Source: a virus. Taken from it: a DNA stretch of 64,000 nt. The DNA is taken from the IMG/VR virus record IMGVR_UViG_3300012931_000019, positions 1 through 64,000 of that record; one strand, written 5' to 3'. A program made the translations under genes and the position numbers. Below are positions 1-64,000 of the stretch, in pieces. The first letter of the stretch is position 1, and every line of letters starts with the position of its first letter. The notes under the pieces were generated by a model. The model was not told the origin of the DNA. It saw only the letters and a program-made list of their open reading frames with translations, and made no database searches.

Positions 1-64
1 AAAGTAAGGCATTGTCTTTGTATTAATCGGATGATTACATATTACACATTGCTTAATCATAATC

Positions 65-358
65 TCAACTCCTTTTCTGTTCTTCAGGAGTTAAAACATA
101 TACTTCAATTTCACCAAATCTATCTTTTTGAATTTCAAGTTTATTTTTCTTAATAACATAATCCGACAAAGGCCATCTTCCACCCACTATACCATTATAA
201 TAATCATCTTTATAATTCGGTATAAAGTACCAAATAAATGCTCCCGCATTACGCATATGAATCCCAGCATATGAACGCTGAAAGGTTTCTGGATTTACCA
301 TTATGCCAAATTCATCTTTTAATCTTTGAGCAAGTTTTTCAACATTTTTACTTGCCAT
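65..358 (-). CDS. hypothetical phage protein
   Basis: co-oriented array ORF with SD; no family recognised. Confidence 0.7.
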   Translation of the reverse strand: MASKNVEKLAQRLKDEFGIMVNPETFQRSYAGIHMRNAGAFIWYFIPNYKDDYYNGIVGGRWPLSDYVIKKNKLEIQKDRFGEIEVYVLTPEEQKRS

Positions 359-385
359 AATCTCACTCCCTTTAAAATTCGCCTT

Positions 386-667
386 TTATTCCCAATAAGA
401 AATACTATTATTTACGACTTCTTCTATTAATCCAATCTCACCAATAATATCATTTGCAATTCCAGTATCCATAATTATTAGTGAATTATCTTCATATTTT
501 CTTATGATATTAACTGCCTTAGTTATATATTTGCCTATCTGTTCAGCTTCTTTTCTTGAAATCTTTGTCGCCGTTATCTCAGATTTGCTTGCTGTCACCG
601 TCATATCCGTTGTTAATTTTTGTATAGTATCATTCCAAGCAAAAGGATTCTCTTCTTTCTTTTTCAT
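386..667 (-). CDS. hypothetical phage protein
   Basis: array ORF; stop codon lies inside 18-bp site 372-389. Confidence 0.7.
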   Translation of the reverse strand: MKKKEENPFAWNDTIQKLTTDMTVTASKSEITATKISRKEAEQIGKYITKAVNIIRKYEDNSLIIMDTGIANDIIGEIGLIEEVVNNSISYWE

Positions 668-1071
668 ATTAAATCACTTCCATTTAACATACTTTGCAAT
701 TGCTTCTTCCAAAGCTTCTTCATTTATGATTGGTAAATCTGGCAACATAAGATGCATTGATTCTGCATCTGTTAATCTTCTTCCTCTTATAATATCAATA
801 TCAACATCTGCTTTATTATATTTTCTATTTAAATATTTCTTAATTCCCATAGAATCCTCATTTATCTTGTTTTACTATGCGTTCAATCTCGATAATATCT
901 TCTGGATCAAACTCAAGTTCTTCCCATTGACCTTCTTCAATCAATTTTTTAGCTTCTTCTTTTGAACCTGCTTTAACAGTTCCTTTTGCCGATCCTTCTA
1001 CTCTCATTACAAATTTATAAGTATTCATTTCTTCTATCTCCTTTTACTATGAAATAGTATTTTGATTATAA

Positions 1072-1272
1072 TTAAACCTGATTTTCATAAGCACTTAATT
1101 TCTTTTGCAACTCTATTCTTTCAAGTAATAATTGTTTGTGTTCTTGCAAAAGCAAATCTACTAAAGCTATTTCCATTTTATCGTAACAATCAGCATTTAA
1201 TTCACGGATGACTTTTTTACAGCCTATATGATTACTTATTAATTCAGCTTTTGTCCATTTCTGCTTTTTCAT
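1072..1272 (-). CDS. hypothetical phage protein
   Basis: array ORF; start moved to ATG behind SD. Confidence 0.65.
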   Translation of the reverse strand: MKKQKWTKAELISNHIGCKKVIRELNADCYDKMEIALVDLLLQEHKQLLLERIELQKKLSAYENQV

Positions 1273-1337
1273 AATTACACTTCCTTTCAAATCCTTGTTT
1301 CATCGGTTTGGGAAAAATCCCAAATAAAAATCTCTCA

Positions 1338-1622
1338 TTATAATTGTCTGCTGTTTGGCTGTTCTCCTGCTGATTTAAGTATATTAAGTAAGTTGTTTGG
1401 CATCTGAGTCATCCAGTGATGATTTCTATCTTCTAAATGATTTCCAAATATTTCAGAGTAATCTTCAGCTTTCCATTCTTCTCTTGGCACAGGAACAATT
1501 TCACCACCGCAAGAACATTTTAAATCATCTGGTTCATAATCTCTTTTTAAATCACCGCAATAATATCCTGCGTCTTTACCACATTTATTACATTTTCCAA
1601 CAGTCCAATCATTAATATCCAT
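1338..1622 (-). CDS. hypothetical Cys-rich phage protein
   Basis: CxxC...CxC motifs; start moved to ATG behind SD. Confidence 0.65.
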   Translation of the reverse strand: MDINDWTVGKCNKCGKDAGYYCGDLKRDYEPDDLKCSCGGEIVPVPREEWKAEDYSEIFGNHLEDRNHHWMTQMPNNLLNILKSAGEQPNSRQL

Positions 1623-1651
1623 ATTAATCAACTCCCTTTAAATCCCGTATT

Positions 1652-1933
1652 TTATAATAATTCTTGGAATTTTTGACCTAAAAAATCTATTTGAATTTCT
1701 GTTAATTGTCCAACTCTTACTCCAATATTTTTTAACTTGTCAGTTTGTAAAGCATTACCGAGCATGGCATAATTATGTTCTTCAGTTAAACCATTAATCC
1801 TGCCCAAATCAATATTACTCATAACTGTTTTTTGATACCTTGAAGTAATAGGAATTGCTACCGTTCCGCATATTATATGGGGTCTATAATATCCATCGTT
1901 GTTTTGATACATATAAACTTCTCCGTGTTTCAT
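1652..1933 (-). CDS. PemK/MazF-like protein (divergent, orphan)
   Basis: KHGEVY...RP...AIPITS...VGQL pattern typical of PemK/MazF fold. Confidence 0.55.
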   Translation of the reverse strand: MKHGEVYMYQNNDGYYRPHIICGTVAIPITSRYQKTVMSNIDLGRINGLTEEHNYAMLGNALQTDKLKNIGVRVGQLTEIQIDFLGQKFQELL

Positions 1934-1980
1934 TTTGTTCACTCCAATCCATTAAATTTCTTATTTTAATTGCTTATCTA

Positions 1981-2193
1981 TTAACCAATTATACTATGAA
2001 TTGTGAAATCACAATATTTCGTCTTATTTCCAAGATATCTTATGTAACCCATATGTTCACTAGATATCTCATAAGTTAATGGTTTATTTAAATCTCTTTC
2101 AAACTGTTTTACTGCTTTTTCTATATTAGGAGCATTAATTATAATCGCTTCATCTTCATCTTCTATAAATTTACAAATTTTAAATTTCGCCAT
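1981..2193 (-). CDS. hypothetical phage protein
   Basis: array ORF with SD. Confidence 0.65.
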   Translation of the reverse strand: MAKFKICKFIEDEDEAIIINAPNIEKAVKQFERDLNKPLTYEISSEHMGYIRYLGNKTKYCDFTIHSIIG

Positions 2194-2446
2194 ATTTTCA
2201 TCCCTTTCTTAAATTCAAATTCTTAAATTCAAATAAATTTCTCGTTTTAACAGCATTTAAAATAATCAATCATATCTGTTATCATTGCTTGTGCATATTC
2301 AATTCTATCTTCTCTCATTTCCAATCCAGAATTATAATAGTCTTCATCCCAATCCCACGTTTCAACTTGCTTTTTCATATCTTCAAGTATTAATATAGAT
2401 TTTTCTTTTAACTGCGAATCCATTTTAACCCTTCTTTCTTAATCAA

Positions 2447-2884
2447 TCATTTACTCAACAACCGAAACGAAACACATTCTCCAGCTATCATCTTATGATA
2501 GTAAATTTTATCATCATAATTAATGATCCTGATTCTTACTGGCTGTTCTGCTTCGTCATAAAAATTATCATCCGAAAGAAAAGTACCGCATCTTAAAACT
2601 GTTGGCTCTATAGGTGATTGTAATGCTTTTTCTAAAATAGACTCATACTCTTTAATCCCTTCAGTCGTTTTAATAGTTAATGTATGGTTCTGTTCATCAT
2701 AGTTTTCATCGACTTCATCATCCAATTTAATTTTTGATAATATTCCTTCTGCAATTTCTTTAATACTTTCATAATTAATGGGAATGTCTTCACCTTTTGT
2801 TGTTCTTTTATTTTCACCCTGAACTATTAATCCTTCTTTATATAACTTCATTGTCGGATTATCATTAAAATTACCTGTTGTCAT
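2447..2884 (-). CDS. hypothetical phage protein
   Basis: array ORF, SD AAGGAGG. Confidence 0.75.
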   Translation of the reverse strand: MTTGNFNDNPTMKLYKEGLIVQGENKRTTKGEDIPINYESIKEIAEGILSKIKLDDEVDENYDEQNHTLTIKTTEGIKEYESILEKALQSPIEPTVLRCGTFLSDDNFYDEAEQPVRIRIINYDDKIYYHKMIAGECVSFRLLSK

Positions 2885-2921
2885 TTTAAATTCCTCCTTA
2901 ATTTAGAATGAAATCAAGTTT

Positions 2922-3173
2922 TTAAATGGTTTCTTCTACAATATAACCACCATTATGCCATTCAATTATTTCTTTTTTGGTTTCAATCTTTTGTATATCT
3001 TCGTCATGAACATAAAAAATAATATTATTCTCTTCTTTTGAAATACTTGTTATTTCTTGACACACAATTCTTATACCAAACTCGTTATTAAAGAATTTTT
3101 CAATGATTCTTGGTGTATTTTTATCACGACCTACATTTTTCCATACATACATTTTGTTAAAATTATTATTCAT
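2922..3173 (-). CDS. hypothetical phage protein
   Basis: array ORF; stop inside site 2908-2925. Confidence 0.7.
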   Translation of the reverse strand: MNNNFNKMYVWKNVGRDKNTPRIIEKFFNNEFGIRIVCQEITSISKEENNIIFYVHDEDIQKIETKKEIIEWHNGGYIVEETI

Positions 3174-3225
3174 TTTCTTTTCCCTTTCTCCTTAAAAGCC
3201 TTTAAAATAAGGTTTTGATATTCTT

Positions 3226-3450
3226 TCATTTATTCAAATTCATATTAATACTTCTACTTGTAATTTCTTTGATGATCTGTTTGCCAGATGTTTTTATTAT
3301 ATAATTTCCGTGTTCCCCAGCGTTTACAACGTCTTTATAGATCATATTATCTTTTACAGCATTCTTTACAATTTTTATAGCTTTCTGAAGATCGTCTTCG
3401 TCAAACACTTCTACGGTAAGCTCCACTTCTGTTTTAACTTTAAATTTCAT
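3226..3450 (-). CDS. hypothetical phage protein
   Basis: array ORF, SD GGGAGG. Confidence 0.7.
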   Translation of the reverse strand: MKFKVKTEVELTVEVFDEDDLQKAIKIVKNAVKDNMIYKDVVNAGEHGNYIIKTSGKQIIKEITSRSINMNLNK

Positions 3451-3472
3451 ACTTTACCTCCCAAACTATTAA

Positions 3473-3712
3473 TCATTCTTTTGCTAAATCGTCTTCGGCT
3501 TCATAGCGATTTAGATACAGATTTTCGCCAACTATTCCAGTAACAGAAGTGGTGTAGAGTGATGGCATTTCATATTCAACTTTGAATTTGTTAGTGCCAA
3601 ATTCATACGAAACCAGCCTTACAATGACCCCTTCATTTACTTTATGGTTTCTGATTTTGTAAACCTTGTCTCCAGTTTTACATGGTATCTTAATCGTGTT
3701 TTCCATTTTCAT
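3473..3712 (-). CDS. hypothetical phage protein
   Basis: array ORF; IPCKTGDKVY start common in Firmicute phage hypotheticals. Confidence 0.7.
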   Translation of the reverse strand: MKMENTIKIPCKTGDKVYKIRNHKVNEGVIVRLVSYEFGTNKFKVEYEMPSLYTTSVTGIVGENLYLNRYEAEDDLAKE

Positions 3713-3811
3713 TCCTCACTTTCTGAAAACATAGTAGAAATTTATTTATCAAATTTCCCTTAAATCTATATTTTTATATGGTCTAAACCCGTACATTTCA
3801 AACTATGTCTT

Positions 3812-3842
3812 ATTATACCATATCCATGTGTAGTGTCAATAC
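3812..3842 (-). promoter_or_regulatory. sigmaA-type promoter with palindromic -35 operator
   Basis: TTGACA-16-TATAAT with extended TG; GTAGTGTCAATAC at 3830-3842. Confidence 0.75.
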
Positions 3843-3939
3843 ATTTCCATAATTTTATTTATTTTGTTTTTGTTTTTATTTCTTAGTAATTAATGCACAT
3901 GCCAATGCTATTAATCCAAAATATATAATACCCATTTAT

Positions 3940-4233
3940 TCAACCCTCCGTTCCTGTACTATTAATATTTTCATCATTAACAAATTCATAAGGATCGATG
4001 TTATAAGTAATTGCAAATAATAAAATGTCTTGTACAGTGGCGATTACGGGATTGGCAGAATTAATCTGTCCTTTAATCTTTTCTTTCTTCCATTCCAATT
4101 TAATCATAACATCGGTATATTTTATGTTATGGTCTTTACATATCTTGATAAAATTTTGCTTGATAATTTTTCTATCTGTCTCATTGTACTTCTTTATAAA
4201 TTCTAATGCTTCAATCTGATCTGTTAATTTCAT
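3940..4233 (-). CDS. possible XRE-like HTH protein
   Basis: helical pattern ending ...LLFAITYNIDPYEFV resembles XRE C-terminus. Confidence 0.4.
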   Translation of the reverse strand: MKLTDQIEALEFIKKYNETDRKIIKQNFIKICKDHNIKYTDVMIKLEWKKEKIKGQINSANPVIATVQDILLFAITYNIDPYEFVNDENINSTGTEG

Positions 4234-4301
4234 ATATTTTGTTACCCCTTTCTAGTTATATTCTTTAATTGTAATCCGATAAAAATCGTGTTTCAACGGG
4301 T

Positions 4302-4586
4302 TTATTTATTTAAATCTTTTAAAATGTCTCTGGACTGTTTAAGTAACTCAATTGCTTCAGGACAATTAACATCATAATTGTCTGTTATTCTCTCAATAAT
4401 ATCATCAATTTCTTCTTCATATGTTTCTGTTACCCTGTACTTTTTAAATGTTACTTCACCACTTTTAGTATTCACAAATATCTCAAGTGGATCGCCTTCG
4501 CGAATTCGCATTGTTCTTCTGATTTCCTTCGGAATAACTACACGCCCAAGATCGTCGATTCTTCTCACTATTCCTGTTGATTTCAT
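4302..4586 (-). CDS. AbrB/SpoVT-family DNA-binding protein (SpoVT N-terminal-like, no GAF domain)
   Basis: MKSTGIVRRIDDLGRVVIPKEIRRTMRIREGDPLEIF signature. Confidence 0.9.
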   Translation of the reverse strand: MKSTGIVRRIDDLGRVVIPKEIRRTMRIREGDPLEIFVNTKSGEVTFKKYRVTETYEEEIDDIIERITDNYDVNCPEAIELLKQSRDILKDLNK

Positions 4587-4769
4587 ATTAAAATTCCTCC
4601 TTTTCTGTTATCTTCTTATTTTTACTACGTTTATACACTTTACCAGATTCTACGATCCTGTCACAAGGATTAAGACAACCCCATGACCGACGAATAGTTA
4701 AGATTAATGGTTTTTCTTTTTTCTTTCTTTTTTTCATGACGGTTGTTCTCCTTTCAGTTTTGTAATAAT

Positions 4770-5066
4770 CTAAATTCTGTCTGGTGGAAAGATATGCTCC
4801 GAAAACAATTCATTCCATTCAAATCCCATCGGATAATAAGGCTGACCGCATTCCAGAACGTGCTTCAATGCTTCTTTTCGGTTCAAAAACTCTCCAGTGT
4901 CGGTTAAGAATCCTTGTTCTGCTCTTACAATATCAAGCCTTGTCTGTTCGTCGCACGTTTCTTCGTTGCAGTTTGCGAACTTGATTCTGATTTCCGTCAA
5001 TGGTTCTATATGCCACCTACCTTGATAAATTTGATCTCTAAATTTAATTGCCGCCGCTGTTATCAT
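4770..5066 (-). CDS. conserved-type phage hypothetical protein
   Basis: ITAAAIK...QGFLTDTGEFLNRKEA motif; start behind SD AAAGGAG. Confidence 0.7.
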   Translation of the reverse strand: MITAAAIKFRDQIYQGRWHIEPLTEIRIKFANCNEETCDEQTRLDIVRAEQGFLTDTGEFLNRKEALKHVLECGQPYYPMGFEWNELFSEHIFPPDRI

Positions 5067-5142
5067 TTTTTCTCCTTTAAGTATACTCATGGTATACTAA
5101 TTTCCTTTCTATTATTTATAATTTTACTTTAAAATGTTAGAT

Positions 5143-5370
5143 TTAAGCGGATTTTCTATGTAGAAAATCTTCAATGTACATTGGTCTAAAAAATACATCT
5201 TGATATCTCATTTTTCGCAAATCCCAAACTTTACTACATAATGATGGTGTATTATAAACCCCGTAATCAATTTCAATTTCATAAACTTCGTTAATATTAA
5301 TAACGTCGCCTTGTTTAAAATCTATGCCGTTCTGTTCTTTCAGTTCTTGTCTAGTAAATCTATAATACAT
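5143..5370 (-). CDS. hypothetical phage protein
   Basis: array ORF bounded by sites 5129-5146 and 5395-5412. Confidence 0.7.
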   Translation of the reverse strand: MYYRFTRQELKEQNGIDFKQGDVININEVYEIEIDYGVYNTPSLCSKVWDLRKMRYQDVFFRPMYIEDFLHRKSA

Positions 5371-5608
5371 TTTTATATCTCCTTCCTAAATACCGTGAAA
5401 GATCAGATTTAACGAATTTTAAATATTACATCCTGCATTCCATCTTCGATATCGTTCAATAAAACTAATGAGAATATTTTTTGGAAGTCTCTTTAAATGC
5501 TTTTCCGTTTCTCTCTTATCAAAAGATAAAATACTTTCAATTAATTCTGTTTTTGTACATTCGTATAAATCTTTCATTTTTTATTCTCCTTTCCATTCCT
5601 ACAAATTA

Positions 5609-6046
5609 TCAGATTGATATGGTTTTCGCATAATTTACCATTTTTAATAGTTGACACTTTAATCTTTCATTTTCTTCTGCCAACTTAGAATATGGTGTTA
5701 TGATTGCTATTTTGTCTTCAACTTCATATTCCTTTTCTTTAATCAATCTTTCTGCTTCTGCCGTTTGTTCCGCTGTTAATCCCCTATTCCATCCAGCAAA
5801 TATATAGATTATTTCGTCGGTATTTTTATTTTGCATTGCATATTGTGCTAATAAATCAGCTTCTTCTATTGTTTCAATGTAATCGTACAATCTTACTCTT
5901 GCACCATTATTAAGAATCTTGGTGACTCCATACCCATTTGTTATACTCATTTTTATTTCCTCCTTCTTATCTTCTGGACATTTTATAAAATCCAAACAGT
6001 GTTTACATATAGTTGGTACACCTTTATAAATACACTCTGTCACCAT
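5609..6046 (-). CDS. hypothetical phage protein
   Basis: array ORF; second in-frame start with strong SD at 5950. Confidence 0.65.
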   Translation of the reverse strand: MVTECIYKGVPTICKHCLDFIKCPEDKKEEIKMSITNGYGVTKILNNGARVRLYDYIETIEEADLLAQYAMQNKNTDEIIYIFAGWNRGLTAEQTAEAERLIKEKEYEVEDKIAIITPYSKLAEENERLKCQLLKMVNYAKTISI

Positions 6047-6079
6047 AATATTTCCTTTCAAATAAACCTTTTAAATGCT

Positions 6080-6424
6080 TTAACAAGCCATCAGTTTAAT
6101 ATAATTTCTCATAATATGCTTTACTGCGCGAATCACAACATCTACTGATTTCTGATTAAAGTTTGAAAAATTAACAGTTATTTCTTTGATTTTAATAATA
6201 TTGTTTTCTTCTGTTATTTCTTTTAATTGTTCCAAAATCTCTCGACAATCATTGTAAGAAAGTTTTTCTTCAATTGATTCTAAATATTCAATTCCTTCTA
6301 CACCGATTAATGATTCACCAATGGTATAAGGTGGTTTTATATTTATAAATTCAATCTTATCTGTTATAGTAGCATTAACAGCTACATCACCATATCCTAA
6401 ATAAACTGTATTACCTTTTATCAT
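6080..6424 (-). CDS. hypothetical phage protein
   Basis: array ORF with SD. Confidence 0.7.
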   Translation of the reverse strand: MIKGNTVYLGYGDVAVNATITDKIEFINIKPPYTIGESLIGVEGIEYLESIEEKLSYNDCREILEQLKEITEENNIIKIKEITVNFSNFNQKSVDVVIRAVKHIMRNYIKLMAC

Positions 6425-6425
6425 T

Positions 6426-6617
6426 TTATTTTACCTCTCCAAACATTTCACCAAAATTATATTCAATACGATCCATTACTTTCTGAAATGCTTTATATTC
6501 TTCACTTTCATGATCACCATTTGCATTTTGCATTCCAATCAACATTGCTATAATAGAATCCCTCTGTGATGCTCTACCTTCTTTTCTTACTTCTGTATAA
6601 TCCATTTCTAATCTCAC
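6426..6617 (-). CDS. hypothetical phage protein
   Basis: array ORF. Confidence 0.6.
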   Translation of the reverse strand: MRLEMDYTEVRKEGRASQRDSIIAMLIGMQNANGDHESEEYKAFQKVMDRIEYNFGEMFGEVK

Positions 6618-6654
6618 TTTCTCATTTCCGTTAAATCACCGATTTGCTTGGGTT

Positions 6655-6852
6655 CTATTCACACAAATTATTTATCGCTTCGTTCTTATTATTATTTATT
6701 TTTTTAATCACATTTAATTTTGCTTTGTTATCACGATTTTCATCAACAACTCTATCATATGACTTTAGAATCATGTTGTGCAAAATTTTATAAATTTCCA
6801 CTTCAAGATTGTTATCCATAATATCTGTCAGTATGTCATTTACTTTGTTCAT
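6655..6852 (-). CDS. hypothetical phage protein
   Basis: array ORF, SD GGAGG. Confidence 0.65.
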   Translation of the reverse strand: MNKVNDILTDIMDNNLEVEIYKILHNMILKSYDRVVDENRDNKAKLNVIKKINNNKNEAINNLCE

Positions 6853-6886
6853 CTGTTATACCTCCATTTCCGATGAATCATTGAAT

Positions 6887-7108
6887 TTATAGGCTTTTTA
6901 ATTCATCTTCAGCATCTTTTAAATAACCTTTATAATGTTCAATTATCATATCTAAAACTACTGGTTCTAAATCACAAGTTTCCATTTCTCGATAATAAAT
7001 TTTAAATTCATCTGGATAACTTCTATTTTCTAAACTTGTTAAGAATGCCTTATATCTATTAATTTGTTCTACTACCCTTGCAATTTTGTTTGCTCTATTC
7101 ATGTCCAT
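6887..7108 (-). CDS. hypothetical phage protein
   Basis: array ORF bounded by sites 6873-6890 and 7133-7150. Confidence 0.7.
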   Translation of the reverse strand: MDMNRANKIARVVEQINRYKAFLTSLENRSYPDEFKIYYREMETCDLEPVVLDMIIEHYKGYLKDAEDELKSL

Positions 7109-7153
7109 TTTATTTTTCTCCCTTCATTTCCTTTAAAACTCTGATTTTAACTA

Positions 7154-7549
7154 CTATTGCATGCCACCAACAATTAACTGAAAATCTTCTGGACTCTTTA
7201 ATACTCTTGGTTTATATTTTGGGTTGTTCTGTCTCTTCTCTTTACCGCTGATCTGTCTGCTCATATTATTTAATTTCTTCAAATGACTTTCCGTTGATAT
7301 TCTCAATGTTGCCATGTTTTCTAATTCATTTTTAACTGTTCTTCGCTGTTCTGAATTATTATAAAGTGCCTTTGCGAATAAATATCCAGCATACATATCA
7401 AATTTACCGTCAGTATTTTCAATTTCGTGTAAAATATCTGATCGTATTTTATCCTGTGTACTTACGCTTTCTATTAACTGCTGGTAATCAGCTTCGATAT
7501 CGTTCATGATATCTGTTAACTGTGTTATGTACTTTTGTGCCTTACACAT
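7154..7549 (-). CDS. hypothetical coiled-coil phage protein
   Basis: array ORF, SD AAGGAGG. Confidence 0.75.
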   Translation of the reverse strand: MCKAQKYITQLTDIMNDIEADYQQLIESVSTQDKIRSDILHEIENTDGKFDMYAGYLFAKALYNNSEQRRTVKNELENMATLRISTESHLKKLNNMSRQISGKEKRQNNPKYKPRVLKSPEDFQLIVGGMQ

Positions 7550-7589
7550 TTGTTATACCTCCTTTAGCTTGTCATATGACAAGTATTTT

Positions 7590-7862
7590 TTAATTTCCTA
7601 TTAATATCCATAACTTTCTTTTTCCTAGTTTAATTGTTATAAAATCAAGATGGTTTAATTCAATGCACAAATCTCTTCTATTACGTTTAATTTCACTAAT
7701 AGATGATGTTAATCCTAAATCTACCAATATTTTAGGCAAGAATCTTTCATCTGTTCTAATAGTCTTTTCAAATTCGTTATTGTCCCAATCATTTTTATTT
7801 AAAGCAAATAATAAACTAGGATCAACAATCGGCTCACCAACTATAATATTTTCAACATGCAT
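7590..7862 (-). CDS. S4-like domain protein (TyrRS C-terminal-like)
   Basis: LPKILVDLGLTSSISEIKR...IKLGKRK resembles TyrRS S4 domain. Confidence 0.5.
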   Translation of the reverse strand: MHVENIIVGEPIVDPSLLFALNKNDWDNNEFEKTIRTDERFLPKILVDLGLTSSISEIKRNRRDLCIELNHLDFITIKLGKRKLWILIGN

Positions 7863-7909
7863 TTCATCACCTTCCTTTCAATTACGATGAAACTTTGGTT
7901 TTATAGACT

Positions 7910-8080
7910 TTAGTCTAAATTTAATGTGTTTAGTATTATCTTTCTGCAATGTTCTACTGTTGTTGCTAAACATTCATCATCATTAAAACAGCACTTGCAT
8001 TCCTCAAATTTAATTTTCCTTATTTCCGATGCTGTCATAATTTTTATTCGTTCTTTCAATATAGATTTCAACATTATCAT
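7910..8080 (-). CDS. hypothetical phage protein
   Basis: array ORF; start behind SD AAAGGAG. Confidence 0.55.
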   Translation of the reverse strand: MIMLKSILKERIKIMTASEIRKIKFEECKCCFNDDECLATTVEHCRKIILNTLNLD

Positions 8081-8120
8081 TTTGTTGACTCCTTTCATAA
8101 AACCCAAGCAAAGACTGATT

Positions 8121-8306
8121 TTATTCAAACCTATTTCTAAAATCATTTCTAACTTCTGTTAATGCGTTCCATCTACCCATCATAGATGCAATGTTTTCTT
8201 TAGATTCTTTAATATTATCATTAAGCCACTGTTCAACTCTTTTTATTTCTTCATCAAGTTCATTTGTATAGTCAATAATCTCTTCTGTTAATTCTGAATA
8301 TGTCAT
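8121..8306 (-). CDS. hypothetical phage protein
   Basis: array ORF with SD. Confidence 0.6.
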   Translation of the reverse strand: MTYSELTEEIIDYTNELDEEIKRVEQWLNDNIKESKENIASMMGRWNALTEVRNDFRNRFE

Positions 8307-8348
8307 ACCTTAACTCCTTTCCGATTAAAACCATTCTTTCATTTGCTT

Positions 8349-8534
8349 TTATATCTCCATATTTGCAAAGTTTTCCATTTCATAAACTAGGTTTTCTGGA
8401 GTATTAGCATATTTTTCAAACCATTTATCAAAATGCGCTGACAGATAACCTTCAAAGTTGTCTAAGTTATTCGGTTTATTCGCAAATTCCTTAATTGCAT
8501 TAATAAGTGTTGTCGCTAATTCTTGATTATTCAT
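8349..8534 (-). CDS. hypothetical phage protein
   Basis: array ORF with SD. Confidence 0.7.
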   Translation of the reverse strand: MNNQELATTLINAIKEFANKPNNLDNFEGYLSAHFDKWFEKYANTPENLVYEMENFANMEI

Positions 8535-8561
8535 TTTTATTTCACTCTCCTTATTTATAAT

Positions 8562-8768
8562 TTAGTTTATACAATCATAATTAAAATATAATTGTGATTG
8601 AAACTCTGATATCAAACATGCTTCTCGTTCATCTATTGACATACTTTTGTATGCTTCGCCTAGTTTTATTTCGGTCTGTTCTTTAACATAGTTATAAAAC
8701 TCTGTTGCGTTCATAGTGTGTCCTGTTACCCTGTTCTGGTATCTGTTCTGTTCACGGTTTCTTGACAT
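8562..8768 (-). CDS. hypothetical phage protein
   Basis: array ORF; start behind SD. Confidence 0.65.
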   Translation of the reverse strand: MSRNREQNRYQNRVTGHTMNATEFYNYVKEQTEIKLGEAYKSMSIDEREACLISEFQSQLYFNYDCIN

Positions 8769-8815
8769 TTTGATCTCTCCTTTTAAACCCAATGAATCGT
8801 TAATTTCATTTGCTT

Positions 8816-9070
8816 TTAAATTTCAATTACTAACTTTACATTATGTGAATCTCTTCCAATTAAATTATGTGGGATAGAAAAGAATTCGACATAATTATCG
8901 GGATACTGAACTTCATAAGCCGTAACAAGTACATAACTATTAAGGTCATAATAATCATCTAAATCTCTTGCTATTTTACTTGGTGTATATCTCTTAAAAT
9001 CATATATCCCTATAATATCATTTAGCCTTTTTCCATCTAATGTATAAAAATCTTGGCTCACTTCACTCAC
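8816..9070 (-). CDS. hypothetical phage protein
   Basis: array ORF, GTG start with SD. Confidence 0.65.
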   Translation of the reverse strand: MSEVSQDFYTLDGKRLNDIIGIYDFKRYTPSKIARDLDDYYDLNSYVLVTAYEVQYPDNYVEFFSIPHNLIGRDSHNVKLVIEI

Positions 9071-9417
9071 TCCTTTAGGTTTAATACCGATATACAGATT
9101 GTTCTAATTCAAGCCCATACATTATTCCTATGCCATTCTTTTCTGCTATCTCTCTTGCTTTATATTTTGCTTCTTTTAAACTTTGAGCATATATTTTATG
9201 TTGTGTTTTTTCTCCGTTTTGTGCGTATGTCATAATATATATTGCTTTATGCCATGCCATTTTTTAACTCCTTTCCATTATTTCAATTGCAATTGTTAAT
9301 GCTTCATAATATGTTTTATCGTCTATATAATCTTGTCTTATTTCTTTTATTGCCTGTATTGCTCGTTCAATCTCCATATTTTTATCTCCTTAGTTCAATT
9401 AAAATCTCCATTCTATG

Positions 9418-9669
9418 CTATCCAACTAATCTTTTGTGTACATCATAATTATAAGTGTCACACGTATATCTCTTAGCTACTGTTATTGCTGTTTCAATGT
9501 CTTCAAAACTATCTGCTACACTAAACATATCTGTGTTATTATCTTTAAATTCAAACATTTCCACAACAAACATTTCACTATCTTTGTCATAATATATTTG
9601 ATTGTTCTTTTTTCCTACTTTTACAGTTTCTTTCCCATTTATCAATTTCAACAATGTTTGATAATTCAT
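9418..9669 (-). CDS. hypothetical phage protein
   Basis: array ORF bounded by sites 9399-9416 and 9684-9701. Confidence 0.7.
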   Translation of the reverse strand: MNYQTLLKLINGKETVKVGKKNNQIYYDKDSEMFVVEMFEFKDNNTDMFSVADSFEDIETAITVAKRYTCDTYNYDVHKRLVG

Positions 9670-9737
9670 TTCTTTACCTACCTTTCAAATCCACATTTGA
9701 TTCTAATTGTCCGTATAGCCGATAACACAGCTTTGTT

Positions 9738-10142
9738 TTACCTAAATGGACAGTTTTCACTTCTTTCAGATACTCCTATGCTGAAATCTTCTCCTGTTGT
9801 TCCACACATATGATACACAATACTATCTACACGAAAAGGACAATTTTCACACCCATCTTGTTTTGCCTGTTCTATAGCAGATAGATATTGTTCTCTGCGT
9901 TCATCGTGCGGATTCCATCTTGTATCGTTTTGTGTAAGAACAAGATTTTTCATGCCCTGTTCCACCGTAATTTTTTCATCAACTCCGTTAATACACAGAA
10001 TGCTCAAATTACCGTTTGTGGTATGAAATCTATAGTGTTTATCATTAACCACAAGCATGAAATCCGCAATGGACATATGTAGCTTTTCGGTACACCCAAT
10101 ACCACCACCACACTCCATTAAATAAACCGTCGTTTTCTCCAT
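9738..10142 (-). CDS. hypothetical Cys-containing phage protein
   Basis: array ORF with SD; CxxCPF motifs. Confidence 0.7.
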   Translation of the reverse strand: MEKTTVYLMECGGGIGCTEKLHMSIADFMLVVNDKHYRFHTTNGNLSILCINGVDEKITVEQGMKNLVLTQNDTRWNPHDERREQYLSAIEQAKQDGCENCPFRVDSIVYHMCGTTGEDFSIGVSERSENCPFR

Positions 10143-10320
10143 CGTTCTATTCTCCTTTCAAAATCCCATGAATTAATTCATTTATTTGGTTACAACTTTA
10201 CTTCCGCTTTATCTTTACTTATCCAATGATAACCTTCGCTGTTATTCTCCGGCTCACATATATACTGATCTGCTGTTTCATCCAGTACGACATATACTTT
10301 GCCATTAAAGATAATCTGTT

Positions 10321-10659
10321 TCATGCTAACTCCTTTTCTTCATAACACATCTGCATTAAATTAATTGTTATTAAGAAAAATTCGTTAATTTTTTTAATAT
10401 TAATTTCCTTATGCCAAAATAATTCTGTTTCCATTTGGTGATGAAATTCATACCAGTCTTCTCTTTTAAAAATTGCTAAAGCATAATCTGTTAAAACTTG
10501 ATAAGTTGTAAAATCATCCAAATAATCTTTATTAGCACATCTTCTTTTCCAATACTTCTGAAAATTTATGTATGGTTCATCCCCTCCCTGTTTGATGGCT
10601 ATCGCCATGTTCCACTGGTCTTTTGTCATTTCTCTATCAATCAATTTTTCAGATTTCAT
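10321..10659 (-). CDS. hypothetical phage protein
   Basis: array ORF with SD. Confidence 0.7.
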   Translation of the reverse strand: MKSEKLIDREMTKDQWNMAIAIKQGGDEPYINFQKYWKRRCANKDYLDDFTTYQVLTDYALAIFKREDWYEFHHQMETELFWHKEINIKKINEFFLITINLMQMCYEEKELA

Positions 10660-10748
10660 TTTATTTTCTCCTTTGTTTATTATTTTAGTTTAATCATAGA
10701 CACGATCATGTACTTTTTGTCTATGATAATGGCTATGAAATGACCGTT

Positions 10749-10988
10749 TTATCTGCAATACTCTTTTGCAATTTCATCAAATTCATTTTCAATTAAATCT
10801 ATTACTGTGTCTAAATTCATTGCATCAAGCAGACAATCTTTCTCACTTTTTAATTCGCTTTCAATATGTCTGCGTGTTACATCAGCTAAATTTTTATCTT
10901 TCAGCATTCTTTCAAAGTATCTAATATTTTTCTTTCTTAAATCTATGATTGTTCCAACTCTTCCTATTACCGTATCATTAATACTCAT
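10749..10988 (-). CDS. hypothetical phage protein
   Basis: array ORF; stop inside site 10735-10752. Confidence 0.7.
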   Translation of the reverse strand: MSINDTVIGRVGTIIDLRKKNIRYFERMLKDKNLADVTRRHIESELKSEKDCLLDAMNLDTVIDLIENEFDEIAKEYCR

Positions 10989-11021
10989 TTCATTACCTCC
11001 TTGCCTTTCGGCTTTTAATTA

Positions 11022-11294
11022 TTATTTTGTTTCATTAATTAACTGTTCTCTTTCTTCCTGTTTCAAGAATATCCAGTGTTCAGGCATAACTTTCATTTTA
11101 GTATTATCAAATGAACCATAGCAACCGCTTTCGTCTGCTTCGCCATATCCTTCACAGTGTTCTTCACACCATCCCACACCAATTTTCTTGTCTATGAGAT
11201 TTCCTAATGCCATTCTTTCTCTAGCAATAACATGACCATGCCAACCTATTGCTGGTTTACCACAGATTAAACAATTACTCATTGCATATCTCAT
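11022..11294 (-). CDS. hypothetical Zn-binding phage protein
   Basis: CLICG...WCEEHC; first gene behind promoter 11331-11362. Confidence 0.7.
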   Translation of the reverse strand: MRYAMSNCLICGKPAIGWHGHVIARERMALGNLIDKKIGVGWCEEHCEGYGEADESGCYGSFDNTKMKVMPEHWIFLKQEEREQLINETK

Positions 11295-11330
11295 AAGAAT
11301 ATCTCCTTCCGATCTTTCTTTGATAATATC

Positions 11331-11362
11331 ATAATATGCCTGTTATAGTGTATTGTCAATAC
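11331..11362 (-). promoter_or_regulatory. sigmaA-type promoter with palindromic -35 operator
   Basis: TTGACA-17-TATTAT; GTATTGTCAATAC at 11350-11362; A-rich UP element. Confidence 0.7.
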
Positions 11363-11611
11363 TTATTCTGAAATTATTTTTTATTTTATTTAGAGTCTAA
11401 TTACAAAAGATTCAAAGAAATAATTAGTCTCTTTTATTTCATAATCTGCAAGATGTATAGCCTTCTTTAATACATCACCAATAAAACCAAATTCAACCTC
11501 TTTACCATCTACAAATATTGACAGATATGGTACTGGTATATCATTAAATTTAAACTCTCTTAGCTTCATTTTTATTACCTCCTACACCTTTAAAATAATC
11601 GTTTTATCGAC

Positions 11612-11818
11612 TTATCCATAATATTTAGATGCAAATCCCCACGGACTCATGTTGTGATAGTCAATAGCTTCTTGTGATTCTCCATTATCACAACTTTTAG
11701 TTTTAAATTCGTCTTCTGTCATAATCTGATTGTATTTTTCTGACTCTTGATTACAACAAACTCGATCTGTTTTTAAAGCTGTATTTAATGTATGCCAACC
11801 ACATTCAGTACATTTCAT
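11612..11818 (-). CDS. hypothetical Cys-rich phage protein
   Basis: CTEC...CC...C; start behind SD. Confidence 0.65.
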   Translation of the reverse strand: MKCTECGWHTLNTALKTDRVCCNQESEKYNQIMTEDEFKTKSCDNGESQEAIDYHNMSPWGFASKYYG

Positions 11819-11825
11819 TTTTAAA

Positions 11826-12041
11826 TCACTCCTTACCATCCAATTCTAAAAACTTAATAAACCCATCTGGATCATAACCAACTTCACAGCTATCTATATA
11901 TCTATTTATAAAACAATCTTCTTCGTTTCCTAATCCTTTAGTGTCAAGCCAATCCCTTACTATTTTATCATGCTTAGTAGCTAATTGATTATATTTTGCA
12001 CTTTGAATAATTGATTTTTGTATCTGTTTAGGAACTTTCAT
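11826..12041 (-). CDS. hypothetical phage protein
   Basis: array ORF; start behind SD. Confidence 0.65.
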   Translation of the reverse strand: MKVPKQIQKSIIQSAKYNQLATKHDKIVRDWLDTKGLGNEEDCFINRYIDSCEVGYDPDGFIKFLELDGKE

Positions 12042-12279
12042 TATTTCATCACATCCTTTCAAATCGCTGTTTTATTCCCAACACGCACAATATTTAGTTT
12101 CTTTTATGTTGCTATCCCATAATATTTTATCAGCAATATCATTATTGAATGAAACATTAAGTTCTCTTCTGCCAGTATCGTAATTATGATGAATAAATGA
12201 CCCTTCTATTCCGTTCTTTTCTTCAATTTCTTTAATTATCTCCCACAGCATTTTTAAATCTCCTTTCTTTCCAATAAAT

Positions 12280-12939
12280 TCAATATTTTATGTTAATTTC
12301 ATTTGTGATCTGTTCAACAAGCTTGTCAAGTTCTTCATATTTTGATAATAATAATTTCAGTTCGTCAAGCGTGATTTCTCTTTCATTGCCATTATCACCA
12401 CATACGCAAATCTTTCCACTACTCCATATTCCAATAGGCACTCCGAATGTTGTGTCATAGTTCTTATTTTCAAATTTCTTTTTTAAAATGCTATATTCGT
12501 CATGTTCAAGGAAATAGTGTTTTTCTTCTTTTTCGCAATCTTTCAATACTCTATGGAAACATTCGTCTACTATATTTTCATATGTGTCATAACTACCATG
12601 CCTATTTGCTTCAGTAATCCATCTTTCCATATTTAAAAATCTAATTTTACCGTGATGATAATCTCTATCTATCATCTTTAAAGTGTCGTTTCTGTTTAAC
12701 CATGCTTTTAGCGATACGGTTTTAACACTACTATAGTAATCTTTTGGTAAAGATTCCTTATCAGCCTCAAACTTATCAATCAGATTTAGCAGATAACTCA
12801 TTTTGCCATCTTGCATTAAATCAATAAAAGCTATTTTCTCTTCTCTGTTTATGTTTTCACATGAATATATTTTTTCTTTACCAAAATATGTGTTGCACTT
12901 TTCATTTAACAACTTCATTTCTTCAACATTCCAATTCAT
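12280..12939 (-). CDS. hypothetical phage protein
   Basis: 219-aa array ORF, SD GGGAGG. Confidence 0.8.
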   Translation of the reverse strand: MNWNVEEMKLLNEKCNTYFGKEKIYSCENINREEKIAFIDLMQDGKMSYLLNLIDKFEADKESLPKDYYSSVKTVSLKAWLNRNDTLKMIDRDYHHGKIRFLNMERWITEANRHGSYDTYENIVDECFHRVLKDCEKEEKHYFLEHDEYSILKKKFENKNYDTTFGVPIGIWSSGKICVCGDNGNEREITLDELKLLLSKYEELDKLVEQITNEINIKY

Positions 12940-12988
12940 CTTTTTTACCTCCCAAATTTACCTTAAAATCAACCTTTGATTCGGTTTA

Positions 12989-13108
12989 TTATTCACAACA
13001 ATATTTTAAGAACTTATCTAACCTCATAGTTTTAAATTTTAAATCATCATCTAGATATTGAACCGTTCCCCATTCTGTTATCTTCAAAACTGTATATTTT
13101 GATTTCAT
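12989..13108 (-). CDS. small hypothetical phage protein
   Basis: start behind SD AAAGGAG; bounded by sites 12963-12980 and 13133-13150. Confidence 0.55.
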   Translation of the reverse strand: MKSKYTVLKITEWGTVQYLDDDLKFKTMRLDKFLKYCCE

Positions 13109-13158
13109 TTTCAATCTCCTTTCAATTTTCCGATAAAAGCAATCTTTCATTCGCTCCG

Positions 13159-13410
13159 TTATAACTCTTCGATATAGCTTGCATTTTCCCAATCGCAACA
13201 ATTTTCTTCGTCTGCATCTTCATTAATTACTTCCCAATATGCAATGCATTCATTTTCTTCATTGTCTACACAAGATGCAGAATAATTATTACTATCTAAT
13301 ACATAAATACTGTTATCTATTCTTTTATTCTGCACCCCTTTAAATTCTGGTTGTTCTGTTAATGTATATGTCTTACCATTATAGTTTACTGTTCCATAGT
13401 TTCTTTCCAT
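13159..13410 (-). CDS. hypothetical phage protein
   Basis: start behind SD; acidic C-terminus ...CCDWENA. Confidence 0.7.
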   Translation of the reverse strand: MERNYGTVNYNGKTYTLTEQPEFKGVQNKRIDNSIYVLDSNNYSASCVDNEENECIAYWEVINEDADEENCCDWENASYIEEL

Positions 13411-13484
13411 TTCAAAATCTCCCCTTTTTAATCTCGTTACCATTGTTATATACTTTTGGTAACAAACTTCCGATAAATAATTAT

Positions 13485-13700
13485 TTATTGCCATCTACCA
13501 TCAGATAATTGTTTACGATATTTACTATATTGTGAATCCCATCCAACCGATTCACCGTTAAACTGAATAATTTCTCCTGACTCTGCTCTACCGTATTTAT
13601 AGGCAATATCAATAATGTCTGTTAAGTCTGTTTCAGCCGTGTAATATTGTCCCTTGCTGTTATCACTTGCCATCCAAAATTTAATCTCTCTCTTTTCCAT
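13485..13700 (-). CDS. hypothetical phage protein
   Basis: array ORF; start behind SD. Confidence 0.65.
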   Translation of the reverse strand: MEKREIKFWMASDNSKGQYYTAETDLTDIIDIAYKYGRAESGEIIQFNGESVGWDSQYSKYRKQLSDGRWQ

Positions 13701-13747
13701 TTTTAAAATCCTCACTTTCTTTTAATACTGATAAAACAATGTTCTGC

Positions 13748-14011
13748 TCAATCTTCTAAATACATATTACTTAATGTATTCCAGTCAGAAAAACTGTAAT
13801 GTTTAATTTTAAACAAATCATCCCATCCTGTTTGTAAGTGTTTTCCTGCAACCGCAAACATTCTGCCAATAACGGTATAATATCTGCCATTAAATTTAAT
13901 TAATCTTCTGTTTATCTGACCACTTAAAAGATTATCAGTTTCATTTACATCGACTCCACCCTTTATGATTTCTTCTATTATTTCTGCTGTTCCATATCTA
14001 ATTTTTCTCAT
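13748..14011 (-). CDS. hypothetical phage protein
   Basis: array ORF with SD. Confidence 0.7.
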   Translation of the reverse strand: MRKIRYGTAEIIEEIIKGGVDVNETDNLLSGQINRRLIKFNGRYYTVIGRMFAVAGKHLQTGWDDLFKIKHYSFSDWNTLSNMYLED

Positions 14012-14045
14012 TTTGATTCCCTCTCTTTCCTTTAAAACAATCTTT

Positions 14046-14228
14046 TTAAGCTGTTATTTCTTCTGTAATCATTCCTATATATCCTTTATCTGTATAAGGA
14101 TATATTTCATTAAACTTTTTATCGGCTTCTATAATATTTTCAGCTTCGACTATAATGTGTCCACTCTTTATAAATTTTGTCTTCGCTTCATCTTCAAAAA
14201 TATTTGTTATTACTATAAATTTATTCAT
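14046..14228 (-). CDS. hypothetical phage protein
   Basis: bounded by perfect sites 14032-14049 and 14250-14267. Confidence 0.7.
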   Translation of the reverse strand: MNKFIVITNIFEDEAKTKFIKSGHIIVEAENIIEADKKFNEIYPYTDKGYIGMITEEITA

Positions 14229-14273
14229 GATCTTCCTCCTTATCTACCAATGAAAGCAGTTTTTCATACTATA

Positions 14274-14474
14274 TTACTTTGTTTTTGAGTATGCTTCGCC
14301 TAACTCAATTAATCTATCTTCTAATGCATTTAAAACTGCAAAGGGAACATTATTGCTATTCATAAATTGATTAATTGAGTCTTGATGTAATTGAATTAAA
14401 TCTCTCAATTCTTCTTTCTGTTCTACTGATAATTTATTCACCTTTAACATTCTTTCTTTTAATCCACTATACAT
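14274..14474 (-). CDS. hypothetical phage protein
   Basis: array ORF, SD AAGGAGG. Confidence 0.7.
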   Translation of the reverse strand: MYSGLKERMLKVNKLSVEQKEELRDLIQLHQDSINQFMNSNNVPFAVLNALEDRLIELGEAYSKTK

Positions 14475-14501
14475 TTTAAATACCTCCTTTAAGATACCAA
14501 A

Positions 14502-14533
14502 ATCTTACCATTTTGAAATTGTATTGTCAATAC
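14502..14533 (-). promoter_or_regulatory. sigmaA-type promoter with palindromic -35 operator
   Basis: TTGACA-17-TAAGAT with extended TG; GTATTGTCAATAC at 14521-14533. Confidence 0.7.
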
Positions 14534-14566
14534 ACTGTTAATGTTTTGCTATGTTTATTTTTTATT

Positions 14567-14809
14567 TTAGTTCGTAATGTTATGCCCGATATATTTTGTT
14601 TTTAGGATTCCGTTTTCCCAATATGGTTTTACAATGCCGATTATTTTATCAGACTCCCATACACAAGTTATATCTTTTGAAAAACTTAATTCATTGTTCT
14701 TGTCAGTATAAATATAATAGTTATAATTATATCTTAACGCTTGTTTTGTGGCATTCTTTAAAATACTATCAAACGATTCCAGACTTTCAATTTTGCGATT
14801 GTTACACAT
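14567..14809 (-). CDS. hypothetical phage protein
   Basis: array ORF with SD. Confidence 0.7.
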   Translation of the reverse strand: MCNNRKIESLESFDSILKNATKQALRYNYNYYIYTDKNNELSFSKDITCVWESDKIIGIVKPYWENGILKTKYIGHNITN

Positions 14810-14827
14810 TGGTTTAACTCCTTTCTG

Positions 14828-15022
14828 TTATAGTTTCCTTTCTCCGTCTTCTTGCATACATGATATTATTCTACGGCCTTCTGCTAATTGATTTTGCCAC
14901 TGTTCAACCTTTTTAATAATTGCTGGATGAACATTTTCAACATGGAAAATCAATTCAGCACATTGTACAGCATTCGCATTGAATAAATCAACTCCATTTA
15001 TTTTAGTTACATATTTGCTCAT
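14828..15022 (-). CDS. hypothetical phage protein
   Basis: array ORF with SD. Confidence 0.6.
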   Translation of the reverse strand: MSKYVTKINGVDLFNANAVQCAELIFHVENVHPAIIKKVEQWQNQLAEGRRIISCMQEDGERKL

Positions 15023-15049
15023 AATCCTAATTCCTTTCTGTTAAGGCTG

Positions 15050-15289
15050 TTAATTAAACACCCATGAGGATTTAAAAAATCCCATAAAACGTATAAATGT
15101 CTCATGTCTATCTTTATTATAATAAAACATCCATATTCTAAAAGAATACAATATATTTCTTATTGTTGTTCTTTCATAATTTAAATAAAATAATGGACTC
15201 TGCCAGCCTATTGTTAACAGTGAATATTTTCTTGTTGCTGTACTATTAATAAAACGTATTTCTTTATGTTTCGATTTCAAAACTTCCAT
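15050..15289 (-). CDS. hypothetical phage protein
   Basis: array ORF with SD. Confidence 0.6.
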   Translation of the reverse strand: MEVLKSKHKEIRFINSTATRKYSLLTIGWQSPLFYLNYERTTIRNILYSFRIWMFYYNKDRHETFIRFMGFFKSSWVFN

Positions 15290-15316
15290 TTTTTACCTTC
15301 CTTTCAAACTACAATT

Positions 15317-15679
15317 TCATGCGGTCTTTCTTTTTATTAACTTTTCACTTGCCCATTTGCCATAACCAATTAAAAAAGTTAATGTCTTGCACATAGAATC
15401 ATAATCTAGCTGTGTTTTGCCGTTCCTTAAATTGTTCAATGCTTCTAACGATTCAATGCTGTTATTAATACATTTATTTCTAGTGTCACCTTCAGCAAAT
15501 TTGATTCCCGTTTTAATATCTGTAGCTTCCCAACCGTTCATTTCATAATCTTTACCGTCGATATTCATTGTTCTTTTTGAGTATGCTATTTGATTTACTT
15601 CATCAATATATCCATTACACAATTTAACTCCTTTTTCGTATACATTACCCATAAGTTTATAAAAATTATCTTTCTTCAC
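15317..15679 (-). CDS. hypothetical phage protein
   Basis: GTG start with SD AAGGAGG; stop inside site 15303-15320. Confidence 0.7.
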   Translation of the reverse strand: MKKDNFYKLMGNVYEKGVKLCNGYIDEVNQIAYSKRTMNIDGKDYEMNGWEATDIKTGIKFAEGDTRNKCINNSIESLEALNNLRNGKTQLDYDSMCKTLTFLIGYGKWASEKLIKRKTA

Positions 15680-15693
15680 TGTTATACCTCCTT

Positions 15694-16035
15694 TTATGCT
15701 TGCGCTCTATATAATGCCGCCGTGTAACTGTCATAAACATAATACCCTTTGTCTTTCATGGATAAATATTGTTCTTTTGTTATAGGTGTAATATATCCGC
15801 TTGGCTGTCCATAGCTGTCTGTAGGCAAATAATAGTATTCTTTTTTATTTTTGCTTGTTACTATTATTTTTTCTATTGGCTGTTGTTCTTTCTGTTCTGT
15901 GTTAAAATTCATTTCCAACGTTTCCGCTTCTAACTTTGTTATAAGATTATCTTCAACTAAAAGTTTTAAATATTTGCGGTATGCTGTCAATGATTTTTTG
16001 CGGTTTTCAATTATTTTATATCTATCTTGCATCAT
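15694..16035 (-). CDS. hypothetical phage protein
   Basis: array ORF with SD. Confidence 0.7.
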   Translation of the reverse strand: MMQDRYKIIENRKKSLTAYRKYLKLLVEDNLITKLEAETLEMNFNTEQKEQQPIEKIIVTSKNKKEYYYLPTDSYGQPSGYITPITKEQYLSMKDKGYYVYDSYTAALYRAQA

Positions 16036-16048
16036 AATCAATTCTCCT

Positions 16049-16441
16049 TTATAGTTCTATTTTGCCAATCTCAAAATTAACATCGATTTTTGTTGTCGCA
16101 TTGCTAATCGGATTTATACCAATGATTCTTTTACCTTCAAATCTTTCAAATTTAAAAGCCAATGCGTTACCATTCTTATTAATATAAAACCAATCGCCTT
16201 TTTTAAGCTGACTGAGAACATTTATTTTTTCTTCTAACTTCTTTGTTTGATCTACTTTTTCAACAATAGATTCAATTGATACTATAGGAATGTTATAGCC
16301 TACTCCTTCAATATTTCCGACAAATTTTTTCTGATTCAGTTTTACAAATTCTGCAATTTGACCGCTTTTTAACTTTACTTTATCGCCCGATTTTAATGTC
16401 ATGGCAAGTTTTAATTGTTCATATGTCGGTTCACTACACAT
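16049..16441 (-). CDS. hypothetical protein with two internally repeated beta-rich units
   Basis: LKSGDKV... and LKKGDWF... repeats. Confidence 0.7.
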   Translation of the reverse strand: MCSEPTYEQLKLAMTLKSGDKVKLKSGQIAEFVKLNQKKFVGNIEGVGYNIPIVSIESIVEKVDQTKKLEEKINVLSQLKKGDWFYINKNGNALAFKFERFEGKRIIGINPISNATTKIDVNFEIGKIEL

Positions 16442-16454
16442 TTTAAAATCCTCC

Positions 16455-16997
16455 TTATTTTGTAATCAAATATACTAACATATCCTTACTTACTTTGTCA
16501 TACACTCCGTTAATGTCATTCTTAACCGCATAAATCATCATTGATCTAATATGCGCTTGTGCATTTTTCTTTGTCTGTTCGCTTGCATTCTTGCTGTTCA
16601 CAAAGTTTTCAATGTCATTGACTGTTATACTGGCAAAGTCTTTACTATTAAGTGATTCCAGAAATGGGCCGAGATTTACCTTATACTGTTGAAAACTAGT
16701 TACCTTTTCAAAACTGCTTTGGAATGCATCATAATATTTTTGATTGTCTTTTGAAAGGTTATAGTCTTTTATAGCAGATTTACCGGCATTCTCTGAAATA
16801 GTATACTTATAGGTAAAGTGTTTAATGTCAATGTTAAGGCTTGAAATGACATCTTTAAGCGTGTTTATTGTGGTCTGTACTGATTTATTCATTCCAAGTT
16901 TTTCGCATACCTCTGAATAGGTTTTGCTGTTCTTTACCGCTTCGAGAAATGTGTCGCTGTTAAACTCTCTGCGACCGATTTTAATAGTTGATTCCAT
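16455..16997 (-). CDS. HTH-like + phage-integrase SAM-like (core-binding) domain protein, no catalytic domain
   Basis: N-term EAVKNSKTYSEVCEKLG...IDIKHF; C-term QQYKVNLGPFLE...DFASITVNDIENFV...SEQTKKNAQAHIRSMMIYA. Confidence 0.6.
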   Translation of the reverse strand: MESTIKIGRREFNSDTFLEAVKNSKTYSEVCEKLGMNKSVQTTINTLKDVISSLNIDIKHFTYKYTISENAGKSAIKDYNLSKDNQKYYDAFQSSFEKVTSFQQYKVNLGPFLESLNSKDFASITVNDIENFVNSKNASEQTKKNAQAHIRSMMIYAVKNDINGVYDKVSKDMLVYLITK

Positions 16998-16998
16998 T

Positions 16999-17223
16999 TT
17001 AATTTTCCTCCTTAATAATTATGGTTTCCAAAACATCTTCAAGTTTAAATATTTTAGGATATGTTTCTTTTTGTTCAACCTTATTCCATAATTGGCAAGT
17101 GGTTTTATACTCTTCTGGATTAGGGTGAAAAGCTTCTGGATTAACGCTATTACCGTTTTTTACCGCAATGCTAAGTATTTTATCAAGTAATTGTCTTTCC
17201 TGTTCTGTTACTTCAATTTTCAT
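16999..17223 (-). CDS. hypothetical phage protein
   Basis: array ORF with SD. Confidence 0.65.
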   Translation of the reverse strand: MKIEVTEQERQLLDKILSIAVKNGNSVNPEAFHPNPEEYKTTCQLWNKVEQKETYPKIFKLEDVLETIIIKEEN

Positions 17224-17274
17224 GATCTTATACCCTCCTTCAAAGGTAATGAAATGTTGTTTTCATATGGTCTG

Positions 17275-17574
17275 TTATGCTAACCATTCAATTTTTGAAA
17301 CTTGCAAATCTTTTAAAGAATATTCTATTCTTTCTAATTCCTTTTGCATTTCTACAAGTTTGATATGATAAAATGCTTCTAGTTCAGTTTGAAAAAATTC
17401 CTCGTATAAATGAGGCTTTAATCCTTTTAACAGTTCTATTTCTCCCATATTTTTTATTGCCCAATCACTAAAATGTCCCTGTGATACTGCAAATTTACCA
17501 TTAAATACTTTCTGTTCTTCTTCTGATAATTCGTAAATATGAAAGTTTTCATTTACCTGTTTAATATATTTCAT
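17275..17574 (-). CDS. hypothetical phage protein
   Basis: bounded by perfect sites 17249-17266 and 17597-17614. Confidence 0.75.
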   Translation of the reverse strand: MKYIKQVNENFHIYELSEEEQKVFNGKFAVSQGHFSDWAIKNMGEIELLKGLKPHLYEEFFQTELEAFYHIKLVEMQKELERIEYSLKDLQVSKIEWLA

Positions 17575-17825
17575 TTTTTAATCCTCCTTAATAGGTTTAA
17601 AATGCTGATTTTAATGGCTCTATAATTCTTCTTTTGCTTCTGTCATGGCTGTAGATAAATAACTACTTAATTCTTTTGATCCGTCGAGTTTTGCTTTTTT
17701 TAAACTGTTAATAATTAAATTTAATTCACTTTCGTACAAGCAGATTCCACGATATACATTTTCTTTTTTCGTTTCTTTTTTAATAACCATGTTTTATCCC
17801 CCTTATTCTTAAATCAAACTGGTTT

Positions 17826-18011
17826 TTATTTCAACTTGTCTAATAAAACATTGAGTATTTTTGTTGTTTCCTCATTTTGAACAACTCCGATTTTCAATAT
17901 CTTTCTGTTATACATTTCATGCGGTATATAGTTTCTGTTAATATATTCTTGTTGTTCTATCTTGATTTTTGTTGTAAATTGTAATACGTTAAGTAATTCT
18001 CTTAAAATCAT
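17826..18011 (-). CDS. hypothetical phage protein
   Basis: array ORF with SD. Confidence 0.65.
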   Translation of the reverse strand: MILRELLNVLQFTTKIKIEQQEYINRNYIPHEMYNRKILKIGVVQNEETTKILNVLLDKLK

Positions 18012-18022
18012 TGTATTCGCTC

Positions 18023-18316
18023 CTAAAATGCAGTTAGATAAAATGAAATTGTTTTACCTTCTGGAATGAAAATTTTTTCTCTTATACCATCAACATTAGC
18101 AAGAATATAATTATTAGTAATTTTTATAGGTGAATAATACATCCCGTCAAAATAACAATATTCACTGTTTTGATCTGTAAAAATGCCCTTAAACTGTATT
18201 TTTGTGTATTTAATGTCAATTGCCTTTTCAATTAGCTTTATGCGTTTATTTACTTCCTGTAATGATGATATTTCATCAATTACAAGTGTTTTCTGTGATT
18301 CAATCTTTATTTTCAT
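18023..18316 (-). CDS. hypothetical phage protein
   Basis: array ORF, SD AAGGAGG. Confidence 0.7.
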   Translation of the reverse strand: MKIKIESQKTLVIDEISSLQEVNKRIKLIEKAIDIKYTKIQFKGIFTDQNSEYCYFDGMYYSPIKITNNYILANVDGIREKIFIPEGKTISFYLTAF

Positions 18317-18375
18317 GCTGTTATAATCCTCCTTAAACCTTATGAATTGTTCATTTTATTTGCTCTGTTATATGA

Positions 18376-18642
18376 CTACTTGATAACATGCTGATATGTT
18401 GATATATCAAAATAATGATAGTATTTATATGGTTTGCAAGCACCAAAAGCATTTTTGTGTCGTGTTACCGATATACAGTAACAATCGTGTTCTTCTCCGC
18501 AAACATCAGTAATTTTAAAAGTATCTTTTAATACTTTCATTTCTGATAATCTTTCACCGAAAAATTTTAGAGTATCTGCATCGAAAAAATGAGACTCTCC
18601 ACCTTTATTGATTATTTTATCTTTCAATTCATAAAATTCCAT
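18376..18642 (-). CDS. conserved-type phage hypothetical protein
   Basis: SHFFDADTLKFFG motif; start behind SD. Confidence 0.7.
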   Translation of the reverse strand: MEFYELKDKIINKGGESHFFDADTLKFFGERLSEMKVLKDTFKITDVCGEEHDCYCISVTRHKNAFGACKPYKYYHYFDISTYQHVIK

Positions 18643-18706
18643 TGTAAATACCTCCATATAATAATATTATTTATTCGCTGTAACAAAAGGATAAGGCTGT
18701 TATACC

Positions 18707-19303
18707 TTATCCCGCAATCTCCTGTAATTCATTGGCTAATTCGTATAAATCACCGTCAAATATTTTACTTAATTTGTCGGCTTGTTTCTGACATGATTTC
18801 CAAGTCTTTTCTGCTGTTCTGCTGTCTTCATCATAACCAAATTCAGAACAAAATTCTTCAAAAGAATAATCTCCGCTTATTGCATCAGATACAAAACAGT
18901 AAAAAGCATTTAATATATCATACTCTCTATTGAGAATCGGGTTATTTATACTTGCCCAAAATTCAAAAGTTATACTCTGCTTTGTTTCCGTGTTGGTTAC
19001 TTTAACCATATGATTATTGAAATTGTCACTGTTACAATTCCATTTTTTGTTGCCTTTATAACTTGCCTTAATTTCAAACTGTTTAAATGTTGCCTTGTTT
19101 GTTTCCTGTTCTGTATGCTGTTCTTCATTGTATTTGTCAAAGATTGAAATGATTTCTGTTATGACTTCTTCGGGAATAGGTTCAACAAGCCAAGAATGAC
19201 CATATTTATAGCCGTTATCCTCATACAAATTAACAGCTTTTAATGCTTCGCAAACTTTTGTGTAGTCATAATTATTTGTTTCATTCCGTCTCTTTAGCTT
19301 CAA
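18707..19303 (-). CDS. phage early-type hypothetical protein, 5' end uncertain
   Basis: GYKYGHSWL and SFEEFCSEFGYDEDSR motifs; no clear SD at the given start. Confidence 0.6.
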   Translation of the reverse strand: MKLKRRNETNNYDYTKVCEALKAVNLYEDNGYKYGHSWLVEPIPEEVITEIISIFDKYNEEQHTEQETNKATFKQFEIKASYKGNKKWNCNSDNFNNHMVKVTNTETKQSITFEFWASINNPILNREYDILNAFYCFVSDAISGDYSFEEFCSEFGYDEDSRTAEKTWKSCQKQADKLSKIFDGDLYELANELQEIAG

Positions 19304-19478
19304 TAACTTTCATATCTGTTCCGCTATAAACAATCCAGTACATAATATGTACAGCTTCATGCTTTGCGTCATCTTCATCAATTGCGTCAACAGGAATAAA
19401 AACAGTATTGTTATTGAGTTTCATTTCAACCATATATTTTTTATTCATGGTTTTAACCTCCGTTCTGTTATTACCTTA

Positions 19479-19510
19479 ATGTTATAACCAATTAAATGTA
19501 CTGTCAATAC
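19479..19510 (-). promoter_or_regulatory. sigmaA-type promoter with palindromic -35 operator
   Basis: TTGACA at 19502-19507 within GTACTGTCAATAC; -10 TAACAT or TATAAC. Confidence 0.6.
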
Positions 19511-20564
19511 TTTTTTAATTTTATTTCATTAACAACCTACGCAAAACATTTTTATGACCATTTTTGCATCTTCTGGCTTTACTTCCTGTTCTTTGCTCTT
19601 TACTTTAAAAGCAAATTTCAGAATGTTCCATGCTTCTTTTGTTTCCTTTTCTGATTCTGTTATAAACTTTACACGATTTAATATTTCCTGTGCTGACATT
19701 GGTTTAATCCTCCTTATTACGCTATTAATTTTTTATTTTGTTCTTGTTCATGCTGTTCTATTTCCTTGTTTGCTTCACTGATCGTGTCTGTACTGGCAAT
19801 AAATTTGCCGTATAGAGTTATTATAAAATGTCCGTATTCCGGTTTGATTGTATATGTATTTATCATTCGTTTGTTGCCTCCTAAATATTATGAGAAATAA
19901 TATCCAGATAGCAAACTAGACAATAGACAAATACAATAACCTCAAATATGCCTATCCCGTGTTGTAAATGATAAATAAAGCGATTTTTCATTCTCATTCA
20001 CTCCTTTTTATTAATATGTTTTTGATTTTATTTACAAAATACTTTATAAACCGCATAACAGCCAATCTTTGACCTATCGTTATGCAGTCTAACAATATTC
20101 TATATCTAACCCTTTTTTGATTGATTAATCTTTGTATCGTCTTCTTGATACAACATTATTTTTATTTAGATAATAATAACCGTCTGCATGATATACAATT
20201 CTTTCTCCGTCTTTACCTAAACAGATATTTTTTAATTGAAAACCTAAACTAGTGTTAACATAGGCCGTTTTAATGATATGATACATTATGTTTTTACCTC
20301 CTTTTATGCGTTGTTATACCTTTCAAATACTGGTTTGATAGGCTCTGTTATTCTAATCTATCAGAGTCTTTCCATATCTTGTAAAGTTCATTATTAAATG
20401 ACCATATATCAAAACTATTGTGTAAATCAAAGTTGAATTTTTCACTTTCCCATGTTCCCATAGCTTCAATTTTCGTTATAGTTTCAATATCATTTCTGTT
20501 AACTTCTATAATCTTTTTCATGATCTGTTAACCTCCTTTAATTTAATTCCATTAAAAATTGGTT

Positions 20565-20795
20565 TTATGCCGTCTTTCTAGTAAAATATAACATTGTATT
20601 ATTACCGCCGTAACAAGTCGCTATTTTCTGTATAGGAATATTAAATTTCTTTGATATTCCTTCTTTATGCAGATATTCGGATAATGTTATATCAATGTTA
20701 TTTTGTGAATCAAGATATAAAAAACCTATATCATCCATATGTTTTTTAATACCTTCAATATCACATTCAAACATACATTTTGGTATATAATTCAT
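20565..20795 (-). CDS. hypothetical phage protein
   Basis: bounded by sites 20551-20568 and 20821-20838. Confidence 0.7.
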   Translation of the reverse strand: MNYIPKCMFECDIEGIKKHMDDIGFLYLDSQNNIDITLSEYLHKEGISKKFNIPIQKIATCYGGNNTMLYFTRKTA

Positions 20796-20847
20796 TTTAT
20801 TTTTCCTCCTTAAAATCGGTTTAAAAACTGGTTTTCATAGGCTTTTG

Positions 20848-21117
20848 TTATACTCTTTTATGATTAATTTTTTGAATCACTTTCAAATTATAACCAACAA
20901 TATTTTCAAGTTCATTAAATAAGCTTTTATATTCTTCTGGTTTTGCTTTCTGACAAGAGTAATAATAATCATAACCGGCTTCTGCATGCTGTCCTATATG
21001 CTCATAACATAATATATTACCTCTGTTTGCCGGTTCATATGGGAAAAATGCCGTAATTGTGTTATCTCTTTTGTCCTTCTTAAAAATGACTTCTGTTATT
21101 ATTTTTCCTTTTTCCAT
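20848..21117 (-). CDS. conserved-type phage hypothetical protein
   Basis: VIFKK...AFFP...CYEHIGQH motif; start behind SD. Confidence 0.7.
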   Translation of the reverse strand: MEKGKIITEVIFKKDKRDNTITAFFPYEPANRGNILCYEHIGQHAEAGYDYYYSCQKAKPEEYKSLFNELENIVGYNLKVIQKINHKRV

Positions 21118-21178
21118 TTCCTTTTTACCTCCTAAAATTTTACTTCCGAGCAAATGTTACATTTAACGGTTCTGTTAT

Positions 21179-21571
21179 TTATTCCGCATAACGTTTTGTT
21201 TTGTCTGTTTCTCCATATACAATGGAATCATAAACACGGTTTAAAGCTTGATATTCTGGATTGTTATATAAATAATTGTCAATTTCATTCTGATAAATAA
21301 AACCGTGTTTTGTTTCTGCATCTTCACAAATTGCATTGATTTTATTTTCTAAATTTTGTGCTATTTCCTGTATGATTTTATGTTCTTCAAAGTCAGTCAT
21401 ATTATGGATATTAGGAAAAGATATTTCTTTTATTTCATGCGTTTCATGATTGGTCATTCTGAATTTACTTTCTCCTAAATATTCAACAATAGAATTTTGA
21501 AAATCTTCTTCTGAAAAAGTATATTCTTTCTTAAACCATGCCGATATTTTATTGATTAATTCTTGATTCAT
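21179..21571 (-). CDS. hypothetical phage protein
   Basis: array ORF, SD AAGGAGG. Confidence 0.75.
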   Translation of the reverse strand: MNQELINKISAWFKKEYTFSEEDFQNSIVEYLGESKFRMTNHETHEIKEISFPNIHNMTDFEEHKIIQEIAQNLENKINAICEDAETKHGFIYQNEIDNYLYNNPEYQALNRVYDSIVYGETDKTKRYAE

Positions 21572-21623
21572 TTTTGTTAACCTCCTTTATTGGATATGAA
21601 ATTATTGTTTGATTGGTTCGTTG

Positions 21624-21827
21624 TTATGCTTGCATCACTATAAAGTCACTCATTATAGTATAATTATCTGTGTATCTAATTTCACTCATATAAGCGTCTT
21701 CTGTCTTATATTTTGCCTTTTTATCAAGCGTATCAATAAATTGCTTACTTGCTTTTGATATGCAAGTGGCTTTAATTGTGGCTACTTTTGTTCCTCCCGA
21801 TCTGTAAACGTTATATGTTTTTAGCAT
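21624..21827 (-). CDS. hypothetical phage protein
   Basis: array ORF with SD. Confidence 0.7.
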   Translation of the reverse strand: MLKTYNVYRSGGTKVATIKATCISKASKQFIDTLDKKAKYKTEDAYMSEIRYTDNYTIMSDFIVMQA

Positions 21828-21928
21828 AGCTTTTTACCTCCTGTTATATGATTATTAGAGATATTAAAAACCTCTATAAAATGCGATATCGGTTTGATTA
21901 TATCGCATTCTAACAGGTTTTTACAAGT

Positions 21929-22186
21929 CTATTCAATTTCAATTTTTACAGTGTTGATAATTTCATCGTCTTCAATGTTTGAAGTTCCTTTTGTGTCAAA
22001 TACTACGATGATATTATCATTTATTTTTAAATCTGTTCTGTCTTTTAATAGCCAGCCGTTACCGTCCATTGTGGTTACTTCTACAATGTTATTTGTATTA
22101 TCTGTTATTGTTCCGTTCATAAGGGCGATATTATCAGCCGGAATTGAGGTAGTAAGGAGAAAAGATACTAACAAGGCACTAATCAT
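21929..22186 (-). CDS. putative secreted/membrane-anchored small protein
   Basis: hydrophobic N-terminus MISALLVSFLLTTS; start behind SD. Confidence 0.6.
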   Translation of the reverse strand: MISALLVSFLLTTSIPADNIALMNGTITDNTNNIVEVTTMDGNGWLLKDRTDLKINDNIIVVFDTKGTSNIEDDEIINTVKIEIE

Positions 22187-22274
22187 TTTTATTCCTTCTT
22201 TCTTTTTAATTTTAGGTTTAAAACCTCTATAAACGGCATTAATCAAGCTGTTAATCAATGCCGTTAAACAAGTT

Positions 22275-22973
22275 TTAAAATTTGTTTTCAATTTCCGCTA
22301 CTGCCTTTTTGTATTCCGCTTTTGCTTTCAAATACGCTTCAATTTCCGTTTTTTCCGTGTCTGTTAATTCAATTTTTTGACCATCGCCATAAAAACAGTA
22401 GCTCCCAGCCTTGCCGTAAATTGTGCCGTTCCACTTTTTGCCGGCTAATTTTGCCGGTACTATTGGTTTTTGAATTTTAGTAATTTCCGCTTGTTTTGCG
22501 TCCTGTTTTTTAGCAATTTCCGCAAGGGCCGCCAGATCAACGGCTGTTATATGATTTGTGATTATTGCGTTGATATTTTTAACTTGATTAATCTCATTAT
22601 CAAGGCTGTTAATGTCTGTTATTTTATACCAACATTTTTTTGATCTTGTCTCAAGGATGCCTAGAAATCCGGTCATTGGCTTATCTCCCCAAGAGTAACC
22701 AAGAGTCTTAATATCGTCTTTAGCTGGCATTGTATTACCGTCAAAGTGTAAAATTATTTTTTGTGAAAATGGCTCAACGTCGATGATTAGTGTCAATGGA
22801 GTCTCTACCTGTTTTTGTCTCTGCTCCTTTGCCCAGCATGACGGACACTGAGTATAATTTGATACTGCCCAAGATTCCCACGAATCAGCTTCACGGCGAT
22901 TTTGTTTTATTGTAGATTTTTCAAACTTTGCACCACATTCGGTACAAGTGCAAATTACTGTTGCTTTTGCCAT
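22275..22973 (-). CDS. hypothetical Zn-finger phage protein
   Basis: CTECG...CPSC; SD AAGGAGG. Confidence 0.8.
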   Translation of the reverse strand: MAKATVICTCTECGAKFEKSTIKQNRREADSWESWAVSNYTQCPSCWAKEQRQKQVETPLTLIIDVEPFSQKIILHFDGNTMPAKDDIKTLGYSWGDKPMTGFLGILETRSKKCWYKITDINSLDNEINQVKNINAIITNHITAVDLAALAEIAKKQDAKQAEITKIQKPIVPAKLAGKKWNGTIYGKAGSYCFYGDGQKIELTDTEKTEIEAYLKAKAEYKKAVAEIENKF

Positions 22974-22991
22974 AATATTTTTACCTCCTTT

Positions 22992-23264
22992 TTAAATGTC
23001 CCATTCCATAAAATCGGTTAAAATTGTATCGCAACTTCCGTCAAAGACATTTACACCGTAATCAGACGCCTTGCACATAATATAGCCTGTCAAGATGTGA
23101 TAATACTTGTAATAGTCTTTTTCGCTGTTTGTATATGCATTTGCTTTTTCGGCATTTCCGTATGTTTTAATGTCCTGTAATAACTGATTTTGGGCGTTGT
23201 TGATATGTCTTTTTAACTCTAGTGCTATATGATCATTTTTTAAGGCGTTGAGTAAGTTGTTCAT
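22992..23264 (-). CDS. hypothetical phage protein
   Basis: array ORF, SD GGAGG. Confidence 0.7.
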   Translation of the reverse strand: MNNLLNALKNDHIALELKRHINNAQNQLLQDIKTYGNAEKANAYTNSEKDYYKYYHILTGYIMCKASDYGVNVFDGSCDTILTDFMEWDI

Positions 23265-23362
23265 GTTAATACCTCCATTATATAATTCAATTTGTTATAA
23301 CCCTATAACGGCTTGTTATTGCCGTTATTCATCTTAATTTTCAAAGACTCGTCGGAGGGTCT

Positions 23363-23536
23363 TTATTCTGGCTGATAAATATGAAATGATTTTAATTTGT
23401 CGCTGATATCTTCCGCATATCCGTAAAGTACATCAGCGTCATTCATTGTAACGTCTTCTGTCTGAAGCAATTTATCAAGCGTACTTTCAAGTTCTTGACA
23501 TTGTTTTAATAATTTTTCTAATTTGCGTTTTTCCAT
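23363..23536 (-). CDS. hypothetical phage protein
   Basis: start behind SD AAGGAGG. Confidence 0.65.
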   Translation of the reverse strand: MEKRKLEKLLKQCQELESTLDKLLQTEDVTMNDADVLYGYAEDISDKLKSFHIYQPE

Positions 23537-23567
23537 TTTAAATACCTCCTTAATGGTAATGAATTTG

Positions 23568-23822
23568 TTATTTGATTGGATATACTGCATCAAGTGCTTT
23601 TTCTGCTAATGTTGTTATGTGACTGTCATTACAATCATATTTATCATACCAGTCACAAATTTCTGAAGACTTATAAACGGCTCTTAAACAATCGTTAGCA
23701 AGTCTAATTTTAAAATTCTTATAATCTCCACTTGCTTTTAATTGTTCTGCATATGGTACAATTTTATCAGCTATTTTATTAAATCTGTTAATCGTTTCTT
23801 GTAATTCGTTTTGTAATTTCAT
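23568..23822 (-). CDS. hypothetical phage protein
   Basis: SD GGAGGG; ...WYDKYDCNDSHITT motif. Confidence 0.75.
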   Translation of the reverse strand: MKLQNELQETINRFNKIADKIVPYAEQLKASGDYKNFKIRLANDCLRAVYKSSEICDWYDKYDCNDSHITTLAEKALDAVYPIK

Positions 23823-23932
23823 TTTTTAACCCTCCATATTAAATATATTTGATTCCTGTCATACTTTCAAGCACTTAAATAGCACTACTTTGTTAAATAG
23901 TGCCGTGTTAAATGTTTGAGGCTGTTATATTG

Positions 23933-24247
23933 TTATTCAAAATTAAAATTGCCAATCGGGATATAAATTGTTCCATATCCGTTCATTTCTCCACTGGTTA
24001 CAATATCACGCATTAACAAGTTACCAGTATATTCAGCCGTATCCATTGCAGACTGTTTATTTGCTCCGCTGTTAATTGCTAACAATGCTCCGAAAATGAT
24101 ATTGGTAATTACTTTCTTTTCCTGTTCTGTTGAGTCTCTTCTATTATCGTAGCTATTGCCGTTTACCCATGTTCTGACTTCAATTGTTTCCGCTTGTTTT
24201 TCAGCGTATTCTTTCAATTCTTTTTCGGAAAAATGCTTTCTTTCCAT
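23933..24247 (-). CDS. hypothetical phage protein
   Basis: start behind SD AAGGAGG. Confidence 0.7.
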   Translation of the reverse strand: MERKHFSEKELKEYAEKQAETIEVRTWVNGNSYDNRRDSTEQEKKVITNIIFGALLAINSGANKQSAMDTAEYTGNLLMRDIVTSGEMNGYGTIYIPIGNFNFE

Positions 24248-24374
24248 TATTAATATCCTCCTTATAATAGCCGTTTTAGGCTTAAAATTAACGGTTTGAG
24301 CAACTTTTTCTAATCGCTTAAAAGAGTACACTATTTTGTAATGTACTCATGCTAAACGGTTATGCTATTGGCTG

Positions 24375-24665
24375 TTATAACGTTTTATTTTGCTTTAATT
24401 TGACCTGCTGTAATGGATTTAAATCAATGTACCATATTTGCAACATATCGTCTGATTCACTATCATAGTAGTATTTTAATTCTGGCATTTTCTTTTCAAT
24501 CCATAATTTTTCGATATTTTCGGGATTTAAAAATTCCGCTTCATCTGATCCTTCCTCAAATATCCAGCATGATATCTGTTCTAACTCTGTTAAAATATCA
24601 AGTTGTTCCATGATATCAAGCTTTCCGCAGATACTATCAATTGTAGATGATTCTATACGTTTCAT
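24375..24665 (-). CDS. hypothetical phage protein (first gene of array)
   Basis: SD GGAGG. Confidence 0.75.
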   Translation of the reverse strand: MKRIESSTIDSICGKLDIMEQLDILTELEQISCWIFEEGSDEAEFLNPENIEKLWIEKKMPELKYYYDSESDDMLQIWYIDLNPLQQVKLKQNKTL

Positions 24666-25548
24666 TTTGTTATACCTCCATACATATTATAATATCATTT
24701 TATACTATCGTTTCAAGGCTTAAAATTAAGGTTTAAGCCCTTAAACAATAGCACTAAACCAAGGATAAGTTATTACTTGCAGTCAACAGTTATGTACTCA
24801 TAGTTGATAAAATCGCGAATCACTGGCAGATATCTATTTGATATTACTATCAGATATTGCCGTTTAGTGATTCCCTGTATATAGCGTTTTCATGGTTAAT
24901 CCTTATTTTATGGCTATTGCATTAATATGTATTTGTTTTTGATTTTATGTAATACTTTTTAATCCTTCCAATCCTGACATCTACAATTAATCCCTTTACC
25001 CATTTAGGCAACAGTATCATAGATATTTGTCATCGCATACCCTCTTATAGACTCCTTTGATACCAGTCTTCCCTATTCCGCACGCTTCACAGCGTTCAAT
25101 TGCTAAATTACATCTATAAACTATCAGATACTCAACTATTACAATATAGTGTTAATCTTTGTATCCTTTTATATGCTTTACTTCATATTCTAGTAACTAA
25201 CTTTTGACTCTAGGCTTATTCGTTATTACTCATTCACATATACACCTATCATATATATGTTACTCATTCTCTAGCTATCGTAATACCCGGATAAGTTGCG
25301 TTAATCCCAAAATATAAGCAATATCTAATCATATAAATTGATGTTGATTTTATGTAATTTTCAATGTTCTGTTTATGGATTTTCACCAATGGGAGACTTG
25401 GAAAACCTTACTCCTTTTTCGCCATCTTATCCCCATGCTATATCGGAGACTTGATTCTAACGGATAAATATGTAGTTGTTTAGGCTGATTGCCTTGCTAC
25501 CGGAATCGGTATATGGTCAGAATGACCGTTTTGTTTAGGCTATGCCTA

Positions 25549-25580
25549 ATTTTATCATTGTCAATATGTATTTGCAATAC
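25549..25580 (-). promoter_or_regulatory. sigmaA-type promoter heading the small-gene array
   Basis: TTGCAA-17-TAAAAT with extended TG; -35 inside GTATTTGCAATAC palindrome. Confidence 0.55.
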
Positions 25581-27204
25581 TTTTCATCAAAAATACACGT
25601 TTTATTTATAATTTTATTTGATATAATGATAAAAATTAATTATCTGATAGAGTAAATAATATATATAGTATATTTTTGATTATTATTTGATTTCAGTATA
25701 CTATATGTTGTATGATTATTTTGATTGATATTCATGTATTTATTTTAGTACAAAATACATGATTGTACTGGATTGTATTTTGTAAACTATTAATGGGATA
25801 ATAGTAGACAATTGCAGTTTTGTACCAATATTTTAGAGTATTAATAATCTGCATAGGCTGAATACATTGCAATATAAGGGATTCAATGCCATTTTAATTC
25901 TAACGGGCTTTTATGACATAGGTGGATAGGTAATACCTTTGTAAATAAAATCGCTTAAATCGAATGTTTTAGGCATTGTGATTCGTATTTTATTTATGAT
26001 TTTATCTGGAAATGATTGATTATGCGTGATAATTGCAACATTATTAACTATTGATTAGTGTACGAATATTGATATTGCAATGGTTTGATGAATTAAATGT
26101 ATAGAATATGTATGGTGTGAATAGATATAAATGTATATTGATTATAGAATATAGTACAATTCTTTAGTGTATGAAAGTATAGTAATATAGTAGGAATAGT
26201 ATTGATTATATCATAGCATATTGGTATGGATTAATGTATAGTAAAACAGTATGAATTAATATTCTCTTTTGTATGCACAATTCAATATAATTTATATCAT
26301 AGTTATTTGATATGATTTAATTCATAGTATAATAGTAGGATATAGGTTGTATCTCGGAGTTGCTGATCGAGTATTTATATCATAGTAAATTAGTATGATT
26401 AATATTAATTTAATTCATAGTATTTTGATATGAATAGTATAATATAACTATACTTTATGCCTTATTTGTAATTTATTTCCTACTATTCCTAGTAGTTTAG
26501 TATGATATAAGTCTTCACCGCTTGGGTCCATGTTACCCGCGACCTAAAAACACGAACAATCATTGAAATATCAACGTTTTCATTCGTAATGGTATGAAGT
26601 TCCTAGTAATTACCAATACTTACAATGATTATGCTATTCCTTATGCTATTAGTATGCCCAAAAATGATTCAATTATGTATCAATCTCTTATCTTCCACAT
26701 AACTTATATTATGCGGAACGTTTCAAGCATTGATTTTACTGCATACCCGGCGTACTTTACAAATCCATGACAATTTTTTACAGGGAATATCTTCCTATCA
26801 CTTCCATCCACACACTAGACTTAAAATTTCATTATTACATTAATTTTATAAAATCTTTTATAAAAATCACGAACATTATTTTATAAAACTCTCTCAAAAT
26901 TCATATTTTTCTTTCGTACCCTGTTTCGTAAAAACCCACTCATTCCAACTTCCCCGTAGGTTTACAATTTTCAAATTTTACATTTACATTATCTACTACT
27001 ACCATATAAAATGCTATTACTTATTGATATTCCAACGTTCCCAAACCATTATTAATACTCATTCACGACACCACTTTTTAACTAATAATATTTTTCTTAA
27101 AATCTCTTATAATCGTTTAAATTTCAATATATTCTAATAAATCTTCGATATTTTACCGATAACACATTATTTTCCTACTTCCTATAAGACAGATCAAAGA
27201 CAAT

Positions 27205-27232
27205 AAAAAATAGAGATATTTCTATCTCTATT
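27205..27232 (-). terminator. rho-independent terminator of the replication-type operon
   Basis: TAGAGATA/TATCTCTA stem followed by T-tract on minus strand, just after stop at 27242. Confidence 0.65.
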
Positions 27233-27241
27233 AATTCTTAT

Positions 27242-28180
27242 TTAAGATTTTAAATTTTTAATATCCTCATTTACTTTATTTAAACTCAATTTTATTTCTT
27301 CTGAATTATCTTTTAATTGTTGCGCGTGGATTAAATTTTTTTGTTTTTTCAATTCAATAATCTTCAAACCATTATTTATATATTTAAAGATAATATGTTC
27401 TTCTTCGTTCTTTGGATTGGATGTATTCAATATTTTATAATATCTCTTTTTAGGAATACCTCTTACAGTCATATTGATTAATTTCAAATCAGATAATCTT
27501 TTAATTGCAGTTGTCTGTGCACCTTCTTGTAATCCACATGAAAGTTCTAGATCATTAATAGTACAAGAAAACTCTTCATATTGTTTATTTGAATTAGTTT
27601 GATACCAATGCCATTTATTTATTAATTCACAATAGATTATTGTTTCATTTAATCCCAATGAATGAATTAATGGTTTTTTCAACATAATATACCCACCAGT
27701 TTCAAAATCTATATCTAATAAAATATCTCTAATGTATTCTGCATTAAATTCTTCATGTTTTATATATTTTCCATCATGATCCTGAATGTTATAAATAACT
27801 TTTTCTAACATTTCTATATGATTTTTATCGATAATATTTTGATTGAATATACCTTTTCTGCCTTCCAGCATTTCATACAAAGTATATTCAATATTATATC
27901 CACTATTAATACTGTCATATTCTTTTATGTATTTATCTTCATATACTAATAAAATTAAATGATTTAAAGAATGTCTAAAATTATTTTTGAGTTCTTCTAT
28001 TATTTCAAAATCAAAGTTTTCTTCTCCATATTCATTCCAATCATCCTGCAATTTATATGAATGATGATTACTACTGTTTAAATCGTTTTTATGCTCTTGC
28101 CATCTTCTCTCAATATTTAAACTTTCTCCTATGTAAACTTTATTATTGATGTTATTCGTAATTTTATAAATTCCTTGCAT
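27242..28180 (-). CDS. GIY-YIG nuclease domain fused to replication-initiator-like winged-helix domain
   Basis: GIYKITNNINNKVYIGES...RRWQEH; C-term GYIMLKKPLIHSLGLNETIIYCELI...GIPKKRYY. Confidence 0.75.
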   Translation of the reverse strand: MQGIYKITNNINNKVYIGESLNIERRWQEHKNDLNSSNHHSYKLQDDWNEYGEENFDFEIIEELKNNFRHSLNHLILLVYEDKYIKEYDSINSGYNIEYTLYEMLEGRKGIFNQNIIDKNHIEMLEKVIYNIQDHDGKYIKHEEFNAEYIRDILLDIDFETGGYIMLKKPLIHSLGLNETIIYCELINKWHWYQTNSNKQYEEFSCTINDLELSCGLQEGAQTTAIKRLSDLKLINMTVRGIPKKRYYKILNTSNPKNEEEHIIFKYINNGLKIIELKKQKNLIHAQQLKDNSEEIKLSLNKVNEDIKNLKS

Positions 28181-28215
28181 CTATATTCTCCTTATTTGTT
28201 TTTAATTTTACTTCA

Positions 28216-29088
28216 TTAGTCTTCATCCTTATAAAACTCCTTCTCTTGTTTATACTGTAACTCATTCAGTTTTTCTTTCAACTTCTTATTTTCTTCTTCA
28301 AGACCTTTAATCTTTTCATTATTATTGATCTTCTGTTTTATACTTCTTTTTTTATTACTTACAATCTTATCAGTATGTATAAGCCCTTGTACTTTAACTA
28401 CATTTTTTAATTGTTCATTAAAACCTTTTTCATCATCATATAAACCTATAAAAGTAGCACAGTAATGATGCTGTGGTGTTAAATAATCATTATTAAATCT
28501 AATCAAATGCAAATCATCTTGAAGGATTCTATTATATCTTTTAATAGTTCTGGAATCACTAACAAGAGATTTAATTTTGATCTGTGGTAAATATCCAAAT
28601 TTATTATCTGTATTACATACTCTCATACAGGCCACAAAGTATCTAACAAAATCATATTTACTTACATTGGTAGATTGTAAATATTCAAATATTTTATTCA
28701 TTTCCAAATCATAAATTTTAAAGTAACCATCTTCAGGAGGACTAGGCAATTCTATGTAAAACGAAGTATCTTTACTTTTTATAATATTATCAATTATAAT
28801 ATTCTCATTAATACCATTACCTGAAAGATCATATATACTAGTCACATATTCTTTTTTCATAAGATTAGCAATAATATCTTTAATATCATTAAAAATCTTT
28901 TTATTATTATGATAATTTATATTCATAATATCTAAAAGTATCTGTATATTACATAAAGATATATTTTTATATTGTTGATAATTTCTATACAATAGAATCA
29001 ATATTGTTAACTCATCATTGGCAATATCTAAATCATCATAAATGCTATTAGGTAACTTAATATAATATTCTTTGAAATTTAAATTCAT
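28216..29088 (-). CDS. putative replication initiator / wHTH DNA-binding protein
   Basis: YIKLPNSIY...ELTILILL start typical of phage wHTH initiators; next to iteron-like repeats. Confidence 0.45.
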   Translation of the reverse strand: MNLNFKEYYIKLPNSIYDDLDIANDELTILILLYRNYQQYKNISLCNIQILLDIMNINYHNNKKIFNDIKDIIANLMKKEYVTSIYDLSGNGINENIIIDNIIKSKDTSFYIELPSPPEDGYFKIYDLEMNKIFEYLQSTNVSKYDFVRYFVACMRVCNTDNKFGYLPQIKIKSLVSDSRTIKRYNRILQDDLHLIRFNNDYLTPQHHYCATFIGLYDDEKGFNEQLKNVVKVQGLIHTDKIVSNKKRSIKQKINNNEKIKGLEEENKKLKEKLNELQYKQEKEFYKDED

Positions 29089-29149
29089 AATTTATTTCCT
29101 TTCATTTTATGTAAGAGAATCCCACTCATAATGCGGTAGCATTATATAG

Positions 29150-29322
29150 TACTCTTTATATACTTATTTATATCTTTATTTATATTTTTATTCTTTATTC
29201 TTATTTTACTCTTTATTCTCTGTGATGTTTACCCCAAAACAGGGGGTATATTCTTGGACTGCATACCCCATTTTGCGTACAAATTCTAAGACTGCCCCTA
29301 CCATTTTGAGTACAAATTCTAA
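29150..29322. repeat. 33-bp tandem repeat pair plus AT-rich TCTTTATT tract (putative replication origin)
   Basis: 29257-29289 vs 29290-29322 match 27/33; low-complexity A/T tract 29150-29220. Confidence 0.5.
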
Positions 29323-29323
29323 A

Positions 29324-29589
29324 TCACCTTGCTTTTTGTACGCATTTTGGTGTAGGCAGTAAATCGTATTTAAAATCTCTGTGATTATTGCCATATGTAG
29401 CTTTGAGGCGTATTAATTCATTAAGACTCTTTTCAAAATTATAGGTTTTCTCAAATACATAAGATATTGTGTTGTCATCTTGTATGTATTTATAGTATCG
29501 AAAACCTAAATAAGACAATGCTTCAGCTAGATATTTCTTCTTTACGGTATAGAATTCATTTTCTGTTTTATTTTAATTGGTTCATCCAT
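29324..29589 (-). pseudogene. small gene apparently split by a 1-nt frameshift
   Basis: SD+ATG at 29589 reads MDEPIK; main frame NKTENEFYTVKKKYLAEALSYLGF... is shifted by 1 nt at the A-run near 29572. Confidence 0.4.
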
Positions 29590-29624
29590 TCTATTCTTCT
29601 CCCTTCTAAACACTATAAGACTAA

Positions 29625-29800
29625 GGCATAGTCACCAACTACACCTGTTTGACATACTCCCCATGCTTAAAGGCAGGAGATTCCGGTATCTACAAGATTA
29701 GCCTACAAGCGCAGGTCTTATGATCTCTACTCCTAGAGTCGATGCCCCGACTCTTTCTATATTTAGTGCCGCATTATAATCTCTATCATGTATTGTATTG
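29625..29800 (-). ncRNA. putative omegaRNA (reRNA) scaffold plus guide
   Basis: established position of TnpB reRNA over tnpB 3' end and right end; guide = flank ACAGGTGTAGTTGGTGACT; 5' boundary approximate. Confidence 0.55.
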
Positions 29801-30924
29801 CAACATTCACAAGTCCATTCTCTGTCTGATAATGTGAGTTTTTCATTAATTGTTCCACATACATGACACGTTTTACTTGAAGGATAAAATCTAGGAATTT
29901 CAATTACTTGAGACCCATTTTTAGTGCATTGGTGTTTCAAGATATTGACAAAACTGCTATGACTTAAATCAGATATTTTCTTTCCCCATAATCTCTGCAT
30001 TGCTTTGATATTCAAGTTTTCAATACATATTACCGCATATTCTACTGATAATTGCGATGCTAGTTTAAAATGAAAATCTCTTCTCTGATCGGCAATTTTC
30101 TTATGTGTTTTTGCCAATTCACGCTTCGCTCTCTTATAATTATTTGATCCTTTCTTTTTCTTCGATAGTTTTCTATTTAACTTTTTTATTTTATTTTGAC
30201 TATGTTTGAAAAATTCTGGTGATTTTATATCATTGTTATCTGATGCTTTCAAAAATGTCTTTAGTCCAAAATCATACCCGACAATTTTACCTGTTCTTGG
30301 TATAACTTCGTTCATTTCTTTTTTACATACTATAATAATATAAATATCTCCCAAAACATCTCTTTTGATTGTTATAGTTTTTACAGTTCCTTCAATTTCT
30401 CTTGATTTTGAATACTTATATATTTGTTTGCCAATTTGTATCTTATTCCCATCAAGTAGTCTATATCCGGTTTGAGTTAAAGTATAAGACTTATATTTCT
30501 TTACTTTCTTAAATGAAGGAGGTGCTGATTTAATACCATGCTTTTGATTACGAAAAAATAACTTATATGCCTTGTCAATACGCTCCACTATATTTTGTAT
30601 AGTCTGTGAATTTAACTCATTCCAATAAACATATTTTCTTAATTTCTTTAATTTAGTTATATGCTTTTTAAGCTGATAATAATTGAGACTTTTACCATAT
30701 AATCTATAATACCGTTTATGTAAGGCAATACAATGATTATAAATACGAGCAGATATATTAATTTGTTTGTGTATATTTTTATTCTTTTTGTTTTTATATA
30801 GTTTGAATTTATAAGAAACCATACTACCTTACACCTCCTTCATATGTCCTTTTGATTTTTCTATGTCAAGTATTTTGTGCCTTATATTCCCATAGCTGAA
30901 GCTAGGGGTTTACGGCACGTTCGG
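29649..30924 (-). mobile_element. IS200/IS605-family element carrying only tnpB
   Basis: subterminal hairpins near 30887-30908 and 29656-29680, right end ...TCAA, left end preceded by TTAG; no tnpA. Confidence 0.8.
29698..30822 (-). CDS. tnpB: RNA-guided endonuclease TnpB
   Basis: N-terminal YKFKLY, RuvC GYDFGL / IENL / DRDYNAALNI intact, CHVC..CECC Zn finger. Confidence 0.95.
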   Translation of the reverse strand: MVSYKFKLYKNKKNKNIHKQINISARIYNHCIALHKRYYRLYGKSLNYYQLKKHITKLKKLRKYVYWNELNSQTIQNIVERIDKAYKLFFRNQKHGIKSAPPSFKKVKKYKSYTLTQTGYRLLDGNKIQIGKQIYKYSKSREIEGTVKTITIKRDVLGDIYIIIVCKKEMNEVIPRTGKIVGYDFGLKTFLKASDNNDIKSPEFFKHSQNKIKKLNRKLSKKKKGSNNYKRAKRELAKTHKKIADQRRDFHFKLASQLSVEYAVICIENLNIKAMQRLWGKKISDLSHSSFVNILKHQCTKNGSQVIEIPRFYPSSKTCHVCGTINEKLTLSDREWTCECCNTIHDRDYNAALNIERVGASTLGVEIIRPALVG

Positions 30925-30961
30925 CTAAAGGCATAATCCTAAATTATACCTGTCTAATCTT

Positions 30962-31019
30962 AATATACTCTTCTCGAAATCGTTTGTCAACATTTATTTT
31001 AAATTATTTTTAATTTTAT
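30962..31019 (-). promoter_or_regulatory. sigmaA promoter (leftward twin) for tnpB/replication operon
   Basis: TTGACA-17-TATATT with UP element; inverted copy of 32467-32525. Confidence 0.75.
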
Positions 31020-31347
31020 TTAATCTTATTCAAAATTTACAACCCCTTTTAAAATCTCACAATTAAATAGCACTACTTCTTTCCCAAGTGGATACCCAAT
31101 ACCATTTTCACTAAAAACTCTCTGTGTATTTAAAACAAATTGTCATACAGGGTTCTAAACACCACTACTATACCCTGTTGTTTTTAGCTTATTATAAAAA
31201 CGTTATCTGAGACAGATTTAAGCGAGTTTTATCTAATCATTGACCACTTATACCAAATCTGTCAGAAAAACGAAATTAGATGTCATTTCGTCGTTATTTC
31301 TCTTTAAAACAGGGTATAAGAATTATACTAGTATACCTGCCTTATTA

Positions 31348-32394
31348 TTATTTTCTATTATCCATTATATATTTCATTCTACGAATAACATCACTGCCAC
31401 ATTCGCTAATTAATTCTATCAATTCTTCTTTTGTCATATCTTTAAAAATATCTACTCCAATAGTTTCACCAAGCATATAACTACCCTGTGAACAATAATT
31501 CTGGCTACTATCCAAATAAATTCTACTGGTTATATCAATATGGTCATGTTGCATATGATCTTTTGTTTTGACCAAATCACCAGTGGCTTTATATACAGCT
31601 AACCCTGAAGCCTTTTTAATACTGTGGATAACAACTTTCTTTCCGTTCTTTTCTTGTAGTCCATATTCTTTTCTAAACTCGTCAAAGGTCTTTTCAATTG
31701 TCTTGTCAGAAATATTAAATATTTTCTTAGAACCTTCTTCACAAACAGTAATTAATTTTTCATAGAATTCATCTGTAATAGATTTTTCTACATATTTGCC
31801 TTTTTCTTTATATTTTATTACCCAAGCATTTTTCCCAGAATTATAATCATAATTTTTAGTAATCATGTCTTTGGTCAACATAAATGGCATTTCTTTTCTA
31901 CAGCCAACGACAAACAAGAATTCAAATATCATACTTTGAACATTGCCTTTATATTTACATTTAGCGAACTCCAGAAGCAATTCAACTTCATCTGTAGTTA
32001 ATATTGCATAACTATTATCTTTTGAGTCAAGAGGTTCAAAATCAAGAACATCTAAGCTTACATTATTATTATGCCTATGCAGAGACTCCCATAATTTTTT
32101 AATTGCAAACAATTTCTGATTACAGGTATTCTCTTGATTTCCTTTTGCAAGTTCATGTTCCTGATATTCTTCTACCTTTGTATATGTGATTTGTAAAATA
32201 TCATTCCAAGTAATATCCTCTAATCTTTTACCAACTGTGAACCGGAAGAATTCATTATAATATCTTCCATATGCATCATAGGTATTATCAGATTTTCTTT
32301 TTTTCTTTTCCATAAAGAGATGAATCACATTATATGCATCATTGACACCTATTATTTGAACATTATTTAATGCTAAATTCCCGTTTGTATTCAT
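31348..32394 (-). CDS. tyrosine recombinase/integrase-fold protein
   Basis: SAM-like N-term; GCR (Arg I), KEKGK, HSIK (HxxR changed to HxxK), MQH, RIY (Tyr). Confidence 0.85.
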   Translation of the reverse strand: MNTNGNLALNNVQIIGVNDAYNVIHLFMEKKKRKSDNTYDAYGRYYNEFFRFTVGKRLEDITWNDILQITYTKVEEYQEHELAKGNQENTCNQKLFAIKKLWESLHRHNNNVSLDVLDFEPLDSKDNSYAILTTDEVELLLEFAKCKYKGNVQSMIFEFLFVVGCRKEMPFMLTKDMITKNYDYNSGKNAWVIKYKEKGKYVEKSITDEFYEKLITVCEEGSKKIFNISDKTIEKTFDEFRKEYGLQEKNGKKVVIHSIKKASGLAVYKATGDLVKTKDHMQHDHIDITSRIYLDSSQNYCSQGSYMLGETIGVDIFKDMTKEELIELISECGSDVIRRMKYIMDNRK

Positions 32395-32436
32395 TTTTCT
32401 TTTCTCCTTTTTATATTATATATTCGGCATAATTAA

Positions 32437-32465
32437 TTTATATCACATATTATATCCAGAGTCAA
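32437..32465 (-). promoter_or_regulatory. sigmaA promoter of the recombinase-fold gene
   Basis: TTGACT-17-TATAAA with extended TG, back-to-back with rightward promoter. Confidence 0.65.
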
Positions 32466-32466
32466 G

Positions 32467-32525
32467 ATAAAATTAAAAATAATTTAAAAATATTTGTTGA
32501 CAATCGTTTTCGAATGGAGTATATT
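32467..32525 (+). promoter_or_regulatory. sigmaA promoter (rightward twin) for RNAP operon
   Basis: TTGACA 32497-32502, 17 bp, TATATT 32520-32525. Confidence 0.75.
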
Positions 32526-32631
32526 GATATTAGAACAGAAATATGAAAGGGGCGTAATGTTATTGGGGGTGTAATTTAGAAAATATTGAAAAATATTAAT
32601 AGATAAAAACAAAAATAAAATACATATTATA

Positions 32632-32955
32632 ATGAAAGGAAAAACACAATTAATGAACAAAGAATTTAATGGGAAATTAGAAATAAAACATGATAGGTAT
32701 ATACTACAGAACGGAGACTATGAATATGACCTATCCGATATATGTAAAAAATCTTATGTTTACATAGAAATTAATAGTAATGATAATGAAGATATATATT
32801 TAGGAGATTATAAAGTTTTTTATGAAACTCCAGATGGATATAAAATCGCTTCATGGTCTTTACAAGATGAAGATATAGACAAGTTCTTATTCAATCATAT
32901 TGGTGAATACATGAGTGTCACTATCAAAGCGGAAAGATTGGAGAGTGACAAGTAA
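32632..32955 (+). CDS. hypothetical phage protein
   Basis: ORF; probable start ATG 32653 behind AAAGGA. Confidence 0.7.
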   Translation: MKGKTQLMNKEFNGKLEIKHDRYILQNGDYEYDLSDICKKSYVYIEINSNDNEDIYLGDYKVFYETPDGYKIASWSLQDEDIDKFLFNHIGEYMSVTIKAERLESDK

Positions 32956-32956
32956 C

Positions 32957-33208
32957 ATGTGTACAATGGCTAGAGATAATTGCAAAATATGTTTATATCA
33001 TTCTTGTCTAGGATGTAATAAGGGATTTAGTAAATATAGTAAAGACTGTATGTTTGAAGGGGAATATAGTGAAGATCAATGGGGTACATTTGATGAAGAA
33101 GAATTTTATTATAAAGAACAGGGCGTTGATAAAGTAGAAGATGATGATGTTGAGAATGATGATGATGGATTAAATGAAATACAAAAGAGATTGAGAAATG
33201 AATACTAG
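32957..33208 (+). CDS. hypothetical acidic Cys-containing protein
   Basis: ATG 32957 behind GGAGAG; adjoins RNAP gene. Confidence 0.55.
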   Translation: MCTMARDNCKICLYHSCLGCNKGFSKYSKDCMFEGEYSEDQWGTFDEEEFYYKEQGVDKVEDDDVENDDDGLNEIQKRLRNEY

Positions 33209-33216
33209 GAGGACAA

Positions 33217-35838
33217 ATGGCATTAAATAAACAGGTACATATTTATTCGATAGATACTAGTGCTTTTTACAATGATGATGAAATAAAGATACATAAACGG
33301 ATGTCCAAAAATCATTTATTTAAAAACACCTTAAAAAAGAAAAAAAAGAAAACATTAAATGAAATTAAAAAAGAAACCCGCAAAGATATTCGAGAAAAAT
33401 TAAATAAAAGATTAAGTAAGATAGAACTATATATAAAAAATTGTTCTGAAAGATTAAAGAATCAAAAGGAGAAATTATATTTAGAGTTTAAAAAAAATGA
33501 TGATACTAAAAATGTTAGGTGTTTAAATAATGAGTATTTGAATAACAAGAACATAATCTCAGTGTTTGATTCTTCCCTTACTAGAACTTTGGAAATAAAC
33601 GAAAATACACTATCTCTTAATTTTATGGTAGTACAAACTTATTTCTTTGAAGTGATTGAAGATATTATATTAGATGGATTCATGTATAATAATGAAAAAT
33701 ATATTTGTCTTACAGCAAGCGCAGGACAAATTAGAACTAAAAAAACAGTATTTATAAGAGAAAATTCATTAATTGAATATCAAAATACTTTAATGTGTGG
33801 TTTAACAATTGAAGAAATAAATGAACTTGGTGGAGTTAATATTAATAAATATTTAGCATACTTGGCTCTTTGTAATTCTGCTACAGATGCTTGGGGTGAA
33901 TTTAATATTAATAAAACTATTGTAGTTGATGATATGGAAACAGTTGTTAATGGGTTAGTAGATTTTATTGATGATAAGACTTATTCTATTGAACGAAAAT
34001 ATATGGATATTCAGATTAATCATACTGATGGTTGTGGTATGATACTTCCAAAAATAAGTGATAAAAGTTTTATGGTTCGTCTTCCTTGGGTTAAAGGTTT
34101 ATTAGTATCATTTGCTTTTGATAATTTTATTATAGAAAATAAATTGAATGGTAAAATAATTGATATTTATGGAGTTGAACATGATGTAATTACTGAAGGT
34201 ATTGAAATCATATTTACTAAGAGTCAGTTCAAGATGTATAAATATTATAAGTCTTGGAGTGATTATAAAGAAAGATACATAAAATATAATTGTCAAGCTG
34301 GTATTTGTAACGAAGAAGATGATGATTTTAATAATGTAAAAATGGGATATCAAATGATTCAGACATTGACTGATATGACAGATTTAGAATTAAAAGATTT
34401 ATCTAAAACCACAATACATAATATAAAAACCGTTGGTAATGATCGTAAGACAATGTTAAGGGTTTTAGGTGTTACATTAGCAAATATAAGTAAAAACTAC
34501 TATCAGCAAGCATTAGAAATCTACCCAGAACTTTTAAATGATACATATAGTAAAGAAATATTAAAACAAGTTAAAAAAAGTATTGTTAAAGATGGTCGTT
34601 CTGGTAAATTAAACGTAAATGGTGCATATACTTTTATCTGTCCAGATTTATATGCATTTTGTGAATATTTATTTATGGATAATAACAATCCAGATGGATT
34701 ACTTAAAGATGGTGAAGTATTCTGTAGTTTATTTAAACAATATAATAAGTTGGATTGTTTGAGAAGCCCCCACCTTTATCTTGAACACGCTATTCGTAAA
34801 AATATAATTGACGAGAAAAAAGATAAATGGTTTATAACAAATGGTTTATATACCAGTTGTCATGACATAATTAGTAAAATATTAATGTTTGATGTAGATG
34901 GTGATAAAAGTTTAGTTTGTGTTGAAAAAACATTGATTTCTGTTGCAGAAAGAAATATGAAAGATATAGTTCCTCTTTATTATAATATGGCAAAAGCGGA
35001 GGCAATGGAAATTAATAATGCAACAATATTTAGTGGATTAAAACTGGCATATACAGGGGGGAATATAGGGCAAGTTAGTAATAATATATCTAAAATTTGG
35101 AACAGTGGTAATGTAAATTTAGATGCTATTAAACTACTTTGTATGGAAAATAATTTTACAATTGATTATGCAAAGACATTATATAAACCCCAAAGACCAA
35201 CAGAAATTGATGCTCTAATTAAATCGTACACTAAACTAAAAGTTCCACATTTCTTTATTTATGCTAAAAATAAAAAAATAGAGAATGTTGAAAAGATAAA
35301 TAAGAGTGTGGTAAACAGATTAGAAAAAATAATTCCTAATCCAATTATTAATTTTAAAGCAGTTGGGCTTAATAATTTTGATTACAGATTATTATTGAGC
35401 GATCCAGATGAAATTATTGAGTTGGATAATGACATTGTAGAAAAGTATAGAGAACTAGATTTAAAAAAACATTTTATGATGAATTTATCTAAAAATGACG
35501 AAAAAAATAATAATATTACGCATCAGTATCAAATGATTAAAGAACAAATTTTAGAAATTGATTCGGATTTTCGATATGTTGTTAATGTATTGGTTGAATA
35601 TCTTTATATGCATAAGAAATCAAATTATAAGACAACACTTTGGGAATGTTTTGGTGATGTGCTTGTTGAGAATTTAAAAAACAATATTAAAAATAAGACA
35701 ATTTATTGTGAGTGTTGTGGAGATATAATTGAACAAACTGGCAATAGGAAAAAATATTGTGACGACTGTTGGAAAGAAAAAGAAAAGGAAATAAAAAGAC
35801 AGACATGGCATAGAAACAAGGAAAAATATAAAAACTAG
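33217..35838 (+). CDS. YonO-like single-subunit phage RNA polymerase
   Basis: 873 aa; TDGCG, RSPHL and catalytic FDVDGD (DxDGD) motifs; C-terminal Zn ribbon; heads late operon as SPbeta yonO does. Confidence 0.85.
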   Translation: MALNKQVHIYSIDTSAFYNDDEIKIHKRMSKNHLFKNTLKKKKKKTLNEIKKETRKDIREKLNKRLSKIELYIKNCSERLKNQKEKLYLEFKKNDDTKNVRCLNNEYLNNKNIISVFDSSLTRTLEINENTLSLNFMVVQTYFFEVIEDIILDGFMYNNEKYICLTASAGQIRTKKTVFIRENSLIEYQNTLMCGLTIEEINELGGVNINKYLAYLALCNSATDAWGEFNINKTIVVDDMETVVNGLVDFIDDKTYSIERKYMDIQINHTDGCGMILPKISDKSFMVRLPWVKGLLVSFAFDNFIIENKLNGKIIDIYGVEHDVITEGIEIIFTKSQFKMYKYYKSWSDYKERYIKYNCQAGICNEEDDDFNNVKMGYQMIQTLTDMTDLELKDLSKTTIHNIKTVGNDRKTMLRVLGVTLANISKNYYQQALEIYPELLNDTYSKEILKQVKKSIVKDGRSGKLNVNGAYTFICPDLYAFCEYLFMDNNNPDGLLKDGEVFCSLFKQYNKLDCLRSPHLYLEHAIRKNIIDEKKDKWFITNGLYTSCHDIISKILMFDVDGDKSLVCVEKTLISVAERNMKDIVPLYYNMAKAEAMEINNATIFSGLKLAYTGGNIGQVSNNISKIWNSGNVNLDAIKLLCMENNFTIDYAKTLYKPQRPTEIDALIKSYTKLKVPHFFIYAKNKKIENVEKINKSVVNRLEKIIPNPIINFKAVGLNNFDYRLLLSDPDEIIELDNDIVEKYRELDLKKHFMMNLSKNDEKNNNITHQYQMIKEQILEIDSDFRYVVNVLVEYLYMHKKSNYKTTLWECFGDVLVENLKNNIKNKTIYCECCGDIIEQTGNRKKYCDDCWKEKEKEIKRQTWHRNKEKYKN

Positions 35839-36008
35839 AAGTTTAGAAAAAATACGATATTTGTTGAAATTCCAATGGTTTAGAAATTTATAATTTTATT
35901 AAATTTTACTCAATCGTTGGAATTTCAATACTTTTAATTTTCTGTTCGAGAGTCTCTAAGGGAAACATACTAATTTACAAATATAAGAGTTATGCAAACC
36001 TTTCTTTA

Positions 36009-36034
36009 AGGGCGTATTAATTTGCGCCCTATTT
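36009..36034 (+). terminator. stem-loop/terminator downstream of RNAP gene
   Basis: AGGGCGTA/TGCGCCCT stem. Confidence 0.5.
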
Positions 36035-36100
36035 GATTTATAATTTAATATCCTTATACAATTTAACTCAGCAAAAATACATACAGTAAAGGATTATGAT

Positions 36101-37522
36101 ATGAGTAAGAAAAAAGATAAGATAAAAATCTCTTTTTTGGGAAATTCCAGCAATGATGTTACTGGTAGTTTATATCTTATTTCAACACCAAATAAAAACA
36201 TTTTGTTGGAATGCGGTATGGTTCAAGGTTTATCTATTATGGATGACTGGAAAGAGAATGCTAAATCATTTCCATTTAAACCTAAAAATATAGACTATTT
36301 GTTTATTAATCATGCTCACATTGACCATTTTGGGAATACAGGAAAATTAGTACGAGATGGATTTGAAGGAAGAATCATTACAACAGAAATAACTAAAGCA
36401 TTAATGAAACCTATGGGGTTAGATTCCGCTAATATAATTCGAAAAGATGCAGAGTATCTTTCAAAGAAACGTGGAAAGCAGATATATCCCTTTTATACAG
36501 AAGACGATGTTTACAATATGCTCAATATGATTGACACATATGGTTTTGATGAAATTTACGAACTTGATGATGAAATTAGTTTCCGTTTTTTACATAATTC
36601 ACATATAATTGGTGCTTGCCAGCTAGAACTATTTATTAAAAATGAAAGTGGTAGAGTTGACAAAATTTTGTATACAAGTGATCTGGGGAAAATTAAGTCT
36701 CAGAATTATTATGTTGATGAATTTGAAAAATGTAAAAATGCTAATCTTGTAATCAGCGAGTGTACATATGGAGCAACAGATAAAAATATAAAATTTGATA
36801 GAAATAAAGATTTAGAGAAATTAAAAACAACTATTGAACAGGTTTGTAATGTTCAAAAGGGGCGTTTACTTATACCCGTATTTTCTTTAAGCCGTTGCCA
36901 ACAAATTATGACTGATTTATATATGATGTATAAAGACGATCCTAGTTTTAATACAAAAATTATCGTAGATAGTCCTTTAATATGGGAAATCAACAAGGTT
37001 TATAAATCGGTATTGCAAGGTGACGATTTAAAATTATTTGAAGATGTTTGTAACTGGGAGAATATTAAATTTATTAAAGATTACAATGAAAGTAAATTAT
37101 GTGTGGCAGACACTTCAAGTAAAATTATTTTGTCAAGTTCTGGCTTTTTAAACAAGGGAAGAGTCACAGAATATGCTAAGTCAATTATAAAATCATCTAA
37201 GGATCATATTATATTTGTTGGCTATACTCCGGTTGATAGTTTAGGTGGCAAAATTAAAAATGGACAAAAATCAGTAACAATTGATGGTATTTCAATAAAA
37301 AATAGATGTACTTCTAGTTCATTAAATTCGTATTCATCTCATATTCAGCAAAAGGAATTATTAAATTATTTAAAAGGGATATCTGCGGATAAGATTATTT
37401 TAGTTCACGGGAATATGGATGGGAAGATTGAATTTAAAAATTTACTAGAAGAAGAACTTAGTAAAATAAATAGAACAACGAGAGTGGTCGTGGGATCAAA
37501 AGGAATGACTACTACTTTATAA
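36101..37522 (+). CDS. MBL-fold beta-CASP nuclease
   Basis: HAHIDH, HIIGA, SDLG, ECTYG, SSH and VHG motifs. Confidence 0.9.
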   Translation: MSKKKDKIKISFLGNSSNDVTGSLYLISTPNKNILLECGMVQGLSIMDDWKENAKSFPFKPKNIDYLFINHAHIDHFGNTGKLVRDGFEGRIITTEITKALMKPMGLDSANIIRKDAEYLSKKRGKQIYPFYTEDDVYNMLNMIDTYGFDEIYELDDEISFRFLHNSHIIGACQLELFIKNESGRVDKILYTSDLGKIKSQNYYVDEFEKCKNANLVISECTYGATDKNIKFDRNKDLEKLKTTIEQVCNVQKGRLLIPVFSLSRCQQIMTDLYMMYKDDPSFNTKIIVDSPLIWEINKVYKSVLQGDDLKLFEDVCNWENIKFIKDYNESKLCVADTSSKIILSSSGFLNKGRVTEYAKSIIKSSKDHIIFVGYTPVDSLGGKIKNGQKSVTIDGISIKNRCTSSSLNSYSSHIQQKELLNYLKGISADKIILVHGNMDGKIEFKNLLEEELSKINRTTRVVVGSKGMTTTL

Positions 37523-37550
37523 GAATTATAGAAGAATACAAGGAGGTACT

Positions 37551-38738
37551 ATGGTTGAATTAAACCGTTTAGAAAATGAGAGTAGACTACATTTTATATG
37601 GCGTGTATTCAAATATCAAAAAGATAGTGACAAATTAACTAATGAACAGGCTGGTGAAATTTGCAGAAAAGAATTAAATGAACCATATGATGAAAGTGCA
37701 TATCGTAAAGTTTATCAAAGTTGGGAGAATATGTGGCTAGAAGTTAAAGATGAATATATAAGTGAAGAAGCTTTACTTGAAAGGTTATCTCAAATTGATG
37801 ATCGAGAAGATGAATTATATAAAACGAAGGTTAAGACTGCTGATAAATTAAGGGAATATCGAAAAACACTTAGAGATGAAGCTAGAATTGAAAATATTAT
37901 GGATGTTATAAGTGAAGTTGCTCTTGATCTACCAGAATTTAAATATGAACAAAAAGAGATAAAATTAAATGGAGAAGCAAATGCAATAATAGAAATTGGT
38001 GATTGGCACTATGGTAAGATTTCTGATAATTTTTGGAATAAATTTAATACCCAAATTGCAAAAGAAAGAGTAGATAAACTTATATTTGATACAATTAAAT
38101 ATTGTGAAATAATGAATGTCGGTACTTTATATATTGCAAATTTAGGAGATTTAATTGAAGGTGCTATCCATGTTTCGTGTAGAGTAATGTCTGAAGAAGA
38201 TTCCATAGAACAAATAATGCATGCTTCCGAATTGCTTGCTTATTTTATTAATGAATTACATAGTTTTGGTTTAAATATTAAGTATGTTAGTGTATCAGAT
38301 AATCACTCAAGATTAAATAAAAATTATAAAGAACATATTGAAAAAGAGAATTTTGGTAAGATTATAGATTGGTATTTACAAGCAAGATTGACTAATTTAA
38401 GTAATTTTGAGTTTATTGAAAATATTATTGATGAAAGTATAGCATATTTTGAAGTGAACGGGAAAAATGTTTTTTCAATTCATGGACATCTTGACAATCC
38501 CCATTCTGTAGTACAAGATTTAACGCTTTCTACAGGTATGATTGCGGATATAGTGCTTATGGGCCATTATCACAATAAAGTAGAGAAATCATTTCATTTT
38601 TCAAAAGTATTTGTTAATGGATCGCTCTGTGGGACAGACGAATATGCAAAAACCAGAAGATTATTTAGCAAAGCATCACAGACATTAATAGTGTTTGATA
38701 ATGAAAATATAGTAAATTTTGAAATTGTTTTAAACTAA
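37551..38738 (+). CDS. calcineurin-like metallophosphoesterase
   Basis: DWH, GDLIEG, DNH, HGH, GHYH motifs. Confidence 0.85.
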   Translation: MVELNRLENESRLHFIWRVFKYQKDSDKLTNEQAGEICRKELNEPYDESAYRKVYQSWENMWLEVKDEYISEEALLERLSQIDDREDELYKTKVKTADKLREYRKTLRDEARIENIMDVISEVALDLPEFKYEQKEIKLNGEANAIIEIGDWHYGKISDNFWNKFNTQIAKERVDKLIFDTIKYCEIMNVGTLYIANLGDLIEGAIHVSCRVMSEEDSIEQIMHASELLAYFINELHSFGLNIKYVSVSDNHSRLNKNYKEHIEKENFGKIIDWYLQARLTNLSNFEFIENIIDESIAYFEVNGKNVFSIHGHLDNPHSVVQDLTLSTGMIADIVLMGHYHNKVEKSFHFSKVFVNGSLCGTDEYAKTRRLFSKASQTLIVFDNENIVNFEIVLN

Positions 38739-38913
38739 AATTAAAAATAATTGAAAGGATAGCAATGGACATAAGAACGTTTACATTTCACGAATGTATA
38801 TCTAAAGTTATAATTACGAAAAATGCTGATCCGAAAGTTACTAAAGAGTTTGGGAAAGCAATAAACAAAATAAAATAACGCAAAACCAATTAGAAAGGCA
38901 TAAGCGTGTACAT

Positions 38914-39546
38914 ATGGTTAAAGATTTTGATGTGGACACATTATATGATGACGATATAAAAAGTTTGGCGCAACTTAACCTTCCAGACCCTTCTACTTTA
39001 GACTATTATAATCGTTTAGCACATAGAGAAATATTTTGGAATGCTGAAATTGATGAATCATTGATTGAAATATCAATGTTAATTCTTAAATGGAATCGTG
39101 AAGATAAAAATGTAGAAATTGAAAATCGAATTCCAATTAAGATTTATATTAATAGTGATGGTGGATGTGTGAATAGCGTTTTTAATTTTATCAATATAAT
39201 TCAATTATCAAAAACTCCTGTTTATACAATTGGAATGGGTAAATGTTATTCTAGTGGTGGATTACTACTTATGGCTGGTCATAAACGATTAATATTTGAA
39301 GACACTGCTTGTTTAGTACATGACGGTTCAACGGGGGCATTTGGTACAACTGGTAAGGTTATAGATAGTCTTGAGTTTACACAAAAAATCGAAGATAGAA
39401 TTAAAAAATATATATTAAAAAATACAAAAATCACTTCTAAATTATATGATAAAAATTATAGAAGAGATTGGTGGTTATCTGCCGAAGAAATTGTTGAAAT
39501 GGGTATTGCAGATAAAATAATAACCGACTTAGATGAAATATTATAA
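38914..39546 (+). CDS. ClpP-like protease
   Basis: YINSDGG, GKCYSSG (Ser), LVHDG (His), DWWLSAEE. Confidence 0.85.
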   Translation: MVKDFDVDTLYDDDIKSLAQLNLPDPSTLDYYNRLAHREIFWNAEIDESLIEISMLILKWNREDKNVEIENRIPIKIYINSDGGCVNSVFNFINIIQLSKTPVYTIGMGKCYSSGGLLLMAGHKRLIFEDTACLVHDGSTGAFGTTGKVIDSLEFTQKIEDRIKKYILKNTKITSKLYDKNYRRDWWLSAEEIVEMGIADKIITDLDEIL

Positions 39547-39549
39547 GAA

Positions 39550-39816
39550 TTGAAAGGGTTTATGATGAAAGACGAATATATAGAATGCGATTGTTTAAAT
39601 TGTGATAATGATGAGTGCGAAACTAAATATGAAATTATGGAAGCTATTGAAGTAGTTGAAGATATCGTAGAATCAATGGATTGTCATTGCTTGAGTTGCA
39701 TTAAGAATGCAGTAATGAAAGCGTACTTAGACGGAAAAGAACAGGGTTATACGGATGCTATGTTTGAGATTCGTGAGCATGTTAATGACAGTTTAGGGAT
39801 TGATGACGAAGATTAG
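39550..39816 (+). CDS. hypothetical acidic Cys-rich protein
   Basis: ORF in late-type operon. Confidence 0.6.
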   Translation: MKGFMMKDEYIECDCLNCDNDECETKYEIMEAIEVVEDIVESMDCHCLSCIKNAVMKAYLDGKEQGYTDAMFEIREHVNDSLGIDDED

Positions 39817-39954
39817 ATTCAAATACTAAATTCATTGGATTTTGAGCAGATTAAGCCCACATGAATAGTGTGGGTTTTATTGTACTCAAAGAGTATAAAT
39901 TTATTGGCTTTAAATATTGAATGTGTTAGCCAATCACATTTTAGGAGGAAAATT

Positions 39955-40764
39955 ATGATGTATAATTCAAAGCTGGTCGTTTCTTTAAAAACAAAAGATG
40001 GGAAAATAATTCGTGAACATGGTGAGATAGTTAATCTCCCATTCGGGATGGAATATTCGCTCATGATTAAGAATTTAGAAGCACGTAAAGCAAAAGTAAA
40101 AATTGAAATTGATGGAACAGACGTACTTGATGGAAATTCTATTTTAGTTAATCCAAATCAAACTCTTGAATTAGAAGGATTTATGAAAGGGAATAAAGCC
40201 GTTAATTCTTTCAAATTTATTGAAAAGACTGAAGAAATATCTGAATTTCGTGGTGATAGAATTGACGATGGAATAATCAAGGTCGAGTTCGTTTTTGAAA
40301 AAATGAAACCCATAACACAGCCAATTACTTATACAAATTATCCGTCATATACTTGGTATTCCGGGGCATATGGATTAAGAGGAATGGATATTGGTTCTTC
40401 TGGTTCTTCTGGTGGTTGTGGTGGTAATGTAACAAAATCTTTATCTGCTACTGCCGGAGATTGGGTAGCAATGGAAAATTCATGTACTGTTTCTGCAAGT
40501 TGTTGTAGTGTAGATTCTTATGGAAGTACGGATGGTATAACAGTCAAGGGACAAGAAGTTTTACAAGATTTTAAATATGGGTATATAGGCGAATTAGAAG
40601 AACAGTCTCACGTAATTTGTTTGAAACTGCAAGGATATAAAGACAATAATGAAAAGGTAGAACAAATTATAACGGTAAAAGATAAATTGCAATGTAAAAC
40701 ATGCGGTAAGTTCTGCAAATCAAATGCAAAATTTTGTGATAGGTGTGGAACCTATTTAGAATAA
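39955..40764 (+). CDS. conserved-type phage protein with C-terminal Zn ribbon
   Basis: start behind AGGAGG; CKTCG...FCDRCG. Confidence 0.75.
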   Translation: MMYNSKLVVSLKTKDGKIIREHGEIVNLPFGMEYSLMIKNLEARKAKVKIEIDGTDVLDGNSILVNPNQTLELEGFMKGNKAVNSFKFIEKTEEISEFRGDRIDDGIIKVEFVFEKMKPITQPITYTNYPSYTWYSGAYGLRGMDIGSSGSSGGCGGNVTKSLSATAGDWVAMENSCTVSASCCSVDSYGSTDGITVKGQEVLQDFKYGYIGELEEQSHVICLKLQGYKDNNEKVEQIITVKDKLQCKTCGKFCKSNAKFCDRCGTYLE

Positions 40765-40966
40765 TAAAAGTTAAAAATTAAAATTAAAAATTTATTTCTA
40801 TTTTTGGATAGATATAGTCCACAAGAGTTATTATTTAAGTTATTTTATTTACTCTCTTGTGGGCTTTGTTGTGTTCGAGATGGAACATGGTGTTAAAGAA
40901 GCTGTTTAATTTGAATTTTAACCACCTTCTTTTTGTTGGAGTATAGGATATAAGGAGTTTTAGAAT

Positions 40967-41290
40967 ATGGTCTATTTTCTGACTAATGCAGAAAGGAAAT
41001 ATATAAAAATAGGTTATACCAAACATTATTTAGATATAAATAAGAGGATACGTCAGCTTTCTACAGGTTCAAGTTCAAAATTATATCTTTGTGGTTATAT
41101 TTTGGATGGCACAAAAGATTTGGAGAAAGAGTGCCACAAAATGTTCAAAAGAGTCAATCTTGAATGGTTTGATGTGACTGATGGTAGACTTATAGACTAT
41201 ATAAATAAAAATAATGATCATCCTGTTTATGTTGATATAGTAGATGGTCAAATTATGGTATATGAGAAAATTGAAATGATTAAAGGGTAA
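40967..41290 (+). CDS. GIY-YIG (T5orf172-like) domain protein
   Basis: VYF...YIKIGYT...RIRQL...LEKECH...EWF. Confidence 0.8.
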   Translation: MVYFLTNAERKYIKIGYTKHYLDINKRIRQLSTGSSSKLYLCGYILDGTKDLEKECHKMFKRVNLEWFDVTDGRLIDYINKNNDHPVYVDIVDGQIMVYEKIEMIKG

Positions 41291-41331
41291 GGAGTTTTTA
41301 GCTCCTTTTTTAATCGGAATAGAAGGAGGGG

Positions 41332-42369
41332 TTGAGAATGCTTAAAGTTGGTAAAACAGTTAAACCTAAAACAGCAAAATCTAAAACTACTAGTAATAAG
41401 CAATTAACTTGCGCGGCATGTGGAGAACCTAAAAATGAAGGAGAATATTATGTAAGTTATAACTCAGTTCATTCTACTGGACGTATTCCATATTGCAAGC
41501 TATGTTTAAAAAAAATGATAAGTGATGATAACGGAATAATTGACATAAATAAGTTAAAAGAAACCTTAAGATTAATCGGAAAGCCATTTTTATATGATTT
41601 GTGGCAAACATCTGTGGATGACAATGACGATACTTTTGGAGTTTATATGAAAAACCTTGCCCTAAAACATAATAGATATTTAGATTGGAAAGATTCAATA
41701 TTTAAACCTTCTGATGATATAGAAAAAATAGAAGATGAATCTATTAAAGATATAAGTTTTAAAGTTACTAATGAAATTATTAATAAATGGGGCGAAGGGT
41801 ATAAGTCTGAAGAATATAGAGCATTCGAAAGGAAATATGAATTTTTAAAGAATAATTATCCTGAAAAGACATCATTACATACTGAGGCGTTATTAAATTA
41901 TATCCGGTATCGTTGTAAGGAAGAATTGGCAACTGCAAAGGGTGATGTAAAAGAAGCTAAAGAATGGTCGTCTATAGCGGCAAAAGCCGCTACTGATGCA
42001 AAAATTAACCCTTCTCAATTATCAGCCGCTGACTTACAGGGTGGATTAAACAGTTTTAGTGAAATATCTTTAATGTGTGAACAAGCTGTAGATATTATAA
42101 AAGTTTTGCCAGAATTTAAATACAGACCTGTTGATGCCGCAGATTTTATAATGTGGTGTTATCTTAATTATGAGCGCGATGCACAAGGATTACCAATGGT
42201 GGAATATCGTGATGTTTGGCAGTTTTACGATAAAAGGAAAAAAGAATATATTGATCAATATGGTGATCCTTATGGAATTTTTACCGACGATCCTACAGAA
42301 AAAAATAGACCGAATATAGAAAAATTTATAATATTGCCAAAAGATGAAATAAGTGAATCAAATGAGTAG
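41332..42369 (+). CDS. putative terminase small subunit / packaging protein
   Basis: immediately upstream of and overlapping TerL; N-terminal CxxC..CxxC. Confidence 0.55.
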   Translation: MRMLKVGKTVKPKTAKSKTTSNKQLTCAACGEPKNEGEYYVSYNSVHSTGRIPYCKLCLKKMISDDNGIIDINKLKETLRLIGKPFLYDLWQTSVDDNDDTFGVYMKNLALKHNRYLDWKDSIFKPSDDIEKIEDESIKDISFKVTNEIINKWGEGYKSEEYRAFERKYEFLKNNYPEKTSLHTEALLNYIRYRCKEELATAKGDVKEAKEWSSIAAKAATDAKINPSQLSAADLQGGLNSFSEISLMCEQAVDIIKVLPEFKYRPVDAADFIMWCYLNYERDAQGLPMVEYRDVWQFYDKRKKEYIDQYGDPYGIFTDDPTEKNRPNIEKFIILPKDEISESNE

Positions 42370-44104
42370 TTATAAAAATTTTCAATCAGATAATAAAAAA
42401 AATACTGCCAATAGAAGTGATGTGAATAACCCAGAATTTAATCCAACAGTTTCTGCTTTAGGTGAAACAGAAAAAGAAAATTTTAACAGAAGTCTTAATA
42501 ATTACATAAGATTTGTAAGTTGGGCGCGTTGGTATCCCGATTTATTTCTAGATTTAATTAAACCAAAAACTGGTGGTATTACATTGGATTTAGATCAACG
42601 AATATTTTTACGTTCCTTATTACGTTTTGTTAGTACTTATGGAGTGTTTCCGCGTGGATATGGAAAAACGTTTATTGAAGCATTAGGAATGTTTATTGTT
42701 AGTATATTTTTTCCTAATGTAGAATTGGCATTAACTGCACAAACCAAACAAAATGCCGCTGAACTTCTGAAAGCAAAATATAATGAAATAATTAAATATT
42801 ATCCTATATTAAAGAATGAAATAATGGGCAATCCCAAATTTTCAAAAGACGATGCAGAAGTCAATTTTATGAATAATGGGAGAATTGATATCCTTGCTAA
42901 TTCAAAATCAAGTTTAGGACAAAGAAGAAAAAGAATAAATGTTGAAGAATCAAATATTGTTGATAAAGATTTATTTGATAATGTTATAACTCCAATAGTA
43001 GAAGTTCCTAGACTTACATGTGGTAAATTAGCTATTCGTGACCCAGAAGAATTAAATCAACAAATTAATTATTTTACAACTACTGGATTTCGTGGTTCAG
43101 ACGAACACATTAGAACAATTCAAATGTGTAAAAATATGATTAATCTTACTGGAGATATAGTATTGGGGAGTAATTGGCTTCTTCCTTGTTGGTATGGAAG
43201 AGGATCAAGTAAATCTCAAATATTTGAAAAAAAGAAAAAGATGTCTCCTATTGCATTTGCTCAAAATTATGAAGAAAAATGGGTAGGTAATGTTGATGGT
43301 GCATTAGTTAGTATTAACAAGGTTTTAAAATTAAGGAATTTATCAGAGCCTAAAAATAAAGGTGATAGTAAATATGAATATGTGTTGGGTGTTGACGTGG
43401 CACGTTCACAAAATACTGCTAATAATCAATCTTCTGTAGCGGTTTTTGAAATACATAGAAATTCAAATCATAAAATTATTGAATTGCCATTAGTTAATTT
43501 ATATACAATTTCTAATGCTAAAAATTTTACAACTCAATCATTAGAAATTAAGAGAATCAAAAATAAATTTGGCGCAAAGATGGTAATTTGTGATAGTAAT
43601 GGTTTGGGTGTCGGATTAATTGATGCTTTAATGAAAGAAACTTTTGATCCAGATACAGGAGAAAATCTAGGTTGTTGGGATACAATTAATACTGATGCGG
43701 AACCGGAAATATCTGGTGCAGAAAGGTGTATTTATGATTTAAAACCACAATCAGCACAGAGCAATATTATTGTAAATTTCATTGATGTAGTAGAAAGCGG
43801 TAAAATGAGACTGCTTGAGAAACATAATGATATAGATTATGAATTTGATGATAGGGAAAATTATGTTGAAAATATTTTACCTTTTATTCAAACAGACTTC
43901 CTAATTGAAGAAATATCAAATTTACAGTTAAAAACATTGCCTAAAGGTGGAATAACAATAGAAAGAGTTAATACTAAATATAATAAAGACCGTTTTTCAG
44001 CAGTTGCTTACGGTGCTTGGTATATTATTAATTTTGAAGATAACTATGTAGATGATAGTGGACAAAGTGATCTAGAATTTCTTGCACAATTTGCAATGTT
44101 TTAA
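42362..44104 (+). CDS. terL: terminase large subunit
   Basis: Walker A PRGYGKT, Walker B INVEES, nuclease LGVDVAR and KDRFSA. Confidence 0.9.
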   Translation: MSSYKNFQSDNKKNTANRSDVNNPEFNPTVSALGETEKENFNRSLNNYIRFVSWARWYPDLFLDLIKPKTGGITLDLDQRIFLRSLLRFVSTYGVFPRGYGKTFIEALGMFIVSIFFPNVELALTAQTKQNAAELLKAKYNEIIKYYPILKNEIMGNPKFSKDDAEVNFMNNGRIDILANSKSSLGQRRKRINVEESNIVDKDLFDNVITPIVEVPRLTCGKLAIRDPEELNQQINYFTTTGFRGSDEHIRTIQMCKNMINLTGDIVLGSNWLLPCWYGRGSSKSQIFEKKKKMSPIAFAQNYEEKWVGNVDGALVSINKVLKLRNLSEPKNKGDSKYEYVLGVDVARSQNTANNQSSVAVFEIHRNSNHKIIELPLVNLYTISNAKNFTTQSLEIKRIKNKFGAKMVICDSNGLGVGLIDALMKETFDPDTGENLGCWDTINTDAEPEISGAERCIYDLKPQSAQSNIIVNFIDVVESGKMRLLEKHNDIDYEFDDRENYVENILPFIQTDFLIEEISNLQLKTLPKGGITIERVNTKYNKDRFSAVAYGAWYIINFEDNYVDDSGQSDLEFLAQFAMF

Positions 44105-44162
44105 TTTAAATAAAGTTATAAATAAAATAATATATATTATTATTGAAAGGAGGTAAGTTCTA

Positions 44163-45812
44163 TTGTCTCAAAAGAGCAGTCGTTATAAAAATACTAATAA
44201 AAATATAAATACTAAAAATATTAGTTCTAATATTCAAAATGAAGAATTGTCACAAGATGAATTATATGATGTTCTTGAATTTGCAAGGAGAGTATATAGT
44301 GGCAATATAACACCAAATGTATATACACCTGAACTTACCAATGCAAGGATGAAGGATTTAAATTTAAACCCTTTGTCTGCAACTGAAACAAATATAGAAA
44401 CGGCATTAAAAGACCCTAAAAATAATGAAAGACAATTAATTGGTTACAGTGAATTCTTTTATTTAACATCTATGATTTATAAAAGAATGCTTGGATACAT
44501 AGCACAAATGCCTTCTTTTGATTATACAGTTACTTGTATTAATGCAAAGAAAGAAGATTATAAATCTGAGAAATATCAAAAAGATATGGATGCGGTTTAT
44601 GGTTTCCTAGACAAGTTTGATGTTAAAAAAGAATTCAAACAAATTATGGATCAACTACTTTTAAATGAGACTTATTATGGCGTTTTAAGAGATGAGTCAA
44701 CAGATAAATTTGCATTTCAACAGCTTCCAAATGATTATTGTAAATTAACTGGTAGATGTGAATATTCTTTGTTATTTGACTTTAATATGATTTACTTTTT
44801 TAGTCAGGTTGGAGTGGATTTAAGATCATTTCCAAGGATTTTTACAGAATATTATAATAGAGTACTTGATATGAAGAATAATGGTTATTTACCTTCTAGT
44901 ACTTTAGATAAAAGAACTGGTGAATGGGTCTATTGGGTTCAAACAAGTCCTGAAGATGGCATGTTCGCATTTAAATTTAATATTGGGAATGTAACATCTA
45001 TACCGTATTTTGCACCGTTGTTTTCTGATGTGGTGCTTGCTCCATTAATGAGAAATTTGCAAAAAAATGTTAATATCCTCAAGGCACAAAAAATATTAGT
45101 AGGTTTGATTCCTTTATTAAAAGACCCTAAAAGTGGAAGTGTAAAAGATGCAGTTGCTATTGAAGCAACGACATTAGGTAACTTTTTAGGACTTTTAAAA
45201 GCAGGACTTCATGAAAGCGTGAAGGTCGGCGGCGTTCCTTTCTCTGATCTAAAAGAAATAGATTTTGATACAACTAACACAAACATTATGGATGATTATA
45301 CAAAGACTACCTCTGCAATGTCTGGAATAAATAGCAGATTAATATTTGCAAATGATAAAATGTCTAATGCTGAAACGCAAGCTTCTATTGATGTTGATGA
45401 ATATTTGACTCTTCATATTTACAATCAATTTAATCAGTGTATGGATTTTCAGATTAATAAGTTAACTGAGAATTTTAAATTTAAGTTTAAATTTCAAGGA
45501 ACTGAATTTAAATCAAATAGGCAATTTAGACTTGATAATGCAATTAAACTTGCTGAACATGGGGTTGTTTTATATCAACAAATTGCCGCCAGCATTGGGA
45601 TTGAACCTCATGATTTTATTCGTCAATTAGAAGAAGGACAGGCGATGGGATTTGTAGATTTATTAACGCCTATGATTAGTATGTATCAAACTAATGGTAA
45701 TGAATCAATAGATAAAGGTGGAAGAGAACGAAAATCTGATAATGAATTAACTGATTCAGGTTCCGCGACTCGTGATAACGGTTCTAATTTAGGTCGAGGT
45801 GGAAAAATATGA
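44163..45812 (+). CDS. portal protein
   Basis: 549 aa directly after TerL; SD AGGAGG, TTG start. Confidence 0.75.
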   Translation: MSQKSSRYKNTNKNINTKNISSNIQNEELSQDELYDVLEFARRVYSGNITPNVYTPELTNARMKDLNLNPLSATETNIETALKDPKNNERQLIGYSEFFYLTSMIYKRMLGYIAQMPSFDYTVTCINAKKEDYKSEKYQKDMDAVYGFLDKFDVKKEFKQIMDQLLLNETYYGVLRDESTDKFAFQQLPNDYCKLTGRCEYSLLFDFNMIYFFSQVGVDLRSFPRIFTEYYNRVLDMKNNGYLPSSTLDKRTGEWVYWVQTSPEDGMFAFKFNIGNVTSIPYFAPLFSDVVLAPLMRNLQKNVNILKAQKILVGLIPLLKDPKSGSVKDAVAIEATTLGNFLGLLKAGLHESVKVGGVPFSDLKEIDFDTTNTNIMDDYTKTTSAMSGINSRLIFANDKMSNAETQASIDVDEYLTLHIYNQFNQCMDFQINKLTENFKFKFKFQGTEFKSNRQFRLDNAIKLAEHGVVLYQQIAASIGIEPHDFIRQLEEGQAMGFVDLLTPMISMYQTNGNESIDKGGRERKSDNELTDSGSATRDNGSNLGRGGKI

Positions 45813-45849
45813 TAGAACGAAAATCGTTGATTAAGGTAGGTGAGAATAT

Positions 45850-46374
45850 TTGGCAAATAGTTTAATAAATGAGAAAGTAGAGAACAGTTTAAATTTGATA
45901 ATTAAAGAATTTTTCTGGGGTAATAGATTATTGGATCGTATAATGACGAATCTTGTAATTATGTTTGTAATGCCTAAAACAGAATCAACACTTCATATTC
46001 CTCTGGCTCATAAATACCCATTATTTTCAGATGAATTAGGCGGATATATGGAAAGAAGAAATTGTTTAGTTGGGTATTTAGATACTCCCGCCGATATGAC
46101 TGTGTATAATACCCCATTAGAAGCATTTCAGAAATATTTAGATTATCAGGTAGAATTAGAAGACTTGATTCAAGAAGCGATGAATGTAGCTATAGATGAA
46201 GGTGATATAATGACAAAAAAGTTTCTTAATAACCTTTTATTAGAAGTTGGTGTTTATACTAATCAGGCTTTATTATTAGTTGATAAGGCTGGAATGTATG
46301 GTAATGATAAGTTTGCTTGGATGATGATGGATGAACATGCAGAAAGTTTATTACTTCCAGAATTACAAGGATGA
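45850..46374 (+). CDS. ferritin-like four-helix protein
   Basis: TPLEAFQKYLDYQVEL...AIDEGDIMTKKFLNNLL resembles ferritin helices C-D. Confidence 0.55.
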   Translation: MANSLINEKVENSLNLIIKEFFWGNRLLDRIMTNLVIMFVMPKTESTLHIPLAHKYPLFSDELGGYMERRNCLVGYLDTPADMTVYNTPLEAFQKYLDYQVELEDLIQEAMNVAIDEGDIMTKKFLNNLLLEVGVYTNQALLLVDKAGMYGNDKFAWMMMDEHAESLLLPELQG

Positions 46375-46384
46375 TGATTAAATT

Positions 46385-46576
46385 ATGAAGTTGAAAAGTA
46401 AATATATGAAATGTTTTAATCAAAAAAAATATGAAGAACTCCTTTCTTGTGGATATAAGTTTTTATATGAACAGAATGGAGTTTATTATTTTGAAAACAA
46501 TGAACATTTAACAAGAAAATTCAGTGGTGAAGATGTTTTGGAAGGTACTAAAACCTCAACCTATATTGGATTATAA
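46385..46576 (+). CDS. small hypothetical protein
   Basis: ORF in head module. Confidence 0.6.
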   Translation: MKLKSKYMKCFNQKKYEELLSCGYKFLYEQNGVYYFENNEHLTRKFSGEDVLEGTKTSTYIGL

Positions 46577-46596
46577 AAATTAGAGAAAGGAGGTTT

Positions 46597-48765
46597 GTGC
46601 TTTTGAAAGAAGTTATAAATTTTGAATCCGAACTTTTTAATCTTTCTAAAATCAATCCATTAGTTACTAGATATAAGCTTTTTATAGCATATCCAGATGA
46701 ACCAGCAAACAATTATATTTTTAGTAAAGAAGTTTTAACTAATTTATCTCCAACAATTCGTGGTTGCCCTGTAGTAGCAGGATTTATGAATGGTGAAGAT
46801 GGTAGTCTTCTTGGGGGACATGAAGGAGATTACGCCATTAACCAAAGTAATAGATTAAAACCTACTCCAACTCCTATTCCTGTTGGTTTTTGTGCTTATG
46901 ATATTGATCCTTGGTTTGAATTGTATCAAAAAAGAGAATATTTAACAACATTTATCTATATCTGGGACGGTAGATTTCCTGAACTCGAAAATTTGTCTGA
47001 GAGAAAGATATTTCAATCAATGGAAGTTGCTGTGGATGATAAACAAGAAGGAAGTTATAAAATAGTACAAGAAGCATGGGCAATTGGACTGTGTTTACTT
47101 GAAAATGTAGACCCCGCTTTTAAAAATTCTCATATAGAGTTGTTTTCTAAATCTGATAATAAAATTCAAGTTGAAACAGATAAATTAAAAAATGAATTTG
47201 AGCATTTTACAGATAAATATGCTGATTTGGATTTTTCTATTCCTAAAAAGGTTAAAACCAATGTTCAATTAGGTTTGGATTTACATAGTGAATATGGTCA
47301 TGGTGGAACTACCGTTGCAATATCTCTTGCTAGGTATTTGATTAAAAATACTAATATTGTCCCTGAAAAAATCAGGAAAATTTCAAGTTATTTTTCCAGA
47401 CATACAGGAGAAGATTTAGGAGAAGAAGATTCTAATAAATATATTTCTTGGCAACTTTATGGTGGAGATGAAGGATATAAATGGTCTACTAAAATAGTTG
47501 ATGAAATGAATAAAATTGATGAAACAAAACTCTCATATATGAGTTTAAATAAAGAAGGTGAGATTTTGATTAAGAAGTTTTCTGTAGACGAAGACAAACT
47601 TGGAAAATCATCTGCAATTGATATTAAAAATGATAAAGAGAGTTCTGCCGCTGGTGAATGGTCAGACCCCGGAGCCACTTTATTAAATAAGTTATTAGAA
47701 GCAAGCAATCATACGTCATTAGTTGATGAAGCTTATTTAGTGATTGATGGAAGTAATTCTGATAATTTATCTACTGATGATGTACATTATCCACATCATG
47801 TAATAAAAGATGAAGATTTGGTAGTTCATTATCGTGGAGTGCAAGCCGCTTTAAGTAGAGCAAGATCACAAGGATTAACTGGTGAACCAATTTCACATTT
47901 AAAGAGACATTATAAAGAACTTGGCTTGAATATGGATAATTTTGCAGAATTCGATTTAACCGAGGAAGATTATAATTATATGTTTGCAGATGAAAAAGAA
48001 AAGGAGGAAGGTGACAAGGTGAGTATAGAATTTAGTTTAAATTCAGATCAGGTAAGAGAAATTTTAAGAAATGCATTGTCTGAATATAAATATACGTGTG
48101 GAGATTATGAATACAATAAATTTTATGTTGAAACTTATGATGATACTTATGTTTATGTTTATGACTGTGAAGATGGAAAATGTTACGGGATTACATATCA
48201 ATTAGAAGATATGATTGCTACGATTGACATTGAAAGTAAAAAATTGGTTATTGGTGGTGGCTTTGAATTCGTTGATGAAAATAAAGGTGAAGGAGCCGAA
48301 ATGTCTTCTAATGCTAACGTAGACAATGGTGCAATGGAAGCTCTTAATGAAAATGCCGCAGAACAAAATAAAAAATTAGCGGATGAACAATTGGAAGTTG
48401 ATGATAAAGACAAGGTTATTGCGGGACTCCAAGAAGAAATGTCTAAAATGAAAGACGATATGGATGTTTATATGAAAGAAAATGAAGAATTGAAAACATA
48501 TAAAGCCGATATTGAAGAGCAAAATAAAAATTTTGAAGTAGAAGCTACTTTGAAAGAAGTTATGAGTGTTTTACCAGAAGAAGAAGTTGAAGCTTGCAGA
48601 ACGTCAGCAAAAGAATTCTCATTAGAAAACATTGGTGGTTGGAAGAATGAAGTTCAGGCAAAGGCTTTTAAATTTTCTAAGGGTATCCCCGATAAAGAAC
48701 CATTTGTAAGAATGCCTTTTGTAGAAAATAAACCGAAAACTGAAAAGAAAGGTTTATGGGATTAA
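46597..48765 (+). CDS. prohead protease/scaffold multidomain protein
   Basis: between portal and capsid; GGHE...QSME protease-like motifs; acidic coiled-coil C-terminus. Confidence 0.7.
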   Translation: MLLKEVINFESELFNLSKINPLVTRYKLFIAYPDEPANNYIFSKEVLTNLSPTIRGCPVVAGFMNGEDGSLLGGHEGDYAINQSNRLKPTPTPIPVGFCAYDIDPWFELYQKREYLTTFIYIWDGRFPELENLSERKIFQSMEVAVDDKQEGSYKIVQEAWAIGLCLLENVDPAFKNSHIELFSKSDNKIQVETDKLKNEFEHFTDKYADLDFSIPKKVKTNVQLGLDLHSEYGHGGTTVAISLARYLIKNTNIVPEKIRKISSYFSRHTGEDLGEEDSNKYISWQLYGGDEGYKWSTKIVDEMNKIDETKLSYMSLNKEGEILIKKFSVDEDKLGKSSAIDIKNDKESSAAGEWSDPGATLLNKLLEASNHTSLVDEAYLVIDGSNSDNLSTDDVHYPHHVIKDEDLVVHYRGVQAALSRARSQGLTGEPISHLKRHYKELGLNMDNFAEFDLTEEDYNYMFADEKEKEEGDKVSIEFSLNSDQVREILRNALSEYKYTCGDYEYNKFYVETYDDTYVYVYDCEDGKCYGITYQLEDMIATIDIESKKLVIGGGFEFVDENKGEGAEMSSNANVDNGAMEALNENAAEQNKKLADEQLEVDDKDKVIAGLQEEMSKMKDDMDVYMKENEELKTYKADIEEQNKNFEVEATLKEVMSVLPEEEVEACRTSAKEFSLENIGGWKNEVQAKAFKFSKGIPDKEPFVRMPFVENKPKTEKKGLWD

Positions 48766-48793
48766 TTATAAATATAAATAAGGAGGAAATTTC

Positions 48794-49489
48794 ATGGCAA
48801 TTAGTGATGTTATTAAGGCTAAACTTAATAAAATGAATAGAGCCGCGCAAGATGCAGAATTGGGAACATTGATTCAGGGATTTCAAGTAATGACCCCTAA
48901 TTCAACATCTGGAACTATATTAACAAAAACATATTTTGCACCCGCCGTTTCTGCCGCAGTTAGTGGTATTTCTTATCATAAGTTATTTGCCGTTGGTGAT
49001 GTGACTGGAACTACAGCTTATGGTTTTGGTGATCCAACTAAACCAACTACTGGTATTATGGGATGCTTCGGGCGAACTGCTATTGCAACTGCCGCAGTTA
49101 CAGATACAGCCGCAGATTTTAGAGTAATTAATAAACTTGTAAATACAGGGGCAAATAATCTTCAGGGAGCTTATATTAAGGCTAAGAATTATTCTACGGG
49201 TACTGTCGGGGGAGATTTAGTAGGTGCGTTTATTGAAACAGTTAATGATGGTACTGTAACTGGTAAAACAATTGGATTAAAACTTGGCAAAGATACGGGT
49301 GCTATAAATGCGGATATTCAGTTTACAAGTGGTGCTTATTTTGTTGCTTTAACTACTGCAATAACAGCAAATTCAACAACCACTACTGCACCGGCTGGAA
49401 GCATTGGGGTTACTACTAATGCAACAGGCGTTGGAAAATTATTTATGTCAGATGGTAGCAAGTGGCAATATGCTTCGGTTTCGGCATAA
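48794..49489 (+). CDS. putative virion structural (head fibre/decoration) protein
   Basis: G/T/A-rich; head module position. Confidence 0.55.
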   Translation: MAISDVIKAKLNKMNRAAQDAELGTLIQGFQVMTPNSTSGTILTKTYFAPAVSAAVSGISYHKLFAVGDVTGTTAYGFGDPTKPTTGIMGCFGRTAIATAAVTDTAADFRVINKLVNTGANNLQGAYIKAKNYSTGTVGGDLVGAFIETVNDGTVTGKTIGLKLGKDTGAINADIQFTSGAYFVALTTAITANSTTTTAPAGSIGVTTNATGVGKLFMSDGSKWQYASVSA

Positions 49490-49503
49490 GTTGGAGGACA
49501 TAA

Positions 49504-49635
49504 ATGAATATTGATTCATTGAATGAAAGGAAACAAACTCTTGAAGAACAACTAGAACAAGCTATGGCAAATGTAAATGCTATTATGGGTGCAATTCAAG
49601 AAGTTGATTATTGGATAAATCAAATTAAAAATTAA
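49504..49635 (+). CDS. small coiled-coil protein (not in ORF track)
   Basis: SD GGAGG; MNIDSLNERKQTLEEQLEQAMANVNAIMGAIQEVDYWINQIKN. Confidence 0.6.
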   Translation: MNIDSLNERKQTLEEQLEQAMANVNAIMGAIQEVDYWINQIKN

Positions 49636-49669
49636 AATGAAAAAGAATAATTAAATGGAGGTATAAAAC

Positions 49670-50218
49670 ATGTCAAATCATGCGATTTTAGTTCAAGATT
49701 CTGTACAGGCGATGAACATTGATGCTTATAATAGAAAAGCAAAAGGTTCTGCCGATATCGATAACGGTAATGTATTTTATTTAGCCGCAAAAACAGGTAC
49801 TGCTGGTGAAGGTGAAGTTTGGAGTGCAACACAGCCAGCTACTGGAAGTGGATTGTTATTTTCTTTACATTATATTGGTACATCTTATGTGTCTATTGCT
49901 GATGGTTCAGTAGGAACACAAAGAGCTACGGCATATCAATTTGAAGTGGTAAATAATGATACTGGTATGTGGATGGCTTATAGTCCTGAAATTGTTACTG
50001 TTGTAACTGCATCTGGTAAAATATATAAGGGAATTGATCCCGATCCCAGAGATTTCACGAATGTTTCTGGTGAGGTATTTGACGCTTTTAAGCCGCAGGT
50101 TGGTGATCTTATTACAATGACCGCTGATGGTATTACTGGTAGTAAAACAACTGGAGATTATGCTGTTGCAACTAATGGTCAATATGCTCTTGCGTGGGCT
50201 TCTGCCGCTAATAGCTAA
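49670..50218 (+). CDS. putative capsid decoration protein
   Basis: DIDNGNV motif; directly upstream of capsid gene. Confidence 0.6.
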   Translation: MSNHAILVQDSVQAMNIDAYNRKAKGSADIDNGNVFYLAAKTGTAGEGEVWSATQPATGSGLLFSLHYIGTSYVSIADGSVGTQRATAYQFEVVNNDTGMWMAYSPEIVTVVTASGKIYKGIDPDPRDFTNVSGEVFDAFKPQVGDLITMTADGITGSKTTGDYAVATNGQYALAWASAANS

Positions 50219-50274
50219 AATTAATTAACTAAAATTATAAATATTGTAAAAATTATTAAGGAGGAAATAAATTC

Positions 50275-51393
50275 ATGATTACAAGAATTCCGAACAATGT
50301 AGTAGCCTTTGCGGGTGAAAAAATTGACATATATAAGCAGTTTAAAGACTACTTTAATCACTATCATGATAAGAATGGTAGCAGAAAGGGATTGTATAGC
50401 GAAACTAATAGTGAAGGTAAAATCGTTTCCCTTTCTGATAAAGAAGAGAGAATCAATAAGGCTGTAATGGAAGAGATAGCTAGAATGGCTAATTTACCTA
50501 CAGTTGAAGGTATCGCCCCAGAAGTATTGGCTACTCATCCGTCTTATGCATGGGCTACTTTTGCAGTAATTGGTGCGATGGTTGATACAATTCTGCCTGA
50601 TGCATTGATTGACTCTATTGGACTTTATACTGATGTTAGAGTTGCTGGATATGGTAATTCTCTTTCATTTGATATTAAACCAAGAGACTTATTTGTAGTT
50701 TCTAAGGGTTCTAAGAATAAGAGATATGGAGAAGTACATAAGCAGTTTAATGGTCAGGTTACGCTTGCTCCAGAATTTCATGATATTACGGTTCAGGTTT
50801 CACTTTATAATGTTCTTGCAGGAAAAGAAAATCTGGCTGAATTCGCAATGAAAGCGGCGAAATCTCTTGAAGCACAGATGACTATTGATGCATTCACTGC
50901 ATTCAATACTGCTATGGGTGCACTTGACAATGCTGGTGATGATGCTCTTAGATTTTCTGGATATTCTCAATCTACTCTTGTTGAACTTGCTCAGAAAGTA
51001 ACGGCTTGGAATGGTGGTAATAAGGCGGTTATCGTAGGAACGCAATTGGCGGCTCAGAATGTATTACCTGAAGATGCAAACTACAGATATGAAATTGATA
51101 GCGAATTTGTAAAGATTGGTTATATTAAGACTGCGTTTAATTACGATGTTATGGTTTTACCGCAGGTTGCTGATTATAGAACACCGTTTAAGCTTGCGCT
51201 GGATGATACTAAACTTTATGTATTATCTCCATCTGCTAATAAAATTATTAAGATGGGTCTTGGTGGAGCAACTATTTCTATTACTAATGGTGTGTATGAC
51301 AATGCCAATCTTTCTCAGAACACTACAATGAAGAAAGAATGGGCAACTGCTGTAGCCACAAACGCTGTCGCGGGTGTAATTGAACTTTCGTAA
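50275..51393 (+). CDS. major capsid protein
   Basis: 372 aa, strong SD, position after scaffold/decoration, followed by strong terminator. Confidence 0.75.
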   Translation: MITRIPNNVVAFAGEKIDIYKQFKDYFNHYHDKNGSRKGLYSETNSEGKIVSLSDKEERINKAVMEEIARMANLPTVEGIAPEVLATHPSYAWATFAVIGAMVDTILPDALIDSIGLYTDVRVAGYGNSLSFDIKPRDLFVVSKGSKNKRYGEVHKQFNGQVTLAPEFHDITVQVSLYNVLAGKENLAEFAMKAAKSLEAQMTIDAFTAFNTAMGALDNAGDDALRFSGYSQSTLVELAQKVTAWNGGNKAVIVGTQLAAQNVLPEDANYRYEIDSEFVKIGYIKTAFNYDVMVLPQVADYRTPFKLALDDTKLYVLSPSANKIIKMGLGGATISITNGVYDNANLSQNTTMKKEWATAVATNAVAGVIELS

Positions 51394-51401
51394 TAAAAAT
51401 A

Positions 51402-51430
51402 TAAAGAGAAGGGTAATCCCCTTCTCTTTA
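51402..51430 (+). terminator. terminator after capsid gene
   Basis: 12-bp perfect stem TAAAGAGAAGGG/CCCTTCTCTTTA. Confidence 0.8.
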
Positions 51431-51474
51431 TTATAAAATTTAGAAAATAAAGAATAAAAGGAGAATAAATAAAA

Positions 51475-52164
51475 ATGGCCGGAAGACCTAAAGGTAGTGG
51501 TGCTACATCAAAGAGTGCAACACCAAAAAATAATGAATCTGATATAAAAAAAGAAAATGAACAATTAAAAAAAGAATTAGATGAAATTAAAAAGATGTTA
51601 GCAGGACTTACTCAAAATAAATCTGAAAAAGTAGAGGTTAAGAGTGAAGCTAATTACATAATTGAAGATAATGAAGTTGAAATTAAACAGAATAAATATA
51701 TTAAAGTAATGTCTCTTACTTTTGGTAAGTTGGTTTTATCAACTGAAGGTAAAGGCAGAGGGAAAATATTTGTTTTTAACAAGTTTGGAGAAGTTAAGAA
51801 TATTATTTATTCCGATTTGGCGAATTTAATTCATCATCAACAGACATTTGCCGAAGCAGGAAAGTTTTATATTTTTGATAAAAATGTAGTGAGAAATCAC
51901 GGGTTAGATGAATACTATGCAAAATTTTTAACCAAAGAAATTATAGAAAATATACTCAATTATAATAGAGATGAAATTATAAATCTTTTCAATCATACTA
52001 CCACATCTCAACAAGAAACAATAGTTAATATTTTAATTAAGAAAATTGTTGAAGGTGAAGATGTTGATATAGCAAAAGTAGACATAATTTCAAGACTTTC
52101 AGACACAAATATTTATGATATTGCAAGGGATAAAATTCAAGAAAAAGAATTATTAAAAGAATAG
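51475..52164 (+). CDS. hypothetical virion-module protein
   Basis: follows capsid gene; SD AAGGAG. Confidence 0.7.
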   Translation: MAGRPKGSGATSKSATPKNNESDIKKENEQLKKELDEIKKMLAGLTQNKSEKVEVKSEANYIIEDNEVEIKQNKYIKVMSLTFGKLVLSTEGKGRGKIFVFNKFGEVKNIIYSDLANLIHHQQTFAEAGKFYIFDKNVVRNHGLDEYYAKFLTKEIIENILNYNRDEIINLFNHTTTSQQETIVNILIKKIVEGEDVDIAKVDIISRLSDTNIYDIARDKIQEKELLKE

Positions 52165-52176
52165 TGAGGTGAAAAT

Positions 52177-52635
52177 ATGACAACCTCATTCGATGAGATA
52201 TATGATTTAGCATTAGTAAGTTTTAGAGATTATAAGCTTGATCAACTTTATGATATTTCAGAAAGTGATTTTAAGAATGTGCTTCAAGGATATCTTTTTA
52301 AGGCAATTCCTAAATTTACTAATTGTAAAAAAGATTTGGAAGATATAAATACAACAACTAAACAATTTAATTCAATATTAACTTTGACTGAACAGGTTAT
52401 TTTATCTGATTGTACTGTAATTGAATGGATGACACCTAAAATATTAGATATTACACAAATGGAATTGCATTTGAATGATACCGATTACAAACATTATTCT
52501 GAACAACAGAATTTAAAAGGTAAACAAGATGCCCAAAATGTTTTAAGAGAGAAAATAAATCAAGATATGGTAAATTATGGATTAAAGAATATTCCTTGGT
52601 CGGAGTGGGCAGGAGGGAATTTCTTTGGAACATAA
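52177..52635 (+). CDS. putative head-tail connector/adaptor
   Basis: MTTSFDEIY...AIPKF; position. Confidence 0.6.
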   Translation: MTTSFDEIYDLALVSFRDYKLDQLYDISESDFKNVLQGYLFKAIPKFTNCKKDLEDINTTTKQFNSILTLTEQVILSDCTVIEWMTPKILDITQMELHLNDTDYKHYSEQQNLKGKQDAQNVLREKINQDMVNYGLKNIPWSEWAGGNFFGT

Positions 52636-52960
52636 AGAATTACTTATTAAATATTATAAAAGACTAATAAATAACATCTATAAATGTTTGCCGATTTTTG
52701 AAGGGGTAAAATATAAGACTAAAGAAATTATATATCTTCCTGAAGAAGCTTATAAAAACTATCAAATTCATTTGGGTAATTTATTAGTTGAAATATATGG
52801 TAATTGTCAACTTTTCTTTTGTTCAGATAACTCTATTAAGCTCACCAGTATAATGAAAGGCATGATTACAGAAACAGAACATACAAGTATAAAGCGTTTG
52901 ACGATGGAATGTATTAATCTTTGTAAGAAAATTATAAAAGAGATTGAAGAGAAGGAGTGA
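52625..52960 (+). CDS. hypothetical neck-module protein
   Basis: TTG start with SD GGAGGG. Confidence 0.6.
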   Translation: MEHKELLIKYYKRLINNIYKCLPIFEGVKYKTKEIIYLPEEAYKNYQIHLGNLLVEIYGNCQLFFCSDNSIKLTSIMKGMITETEHTSIKRLTMECINLCKKIIKEIEEKE

Positions 52961-54225
52961 ATACTATGTCTTTACCAATTTATGAATCGTGGAAAAAAGT
53001 AGCAGTAACTCCTTCTGAATATTGGAAAGAAAGTTTACAAGCATTAAGTAATAATACTTTTGAAAATGCCAGTGATGTTTTTACTGTACAAGAAGAACAA
53101 ACCTTTGGTGCATTAGATTGGTCATCTGATTTAACTGTTAGAATTACTCATGTATTTTCAGATAGACAAACCGGAGAAAAATTAGGTGATGATTTTAGAA
53201 ATTTAATATTTCCTGATTTAACACGCACATGTGTTTTAGGGCAAAGGTATTCATTTGATAGTAATTATTGGATTACAACTAATACAGATAAATATAAGTA
53301 TCCTACAATTTCAGCAGTTATCCGCAGATGTAACAATGTATTAAAAAATTATGATTCCGATGGTGTATTACATACTGAGCCTTGCATTATTGACTATACG
53401 GTTAGAAGTGTTGATTTTGATTTTAATCAAAATATTATTATTCCTGATGGACATACGACAATAATCATTCAAGGGAATGATTGGACTAAGACTTTTAAAT
53501 TAAATCAAAGATTTATGTTTGGTGGTCAGGCATGGAAATGTACTTACTTGAACAATTATCAGAGAACAAGCACTCTTGATGAAGATAGTGTAAATATTAT
53601 TCGTATGGTTTTAATGAAAGATTCAATAGATACAGCTAACGATAATGTAACAGAAAATATTCCAAATGAAAATCAGTACGTATATACAATTTCTATTGAT
53701 CAAACTGATTTTGAAGGAAATGTTGATGATACTGGTACAATTACGGCAAGTATTTTTCTGAATGGGGAATTGGTGGACAAAGATATTACATTTACCAGTT
53801 CTGATACTGATATTGCAACGATTAATTCTACCAGCGGAGCTTATACTTTGATTGCCGAGGGTGATGTGACATTTACCGCTACTATGACTGATAATAGTTT
53901 AATTAGTGATTCCGTAAATGTTACAGTAACCGCAAGTGTAGTAGATACATATCAGGTTATTATTAGTCCAAGTGTGAATGAAATATATTTTGACGAATCC
54001 CAGAGTTATTCATGTTATTTATATAAAAATAATGAACAACAGAGTGGCAGTGTAAGTGTAAGTGCTTCTGGAATTTCAACTACTTATTATACACTGACGA
54101 TTGTAGACGGAAATCATTTTACAATAACCAATCTAAAGGCTTATAGTGCTGGAAAGTTAACCTTGACCTGTACGTTGAGTAGCTATTCAAGTACTTTAGA
54201 AATCAGCTTAAAAGGTGCATTTTAA
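52957..54225 (+). CDS. putative head-closure/neck protein with Ig-like domains
   Basis: C-term ITFTSSDTDIATI...G Big_2-like motif. Confidence 0.65.
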   Translation: MNTMSLPIYESWKKVAVTPSEYWKESLQALSNNTFENASDVFTVQEEQTFGALDWSSDLTVRITHVFSDRQTGEKLGDDFRNLIFPDLTRTCVLGQRYSFDSNYWITTNTDKYKYPTISAVIRRCNNVLKNYDSDGVLHTEPCIIDYTVRSVDFDFNQNIIIPDGHTTIIIQGNDWTKTFKLNQRFMFGGQAWKCTYLNNYQRTSTLDEDSVNIIRMVLMKDSIDTANDNVTENIPNENQYVYTISIDQTDFEGNVDDTGTITASIFLNGELVDKDITFTSSDTDIATINSTSGAYTLIAEGDVTFTATMTDNSLISDSVNVTVTASVVDTYQVIISPSVNEIYFDESQSYSCYLYKNNEQQSGSVSVSASGISTTYYTLTIVDGNHFTITNLKAYSAGKLTLTCTLSSYSSTLEISLKGAF

Positions 54226-54253
54226 TGGAATTTTATAAAGGAGGTAATGTAGT

Positions 54254-54757
54254 TTGGGATATTTTAAAGAGTTAAATCAAAATATAAATGTTATTCTTAA
54301 ATTGATTTTTAAAAATCAAGATTTATTAAAATATTTAAAATATGGAGATGAACTTCCTCTTAGCAATCCAGACATAATATCTCCTAGAAGTTTAATAAAT
54401 GAAAATATATTTTTAACACCAAAAACCCCAGATGCCATAACAGAACAATGCTCTATTCTTAATATATATTTTATTTCTAGCAAACCTTATAGAAAGAACA
54501 GTGGTTTTCGAGAATTGTATTTATGTTTTGATATTATGTGTCATTTGGATATTTGGATGTTAGATGATAGTAAAATAAGACCTTATTGCATTTGTGAAGA
54601 AATTGATACCATGTTTAACAACCAACAAATTTCCGAGTTATCACTTAACAGGGTTTATTTTGAGAATGATGTGATAGTAAAATACTCTGATTATTTTTAT
54701 GGTTATAGATTAACTTATAAATTATCAAGTGATTCAAATGTGGGGTGTCGAGAGTGA
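54254..54757 (+). CDS. putative tail completion/terminator protein
   Basis: position before major tail; RPYCICEEIDTMFN. Confidence 0.55.
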   Translation: MGYFKELNQNINVILKLIFKNQDLLKYLKYGDELPLSNPDIISPRSLINENIFLTPKTPDAITEQCSILNIYFISSKPYRKNSGFRELYLCFDIMCHLDIWMLDDSKIRPYCICEEIDTMFNNQQISELSLNRVYFENDVIVKYSDYFYGYRLTYKLSSDSNVGCRE

Positions 54758-55473
54758 TAGATGAATTAATGCTGTTAAAGGGACATGATTATAAATTAAA
54801 AAATAAGGTCACTATTAAACATCCTACTTTGCAGGAGATATATGATTTTGGTGAAGAAGAGTATTATAAAATTGTTCATATTTTTACCTGTCAACCCTAC
54901 GAATATATGGTTTATTTGGATGATGTGGGAATTGATTATGAAACTATTGATGCTTACGATTTATTTATTATGCTCTATAATTCTGGGATGTACTTAAATG
55001 GATTGAAATGGTTAATGGATATTGATGATTTTATTTTGAGTCAGTATGTTAAAAATGGAATGGTTTGTCTCTTTTCTAAAAAAAAAGATTTTGTTTTGGA
55101 TAAATTTATCTATTATCAAATTTCTGAATATTTACAAAAAATTAATTTTGTTAATATCAAGAGTCAATATAATCCAGCTAACAGTATTACTAAAAAGAAA
55201 ATTATTGAACAAGAACGGAAAAAGCTGAAAAGACAAAAAAATAAAGAATTTAAATCAATATTAAAAAGTAAAATTTCAGCATTGGTATGGGGGAATACAT
55301 CCGGTATTTCTTTGAAAAATGTTTGGGATTTATATATATATCAAATGTATGATGGTTTATATAGATTAAATAAAATAAAAAATTATAACAATGTAATGAA
55401 CGGCTATTATTTCGGTACGGTTGATATTAAAAAAGTCAATATGGATGAAATAAATTGGCTGTCAGAAATTTAA
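54745..55473 (+). CDS. hypothetical tail-module protein
   Basis: IKHPTLQEI motif; position. Confidence 0.6.
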   Translation: MSRVIDELMLLKGHDYKLKNKVTIKHPTLQEIYDFGEEEYYKIVHIFTCQPYEYMVYLDDVGIDYETIDAYDLFIMLYNSGMYLNGLKWLMDIDDFILSQYVKNGMVCLFSKKKDFVLDKFIYYQISEYLQKINFVNIKSQYNPANSITKKKIIEQERKKLKRQKNKEFKSILKSKISALVWGNTSGISLKNVWDLYIYQMYDGLYRLNKIKNYNNVMNGYYFGTVDIKKVNMDEINWLSEI

Positions 55474-55493
55474 TAACATAAGGAGGAAGATAT

Positions 55494-56303
55494 ATGTCTA
55501 TTGATACTTCAAAATTTGCCCTGCAAGCTGTATTTGAAGTTAAGGTTTTTGACCTTGATACAGGTGTTTGTTTAGCATTGCTTGATGATTTAAAGGAAAC
55601 AACTTGGGAAAATAATGGTGAGGTTGTTTATGCACAGGGTGGCAGAGGTAATCCTAAAATTATAGGGTTTGGACATTCTAAAACGTCTACATTGAGTACC
55701 CAAAATGCAGTAATTATAGCTGGAGCATTAGCTATACAAACTGGTACAGATATGGAAACAGTAACTAGTTCTACAGCAGTTACTTTTACAGATATCTTAA
55801 CTGTGACCGATGATGCGGCTACTACTACTTTTACAGCTACGGGAACAACCGGAGCTGAAATTGGTTTCGCATATGTTCTCAATGATGATGGAACATTAGG
55901 CACGATGTATACCCAAGCGGCGACAGTGGCAACTGGTAAATTTACATATACCACTGGAACTAAGAAAATTACGTTTAATACTGATGAAGTTACAGACTCA
56001 ACAAAAATTATTGTATTTTATAAGCCTACACTTGCATCTGGATTACATATTGTAAATGAAACTGATGCATTTGCTAAGAATGTTAAAATTATTGCAGATG
56101 GTTTATTTAGAGATACTTGTAGTAGTGTAGATTATGCTGGACAGCTAATTTTTGATAAAGCAAAAACACAAGAAGGGTATACTTTTACTTTAACTGCAAG
56201 TGGCGATCCTGCTGTTCAAGATTTGAAGTTTGAAGCACTTAAATCTTGTACTGCTAATAAATTGTGGGATTTGTATATTTACAGCGAAGATGATTTGTCA
56301 TAA
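55494..56303 (+). CDS. major tail (tube) protein
   Basis: T/G/A-rich 269 aa, strong SD, followed by terminator. Confidence 0.65.
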   Translation: MSIDTSKFALQAVFEVKVFDLDTGVCLALLDDLKETTWENNGEVVYAQGGRGNPKIIGFGHSKTSTLSTQNAVIIAGALAIQTGTDMETVTSSTAVTFTDILTVTDDAATTTFTATGTTGAEIGFAYVLNDDGTLGTMYTQAATVATGKFTYTTGTKKITFNTDEVTDSTKIIVFYKPTLASGLHIVNETDAFAKNVKIIADGLFRDTCSSVDYAGQLIFDKAKTQEGYTFTLTASGDPAVQDLKFEALKSCTANKLWDLYIYSEDDLS

Positions 56304-56314
56304 AAATAAAAATA

Positions 56315-56337
56315 AATAGGGTTTAAAAGCCCTATTT
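56315..56337 (+). terminator. terminator after major tail gene
   Basis: AATAGGG/CCCTATT stem. Confidence 0.6.
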
Positions 56338-56380
56338 CATCCTATTTTTATTATAAAGATGGGATGGGAAAGGGCTTTTT

Positions 56381-56542
56381 ATGGGTATTAAATTATATTG
56401 TAAAATATGCGGCAAGGAATTAAAATCTTGTATGTCTTGTTATGAAAGTGGGTTGCTTTATTGGAAAAATATTGCTTGTTGCAAAGAACATTTTATTGAG
56501 TATATAAACAAGGAAAGTGAAAGGAGAAGATTAGAAAAATGA
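56381..56542 (+). CDS. small Cys-rich protein (not in ORF track)
   Basis: MGIKLYCKICGKELKSCMSC...IACCKEH. Confidence 0.6.
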   Translation: MGIKLYCKICGKELKSCMSCYESGLLYWKNIACCKEHFIEYINKESERRRLEK

Positions 56543-56838
56543 AAGACTTACATAGTTATGGTATGAAATATTCTATCAGAATGAAGTCCTTCGAAGGGGA
56601 TTCTATTCACGATATTAAGGATTTTTATATCAATGATGCGGAAGACAATAAATTTATTTCTGATTTAAATGATTTAGATTTTAATCTTTTAGATGCACAA
56701 TATTTTATTATAACTGGATTTGTTTTTAAAGATATAATTGAAAAATTATGTAAAGAACAATATGATCTTGGATATAAACAAGGACAGAAAGAAAAAATTA
56801 AAAAGGTTCAAGAAAATGAACCATCTAATAATGAGTAG
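56539..56838 (+). CDS. hypothetical protein
   Basis: ORF with SD, followed by hairpin 56833-56860. Confidence 0.65.
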   Translation: MKDLHSYGMKYSIRMKSFEGDSIHDIKDFYINDAEDNKFISDLNDLDFNLLDAQYFIITGFVFKDIIEKLCKEQYDLGYKQGQKEKIKKVQENEPSNNE

Positions 56839-57113
56839 GTAGTTTTTATACTACCTACTTAACTTATGTTGAAATTTCAACGCCAAATCTTTAAACTTTT
56901 TAATCTTAGATTTTTTATAATCTTAACACAATCTTTTAGCCACACGGCGAAATTTCAACAATAAACAAAATACAAAATAATATCAATTGGAAGTTTTAAC
57001 AGATTCTTAATAAAAATAAACGTTAGAATTTCAACATTTTCGAAAATGAATTTTAAGGGAAAATCCCTTTTAAATAAAAAGAAATAACGAAATAACGAAA
57101 AGAGGTAATTTTT

Positions 57114-57452
57114 ATGATGACAATGAGTGATCGTTGGGTCTTTCAAAATGAAGCTACAACGACAGCAGATGGAGAAGCATTATTTTCTGGTAGATGGGAT
57201 CAAGTAACTATATATATTACTGGAACTGCTACAAGTAGCACAGTAGTATTTGAAGGTTCTGACAAGGATGGAAATTGGTACAGTTTACCAGCTTTTAAAA
57301 TGCCAGATTATACTTTAGCATCACAAACTACAGAACTTGATGAAGCATGGGTAATAGATTTATCTAAATGGTATTCTGTTAGAGCGAGAATTGATTCAAT
57401 TTCAGGTGGTTACATAACTATTGTTGGAAAAGTGGTGAACTCTAATGGTTAA
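57114..57452 (+). CDS. hypothetical beta-rich virion-type protein
   Basis: VVFEGSDKDGNWY; coupled to the next gene. Confidence 0.65.
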   Translation: MMTMSDRWVFQNEATTTADGEALFSGRWDQVTIYITGTATSSTVVFEGSDKDGNWYSLPAFKMPDYTLASQTTELDEAWVIDLSKWYSVRARIDSISGGYITIVGKVVNSNG

Positions 57453-59832
57453 TCAAGATATTATAGGATTAGCAGTAAATGCTCTTAGAAATGCAAATGT
57501 CGATCCTTCCAATTATTTATATGTAGCTAAATCTGGAAGCGATTTAACGGGCGATGGGAGTGCAGGAAAACCATATTTAACAGTTCAAAATGCTATTGAT
57601 AATGCAAGTTCTGGTACAACACTGTTTATTTATCCCGGCACATATACAGAAAATTTAACTTTAAAAGCTGGTGTGAATTTAACTACTTCAGCTAAATATA
57701 ATACATATATTGTTGGTACAGTTACGGCAGATTTTACAGGTACAATTTTTGCGGAAAAAATTATATTTAAAAGTGCTACTGGTACAGTTCTTGATTTTAA
57801 AGGAACGGGAGTTCAAAATTTTCAATGTGCAATGTGTAATTTTGAATCTACTGGCACAAATGCAAATAGTGCAATTAATTGGACTAATAGTAATGCAAGT
57901 AGTAAAATATCGCTTAGTGATGGTGTTGTAACAGCTTATAGCTCTGCTTCAGGTGCAAGAGCATTTACAAGTTCTTCAATTGCCGCAGGAAGTTTAATTG
58001 CAAGCAATACTACATTCCAAGTATTAGATAATTTGGATAATATATGTATCAATCTTGCGGGTTCACTTGTATTTACACATACATTAGATGCTATTAATGG
58101 ACAGGTTGTTACAGCAAATACTGCAAGATTTTTAATTACGTTGGTTAGTTTAACTACAAATACAGTACCTGTATTAGTTCATAACTCAACAAATACTACT
58201 TCTAGTGTGGCATCGAGTGTTGTTGTAACAACTACGGCAAGTCCAGTTATAACAGGAATAGGAGCTTTTGCTCATGTTGCTATTATGTATGGAGGAACTG
58301 GTGCAGGTGGAAGTAGTACGATTAATGGAGGTTTAGGGCCAATTGGATTGCCAATGGGGAGTGTTAAATTAAGATCGTCATCATTGGTTCCCGCCAACCA
58401 AATATCACTTGGATATAATACCGGAGCTTTTGAATTTACGGGAAGTGATTTATATCATACTATAAATACTAATAGATATAAAATGTCTATTTATCCAGAA
58501 GTTTATGCTTCACATACTTTATATGTAGATAATTCTCGTACCGATACATATACTCCAGACGGTAGTGAGTCAAAACCGTATACTGATGTGCAAAGCGCAC
58601 ATAATGCAATAGGCGGGACTAATTATTTAACAGTAAATCAAAATAGTGTTGAAACTGATTTAACTGGATTTGCGGCTAAATTAAGTGCTACATTATCAAG
58701 AGATACGACGGAATATAGGTTTGGAAGCGCATCGTTAAAAATTGTTACTCCGGGAACTGTGTCTGGTGAAGGTGTTACTTTAACAGGAAGTACCGTAACA
58801 GCATCAGTTAGTTATACTGCGGAAGTTTGGGTAAAAGGTTCAGGAACAGTTACTTTGGCTCTACAGGAACAAACTTCAGGTGGAGTAGTTGTTGGTACTA
58901 CCACAAAAGCAATCACGCTCTCATCTGTATGGACACGATATGAAATAGCAAGAACATTTGGTACAACTGGTGTTTCGGCTGTAGTTTTATTATATACTTC
59001 TAGTACACAAGCTATTACTTTTTATGCGGATGGATTCAGAGTCGGATTAACTTCTCTTGTACCAAGTATTACTAATACTTATGGAATATCTGTAGCGTTG
59101 GGCATAAGGTATACTGGAACTTTAGACATTTGGAGAGATTATTTAACAATTTATGGTCAAGGAGCGACAAAGGGTGCAGGATTTAAAGGGACAATTAATA
59201 ATTGGTCGCCTCATCTAACAATATATGGTGTTCATTTAGTAGGAACTTCGAGTGCAACTAGAGATTGTTATTTTAATCAAACTATGAATGGTGATTATCT
59301 TCTTGAATTTAAAGAATGTAGATTGTCATATTGTACAATGAATGTTTCATCTACGGGTACTACGGCTCAGAAAAATAATTCATATATACAAATTACGGGT
59401 GATTCTAATCTTTGGCAAAATAATACAATCAATATAACGGGCATAAATGGTTTTGCAGGAATGACTGGTGGTGCGTATGTGTCTAATACTGTTACTGTAA
59501 CAGATAGTTATTTTTGTCCCGGCTGTTCTTGTGTGGATAGTTGCACAGTTAATCTTGAGAGTGGCTCAACAAGTGAATTTTTTAGTATGTATGCAGTACG
59601 AAATACTACAAATCTCAAAACAGGTGCGACGCTATATGCTGATATTACTGCGCTGGCAGATATGAGCAATACGTTTAATAATACAGGCGGTACATTGATT
59701 CGCGTATCAGACCCACAAGTAAGAACTACAGTGCTTACTGGACTATCCACATCGACGAGTGCGGCAATTACCGAAACAGATACAATACTGGAAGCATTAG
59801 GGAAATTGCAAGCACAGATTAATGCTCTATAA
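57445..59832 (+). CDS. fibre/spike-like protein with beta-helix and carbohydrate-binding-like domains
   Basis: two YV..(G)DGS..KPY..VQ.A motifs, CBM4-like block (YTAEVWVKG...WTRY), C-term TDTILEALGKLQAQI. Confidence 0.65.
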   Translation: MVNQDIIGLAVNALRNANVDPSNYLYVAKSGSDLTGDGSAGKPYLTVQNAIDNASSGTTLFIYPGTYTENLTLKAGVNLTTSAKYNTYIVGTVTADFTGTIFAEKIIFKSATGTVLDFKGTGVQNFQCAMCNFESTGTNANSAINWTNSNASSKISLSDGVVTAYSSASGARAFTSSSIAAGSLIASNTTFQVLDNLDNICINLAGSLVFTHTLDAINGQVVTANTARFLITLVSLTTNTVPVLVHNSTNTTSSVASSVVVTTTASPVITGIGAFAHVAIMYGGTGAGGSSTINGGLGPIGLPMGSVKLRSSSLVPANQISLGYNTGAFEFTGSDLYHTINTNRYKMSIYPEVYASHTLYVDNSRTDTYTPDGSESKPYTDVQSAHNAIGGTNYLTVNQNSVETDLTGFAAKLSATLSRDTTEYRFGSASLKIVTPGTVSGEGVTLTGSTVTASVSYTAEVWVKGSGTVTLALQEQTSGGVVVGTTTKAITLSSVWTRYEIARTFGTTGVSAVVLLYTSSTQAITFYADGFRVGLTSLVPSITNTYGISVALGIRYTGTLDIWRDYLTIYGQGATKGAGFKGTINNWSPHLTIYGVHLVGTSSATRDCYFNQTMNGDYLLEFKECRLSYCTMNVSSTGTTAQKNNSYIQITGDSNLWQNNTINITGINGFAGMTGGAYVSNTVTVTDSYFCPGCSCVDSCTVNLESGSTSEFFSMYAVRNTTNLKTGATLYADITALADMSNTFNNTGGTLIRVSDPQVRTTVLTGLSTSTSAAITETDTILEALGKLQAQINAL

Positions 59833-59988
59833 TATGGGGATAATATAATAGAATCAAATTCAGTTTTTAACGGAAGTTTAATAAGGGTGGAGTGAAATAT
59901 CTTCGTCCTTATTATATTAGATTGAAATCGCAATTTTATATGAATTGAGTTTATTAAATAAAATAATAAATAATTTTTAAATTTGTAC

Positions 59989-60016
59989 TTGACATTCTTT
60001 TCCAATGTGCTATAAT
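59989..60016 (+). promoter_or_regulatory. consensus sigmaA promoter of the Agr-like module
   Basis: TTGACA-16-TATAAT with extended TG and AT-rich UP element. Confidence 0.8.
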
Positions 60017-60043
60017 ACACATTAGAAAGGATGTTGAGAGAAG

Positions 60044-60448
60044 ATGAATAAGATAAGAAAATATGTGACGATACCCGCAGTTATTGGGTCGGTATTAGTA
60101 ATGATAGCTTTAATATATTATACAAGTAAATTTTATACAAATGCAGAATTATTATTCCATCAGAATCAATTTAGCTTTTTTATTGCTTTTGCGTTAATTG
60201 TATTGTTTTTAATTCTTCTTTTATTTTATTATATTTTTATTGTAGGTAAAAGATTTGAGAAAGCAATGAACGAGAGAGATGTAAAATTTGAGAAAATAAT
60301 TAATGAAAAAGATGCGAAAATTGAAAGTCTGCTTAACGAAATTATTCAGCAAAATGGAATTCATTCACAATGCACAGAAGAACATTTTGATCAAATAATT
60401 GAATCGAGTCAGATTATCAATGAATTAATTTTAGATACCAAGGGGTGA
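60044..60448 (+). CDS. two-TM membrane protein with cytoplasmic coiled coil
   Basis: two hydrophobic segments then charged helix. Confidence 0.7.
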   Translation: MNKIRKYVTIPAVIGSVLVMIALIYYTSKFYTNAELLFHQNQFSFFIAFALIVLFLILLLFYYIFIVGKRFEKAMNERDVKFEKIINEKDAKIESLLNEIIQQNGIHSQCTEEHFDQIIESSQIINELILDTKG

Positions 60449-60452
60449 TAAT

Positions 60453-60833
60453 TTGGATGATAATGAAAATATAAATATCATCAATTGGGCTAAGAGAAAT
60501 TCCATGAAAAATAATCATAATTATTTCTGCAAACTTTTAAAGCATTTTAATATAAATGAGTGTGATTATAACTTTTTTTGGAACGGGTATGGGGACTATA
60601 GCTTGTTGATCACCTTATCAGCAAAGCAGTATTTAATTGAGATTGATGATAGACAAATGTGCTATAATTTATTATTTGAAGCCACAGCGTCAAATCAATG
60701 TAGAAAACCGAAATATATCGCACAAACAAATAAGAAAATGGAGCCTATTAAGTTTTATGGTGAAAACGTTATGTATAAGACATTAAAATATATCATTAAT
60801 CACTGTAAAAGCAAAGGAGAAAAAATAATATGA
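60453..60833 (+). CDS. hypothetical soluble protein
   Basis: TTG start with SD GGGGTGA. Confidence 0.65.
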   Translation: MDDNENINIINWAKRNSMKNNHNYFCKLLKHFNINECDYNFFWNGYGDYSLLITLSAKQYLIEIDDRQMCYNLLFEATASNQCRKPKYIAQTNKKMEPIKFYGENVMYKTLKYIINHCKSKGEKII

Positions 60834-61288
60834 CACTCATAAGTAAAATTTTTATAATGTTTATATTTTCAAGTGTATTTGATGGCTTGATAGTTGTTTC
60901 GTATTTTGTTTTGGACAATAATATTGGAAAGCGTTATAACAAATTTATTTATGGATTTTTTGCAACATCTATGGTAAATGCAATAATGTATGAATTAATG
61001 TCTGGTCTTGGATTATGGTTTCAATTAATTTTTATATTATATAGCGGTTTAGTTTTAGGAATAATATTTAATGTAAATATTAAAAGATCAATATTTTCTG
61101 TGTTTAAAGTAATGTGTTTAATGTTGATAATAGAAGCAAGTGTATCTATTTTATTGACGGTAATTTTTAAAATTAATATGTTTTCAGTAAATTTTGATGC
61201 TAAAACATTGGCATTATGTATGCCACAGAGAATATTAGAATTTATAATTATATATTTTGGGAAGAAAAAAATAATCAAAAAGAGGTGA
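60830..61288 (+). CDS. multi-TM membrane protein (possible AgrC-sensor-like, no kinase domain)
   Basis: about 5 hydrophobic segments; adjacent to agrB-like gene. Confidence 0.5.
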   Translation: MTLISKIFIMFIFSSVFDGLIVVSYFVLDNNIGKRYNKFIYGFFATSMVNAIMYELMSGLGLWFQLIFILYSGLVLGIIFNVNIKRSIFSVFKVMCLMLIIEASVSILLTVIFKINMFSVNFDAKTLALCMPQRILEFIIIYFGKKKIIKKR

Positions 61289-61293
61289 TAATA

Positions 61294-61347
61294 ATGGAAC
61301 AGGTTCGTTGCAAGTCATGGATTTTTGGTGATACCAGAATCAGATAA
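61294..61347 (+). CDS. putative AgrD-like autoinducer micro-peptide MEQVRCKSWIFGDTRIR
   Basis: SD AGAGGTGA; Cys followed by aromatic residues; directly upstream of agrB-like gene. Confidence 0.5.
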   Translation: MEQVRCKSWIFGDTRIR

Positions 61348-61372
61348 GTAAACAAAAGAATACAAATAATGC

Positions 61373-61398
61373 GGGACTATTAATATTAATAGTCCTTT
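61373..61398 (+). terminator. stem-loop between peptide gene and agrB-like gene
   Basis: GGACTATTAA/TTAATAGTCC inverted repeat followed by T-rich tract. Confidence 0.55.
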
Positions 61399-61423
61399 AT
61401 TTATTTGTATGGAGGTGAATGGT

Positions 61424-61996
61424 TTGATTATTAAATTATCCATGTATATCGTGGATATGTTACTTAGTTCAAAAATATTTAAGATACAAGACATAGATGA
61501 TTTTACCGATAAGGTTATATTCTGTGTCTTTTTTATTATTTCTAATATTTTCTTTTTCGGGTTGGGTATTTTATTACACTGTGCTCTTCAAGTAATGATC
61601 GTATTAATTGTATTGACCGTATTGAGATTATTTTCTGGTGGATACCACAGTTCAGTTGATCGCTGTCTTATGATTAGCGTTCCGTATATTTTATTAATAT
61701 CTATAATAGCTAAATATGCAATTAATTATTCAGACTTTTTATGTTTTTTAAGTATATTAGCAGGTGTTTATATAATTAAAAAAGTACCTATTATCCCTAA
61801 AATTGATATGAACAATAAAATAGAAAAATGGTTTCAAGGAAGATATATTGATGTTTTTCTTTTATTTTATGTAATCAATTATATATGTTTGTCTTTACAT
61901 AGTGGAATAGGGAATTTAATTTCAAGTTCAATTAGTATGGCTATTCTTGGAGTAGCTTTAATGATGAGAAAAAATAAAAAGATAAATTATGATTGA
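61424..61996 (+). CDS. agrB: AgrB-family peptide-processing membrane protease
   Basis: LRLFSGGYHSSVDRCLMIS carries the AgrB His...Cys catalytic motif; multi-TM; TTG start behind GGAGGTGA. Confidence 0.8.
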   Translation: MIIKLSMYIVDMLLSSKIFKIQDIDDFTDKVIFCVFFIISNIFFFGLGILLHCALQVMIVLIVLTVLRLFSGGYHSSVDRCLMISVPYILLISIIAKYAINYSDFLCFLSILAGVYIIKKVPIIPKIDMNNKIEKWFQGRYIDVFLLFYVINYICLSLHSGIGNLISSSISMAILGVALMMRKNKKINYD

Positions 61997-62104
61997 ATGA
62001 AAGAAGAGTTTTAACGGAATTTTTGAAAATAATAATGTTGAAATTTAAACATGCACTTTACTTGGTTAAAGTGCTTTTTTATTGGATTAAAAGGAGGAAT
62101 TTTT

Positions 62105-62674
62105 ATTAATCAAGTATTAAAATTAGTATCACCTATTTCTCCCAGCGTCAACCATTACTTGGCGTATCGGGCGATTATAAAAAACAAGAAGCCTATGGCA
62201 ATGAGTTATAAGACTTCTGAAGCTACAAAATATCAAAAGGATTTTATTAAATATGTGAAAGAACAGGTTGAACTTCAAGGATGGGTTAAGTCTGAAAATA
62301 AATTTCAGCATTATTATATGGATACATATTTCTATTTCCCAAGAACAGATATGGATGCAAATAATTATTACAAATGCCTCGCTGATGCGATAACAGATGC
62401 TGAAGTTGTTTGGATTGATGATGTTCAATTGTGTGAAAGAGTACAAGGAATACTTTATGACTCACAGAATCCTAGAATTGAAATGGAAATAAAGCCAGTA
62501 GACTACATAGGTATATTTAAAGATATATCTCAATTAGATCAATTTGAATCTAATTGCGTCGATTGTACAAAGTATAACCGAAATTGTAGTATTCTTGTAA
62601 AAGCAAAGGAAGGCAGAATACAGGAAGAAATTCAAAATTTAGTTTGTAGTAAGTTTAAACAAAATAAAAAATAA
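62105..62674 (+). CDS. rusA: RusA-like Holliday junction resolvase
   Basis: PSVNHY, DMDANNYYKCLADAI, DDVQ, NPRIE; SD AGGAGG points to ATT start at 62105. Confidence 0.8.
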   Translation: MNQVLKLVSPISPSVNHYLAYRAIIKNKKPMAMSYKTSEATKYQKDFIKYVKEQVELQGWVKSENKFQHYYMDTYFYFPRTDMDANNYYKCLADAITDAEVVWIDDVQLCERVQGILYDSQNPRIEMEIKPVDYIGIFKDISQLDQFESNCVDCTKYNRNCSILVKAKEGRIQEEIQNLVCSKFKQNKK

Positions 62675-62702
62675 AATTATAGAATATAAGGAGATTACAT
62701 AA

Positions 62703-63389
62703 ATGACTAAAAAGAAAGTTAAGATAGAAAATGACAATATAGAAGTTATTACGGAAAAAGAAATAGTTGAAGTTATTGAAGATAAAAAAGATATGGTTTC
62801 TTTAGTTGATGTAATTAAGAATAATGCTCATTATACGGTTAAATCATATCTCCCAATTGTACAAAAGACAGCATTAATTAGTTCGATAGTTGATCTGTGT
62901 ACAAAACTGAATGAAGAAGGAATGTTGGTTGTTGATTATTGTTATAAGCATCTCTCAATGTGTTTAACCATTATTATCAGTTACACGAACATAGATATTT
63001 CTAATTTTGGTGATGAAGAAGCTTATGATGCTCTTGAAGAACATGGAGTTATGCAGGAAATTTTTAATAAGATGAATCCTGATGAAGTAAAATTCTTAAA
63101 TGATACGTTGGAAGCTGAACTTAAACAAAAAGAAATAATTACAAATTGTGTTGAAGGAATTATAAATAGGGCATTGAATAAGGCTGTGGATAAGTTGCCA
63201 GATGCAAAAGATGTTGAAAAAATAACGAAAAATATTCTTAAATTTAATCCTGATAAATTGAAATTCATGGTTGATCAGAACGAAAAATGGAACGGCACAT
63301 TTGGAGGTAAAACTATTAAAGATTTACTAGGTGGATTTATTAATAGTGTCAAAAATGCTGATAAAAAGTCTATTGACACAGTTGAATAA
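62703..63389 (+). CDS. hypothetical (possible tail assembly chaperone)
   Basis: SD AAGGAG; YTVKSYLPI motif; tail module. Confidence 0.6.
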   Translation: MTKKKVKIENDNIEVITEKEIVEVIEDKKDMVSLVDVIKNNAHYTVKSYLPIVQKTALISSIVDLCTKLNEEGMLVVDYCYKHLSMCLTIIISYTNIDISNFGDEEAYDALEEHGVMQEIFNKMNPDEVKFLNDTLEAELKQKEIITNCVEGIINRALNKAVDKLPDAKDVEKITKNILKFNPDKLKFMVDQNEKWNGTFGGKTIKDLLGGFINSVKNADKKSIDTVE

Positions 63390-63477
63390 CCAAATCAAAT
63401 TCGGATTTCATGCCAAATTAAATGTTGAAATTTCAAAGCTCACTTTAGTACGCTAAACCGATTTAGAGGTAATAAAA

Positions 63478-63720
63478 ATGGAAAATAAATTATTTATTTG
63501 CGGTAGCAAAAATAATATACCAGAGATAAGAATTTTGCATGATGAGGACTGTCTTTTAACTACGGAGCAGACAGAAAGATTATTAGAACTTGCGAAAAAT
63601 CCATTAAGTTATATGAGCAATTTAACAGAACAAGATGTATTAAATATTAAAGATTATATCATTGCGGAAGCTAATACAGTTAAATACGCTGAAGAACAAG
63701 AAAAGAGGACTGTAGAATAA
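63478..63720 (+). CDS. hypothetical protein
   Basis: SD AGAGGT; follows 18-bp site 63394-63411. Confidence 0.6.
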   Translation: MENKLFICGSKNNIPEIRILHDEDCLLTTEQTERLLELAKNPLSYMSNLTEQDVLNIKDYIIAEANTVKYAEEQEKRTVE

Positions 63721-63739
63721 ATAGATTGGGAGTGGTGGG

Positions 63740-64000
63740 ATGGATGTAACTAATTATGCTCAACTCTTTGCACAAATAGAAGCGGCGGCTAAAGATGTAT
63801 TGCAAAAGGAAATGGCTGATGCAGTAAAAGAAAAGATATCTGAAAAAGCAGACGAAGATATTTATAATAGATATCCATATCCTAATCAATATCCACGTAG
63901 ACGTAAAAATGGCGGTATATCTGATGTAAGACAAATGAATCATACCGTGGATGGACTAACTTTAGAAGTTACAGATGATGCAGATTTTAACAGGGAATTT
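63740..64000 (+). CDS. tail-module protein, truncated by window end
   Basis: open frame MDVTNYAQLF...YPRRRKNGGISD to end of window. Confidence 0.6.
   Translation, partial: MDVTNYAQLFAQIEAAAKDVLQKEMADAVKEKISEKADEDIYNRYPYPNQYPRRRKNGGISDVRQMNHTVDGLTLEVTDDADFNREF

Follow-up and report, generated by a model that had tools for sequence, protein, structure and literature searches.

The window analysed here is a stretch of 64,000 nucleotides comprising the first 64 kb of the 82-kb record of an uncultivated phage (IMGVR_UViG_3300012931_000019), in which genes were predicted with our own crude caller. The direction of transcription in the phage switches at 32.5 kb, and the plus strand carries a gene for a YonO-type single-chain RNA polymerase (33217..35838), with 52% identity to SPbeta yonO and 59% to the counterpart in Clostridium phage D-1873, which assigns the phage to the SPbeta-like group. 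The minus strand holds an array of small genes, within which lie at least four sigma-A promoters, including a TG-extended consensus sigma-A-type promoter matching at 12 of 12 positions (3812..3839, minus strand) and further ones at 11331-11359, 14502-14530 and 19479-19507. At the head of the array, on the same strand and some 8 kb away from the closest site, is a gene (31348..32394) for a 348-aa protein assigned by family profile to the YopP/SroD family of tyrosine-recombinase-like proteins. The array also encodes a 94-aa protein with an AbrB/SpoVT-type DNA-binding domain (4302..4586, minus strand; PF04014, 4.4e-10), which has a homologue in the record G001 only and none across the SPbeta group, and which, as far as tested, stands outside the system described below. 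Many junctions between the small genes carry an 18-bp palindrome, hereafter the junction site, of which a literature search found no published description.

The junction palindrome and its place between genes

The pattern WTVAAW-N6-WTTBAW matches 52 times in the window, 37 of these matches falling in 1-21613, as against 18.84 +/- 4.44 (maximum 32) in 100 dinucleotide shuffles. The six-base spacing is specific, since in the 82-kb record the core T[ACG]AAA-Nk-TTT[TCG]A has 39 occurrences at k=6 and only 2-15 at each of the other values of k in the range 2-11. A weight matrix returned 58 sites of at least 12 bits in the 82 kb, and at 10 bits or more it gave 100 matches, compared with 4-16 in Markov shuffles. 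On the coding strand the consensus reads aaa-S-C-n-n, the 18-mer, and n-G-G-a-a, where 27 of 36 sites have G at +2 of the downstream flank and 24 have it at +3; the conserved bases amount to 5-6 per arm (up to 9), together with C at -3 and G at +3. The one variable arm position has the same preference in both arms (A>G>C, with T once or never), as would be expected if duplex DNA is read with two-fold symmetry. The junction palindromes are therefore genuine, being enriched, spacing-specific, located at gene junctions and polar, and the first-pass description of conserved arms with a fixed 6-bp spacing, as well as the shuffle comparison proposed with it, has been borne out.

Along the minus strand, the sites begin at 372..389 (23.1 bits), where the upstream stop codon lies in the 5' arm, and continue with a weak copy at 1049..1066 (12.7 bits) and with 1286..1303 (25.1), 1638..1655 (17.9), 1952..1969 (20.4), 2233..2250 (18.7), 2908..2925 (18.7), 3202..3219 (21.6), 3760..3777 (23.3), 4279..4296 (23.3) and 5129..5146 (19.3). 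They are followed by a degenerate copy at 5601..5618 (15.1 bits), by 6057..6074 (24.9), by 6631..6648 (21.9), in which one arm is degenerate, and by 6873..6890 (24.2), 7133..7150 (22.9) and 7887..7904 (23.0); a site at 8107..8124 (15.7 bits) is assigned to the plus strand, on which its flanks fit better. Next on the minus strand are 8325..8342 (25.0 bits), 8792..8809 (22.8), the degenerate 9399..9416 (14.3), 9684..9701 (19.5), 10168..10185 (18.8), 10735..10752 (23.3), 11590..11607 (19.7), 12058..12075 (19.5), 12274..12291 (16.7), 12963..12980 (24.7), 13133..13150 (24.6), 14032..14049 (22.1), 14250..14267 (16.7), 15303..15320 (26.1), 17249..17266 (17.1), 17597..17614 (22.3) and 18342..18359 (20.9). 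The remaining sites up to 21613 are the top-scoring one of all at 20322..20339 (27.6 bits), the degenerate 20551..20568 (13.5), 20821..20838 (21.2), the degenerate 21149..21166 (12.9) and 21596..21613 (15.4). The first-pass annotation had listed 36 sites, and 32 of them fit the pattern exactly, the others (5395, 6631, 9399 and 20551) being near misses, of which 5395 is doubtful; the list was also incomplete, having overlooked 12274, 20322 and 21149 together with the weaker 5601 and 8107.

Beyond the range covered by that list lies a plus-strand site at 23559..23576 (14.0 bits), and the sites extend into the late operon as well. There they occur in both orientations, on the minus strand at 39818..39835 (15.6 bits; within the plus-strand late region) and 56323..56340 (16.3), and on the plus strand at 54208..54225 (21.7), 59853..59870 (16.8) and 63394..63411 (19.5). 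An agr-like module in the late region has a site at its left edge (59922..59939, minus strand, 15.3 bits) and another at its right edge (61997..62014, plus strand, 20.5 bits).

At a cut-off of 13 bits, 51 of 54 sites are at gene junctions, and 52 of the 58 sites are oriented with transcription on either side of the 32.5-kb switch, which, with the flanking GG of the consensus, agrees with the polarity proposed earlier. The site-bearing junctions of the array include 38 with an intergenic length of 27-68 nt; no junction of 23 nt or less in the array has a site, and among those of at least 74 nt a site is present in 2 of 13, three of them holding sigma-A-type promoters. The position anticipated by the first-pass annotation, at or after a stop codon and just before the next ribosome-binding site, is likewise confirmed: the upstream stop codon reaches 4 nt into the site 11 times, 31 of the 51 junction sites are followed by a start codon after 10-29 nt, and the sites of SPbeta share the same order of stop codon, site, ribosome-binding site and start. 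The sites have a median spacing of 451 bp; 22 of the units between them comprise a single gene, 8 have two genes, 6 have three and 3 have from four to six.

A role for the palindrome in transcription or at the RNA level was considered. The arms are 6 bp apart, compared with 16-18 bp for a promoter, so the sites do not contain a sigma-A promoter consensus, and promoter-like matches are at background level (120 versus 116.6). Nor was a stable hairpin found, with 9 of 12 sites folding at 0 to -1 kcal/mol, and pairing covariation between the arms is absent at position 3/16 (23 pairs seen, 23.2 expected); an identity as RNA hairpin or terminator stem-loop was rejected on account of this weak folding and lack of covariation. 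The palindrome might instead punctuate expression, with the dyad binding a dimeric phage protein as an operator or roadblock, in analogy to the stoperators of mycobacteriophage L5, or belonging to an internal promoter or processing signal, and with mosaic boundaries coinciding with it since modules begin there. The 5-6-5 geometry would suit a helix-turn-helix dimer, and the polar flanks, the short distance to the start codon, the location of sites and sigma-A promoters mostly at different junctions, and the placement of site 3760 within a 5' leader, between the promoter (3839-3812) and the next ribosome-binding site, all speak for such a function. We nevertheless judge it quite improbable: the position relative to promoters varies, site 3760 being downstream of one whereas in SPbeta a site precedes the aimR promoter; a free centre would not be preserved exactly in an operator whose two neighbouring genes have been replaced, as described below; and the absence of an RNA hairpin and of covariation counts against it too. 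The sites are not a YonO promoter either, the motif being densest on the opposite strand, and YonO of SPbeta starts at one site (PMC5467207).

The SPbeta repressor supplies a further operator for comparison. The SPBRE, operator of the SPbeta master repressor MrpR/YopR/SroF (PMC10516654; bioRxiv 10.1101/2025.11.27.690993), resembles the junction site in being a repeated palindrome in the same phage family with a reader of tyrosine-recombinase fold; it differs in its sequence, in its association with about ten sigma-A promoters and in being bound by a catalytically dead monomer. The SPbeta record annotates this 16-bp palindrome before yopM, and identity of the junction sites with the 15-16-bp MrpR operator was rejected, as both the sequence and the SPbeta positions differ; this too argues against the operator reading.

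The perfect motif (T-not T-AAA, six bases, TTT-not A-A) is present in 24-64 copies in most SPbeta-type Bacillus phage or prophage records, and five SPbeta-type genomes carry 30-35 perfect copies each, compared with 0-2 for controls. The excess is again specific to N6, with 70 versus 12-25 in G001, 17 versus 2-6 in G003 and 41 versus 5-16 in SPbeta. The motif was also found in many YonO proviruses and in unrelated Bacillus phages that have a gene of the YopP family. SPO1, SPP1, phi105, SP-10 and AR9 have no copy of it, and it is therefore not a host signal; that other phages of the same host do without it is a further point against a function in expression.

Gene exchange at the sites in Bacillus relatives

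The closest relatives of the window phage have no alignable DNA in the array, and exchange was followed in SPbeta, phi3T, Goe11, SPbetaL1, SPR, FADO and PJN02. In these phages the breakpoints of gene gain, loss and replacement coincide with sites much more frequently than chance would give. Of 158 ends of homology blocks in SPbeta, 27 are no more than 10 nt away from a site, compared with 1.1% for random positions. Block ends occur in the early region at 15 of 16 site-bearing junctions versus 19 of 53 site-free ones, and, with junctions matched for spacer length, at 12 of 13 with a site versus 14 of 29 without (p=0.007). The blocks end at the outer edges of the sites and not at the borders of arm and centre, as expected for exchange between sites of equal centre.

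In these phages the six-base centre of each site is retained, as is the site's place in the order, while the genes at one or both sides of it are replaced. Pairs of genomes have 16-29 identical 16-mer sites in common, where about 0.3 would be expected by chance. In 80 of 249 shared-site pairs neither 40-nt flank is alike, and 33 stretches running from one shared site to the next have been replaced completely, these pairwise comparisons spanning five related phages and not being independent events; one such stretch measures 796, 2238, 1324 or 262 bp in four phages. FADO and PJN02 share almost no DNA with the SPbeta-type phages, and 10 of the 18 ends of their high-identity segments are at a site edge (0.8% expected). 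Between one shared pair of sites, FADO has the cassette of SPR (100% identical) and PJN02 that of SPbeta (99%). Near-identical single-gene cassettes common to unrelated phage families end exactly at sites.

The proposal of a library of insertable cassettes has accordingly survived in part, with breakpoints and whole-cassette replacement at the sites seen in the Bacillus relatives, and the comparison with integrons has failed. A true integron-like system would have an integrase that moves circular single-gene cassettes via folded single-stranded sites carried by each cassette. The array recalls one in that an imperfect palindrome recurs between same-direction, mostly promoterless small genes, with a tyrosine-recombinase-like gene at its head. 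Integron attC sites, however, are 57-141 bp long, fold as single-stranded DNA and travel with the cassette, whereas the junction sites are duplex dyads of 18-24 bp without stem covariation that stay with the locus in the relatives. The absence of classical attC sites was thus correctly noted at the outset. There is also no divergent integrase-attI-Pc platform, sigma-A promoters lie inside the array, and sites recur in the late operon; the integron-like reading is largely refuted, and we find it scarcely credible.

Proposed crossover joints or passive linkers

The palindrome is most likely a built-in crossover joint, for which there is a candidate enzyme only. We consider it somewhat probable that the sites are joints at which co-infecting or resident relatives swap genes, joints of the same centre being matched and the cassettes between them exchanged. 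Each site would be a short duplex joint made of two inverted arms of 5-6 bp (T, not-T, AAA), a site-specific six-base centre and a few polar flanking bases. Such joints, set between accessory genes, may serve as exchange points, each recombining with the joint of equal centre in another phage, so that the segment between two joints would be exchanged as one cassette, leaving gene order and joints unchanged; differing centres would keep the joints of one genome from recombining together. Centres would have to match for exchange to occur, and the crossover would be due to a site-specific recombinase (of the YopP family or another Xer-like phage enzyme) rather than to general recombination. The sites of the window itself may be presumed to behave as those of the Bacillus relatives do. 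The two runs holding the phage showed neither junction reads nor circles, a weak check made on contigs only.

An unlikely, though credible, alternative is that the sites are passive linkers, conserved for another reason or for none, at which general, phage-encoded or illegitimate recombination crosses over without any dedicated enzyme. The breakpoint and cassette data are silent on the machinery, about 80% of the mosaic boundaries in the SPbeta group are away from sites, no recombinase strictly co-occurs with the motif, and there are precedents in the linker sequences of modular phage evolution and in the PeSL motifs of T4-type phages, regulatory motifs able to drive modular shuffling (PMC2839356). 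Against passive linkers, the shared identity is often just the 16-bp site between unrelated flanks, which is very short for homologous recombination, and the centres are kept exact and yet differ among sites, for which micro-homology in 5-bp arms has no need; a further point is that blocks end at the outer edges of the sites. PeSL (PMC2839356, PMC4122927) are alike in being repeated intergenic motifs in hyperplastic small-gene regions where the insertions, deletions and replacements that distinguish close relatives have their ends. They consist, however, of a sigma-70 promoter and a terminator hairpin and recombine by homology between copies, whereas the junction sites have neither promoter consensus nor stable hairpin and differ in their centre from copy to copy.

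In engineered cassette exchange, heterospecific lox or FRT sites have identical arms and different spacers, and only like sites recombine, the enzyme and the chemistry being known. The likeness to the proposed addressed joints is that two unlike sites allow the segment between them to be exchanged with no rearrangement elsewhere; the difference is that those systems are man-made, whereas the behaviour of the junction sites is deduced from comparative genomics alone. The six-base centre between inverted arms also matches the core site of Xer/dif. The pdif modules of Acinetobacter plasmids (PMC6449649) likewise have many short inverted-arm sites with a six-base centre in accessory regions, and genes between two sites recur in different replicons. 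They differ in that the 11-bp pdif arms are bound by host XerC and XerD, where the phage arms have the few conserved bases given above, in that the pdif sites flanking a module are inverted whereas the junction sites mostly point one way with transcription, and in that the centres of the phage sites act as locus-specific labels.

The candidate recombinase

The protein encoded at 31348..32394 is below the Pfam cut-off for Phage_integrase, and its homology to SPbeta YopP extends along the entire protein. A profile built from eight homologues finds yopP of SPbeta at 2e-27 and its counterpart in phi3T at 2e-34. Three alignments place R166, H257, K260 in the position of the second Arg, H283 and Y293 at the catalytic positions. 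A catalytically complete tyrosine recombinase (Arg, Lys, His, Arg, His/Trp, Tyr) was thus not recognized here, the second Arg being Lys in all 15 YopP-family members aligned, with the remaining catalytic residues present.

Among 35 records in which the motif was counted, 17 match the YopP-family profile and all 17 carry some motif copies, most being strongly enriched, with the counts of three (G015, G024 and G025) close to those of controls. Neither the motif nor a YopP-family match occurs in eleven records from a sister clade. No YopP homologue was found in the available sequence of the motif-rich relatives G001 (72% complete) and G058 (91%), nor in G002, which also carries the motif. No recombinase therefore co-occurs strictly with the motif, and each of these three records has another Xer-like recombinase; the enzyme acting at the sites, if any, is probably phage-encoded.

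Architecture and nature of the junction element

The small-gene array of the window (1–21613) carries at its gene junctions a palindromic element, with inverted arms around a six-base centre that differs from site to site. The recurrence noted in the first-pass annotation was borne out, since the pattern gave 52 matches compared with 18.8 ± 4.4 in shuffled sequence, 37 of them within 1–21613; 32 of the 36 sites that had been listed fit the pattern exactly, and the remaining four are near misses. On the coding strand, the element extends over about 30 bases (aaa-S-C-n-n, W-T-[A/G/C]-A-A-A, six free bases, W-T-T-[T/C/G]-A-W, n-G-G-a-a), and its arms tolerate variation at one position. A weight matrix applied to the whole 82-kb record returned 58 sites at 12 bits or more. 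The proposed junctional placement and polarity were both recovered: at a 13-bit cut-off, 51 of 54 sites lie at gene junctions, with gene positions taken from our own crude caller, and 52 of the 58 are oriented with transcription, about ten of these being in the late region on the plus strand. Spacing in the record is specific, with 39 cores at six bases versus 2–15 at each of the other spacings between 2 and 11. Within the array, 38 junctions with 27–68 nt between genes hold sites and tightly coupled junctions (23 nt or less) hold none, while the units between sites comprise one gene in most cases. Long array gaps are mostly siteless; three contain good sigma-A promoters (11359, 14530 and 19507), and a fourth such promoter (3839) falls in the same 595-nt gap as sites 3760 and 4279.

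A hairpin of RNA or DNA was rejected on missing covariation and weak folding: the variable arm position forms 23 Watson-Crick pairs against 23.2 expected from column make-up, the flanks behave likewise, and the RNA folding energy of nine of 12 sites is only 0 to −1 kcal/mol (z-scores close to zero). The variable position shows an equal preference in both arms (A > G > C, with T once or never), and this shared preference, together with the absent covariation and weak RNA folding, suggests that whatever reads the site has two-fold symmetry and recognises it as duplex DNA. Terminator identity was likewise dropped, and site 3760 is located between a perfect promoter and the following ribosome-binding site. 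The element is not itself a sigma-A promoter, because its halves are only six bases apart. A promoter for the single-chain RNA polymerase YonO was also rejected, as SPbeta YonO uses a single start site (PMC5467207) and as few sites occur in three YonO-related virus records (G002, G004 and G005), whose YonO is closer to that of this phage; no motif match lies near the SPbeta late start region. Nor is the element SPBRE, the operator bound by MrpR, the SPbeta repressor: SPBRE occurs at about ten promoters (PMC10516654), the SPbeta record gives it as a 16-bp palindrome of different sequence, and the recombinase-like protein of the window is a homologue of YopP, not YopR. One array gene (4302–4586, minus strand) codes for a 94-aa protein whose DNA-binding domain is of the AbrB/SpoVT swapped-hairpin type; its version in the related virus record G001 is a 178-aa SpoVT-like protein, 73% identical across the first 50 residues. 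As reader of the sites, such a protein was discarded, because apart from this record it occurs in G001 alone and searches of SPbeta-group genomes did not find it.

Gene replacement between shared sites

The window array has no alignable DNA and hardly any common proteins with its nearest relatives, and the breakpoint test was therefore run on the SPbeta group (SPbeta and relatives such as phi3T, Goe11, SPbetaL1 and SPR). A near-identity search of 1–22000 against phage records gave no match, and single-protein searches with a 219-aa array protein and with the recombinase-like protein found no related loci. The first-pass annotation had read the array as built of recombinase-inserted gene cassettes, and in the SPbeta group the breakpoints agree with the cassette part of that reading: between SPbeta and four relatives, 27 of 158 distinct homology-block ends fall within 10 nt of a site, compared with 1.1% of random positions. 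Among intergenic block ends, 25% are near a site versus 4.1 ± 2.1%. Of all mosaic boundaries in the group, about 80% are at positions other than sites. Block ends occur in the SPbeta early region at 15 of 16 site-bearing junctions versus 19 of 53 siteless ones, or 12/13 versus 14/29 when spacer length is matched (p = 0.007). Homology blocks start at the upstream edge of a site and stop at its downstream edge, and the site is therefore common to both genomes whichever side has been swapped. Identical 16-mers number 16–29 per genome pair, about 0.3 being expected; of 249 identical-site pairs, 84 have both flanks alike, 46 the downstream flank only, 39 the upstream flank only and 80 neither, these pairwise comparisons not being independent events. 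In 33 cases, the entire interval from one shared site to the next has been replaced. One such site-to-site interval measures 796 bp in SPbeta, 2238 bp in Goe11, 1324 bp in SPbetaL1 and 262 bp in SPR, with none mutually alignable. Single-gene insertions with a site on either side were seen facing an empty locus with one site. Deep conservation of centres across distant genomes was rejected, as sharing there is at chance level. A check for excision in the contigs of two wetland runs, which are weak data for this purpose, gave identical pieces and two joints with 21-nt sides, judged spurious.

Exchange also appears to cross family boundaries. The 165-kb Bacillus phage FADO aligns with SPbeta-type genomes across just 0.3–3.4 kb, yet has 5–7 identical sites in common with them, and nine inter-family segments at 90% identity or more have 10 of their 18 ends no further than 8 nt from a site edge, against an expected 0.8%. 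Between the same two sites, FADO (49735–50095) holds a 329-bp cassette 100% identical to that of SPR (3804–4162), whereas the cassette of PJN02 (154725–154974) is a different one, of 213 bp, and matches that of SPbeta (131157–131406) and phi3T at 99% identity; both are single-gene cassettes, and in both the identity begins inside the first site and ends at the last base of the second. The two cassettes are the clearest sign of genes being cut and pasted at the sites.

The pattern in the relatives, in which site and centre are kept while flanks change, fits exchange between sites with equal centres. Sites with equal centres would exchange with each other between phages, the site and its centre surviving and either flank being free to change, and unlike centres within one genome would be protected from mutual recombination. 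This pattern resembles the heterospecific lox sites of engineered cassette exchange; among natural systems, Acinetobacter plasmids with their pdif modules (PMC6449649) and T4-type phages with their PeSL motifs (PMC2839356) offer resemblances. We infer that the crossover is made by a site-specific enzyme rather than by short-homology recombination, that this enzyme may be a YopP-family or another Xer-like phage protein, and that matching centres would be needed; the window sites, with arms looser at one position, presumably act like those of SPbeta. Besides exchange, the sites may have a further role in gene expression.

Distribution of the element and the candidate recombinase

Enrichment of the core at six-base spacing only was found in G001 (70), G002 (35), the related record G003 (17) and SPbeta (41). 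The perfect form TAAAA-N6-TTTTA has 30–35 copies each in SPbeta, phi3T, Goe11, SPbetaL1 and Goe14 or SPR, versus 0–2 for the reversed control, and the SPbeta layout is that of the window: the first arm contains the stop codon, and 19–32 nt further on come a ribosome-binding site and a start codon. Many YonO proviruses carry 10–64 copies with strong strand bias; the regions around YonO hold few matches in most relatives, and whole records differ. Eleven records that form a sister clade, with a GC content of about 43%, have zero copies. Other phages of the same host lack the motif (SPO1, SPP1 and phi105 0, SP-10 1, AR9 9 versus 10 in the control), and the element is therefore no general host signal. 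It recurs in large Bacillus siphoviruses that lack YonO and encode homologues of the recombinase-like protein, where motif and control counts are 33 versus 1 (FADO), 31 versus 2 (PJN02), 25 versus 1 (Kirov), 27 versus 3 (Thrax3) and 23 versus 6 (vB_BcoS-136), with a weak signal of 7 versus 3 in Lactococcus phage 949. With the window, the range of the element grows beyond Bacillus phages to take in an uncultivated phage of low GC content, the YonO of which finds its closest matches among clostridial sequences. Literature searches, including by motif notation, found no paper describing it.

The candidate enzyme, encoded at 31348–32394, scores below the cut-off for Pfam Phage_integrase, and a search of solved structures by sequence matched none. 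A profile of eight of its homologues matches SPbeta yopP at 2e-27, homologues at 25–29% identity occur in large Bacillus siphoviruses without YonO, and a 95%-identical YopP-like protein (P0001) is encoded on a 21.8-kb contig. Three alignments agree that the family keeps the first Arg, both His and the Tyr of the active site, the second Arg being Lys in every member. Among 35 records counted, all 17 that match the family profile carry motif copies, most of them strongly enriched, and three of the profile-matching records (G015, G024 and G025) have copies near the control count. The sister clade has no YopP-family match. The motif also occurs without YopP in G001, G002, the related record G058 and possibly G007, which was outside the profile search; each has another Xer-like recombinase, which in G001, G058 and G002 sits within the early region. 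Co-occurrence of YopP and motif across these sequences is thus suggestive and not strict.

Modular phage evolution has long been thought to require short linkers at module borders, and to our knowledge few concrete linker sequences are known. The present element is short, countable and found in the well-studied SPbeta, and coincides base for base with the ends of swapped genes, even across otherwise unrelated families. If a recombinase acts on it, this would explain how gene order is kept during accessory-gene turnover in large temperate phages, would give a function to the conserved protein YopP, and would provide a naturally occurring collection of recombination sites that exclude one another. 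Only tentatively, and with more doubt than confidence, do we propose a natural cassette-exchange system common to several otherwise unrelated families of large Firmicutes phages (SPbeta-like, FADO/PJN02-like, Kirov/Thrax-like and this clostridial-type wetland phage), in which a YopP-family recombinase with Lys at the second Arg position would act on arrays with common arms and locus-specific six-base centres, the sites serving as a common currency that passes single accessory genes between families.

The phage and its other genes

The record of 82,153 bp is judged 49% complete and has a GC content of about 30%; in its first 64 kb, the window, the minus strand is the coding strand as far as 32.4 kb, and the plus strand beyond that point. 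The stretch is present in two public sequencing runs, both wetland DNA metagenomes, and no RNA run was among those listed as containing it. An 873-aa YonO homologue (33217–35838) is 52% identical to SPbeta YonO, its best match being that of Clostridium phage D-1873 (59%). Downstream lie a beta-CASP nuclease, a YonJ-like exonuclease, a portal protein and further late genes. The first of these, a metallo-beta-lactamase nuclease with an RNA-specificity domain (36101–37522, plus strand), is immediately 3' of YonO and has counterparts in G001 (45% identity) and G002 (40%).

Several further genes lie on the minus strand. A TnpB-type gene (29698–30822; OrfB_IS605 2.5e-22, Cas12f1-like TNB 5.2e-21) separates the small-gene array from the YopP-like gene, with no adjacent tnpA seen. 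The 312-aa product of 27242–28180 carries a GIY-YIG nuclease domain at its N terminus (5.7e-10) and is probably a free-standing homing-type endonuclease, and it and its neighbour (28216–29088) have counterparts in G005 that are 55–57% identical. Next to it, a stretch of about 2.6 kb (24666–27241), mostly at about 25% GC, is essentially geneless by our caller and holds two weak tandem repeats only (periods 13 and 35). Nothing in the window reached the Rfam gathering score, and a lax search of 22500–27500 on both strands gave only a chance microRNA match and none that was credible; at E up to 1 it gave no hammerhead ribozyme match, 23299–23361 included. A 180-aa array protein (16455–16997) has weak matches (E 0.003–0.007, below cut-offs) to the integrase N-terminal SAM-like DNA-binding domain. 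One paralogue pair, at 49% amino acid identity, links the early array (7590–7862, minus strand) with the late region beyond the window (69628–69897 of the record, plus strand). The yonO gene, continuous in SPbeta and SPbetaL1, is annotated as two pieces in phi3T, Goe11 and Goe14, and an inserted ORF parts the two pieces in Goe11 and Goe14.

What the first reader, a model, noticed from the sequence alone, without database searches (positions are those of the whole stretch)
59922..62015. Agr-like quorum-signalling module with its own promoter, bracketed exactly by the 18-bp sites
Seen: site TTGAAA-TCGCAA-TTTTAT (59922-59939), then a consensus sigmaA promoter, a 2-TM protein, a soluble unknown, a roughly 5-TM protein, a Cys micro-peptide and an AgrB-like gene. 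Site ATGAAA-GAAGAG-TTTTAA (61998-62015) begins 2 bp after the AgrB stop. No histidine kinase catalytic domain or LytTR regulator is present. Established: AgrB cyclises AgrD into thiolactone signals; a phage-borne agr locus is known from C. difficile phage phiCDHM1; Bacillus SPbeta phages use the unrelated arbitrium peptide system. Inference: a cassette inserted in the tail operon and expressible in lysogens. It may make a cyclic peptide for phage-phage communication through a non-kinase receptor, or jam/sequester host Agr signals.
Basis: partly seen in the sequence, partly recalled or inferred. Interest (0 to 1): 0.82.

Follow-up and report, generated by a model that had tools for sequence, protein, structure and literature searches.

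The report
Kinase-less AgrB peptide operon in phage
An uncultured SPbeta-like phage from a wetland carries a self-promoted five-gene operon: an AgrB-type peptide-processing enzyme, a 17-residue leaderless peptide and three proteins of unknown kind. It probably makes a small cyclic peptide, and what senses that peptide is unknown.

Summary
A perfect sigma-A promoter (59989-60016) drives a 2-TM protein, a soluble protein, a 5-TM protein and a 17-codon Cys micro-ORF. A strong hairpin follows, then a true AgrB-family gene (Pfam 46.7 bits against a cut-off of 23, with the R/GG/H/C/S/P core conserved). No kinase or LytTR regulator is present.

The same five-part operon, promoter and hairpin included, occurs in two other distant SPbeta-like phages at 25-57% identity. 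So it is a conserved functional unit, and the micro-ORF is a real gene.

The 18-bp sites are a real, enriched motif of this phage. They flank the module: the right site is 61997-62014 and abuts the stop codon. The relatives carry the module without such sites, so the sites are punctuation of this genome rather than ends of the cassette.

The precursor lacks two defining AgrD features, the leader and the long acidic tail. One relative's peptide has no Cys or Ser. The three accessory proteins have no known family or fold.

The likeliest reading is AgrB-made cyclic-peptide production expressed in lysogens, with a dedicated, uncharacterised membrane apparatus. Signalling, bacteriocin-with-immunity and host-agr interference remain open.

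The scan found a different kinase-less agr cassette on another phage (e1-3283753), and Hargreaves 2014 noted similar ones. I class this as a new variant of a known kind.

The parts
59853..59870 (+). Junction site ATCAAA-TTCAGT-TTTTAA followed by cGGAA, 21 nt after the fibre gene's stop
   Evidence: PWM score 17.9 on the + strand; listed
59875..59918 (+). Hairpin between the two left-hand sites; possibly the fibre gene's weak terminator
   Evidence: -14.5 kcal/mol, z -2.4
59922..59939 (+). Junction site 1, TTGAAA-TCGCAA-TTTTAT; a weaker member that lacks the GG flank
   Evidence: PWM score 14.8
59989..60016 (+). Sigma-A promoter TTGACA-16-TGcTATAAT; a perfect promoter at the same place in both relatives
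   Evidence: 12 of 12 matches plus TG. L002 8466-8494 is 12 of 12 plus TG. L006 has TTGACA-17-TATAAT.
60044..60448 (+). ORF1, 134 aa: two TM segments, a conserved 17-aa outer loop and a cytoplasmic helical tail
   Evidence: Only weak, sub-threshold hits to the 2-TM N-termini of other proteins.
60453..60833 (+). ORF2, 126 aa, soluble alpha-beta-alpha sandwich. The family has 5 proteins among 5.8 billion searched.
   Evidence: AF2 pLDDT 84.7. No Pfam, PHROG or PADLOC family; best fold match Z 7.1.
60830..61288 (+). ORF3, 152 aa, five-helix membrane protein; its start overlaps the ORF2 stop (ATGA). A small family known only from metagenomes.
   Evidence: 19 representatives among 1.84 billion proteins, all metagenomic. 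AF2 pLDDT 86.3. No fold match.
61294..61347 (+). Micro-ORF MEQVRCKSWIFGDTRIR, the candidate leaderless AgrB substrate
   Evidence: Strong RBS. Positional homologs are MRNCEKFWVLGDTRTK (L002) and MGGFYFGKPAKVNTQKQTETKKEEVKK (L006). Stop codons exclude a long form in L002.
61360..61410 (+). Strong hairpin (inner stem 61373-61396) with a T-rich tail between the peptide gene and agrB: an attenuator or terminator
   Evidence: -20.5 kcal/mol, z -6.3. Hairpins of unrelated sequence sit at the same place in L002 (z -5.1) and L006 (z -6.5).
61424..61996 (+). AgrB-family membrane cysteine peptidase, 190 aa, TTG start after GGAGGTG
   Evidence: PF04647 at 46.7 bits against a cut-off of 23. R68, G72, G73, H75, C81, S85 and P122 are invariant in the subfamily.
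61997..62014 (+). Junction site 2, ATGAAA-GAAGAG-TTTTAA followed by cGGAA; abuts the AgrB stop codon
   Evidence: PWM score 23.1, the best + strand site of the late region.
62053..62082 (+). Intrinsic terminator (stem 62053-62074 plus a T-run) that ends the module's transcript
   Evidence: -10.3 kcal/mol

Best explanation
This is a conserved, self-promoted accessory operon (a moron) of a small clade of uncultured SPbeta-like phages. It makes a small AgrB-processed peptide.

Proposed steps (each step is labelled shown or inferred):
1. Host sigma-A RNA polymerase reads the consensus promoter independently of the phage's late programme, so the operon can be on in lysogens. The promoter is shown; expression is inferred.
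2. One tightly packed mRNA gives ORF1, ORF2, ORF3 and the 17-aa peptide. Gene gaps run from -4 to +5 nt (shown).
3. A strong hairpin after the peptide gene lets only part of the transcription reach agrB. This gives an excess of precursor over enzyme, as in many RiPP clusters (inferred).
4. AgrB cleaves the precursor after the hydrophobic residue that precedes the conserved Gly, that is W-I-F | G-D-T-R, through an acyl-enzyme on its Cys (inferred).
5. The thiol of Cys6 resolves that intermediate into a thiolactone. The product would be MEQVR-cyclo(CKSWIF), with a calculated [M+H]+ of 1408.69 (inferred).
6. Because there is no amphipathic leader, no second leader protease is needed (inferred).
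7. ORF1, ORF2 and ORF3 always travel with the AgrB gene and the peptide gene. I read them as the cognate membrane-associated apparatus for sensing, immunity or export. Which of these they do is not settled.

The 18-bp sites are this phage's own gene-junction motif, not part of the module.
For: AgrB membership:
- Pfam score above the gathering cut-off.
- An invariant R/GG/H/C/S/P core across 10 relatives. This matches the His77/Cys84 dyad described in PMC10482373.

The five-part operon is conserved in three lineages:
- G000, L002/L003 (49-57% aa identity) and L006 (G001). For L006, identity to G000 is 25% (ORF2), 33% (ORF1) and 37-39% (AgrB); its ORF3 is 25% identical to L002's.
- Each has a perfect sigma-A promoter.
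- Each has a hairpin after the micro-ORF, of unrelated sequence, with z from -5 to -6.5.
- AgrB-, ORF2- and ORF3-family proteins are each recorded with a longest contig of 80,504 bp, which suggests a fourth instance.

The micro-ORF is a real gene:
- It has a strong RBS in all three loci.
- The junction [WF]-[IVY]-[FL]-G-[DK] is conserved.
- GDTR is kept through a synonymous change.
- Stop codons exclude a long form in L002.

Other points:
- Genes are packed or overlap.
- Module GC is 25.8% against 29.9% for the genome, in the lowest 4% of 2-kb windows.
- The phage is SPbeta-like.
Against: - The peptide lacks the N-terminal amphipathic helix and the 14-15-aa charged tail. PMC10482373 reports both as needed for AgrB processing in S. 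aureus.
- The L006 peptide has no Cys or Ser before the F-G junction, so a thiolactone or lactone cannot form there.
- Implied ring sizes would be 6 (G000) and 7 (L002), not the usual 5.
- G000's AgrB has one residue fewer between the catalytic His and Cys than every other relative seen (6 against 7-8).
- The gene order (peptide upstream of agrB, with a terminator-like hairpin between them) is not the canonical agrB-agrD order.
- ORF1-3 have no recognisable family or fold, so their role is pure inference.
- There are no expression data.
Confidence: 0.55

Rival explanations
1. A bacteriocin or 'cannibalism' module. The AgrB-made peptide harms non-lysogens or sibling cells, and the membrane proteins ORF3 and/or ORF1 give the lysogen immunity. 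This would parallel the sublancin (sunA) and immunity genes carried by SPbeta itself.
For: - The phage is SPbeta-like. From my own knowledge, SPbeta carries a peptide-bacteriocin moron with immunity.
- Small polytopic membrane proteins are co-transcribed ahead of the peptide.
- The peptides are cationic and hydrophobic.
- A strong constitutive-looking promoter fits a trait of the lysogen.
Against: - To my knowledge, no AgrB-made peptide is known to be antimicrobial.
- Products of 10-11 residues are short for membrane-active toxins.
- No ABC exporter is present.
- ORF3 matches no known immunity family.
Confidence: 0.18
2. Interference with the host's own agr-type system. The phage peptide mimics or blocks the host's autoinducing peptide at a host-encoded AgrC/VirS-type kinase, so no phage receptor is needed.
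For: - No kinase or LytTR regulator in 82 kb of G000 or 98 kb of G001.
- Orphan agrBD loci that signal through unlinked host sensors are known in clostridia (abstract of PMC7492741).
- Cross-inhibition between autoinducing peptides is established (PMC10482373).
Against: - It gives no role to ORF1-3, which are strictly co-conserved with AgrB and the peptide.
- The host is unknown.
- The records are only 49% and 66% complete, so a receptor could lie in the missing parts.
Confidence: 0.12
3. The micro-ORF is a regulatory leader or arrest peptide. Its translation controls the downstream hairpin and so the expression of agrB. AgrB acts on some other substrate, for example ORF1, ORF3 or a host protein.
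For: - A micro-ORF followed 13-26 nt later by a terminator-like hairpin and then the enzyme gene is the classic attenuator layout. It is kept in all three loci.
- The L006 peptide lacks any Cys or Ser nucleophile.
Against: - I saw no alternative anti-terminator pairing.
- The conserved hydrophobic-Gly junction and the Cys in two lineages look like a protease and cyclisation site.
- Precursor genes followed by leaky terminators are usual in RiPP clusters.
Confidence: 0.08
4. The module is a mobile cassette whose ends are the 18-bp sites, moved by site-specific or site-guided recombination (integron-like, or like the PeSL elements of T4-type phages).
For: - The sites flank the module, and the DNA homology with L002 ends 4-13 nt inside them.
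- The strongest + strand sites of the late region (59853, 61997, 63394) delimit two out-of-place units: the agr module, and the RusA-like gene plus a 228-aa ORF.
- In T4-type phages, PeSL motifs at gene junctions mediate modular shuffling (PMC2839356, PMC4122927).
Against: - Relatives carry the same module without sites.
- In the early array a site sits before most genes, at a short, regular distance 5' of the RBS and with the polarity of transcription. That fits an expression signal as well.
- The two arms do not covary, so the site is neither a strict palindrome nor an RNA stem.
- No close relative was found that could show a presence/absence polymorphism.
Confidence: 0.15

Closest known systems
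Staphylococcus aureus agrBDCA (canonical agr quorum sensing)
   Same: An AgrB-family membrane peptidase with the His/Cys dyad. A small ribosomal peptide with a Cys followed by a hydrophobic stretch, encoded next to agrB.
   Different: There is no AgrC kinase and no AgrA/LytTR regulator. The precursor is 17 aa, not 40-50, and has no amphipathic leader. Its tail is 6 aa and basic, not 14-15 aa and acidic. The peptide gene lies upstream of agrB and is separated from it by a hairpin. Three unrelated proteins are co-transcribed. The implied ring has 6-7 residues.
agr3 locus of Clostridioides difficile phage phiCDHM1 (Hargreaves et al. 2014, PMC3901668)
   Same: A phage-borne agrB plus a peptide, with no response regulator. 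GC is lower than in the rest of the phage.
   Different: phiCDHM1 has an AgrC with a HATPase domain and a normal AgrD with the P-x-x-P motif. tblastn of the G000 AgrB against GenBank phages at E<=1 returned no phiCDHM1 record.
AgrB cassette of Brevibacillus phages Davies, Emery and Abouo (noted in PMC3901668), and the kinase-less cassette of scan finding e1-3283753
   Same: A phage cassette with AgrB, a small peptide, polytopic membrane proteins without a kinase domain, and a small soluble protein.
   Different: Davies has two 220-aa membrane proteins, then AgrB, then a 39-aa AgrD with a leader, then a 121-aa protein with a sub-threshold full-length LytTR match (E=0.0074, 16.9 bits against a cut-off of 22.6). 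ORF1-3 show no similarity to these proteins. ORF2 shows no LytTR signal. The Davies cassette sits beside the integrase, not after the fibres.
Orphan agrBD loci of clostridia (C. difficile agr1, C. perfringens agrBD)
   Same: AgrB plus a peptide without a linked kinase or regulator.
   Different: Those have canonical AgrD precursors and signal through unlinked host sensors such as VirS (PMC7492741). They have no ORF1-3 counterparts that I could test.
Arbitrium (aimP/aimR/aimX) of SPbeta-group phages
   Same: Only as a functional analogy: a peptide made by an SPbeta-like phage that could report the density of lysogens.
   Different: The components are unrelated: a linear hexapeptide and a cytoplasmic TPR receptor. 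I did not test whether G000 also has arbitrium, and the record is only 49% complete.
PeSL promoter/stem-loop motifs of T4-type phages (PMC2839356, PMC4122927)
   Same: This comparison concerns the 18-bp sites only: a short conserved motif repeated at gene junctions of the plastic regions, flanking accessory genes.
   Different: No conserved -35/-10 promoter elements accompany the G000 sites. The arms do not covary. No recombinant genomes are available.

Membership tests
AgrB (Pfam PF04647) | Profile match above the curated gathering score | tested here: met
   46.7 bits against a cut-off of 23, E=3e-12, covering positions 19-178 of 185. 46.2 bits in the six-frame search. L006 AgrB scores 79.8 bits.
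AgrB (Pfam PF04647) | Invariant catalytic His and Cys (His77/Cys84 in S. aureus; PMC10482373) | tested here: met
   H75 and C81 are invariant, with R68, G72, G73, S85 and P122, in 10 relatives. The spacing is H-x5-C in G000, against H-x6-C in nine others and H-x7-C in one.
AgrB (Pfam PF04647) | Polytopic membrane protein of about 190 aa | tested here: met
   190 aa; the hydropathy scan flags 8 partly overlapping 19-residue windows, roughly 5 separate segments.
AgrB (Pfam PF04647) | Cleaves and cyclises its cognate peptide | not testable with these tools
   Needs co-expression and mass spectrometry.
AgrD precursor | 40-50 aa with an N-terminal amphipathic leader of about 24 aa | tested here: not met
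   The peptide is 17 aa, with only 5 residues before the Cys. In L002 stop codons forbid any longer form, leaving 16 aa with 3 residues before the Cys.
AgrD precursor | Cys or Ser nucleophile followed by a ring that ends in a hydrophobic residue | tested here: inconclusive
   Present in G000 (C-KSWIF) and L002 (C-EKFWVL). Absent in L006 (MGGFYF, with no Cys or Ser).
AgrD precursor | Charged C-terminal tail of 14-15 aa needed for recognition by AgrB | tested here: not met
   The tails are GDTRIR and GDTRTK (6 aa, net basic). L006 has a 21-aa Lys-rich tail.
Complete agr quorum-sensing system (agrBDCA) | AgrC-type histidine kinase (HATPase_c_5) | tested here: not met
   No match at E<=0.01 in G000 (82 kb) or G001 (98 kb). 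None in the module's proteins. The records are 49% and 66% complete.
Complete agr quorum-sensing system (agrBDCA) | AgrA-type LytTR response regulator | tested here: not met
   No PF04397 match in G000 or G001.
Kinase-less phage agr cassette (Brevibacillus phage Davies type) | Stand-alone LytTR-like DNA-binding protein next to AgrB and AgrD | tested here: inconclusive
   ORF2 has no Pfam hit at E<=1. hhalign against Davies gp48 gives probability 0.4%. The predicted alpha-alpha-beta6-alpha topology does not look like LytTR. LytTR structures are not among the fold-search rows, which does not exclude them.
Kinase-less phage agr cassette (Brevibacillus phage Davies type) | Membrane proteins homologous to Davies gp44/gp45 | tested here: not met
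   blastp and a profile of the ORF3 family find nothing.
Phage moron | Own promoter and terminator inside a late operon, with atypical composition | tested here: met
   Promoter with 12 of 12 matches, and terminator at 62053-62074. GC is 25.8% against 29.9%.
Site-bounded mobile cassette (integron-like or PeSL-like) | The same flanking sites at the module's ends in other genomes | tested here: not met
   L002 and L006 carry the module with no such sites at either end.

The most novel reading that the evidence does not exclude
The operon is a complete, self-contained peptide communication system of SPbeta-like phages, derived from agr but without a kinase. A leaderless micro-precursor is cyclised by AgrB in a single step. 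In the Cys-less lineage, ring closure would have to be head-to-tail, through the N-terminal amine. The signal is read by a new receptor made of the 5-TM protein, the 2-TM/coiled-coil protein and the small soluble protein. That receptor feeds into the lysis-lysogeny or superinfection decision. This would be an agr-based counterpart of arbitrium.
Probability: 0.15. Interest if true: 0.88.

Novelty: new variant of a known kind. Interest (0 to 1): 0.6.

Why it matters
AgrB-made thiolactone peptides are a main signalling language of Firmicutes, and phages of the SPbeta group are the model for viral peptide communication (arbitrium). This operon offers three things.
- The smallest natural AgrB substrates I know of: no leader and a 6-residue tail. 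If they are processed, that contradicts the substrate rules drawn from S. aureus. It would also give a very compact enzyme-peptide pair for making cyclic peptides.
- A lineage whose peptide has no Cys or Ser. That asks whether AgrB can close rings in another way, or only cleaves.
- Three co-conserved proteins of unknown fold that are candidates for a non-kinase peptide receptor or an immunity device.

It also adds a second layout, unrelated to the Brevibacillus/Paenibacillus phage type, to the still uncharacterised class of kinase-less phage agr cassettes.

Tried and rejected
Searches for relatives that found nothing or nothing new:
- blastn and megablast of the module and of 14 kb around it against GenBank phages: no match.
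- tblastn of AgrB against phages: only one hit, at E=1.
- tblastn of ORF3 against phages and plasmids: none.
- IMG/VR scans with AgrB, P0002, P0003, P0006 and the 228-aa neighbour: nothing.
- IMG/VR scans with alignments A7, A14 and A15 returned only the one G001-type phage.
- Two scans of the 185,579-species genome collection (ORF3 subfamily, AgrB subfamily): no relative. So I obtained no bacterial genome handle, and I could not search Bacillota genomes for ORF3-like genes or infer a host.
- Two alignments were too diverse for that tool.

Family and fold searches that found nothing usable:
- PDB sequence search with the AgrB profile: none.
- Foldseek and VIA-align for ORF3 and ORF2: no match above background. 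ORF3's best is Z 7.9 over 93 residues; ORF2's best is Z 7.1 over 95 residues.
- ESM Atlas: ORF2 gave only unnamed viral clusters at <=0.84. ORF3 gave unnamed Bacillota clusters at 0.90-0.92 and TM 0.82. These are a lead only, with no identifiers to follow.
- PADLOC and NCBIfam: nothing above cut-offs. The sub-threshold LiaS/WalK N-terminal hits of ORF1 are probably TM composition.

Ideas rejected:
- ORF1 carries a histidine-kinase DHp-like His. Rejected because that His is not conserved in L006.
- ORF2 is a LytTR domain. I found no support for it.
- The 43-aa long form of the peptide (from 61216). Rejected because it has no RBS, overlaps ORF3 and is closed by stop codons in L002.
- The 38-aa ORF at 61993-62109. 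Rejected because it spans the terminator and has no Cys or Ser.

Other:
- Sequencing runs: only two wetland-metagenome DNA holders, which may be the source of this DNA. No RNA holder is listed.
So there is no genomic context for the Logan/ENA family members and no test of an ORF1-ORF2-ORF3 complex.


Full report
**What the window is**

The window is the first 64 kb of an 82,153-bp IMG/VR virus record. It has 30% GC and CheckV rates it 49% complete.
- Its terminase is 40-45% identical to those of Psychrobacillus phage Perkons and the Bacillus SPbeta group.
- It has an 873-aa protein of phrog_8308 (E=1e-292), a size that fits SPbeta's YonO RNA polymerase. It also has portal and virion proteins of that group.
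- The only sequencing runs that hold the stretch are wetland metagenomes.
- I therefore read it as a large, uncultured SPbeta-like phage of a low-GC Firmicute.

**Check of the observation**

- Promoter: TTGACA-16-TATAAT with a TG extension at 59989-60016, the only 12-of-12 match in the region.
- ORF1 (60044-60448): two hydrophobic segments and a helical tail.
- ORF2 (60453-60833): soluble.
- ORF3 (60830-61288): its start overlaps the ORF2 stop. AF2 models it as five long helices (pLDDT 86).
- Micro-ORF (61294-61347): MEQVRCKSWIFGDTRIR, behind a good RBS.
- AgrB: the gene after the micro-ORF starts at the TTG at 61424, behind GGAGGTG. It matches Pfam AgrB at 46.7 bits against a cut-off of 23.
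Site 2 is one base to the left (61997-62014) and directly abuts the stop codon.
- There is no AgrC-type ATPase domain and no LytTR domain in the module, in the rest of the 82 kb, or in the 98 kb of a related phage.

**Relatives**

Among 5.8 billion proteins, the AgrB has one close relative, at 57% identity. It lies on two metagenome contigs, L002 and L003, which are 99.96% identical to each other.
- L002 contains the whole unit in the same order: a perfect TTGACA-17-TATAAT promoter with TG, then homologs of ORF1 (53%), ORF2 (48%), ORF3 (54%) and AgrB (57%).
- Between ORF3 and AgrB it has a 16-codon ORF, MRNCEKFWVLGDTRTK.
- A profile of ORF3 found 19 representatives among 1.84 billion proteins. 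All are metagenomic.
- One ORF3 subgroup led to a third phage, L006 (G001, 98 kb).
- L006 has a perfect promoter, an ORF1-like, an ORF2-like and an ORF3-like gene, and a 27-codon ORF MGGFYFGKPAKVNTQKQTETKKEEVKK behind AAAGGAGGTG. Its AgrB scores 79.8 bits against Pfam.
- The ORF2 family has only five members among 5.8 billion proteins. The AgrB subfamily also has five.
- Members of the AgrB, ORF2 and ORF3 families are each recorded with a longest contig of 80,504 bp, which suggests a fourth instance on one contig.
- All three loci have a strong hairpin just after the micro-ORF, with unrelated sequences and z from -5.1 to -6.5.

The unit promoter / ORF1 / ORF2 / ORF3 / micro-ORF / hairpin / AgrB is therefore conserved as a whole across deep divergence. 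That is the main evidence that it is one functional system and that the micro-ORF is a gene.

**Position and mobility**

G000, G001 and the L002 phage are distant relatives. Core proteins of G000 and G001 are 21-32% identical and partly syntenic.
- In all three, the module follows a tail-fibre cluster headed by a homolog of 57114-57452.
- The module proteins are at least as conserved as the core proteins: AgrB is 39% identical between G000 and G001.
- Within the 20 kb of L002, only the module genes scored against G000 at E<=1e-5. The L002 homolog of 57114-57452 is weaker, at 28% identity.
- This looks like a long-resident moron at a plastic spot, rather than a recent insertion. I found no closer relatives that could show presence or absence of the module.
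- The module's GC is 25.8% against 29.9% for the genome. That may reflect foreign origin or simply the composition of membrane-protein genes.

**The 18-bp sites**

The motif is real.
- The strict core occurs 11 times against 2 expected.
- The degenerate form occurs 58 times against 21.6 +/- 4.9 expected.
- PWM hits number 39 (+) and 50 (-) against about 6 per strand expected.
- About 35 copies lie in the minus-strand small-gene array (372-23576). Each sits between the previous stop codon and the next RBS, on the coding strand. The consensus is ..AGC..-ATRAAA-N6-ATTTYAW-aGGaA, followed a few bases later by AAGGAGG.
- The third and sixteenth positions do not covary, so it is a bipartite sequence motif rather than an RNA stem or a strict palindrome.
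- No -35/-10 promoter elements accompany it.
- In the plus-strand late region the best copies are 61997 (23.1), 63394 (22.2), 54208, 68414 and 59853 (17.9). Site 59922 scores 14.8.
- These copies delimit the agr module, and next to it a RusA-like gene plus a 228-aa ORF.
- DNA homology with L002 runs from 59952 to 61993, ending 4-13 nt inside the two sites.
- However, L002 has 1 degenerate match in 20.6 kb. G001 has 0.38 per kb, against 0.71 per kb here; I computed no chance expectation for G001. Neither has a site at the module's ends.

I conclude that the sites are a junction motif of the G000 lineage. They may be an expression signal or a recombination hot spot of the PeSL kind (PMC2839356, PMC4122927). 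The bracketing is true in G000, but it is not a property of the module.

**Is it AgrB and AgrD?**

AgrB: yes.
- R68, G72, G73, H75, C81, S85 and P122 are invariant across ten relatives.
- This corresponds to the His77/Cys84 dyad described for S. aureus (PMC10482373).
- One oddity: G000 has H-x5-C where all the others have H-x6-C or H-x7-C.

AgrD: only in part.
- Canonical AgrD is 40-50 aa, with a 24-25-aa amphipathic leader and a 14-15-aa charged tail. Both are reported as needed for processing.
- Here the leader is 3-5 residues, and in L002 stop codons forbid anything longer.
- The tail is 6 residues and basic.
- The three peptides share a hydrophobic-Gly junction: WIF-GD, WVL-GD and FYF-GK.
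- G000 and L002 have a Cys 5-6 residues before that junction. L006 has none.

**The accessory proteins**

- ORF1: a 2-TM hairpin with a conserved 17-aa outer loop and a cytoplasmic helix.
- ORF2: an alpha-alpha-beta6-alpha sandwich (pLDDT 85). Only generic matches were found (frataxin/RWD/chaperone-like, Z<=7.1). There is no LytTR signal.
- ORF3: five TM helices with conserved acidic or polar residues inside the helices (D/E18, N/H50, Q65, E102, E137). No structural relative was found.
- No defence, PHROG or NCBIfam family fits any of the three.

**Comparison with known phage agr loci**

- phiCDHM1 has agrC-agrB-agrD, with a kinase domain and a normal AgrD (PMC3901668).
- The same paper notes AgrB cassettes with kinase-less membrane proteins in phages Davies, Emery and Abouo.
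- I read Davies. gp44 and gp45 are 220-aa membrane proteins. gp46 is an AgrB (80 bits). gp47 is a 39-aa AgrD with a leader. gp48 has a sub-threshold full-length LytTR match.
- This agrees with scan finding e1-3283753 on a Paenibacillus phage.
- None of these partner proteins resembles ORF1-3.

The present module is therefore a second, independent kinase-less layout.

**Mechanism and odds**

I commit to the following, at 0.55. The operon is expressed from the sigma-A promoter. AgrB cleaves at the hydrophobic-Gly junction. In G000 and L002 a thiolactone forms in one step without leader removal. The hairpin sets a high ratio of precursor to enzyme. ORF1-3 are the cognate membrane apparatus.

Within that, their role as a receptor (about 0.3) is not better supported than immunity or export.

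Rivals:
- Bacteriocin plus immunity: 0.18.
- Interference with host agr: 0.12.
- Regulatory leader peptide with another AgrB substrate: 0.08.

Nothing here was tested at the bench.

Noticed in passing
window 372-23576, minus strand: About 35 copies of a bipartite motif, ATRAAA-N6-ATTTYAW-aGG on the coding strand. A copy sits between the stop codon of one small gene and the RBS of the next at most junctions. The arms do not covary, and no -35/-10 elements accompany them. It could be a translational or RNA-processing signal, an operator, or a recombination hot spot. This is the subject of scan note e1-6108692.
   Followed up: partly
window 61997-63411: The two best-scoring + strand sites of the late region (61997, 63394) enclose a RusA-like resolvase gene and a 228-aa ORF, both out of place among tail genes. 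The RusA frame's first ATG (62051) lies next to the terminator stem (62053-62074). The likely start is the in-frame ATT at 62105, a few bases after AAAGGAGGAA.
   Followed up: partly
window 61424-61996, residues 75-81: G000's AgrB has one residue fewer between the catalytic His and Cys (H-SSVDR-C) than all nine other relatives examined. The gene is otherwise intact, and two metagenome runs hold 98-100% of the sampled words of the stretch.
   Followed up: partly
window 59871-59921: Between the two left-hand sites lies a 44-nt hairpin (59875-59918). It overlaps a possible 18-codon ORF that starts at a GTG behind AAGGGTGGAG. This could be the fibre gene's terminator or the remnant of an emptied slot.
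   Followed up: no
L006 8415-9878: In the G001-type phage, a 487-aa ORF sits between AgrB and an XhlA-like coiled-coil/TM gene. It is 29% identical over 104 residues to G000 64376-65980. In L002 that XhlA-like gene follows AgrB directly.
   Followed up: no
L012 (Brevibacillus phage Davies) 28293-28658: gp48 is annotated as hypothetical and lies just after AgrB and the AgrD-like gp47. It has a full-length but sub-threshold LytTR match (E=0.0074, 16.9 bits against 22.6). That would make this published phage cassette a membrane-protein / AgrB / AgrD / bare-LytTR unit.
   Followed up: partly
window 33217-35838: An 873-aa protein of phrog_8308 (E=1e-292), a size that fits SPbeta's YonO RNA polymerase, sits at the head of the plus-strand block. 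Late genes are therefore probably not read by host sigma-A, which makes the module's perfect sigma-A promoter stand out.
   Followed up: no
L002 7600-8260: The stretch just upstream of the module in L002 holds only short, broken frames on both strands. It looks like decayed coding sequence; I did not identify what it derives from.
   Followed up: no
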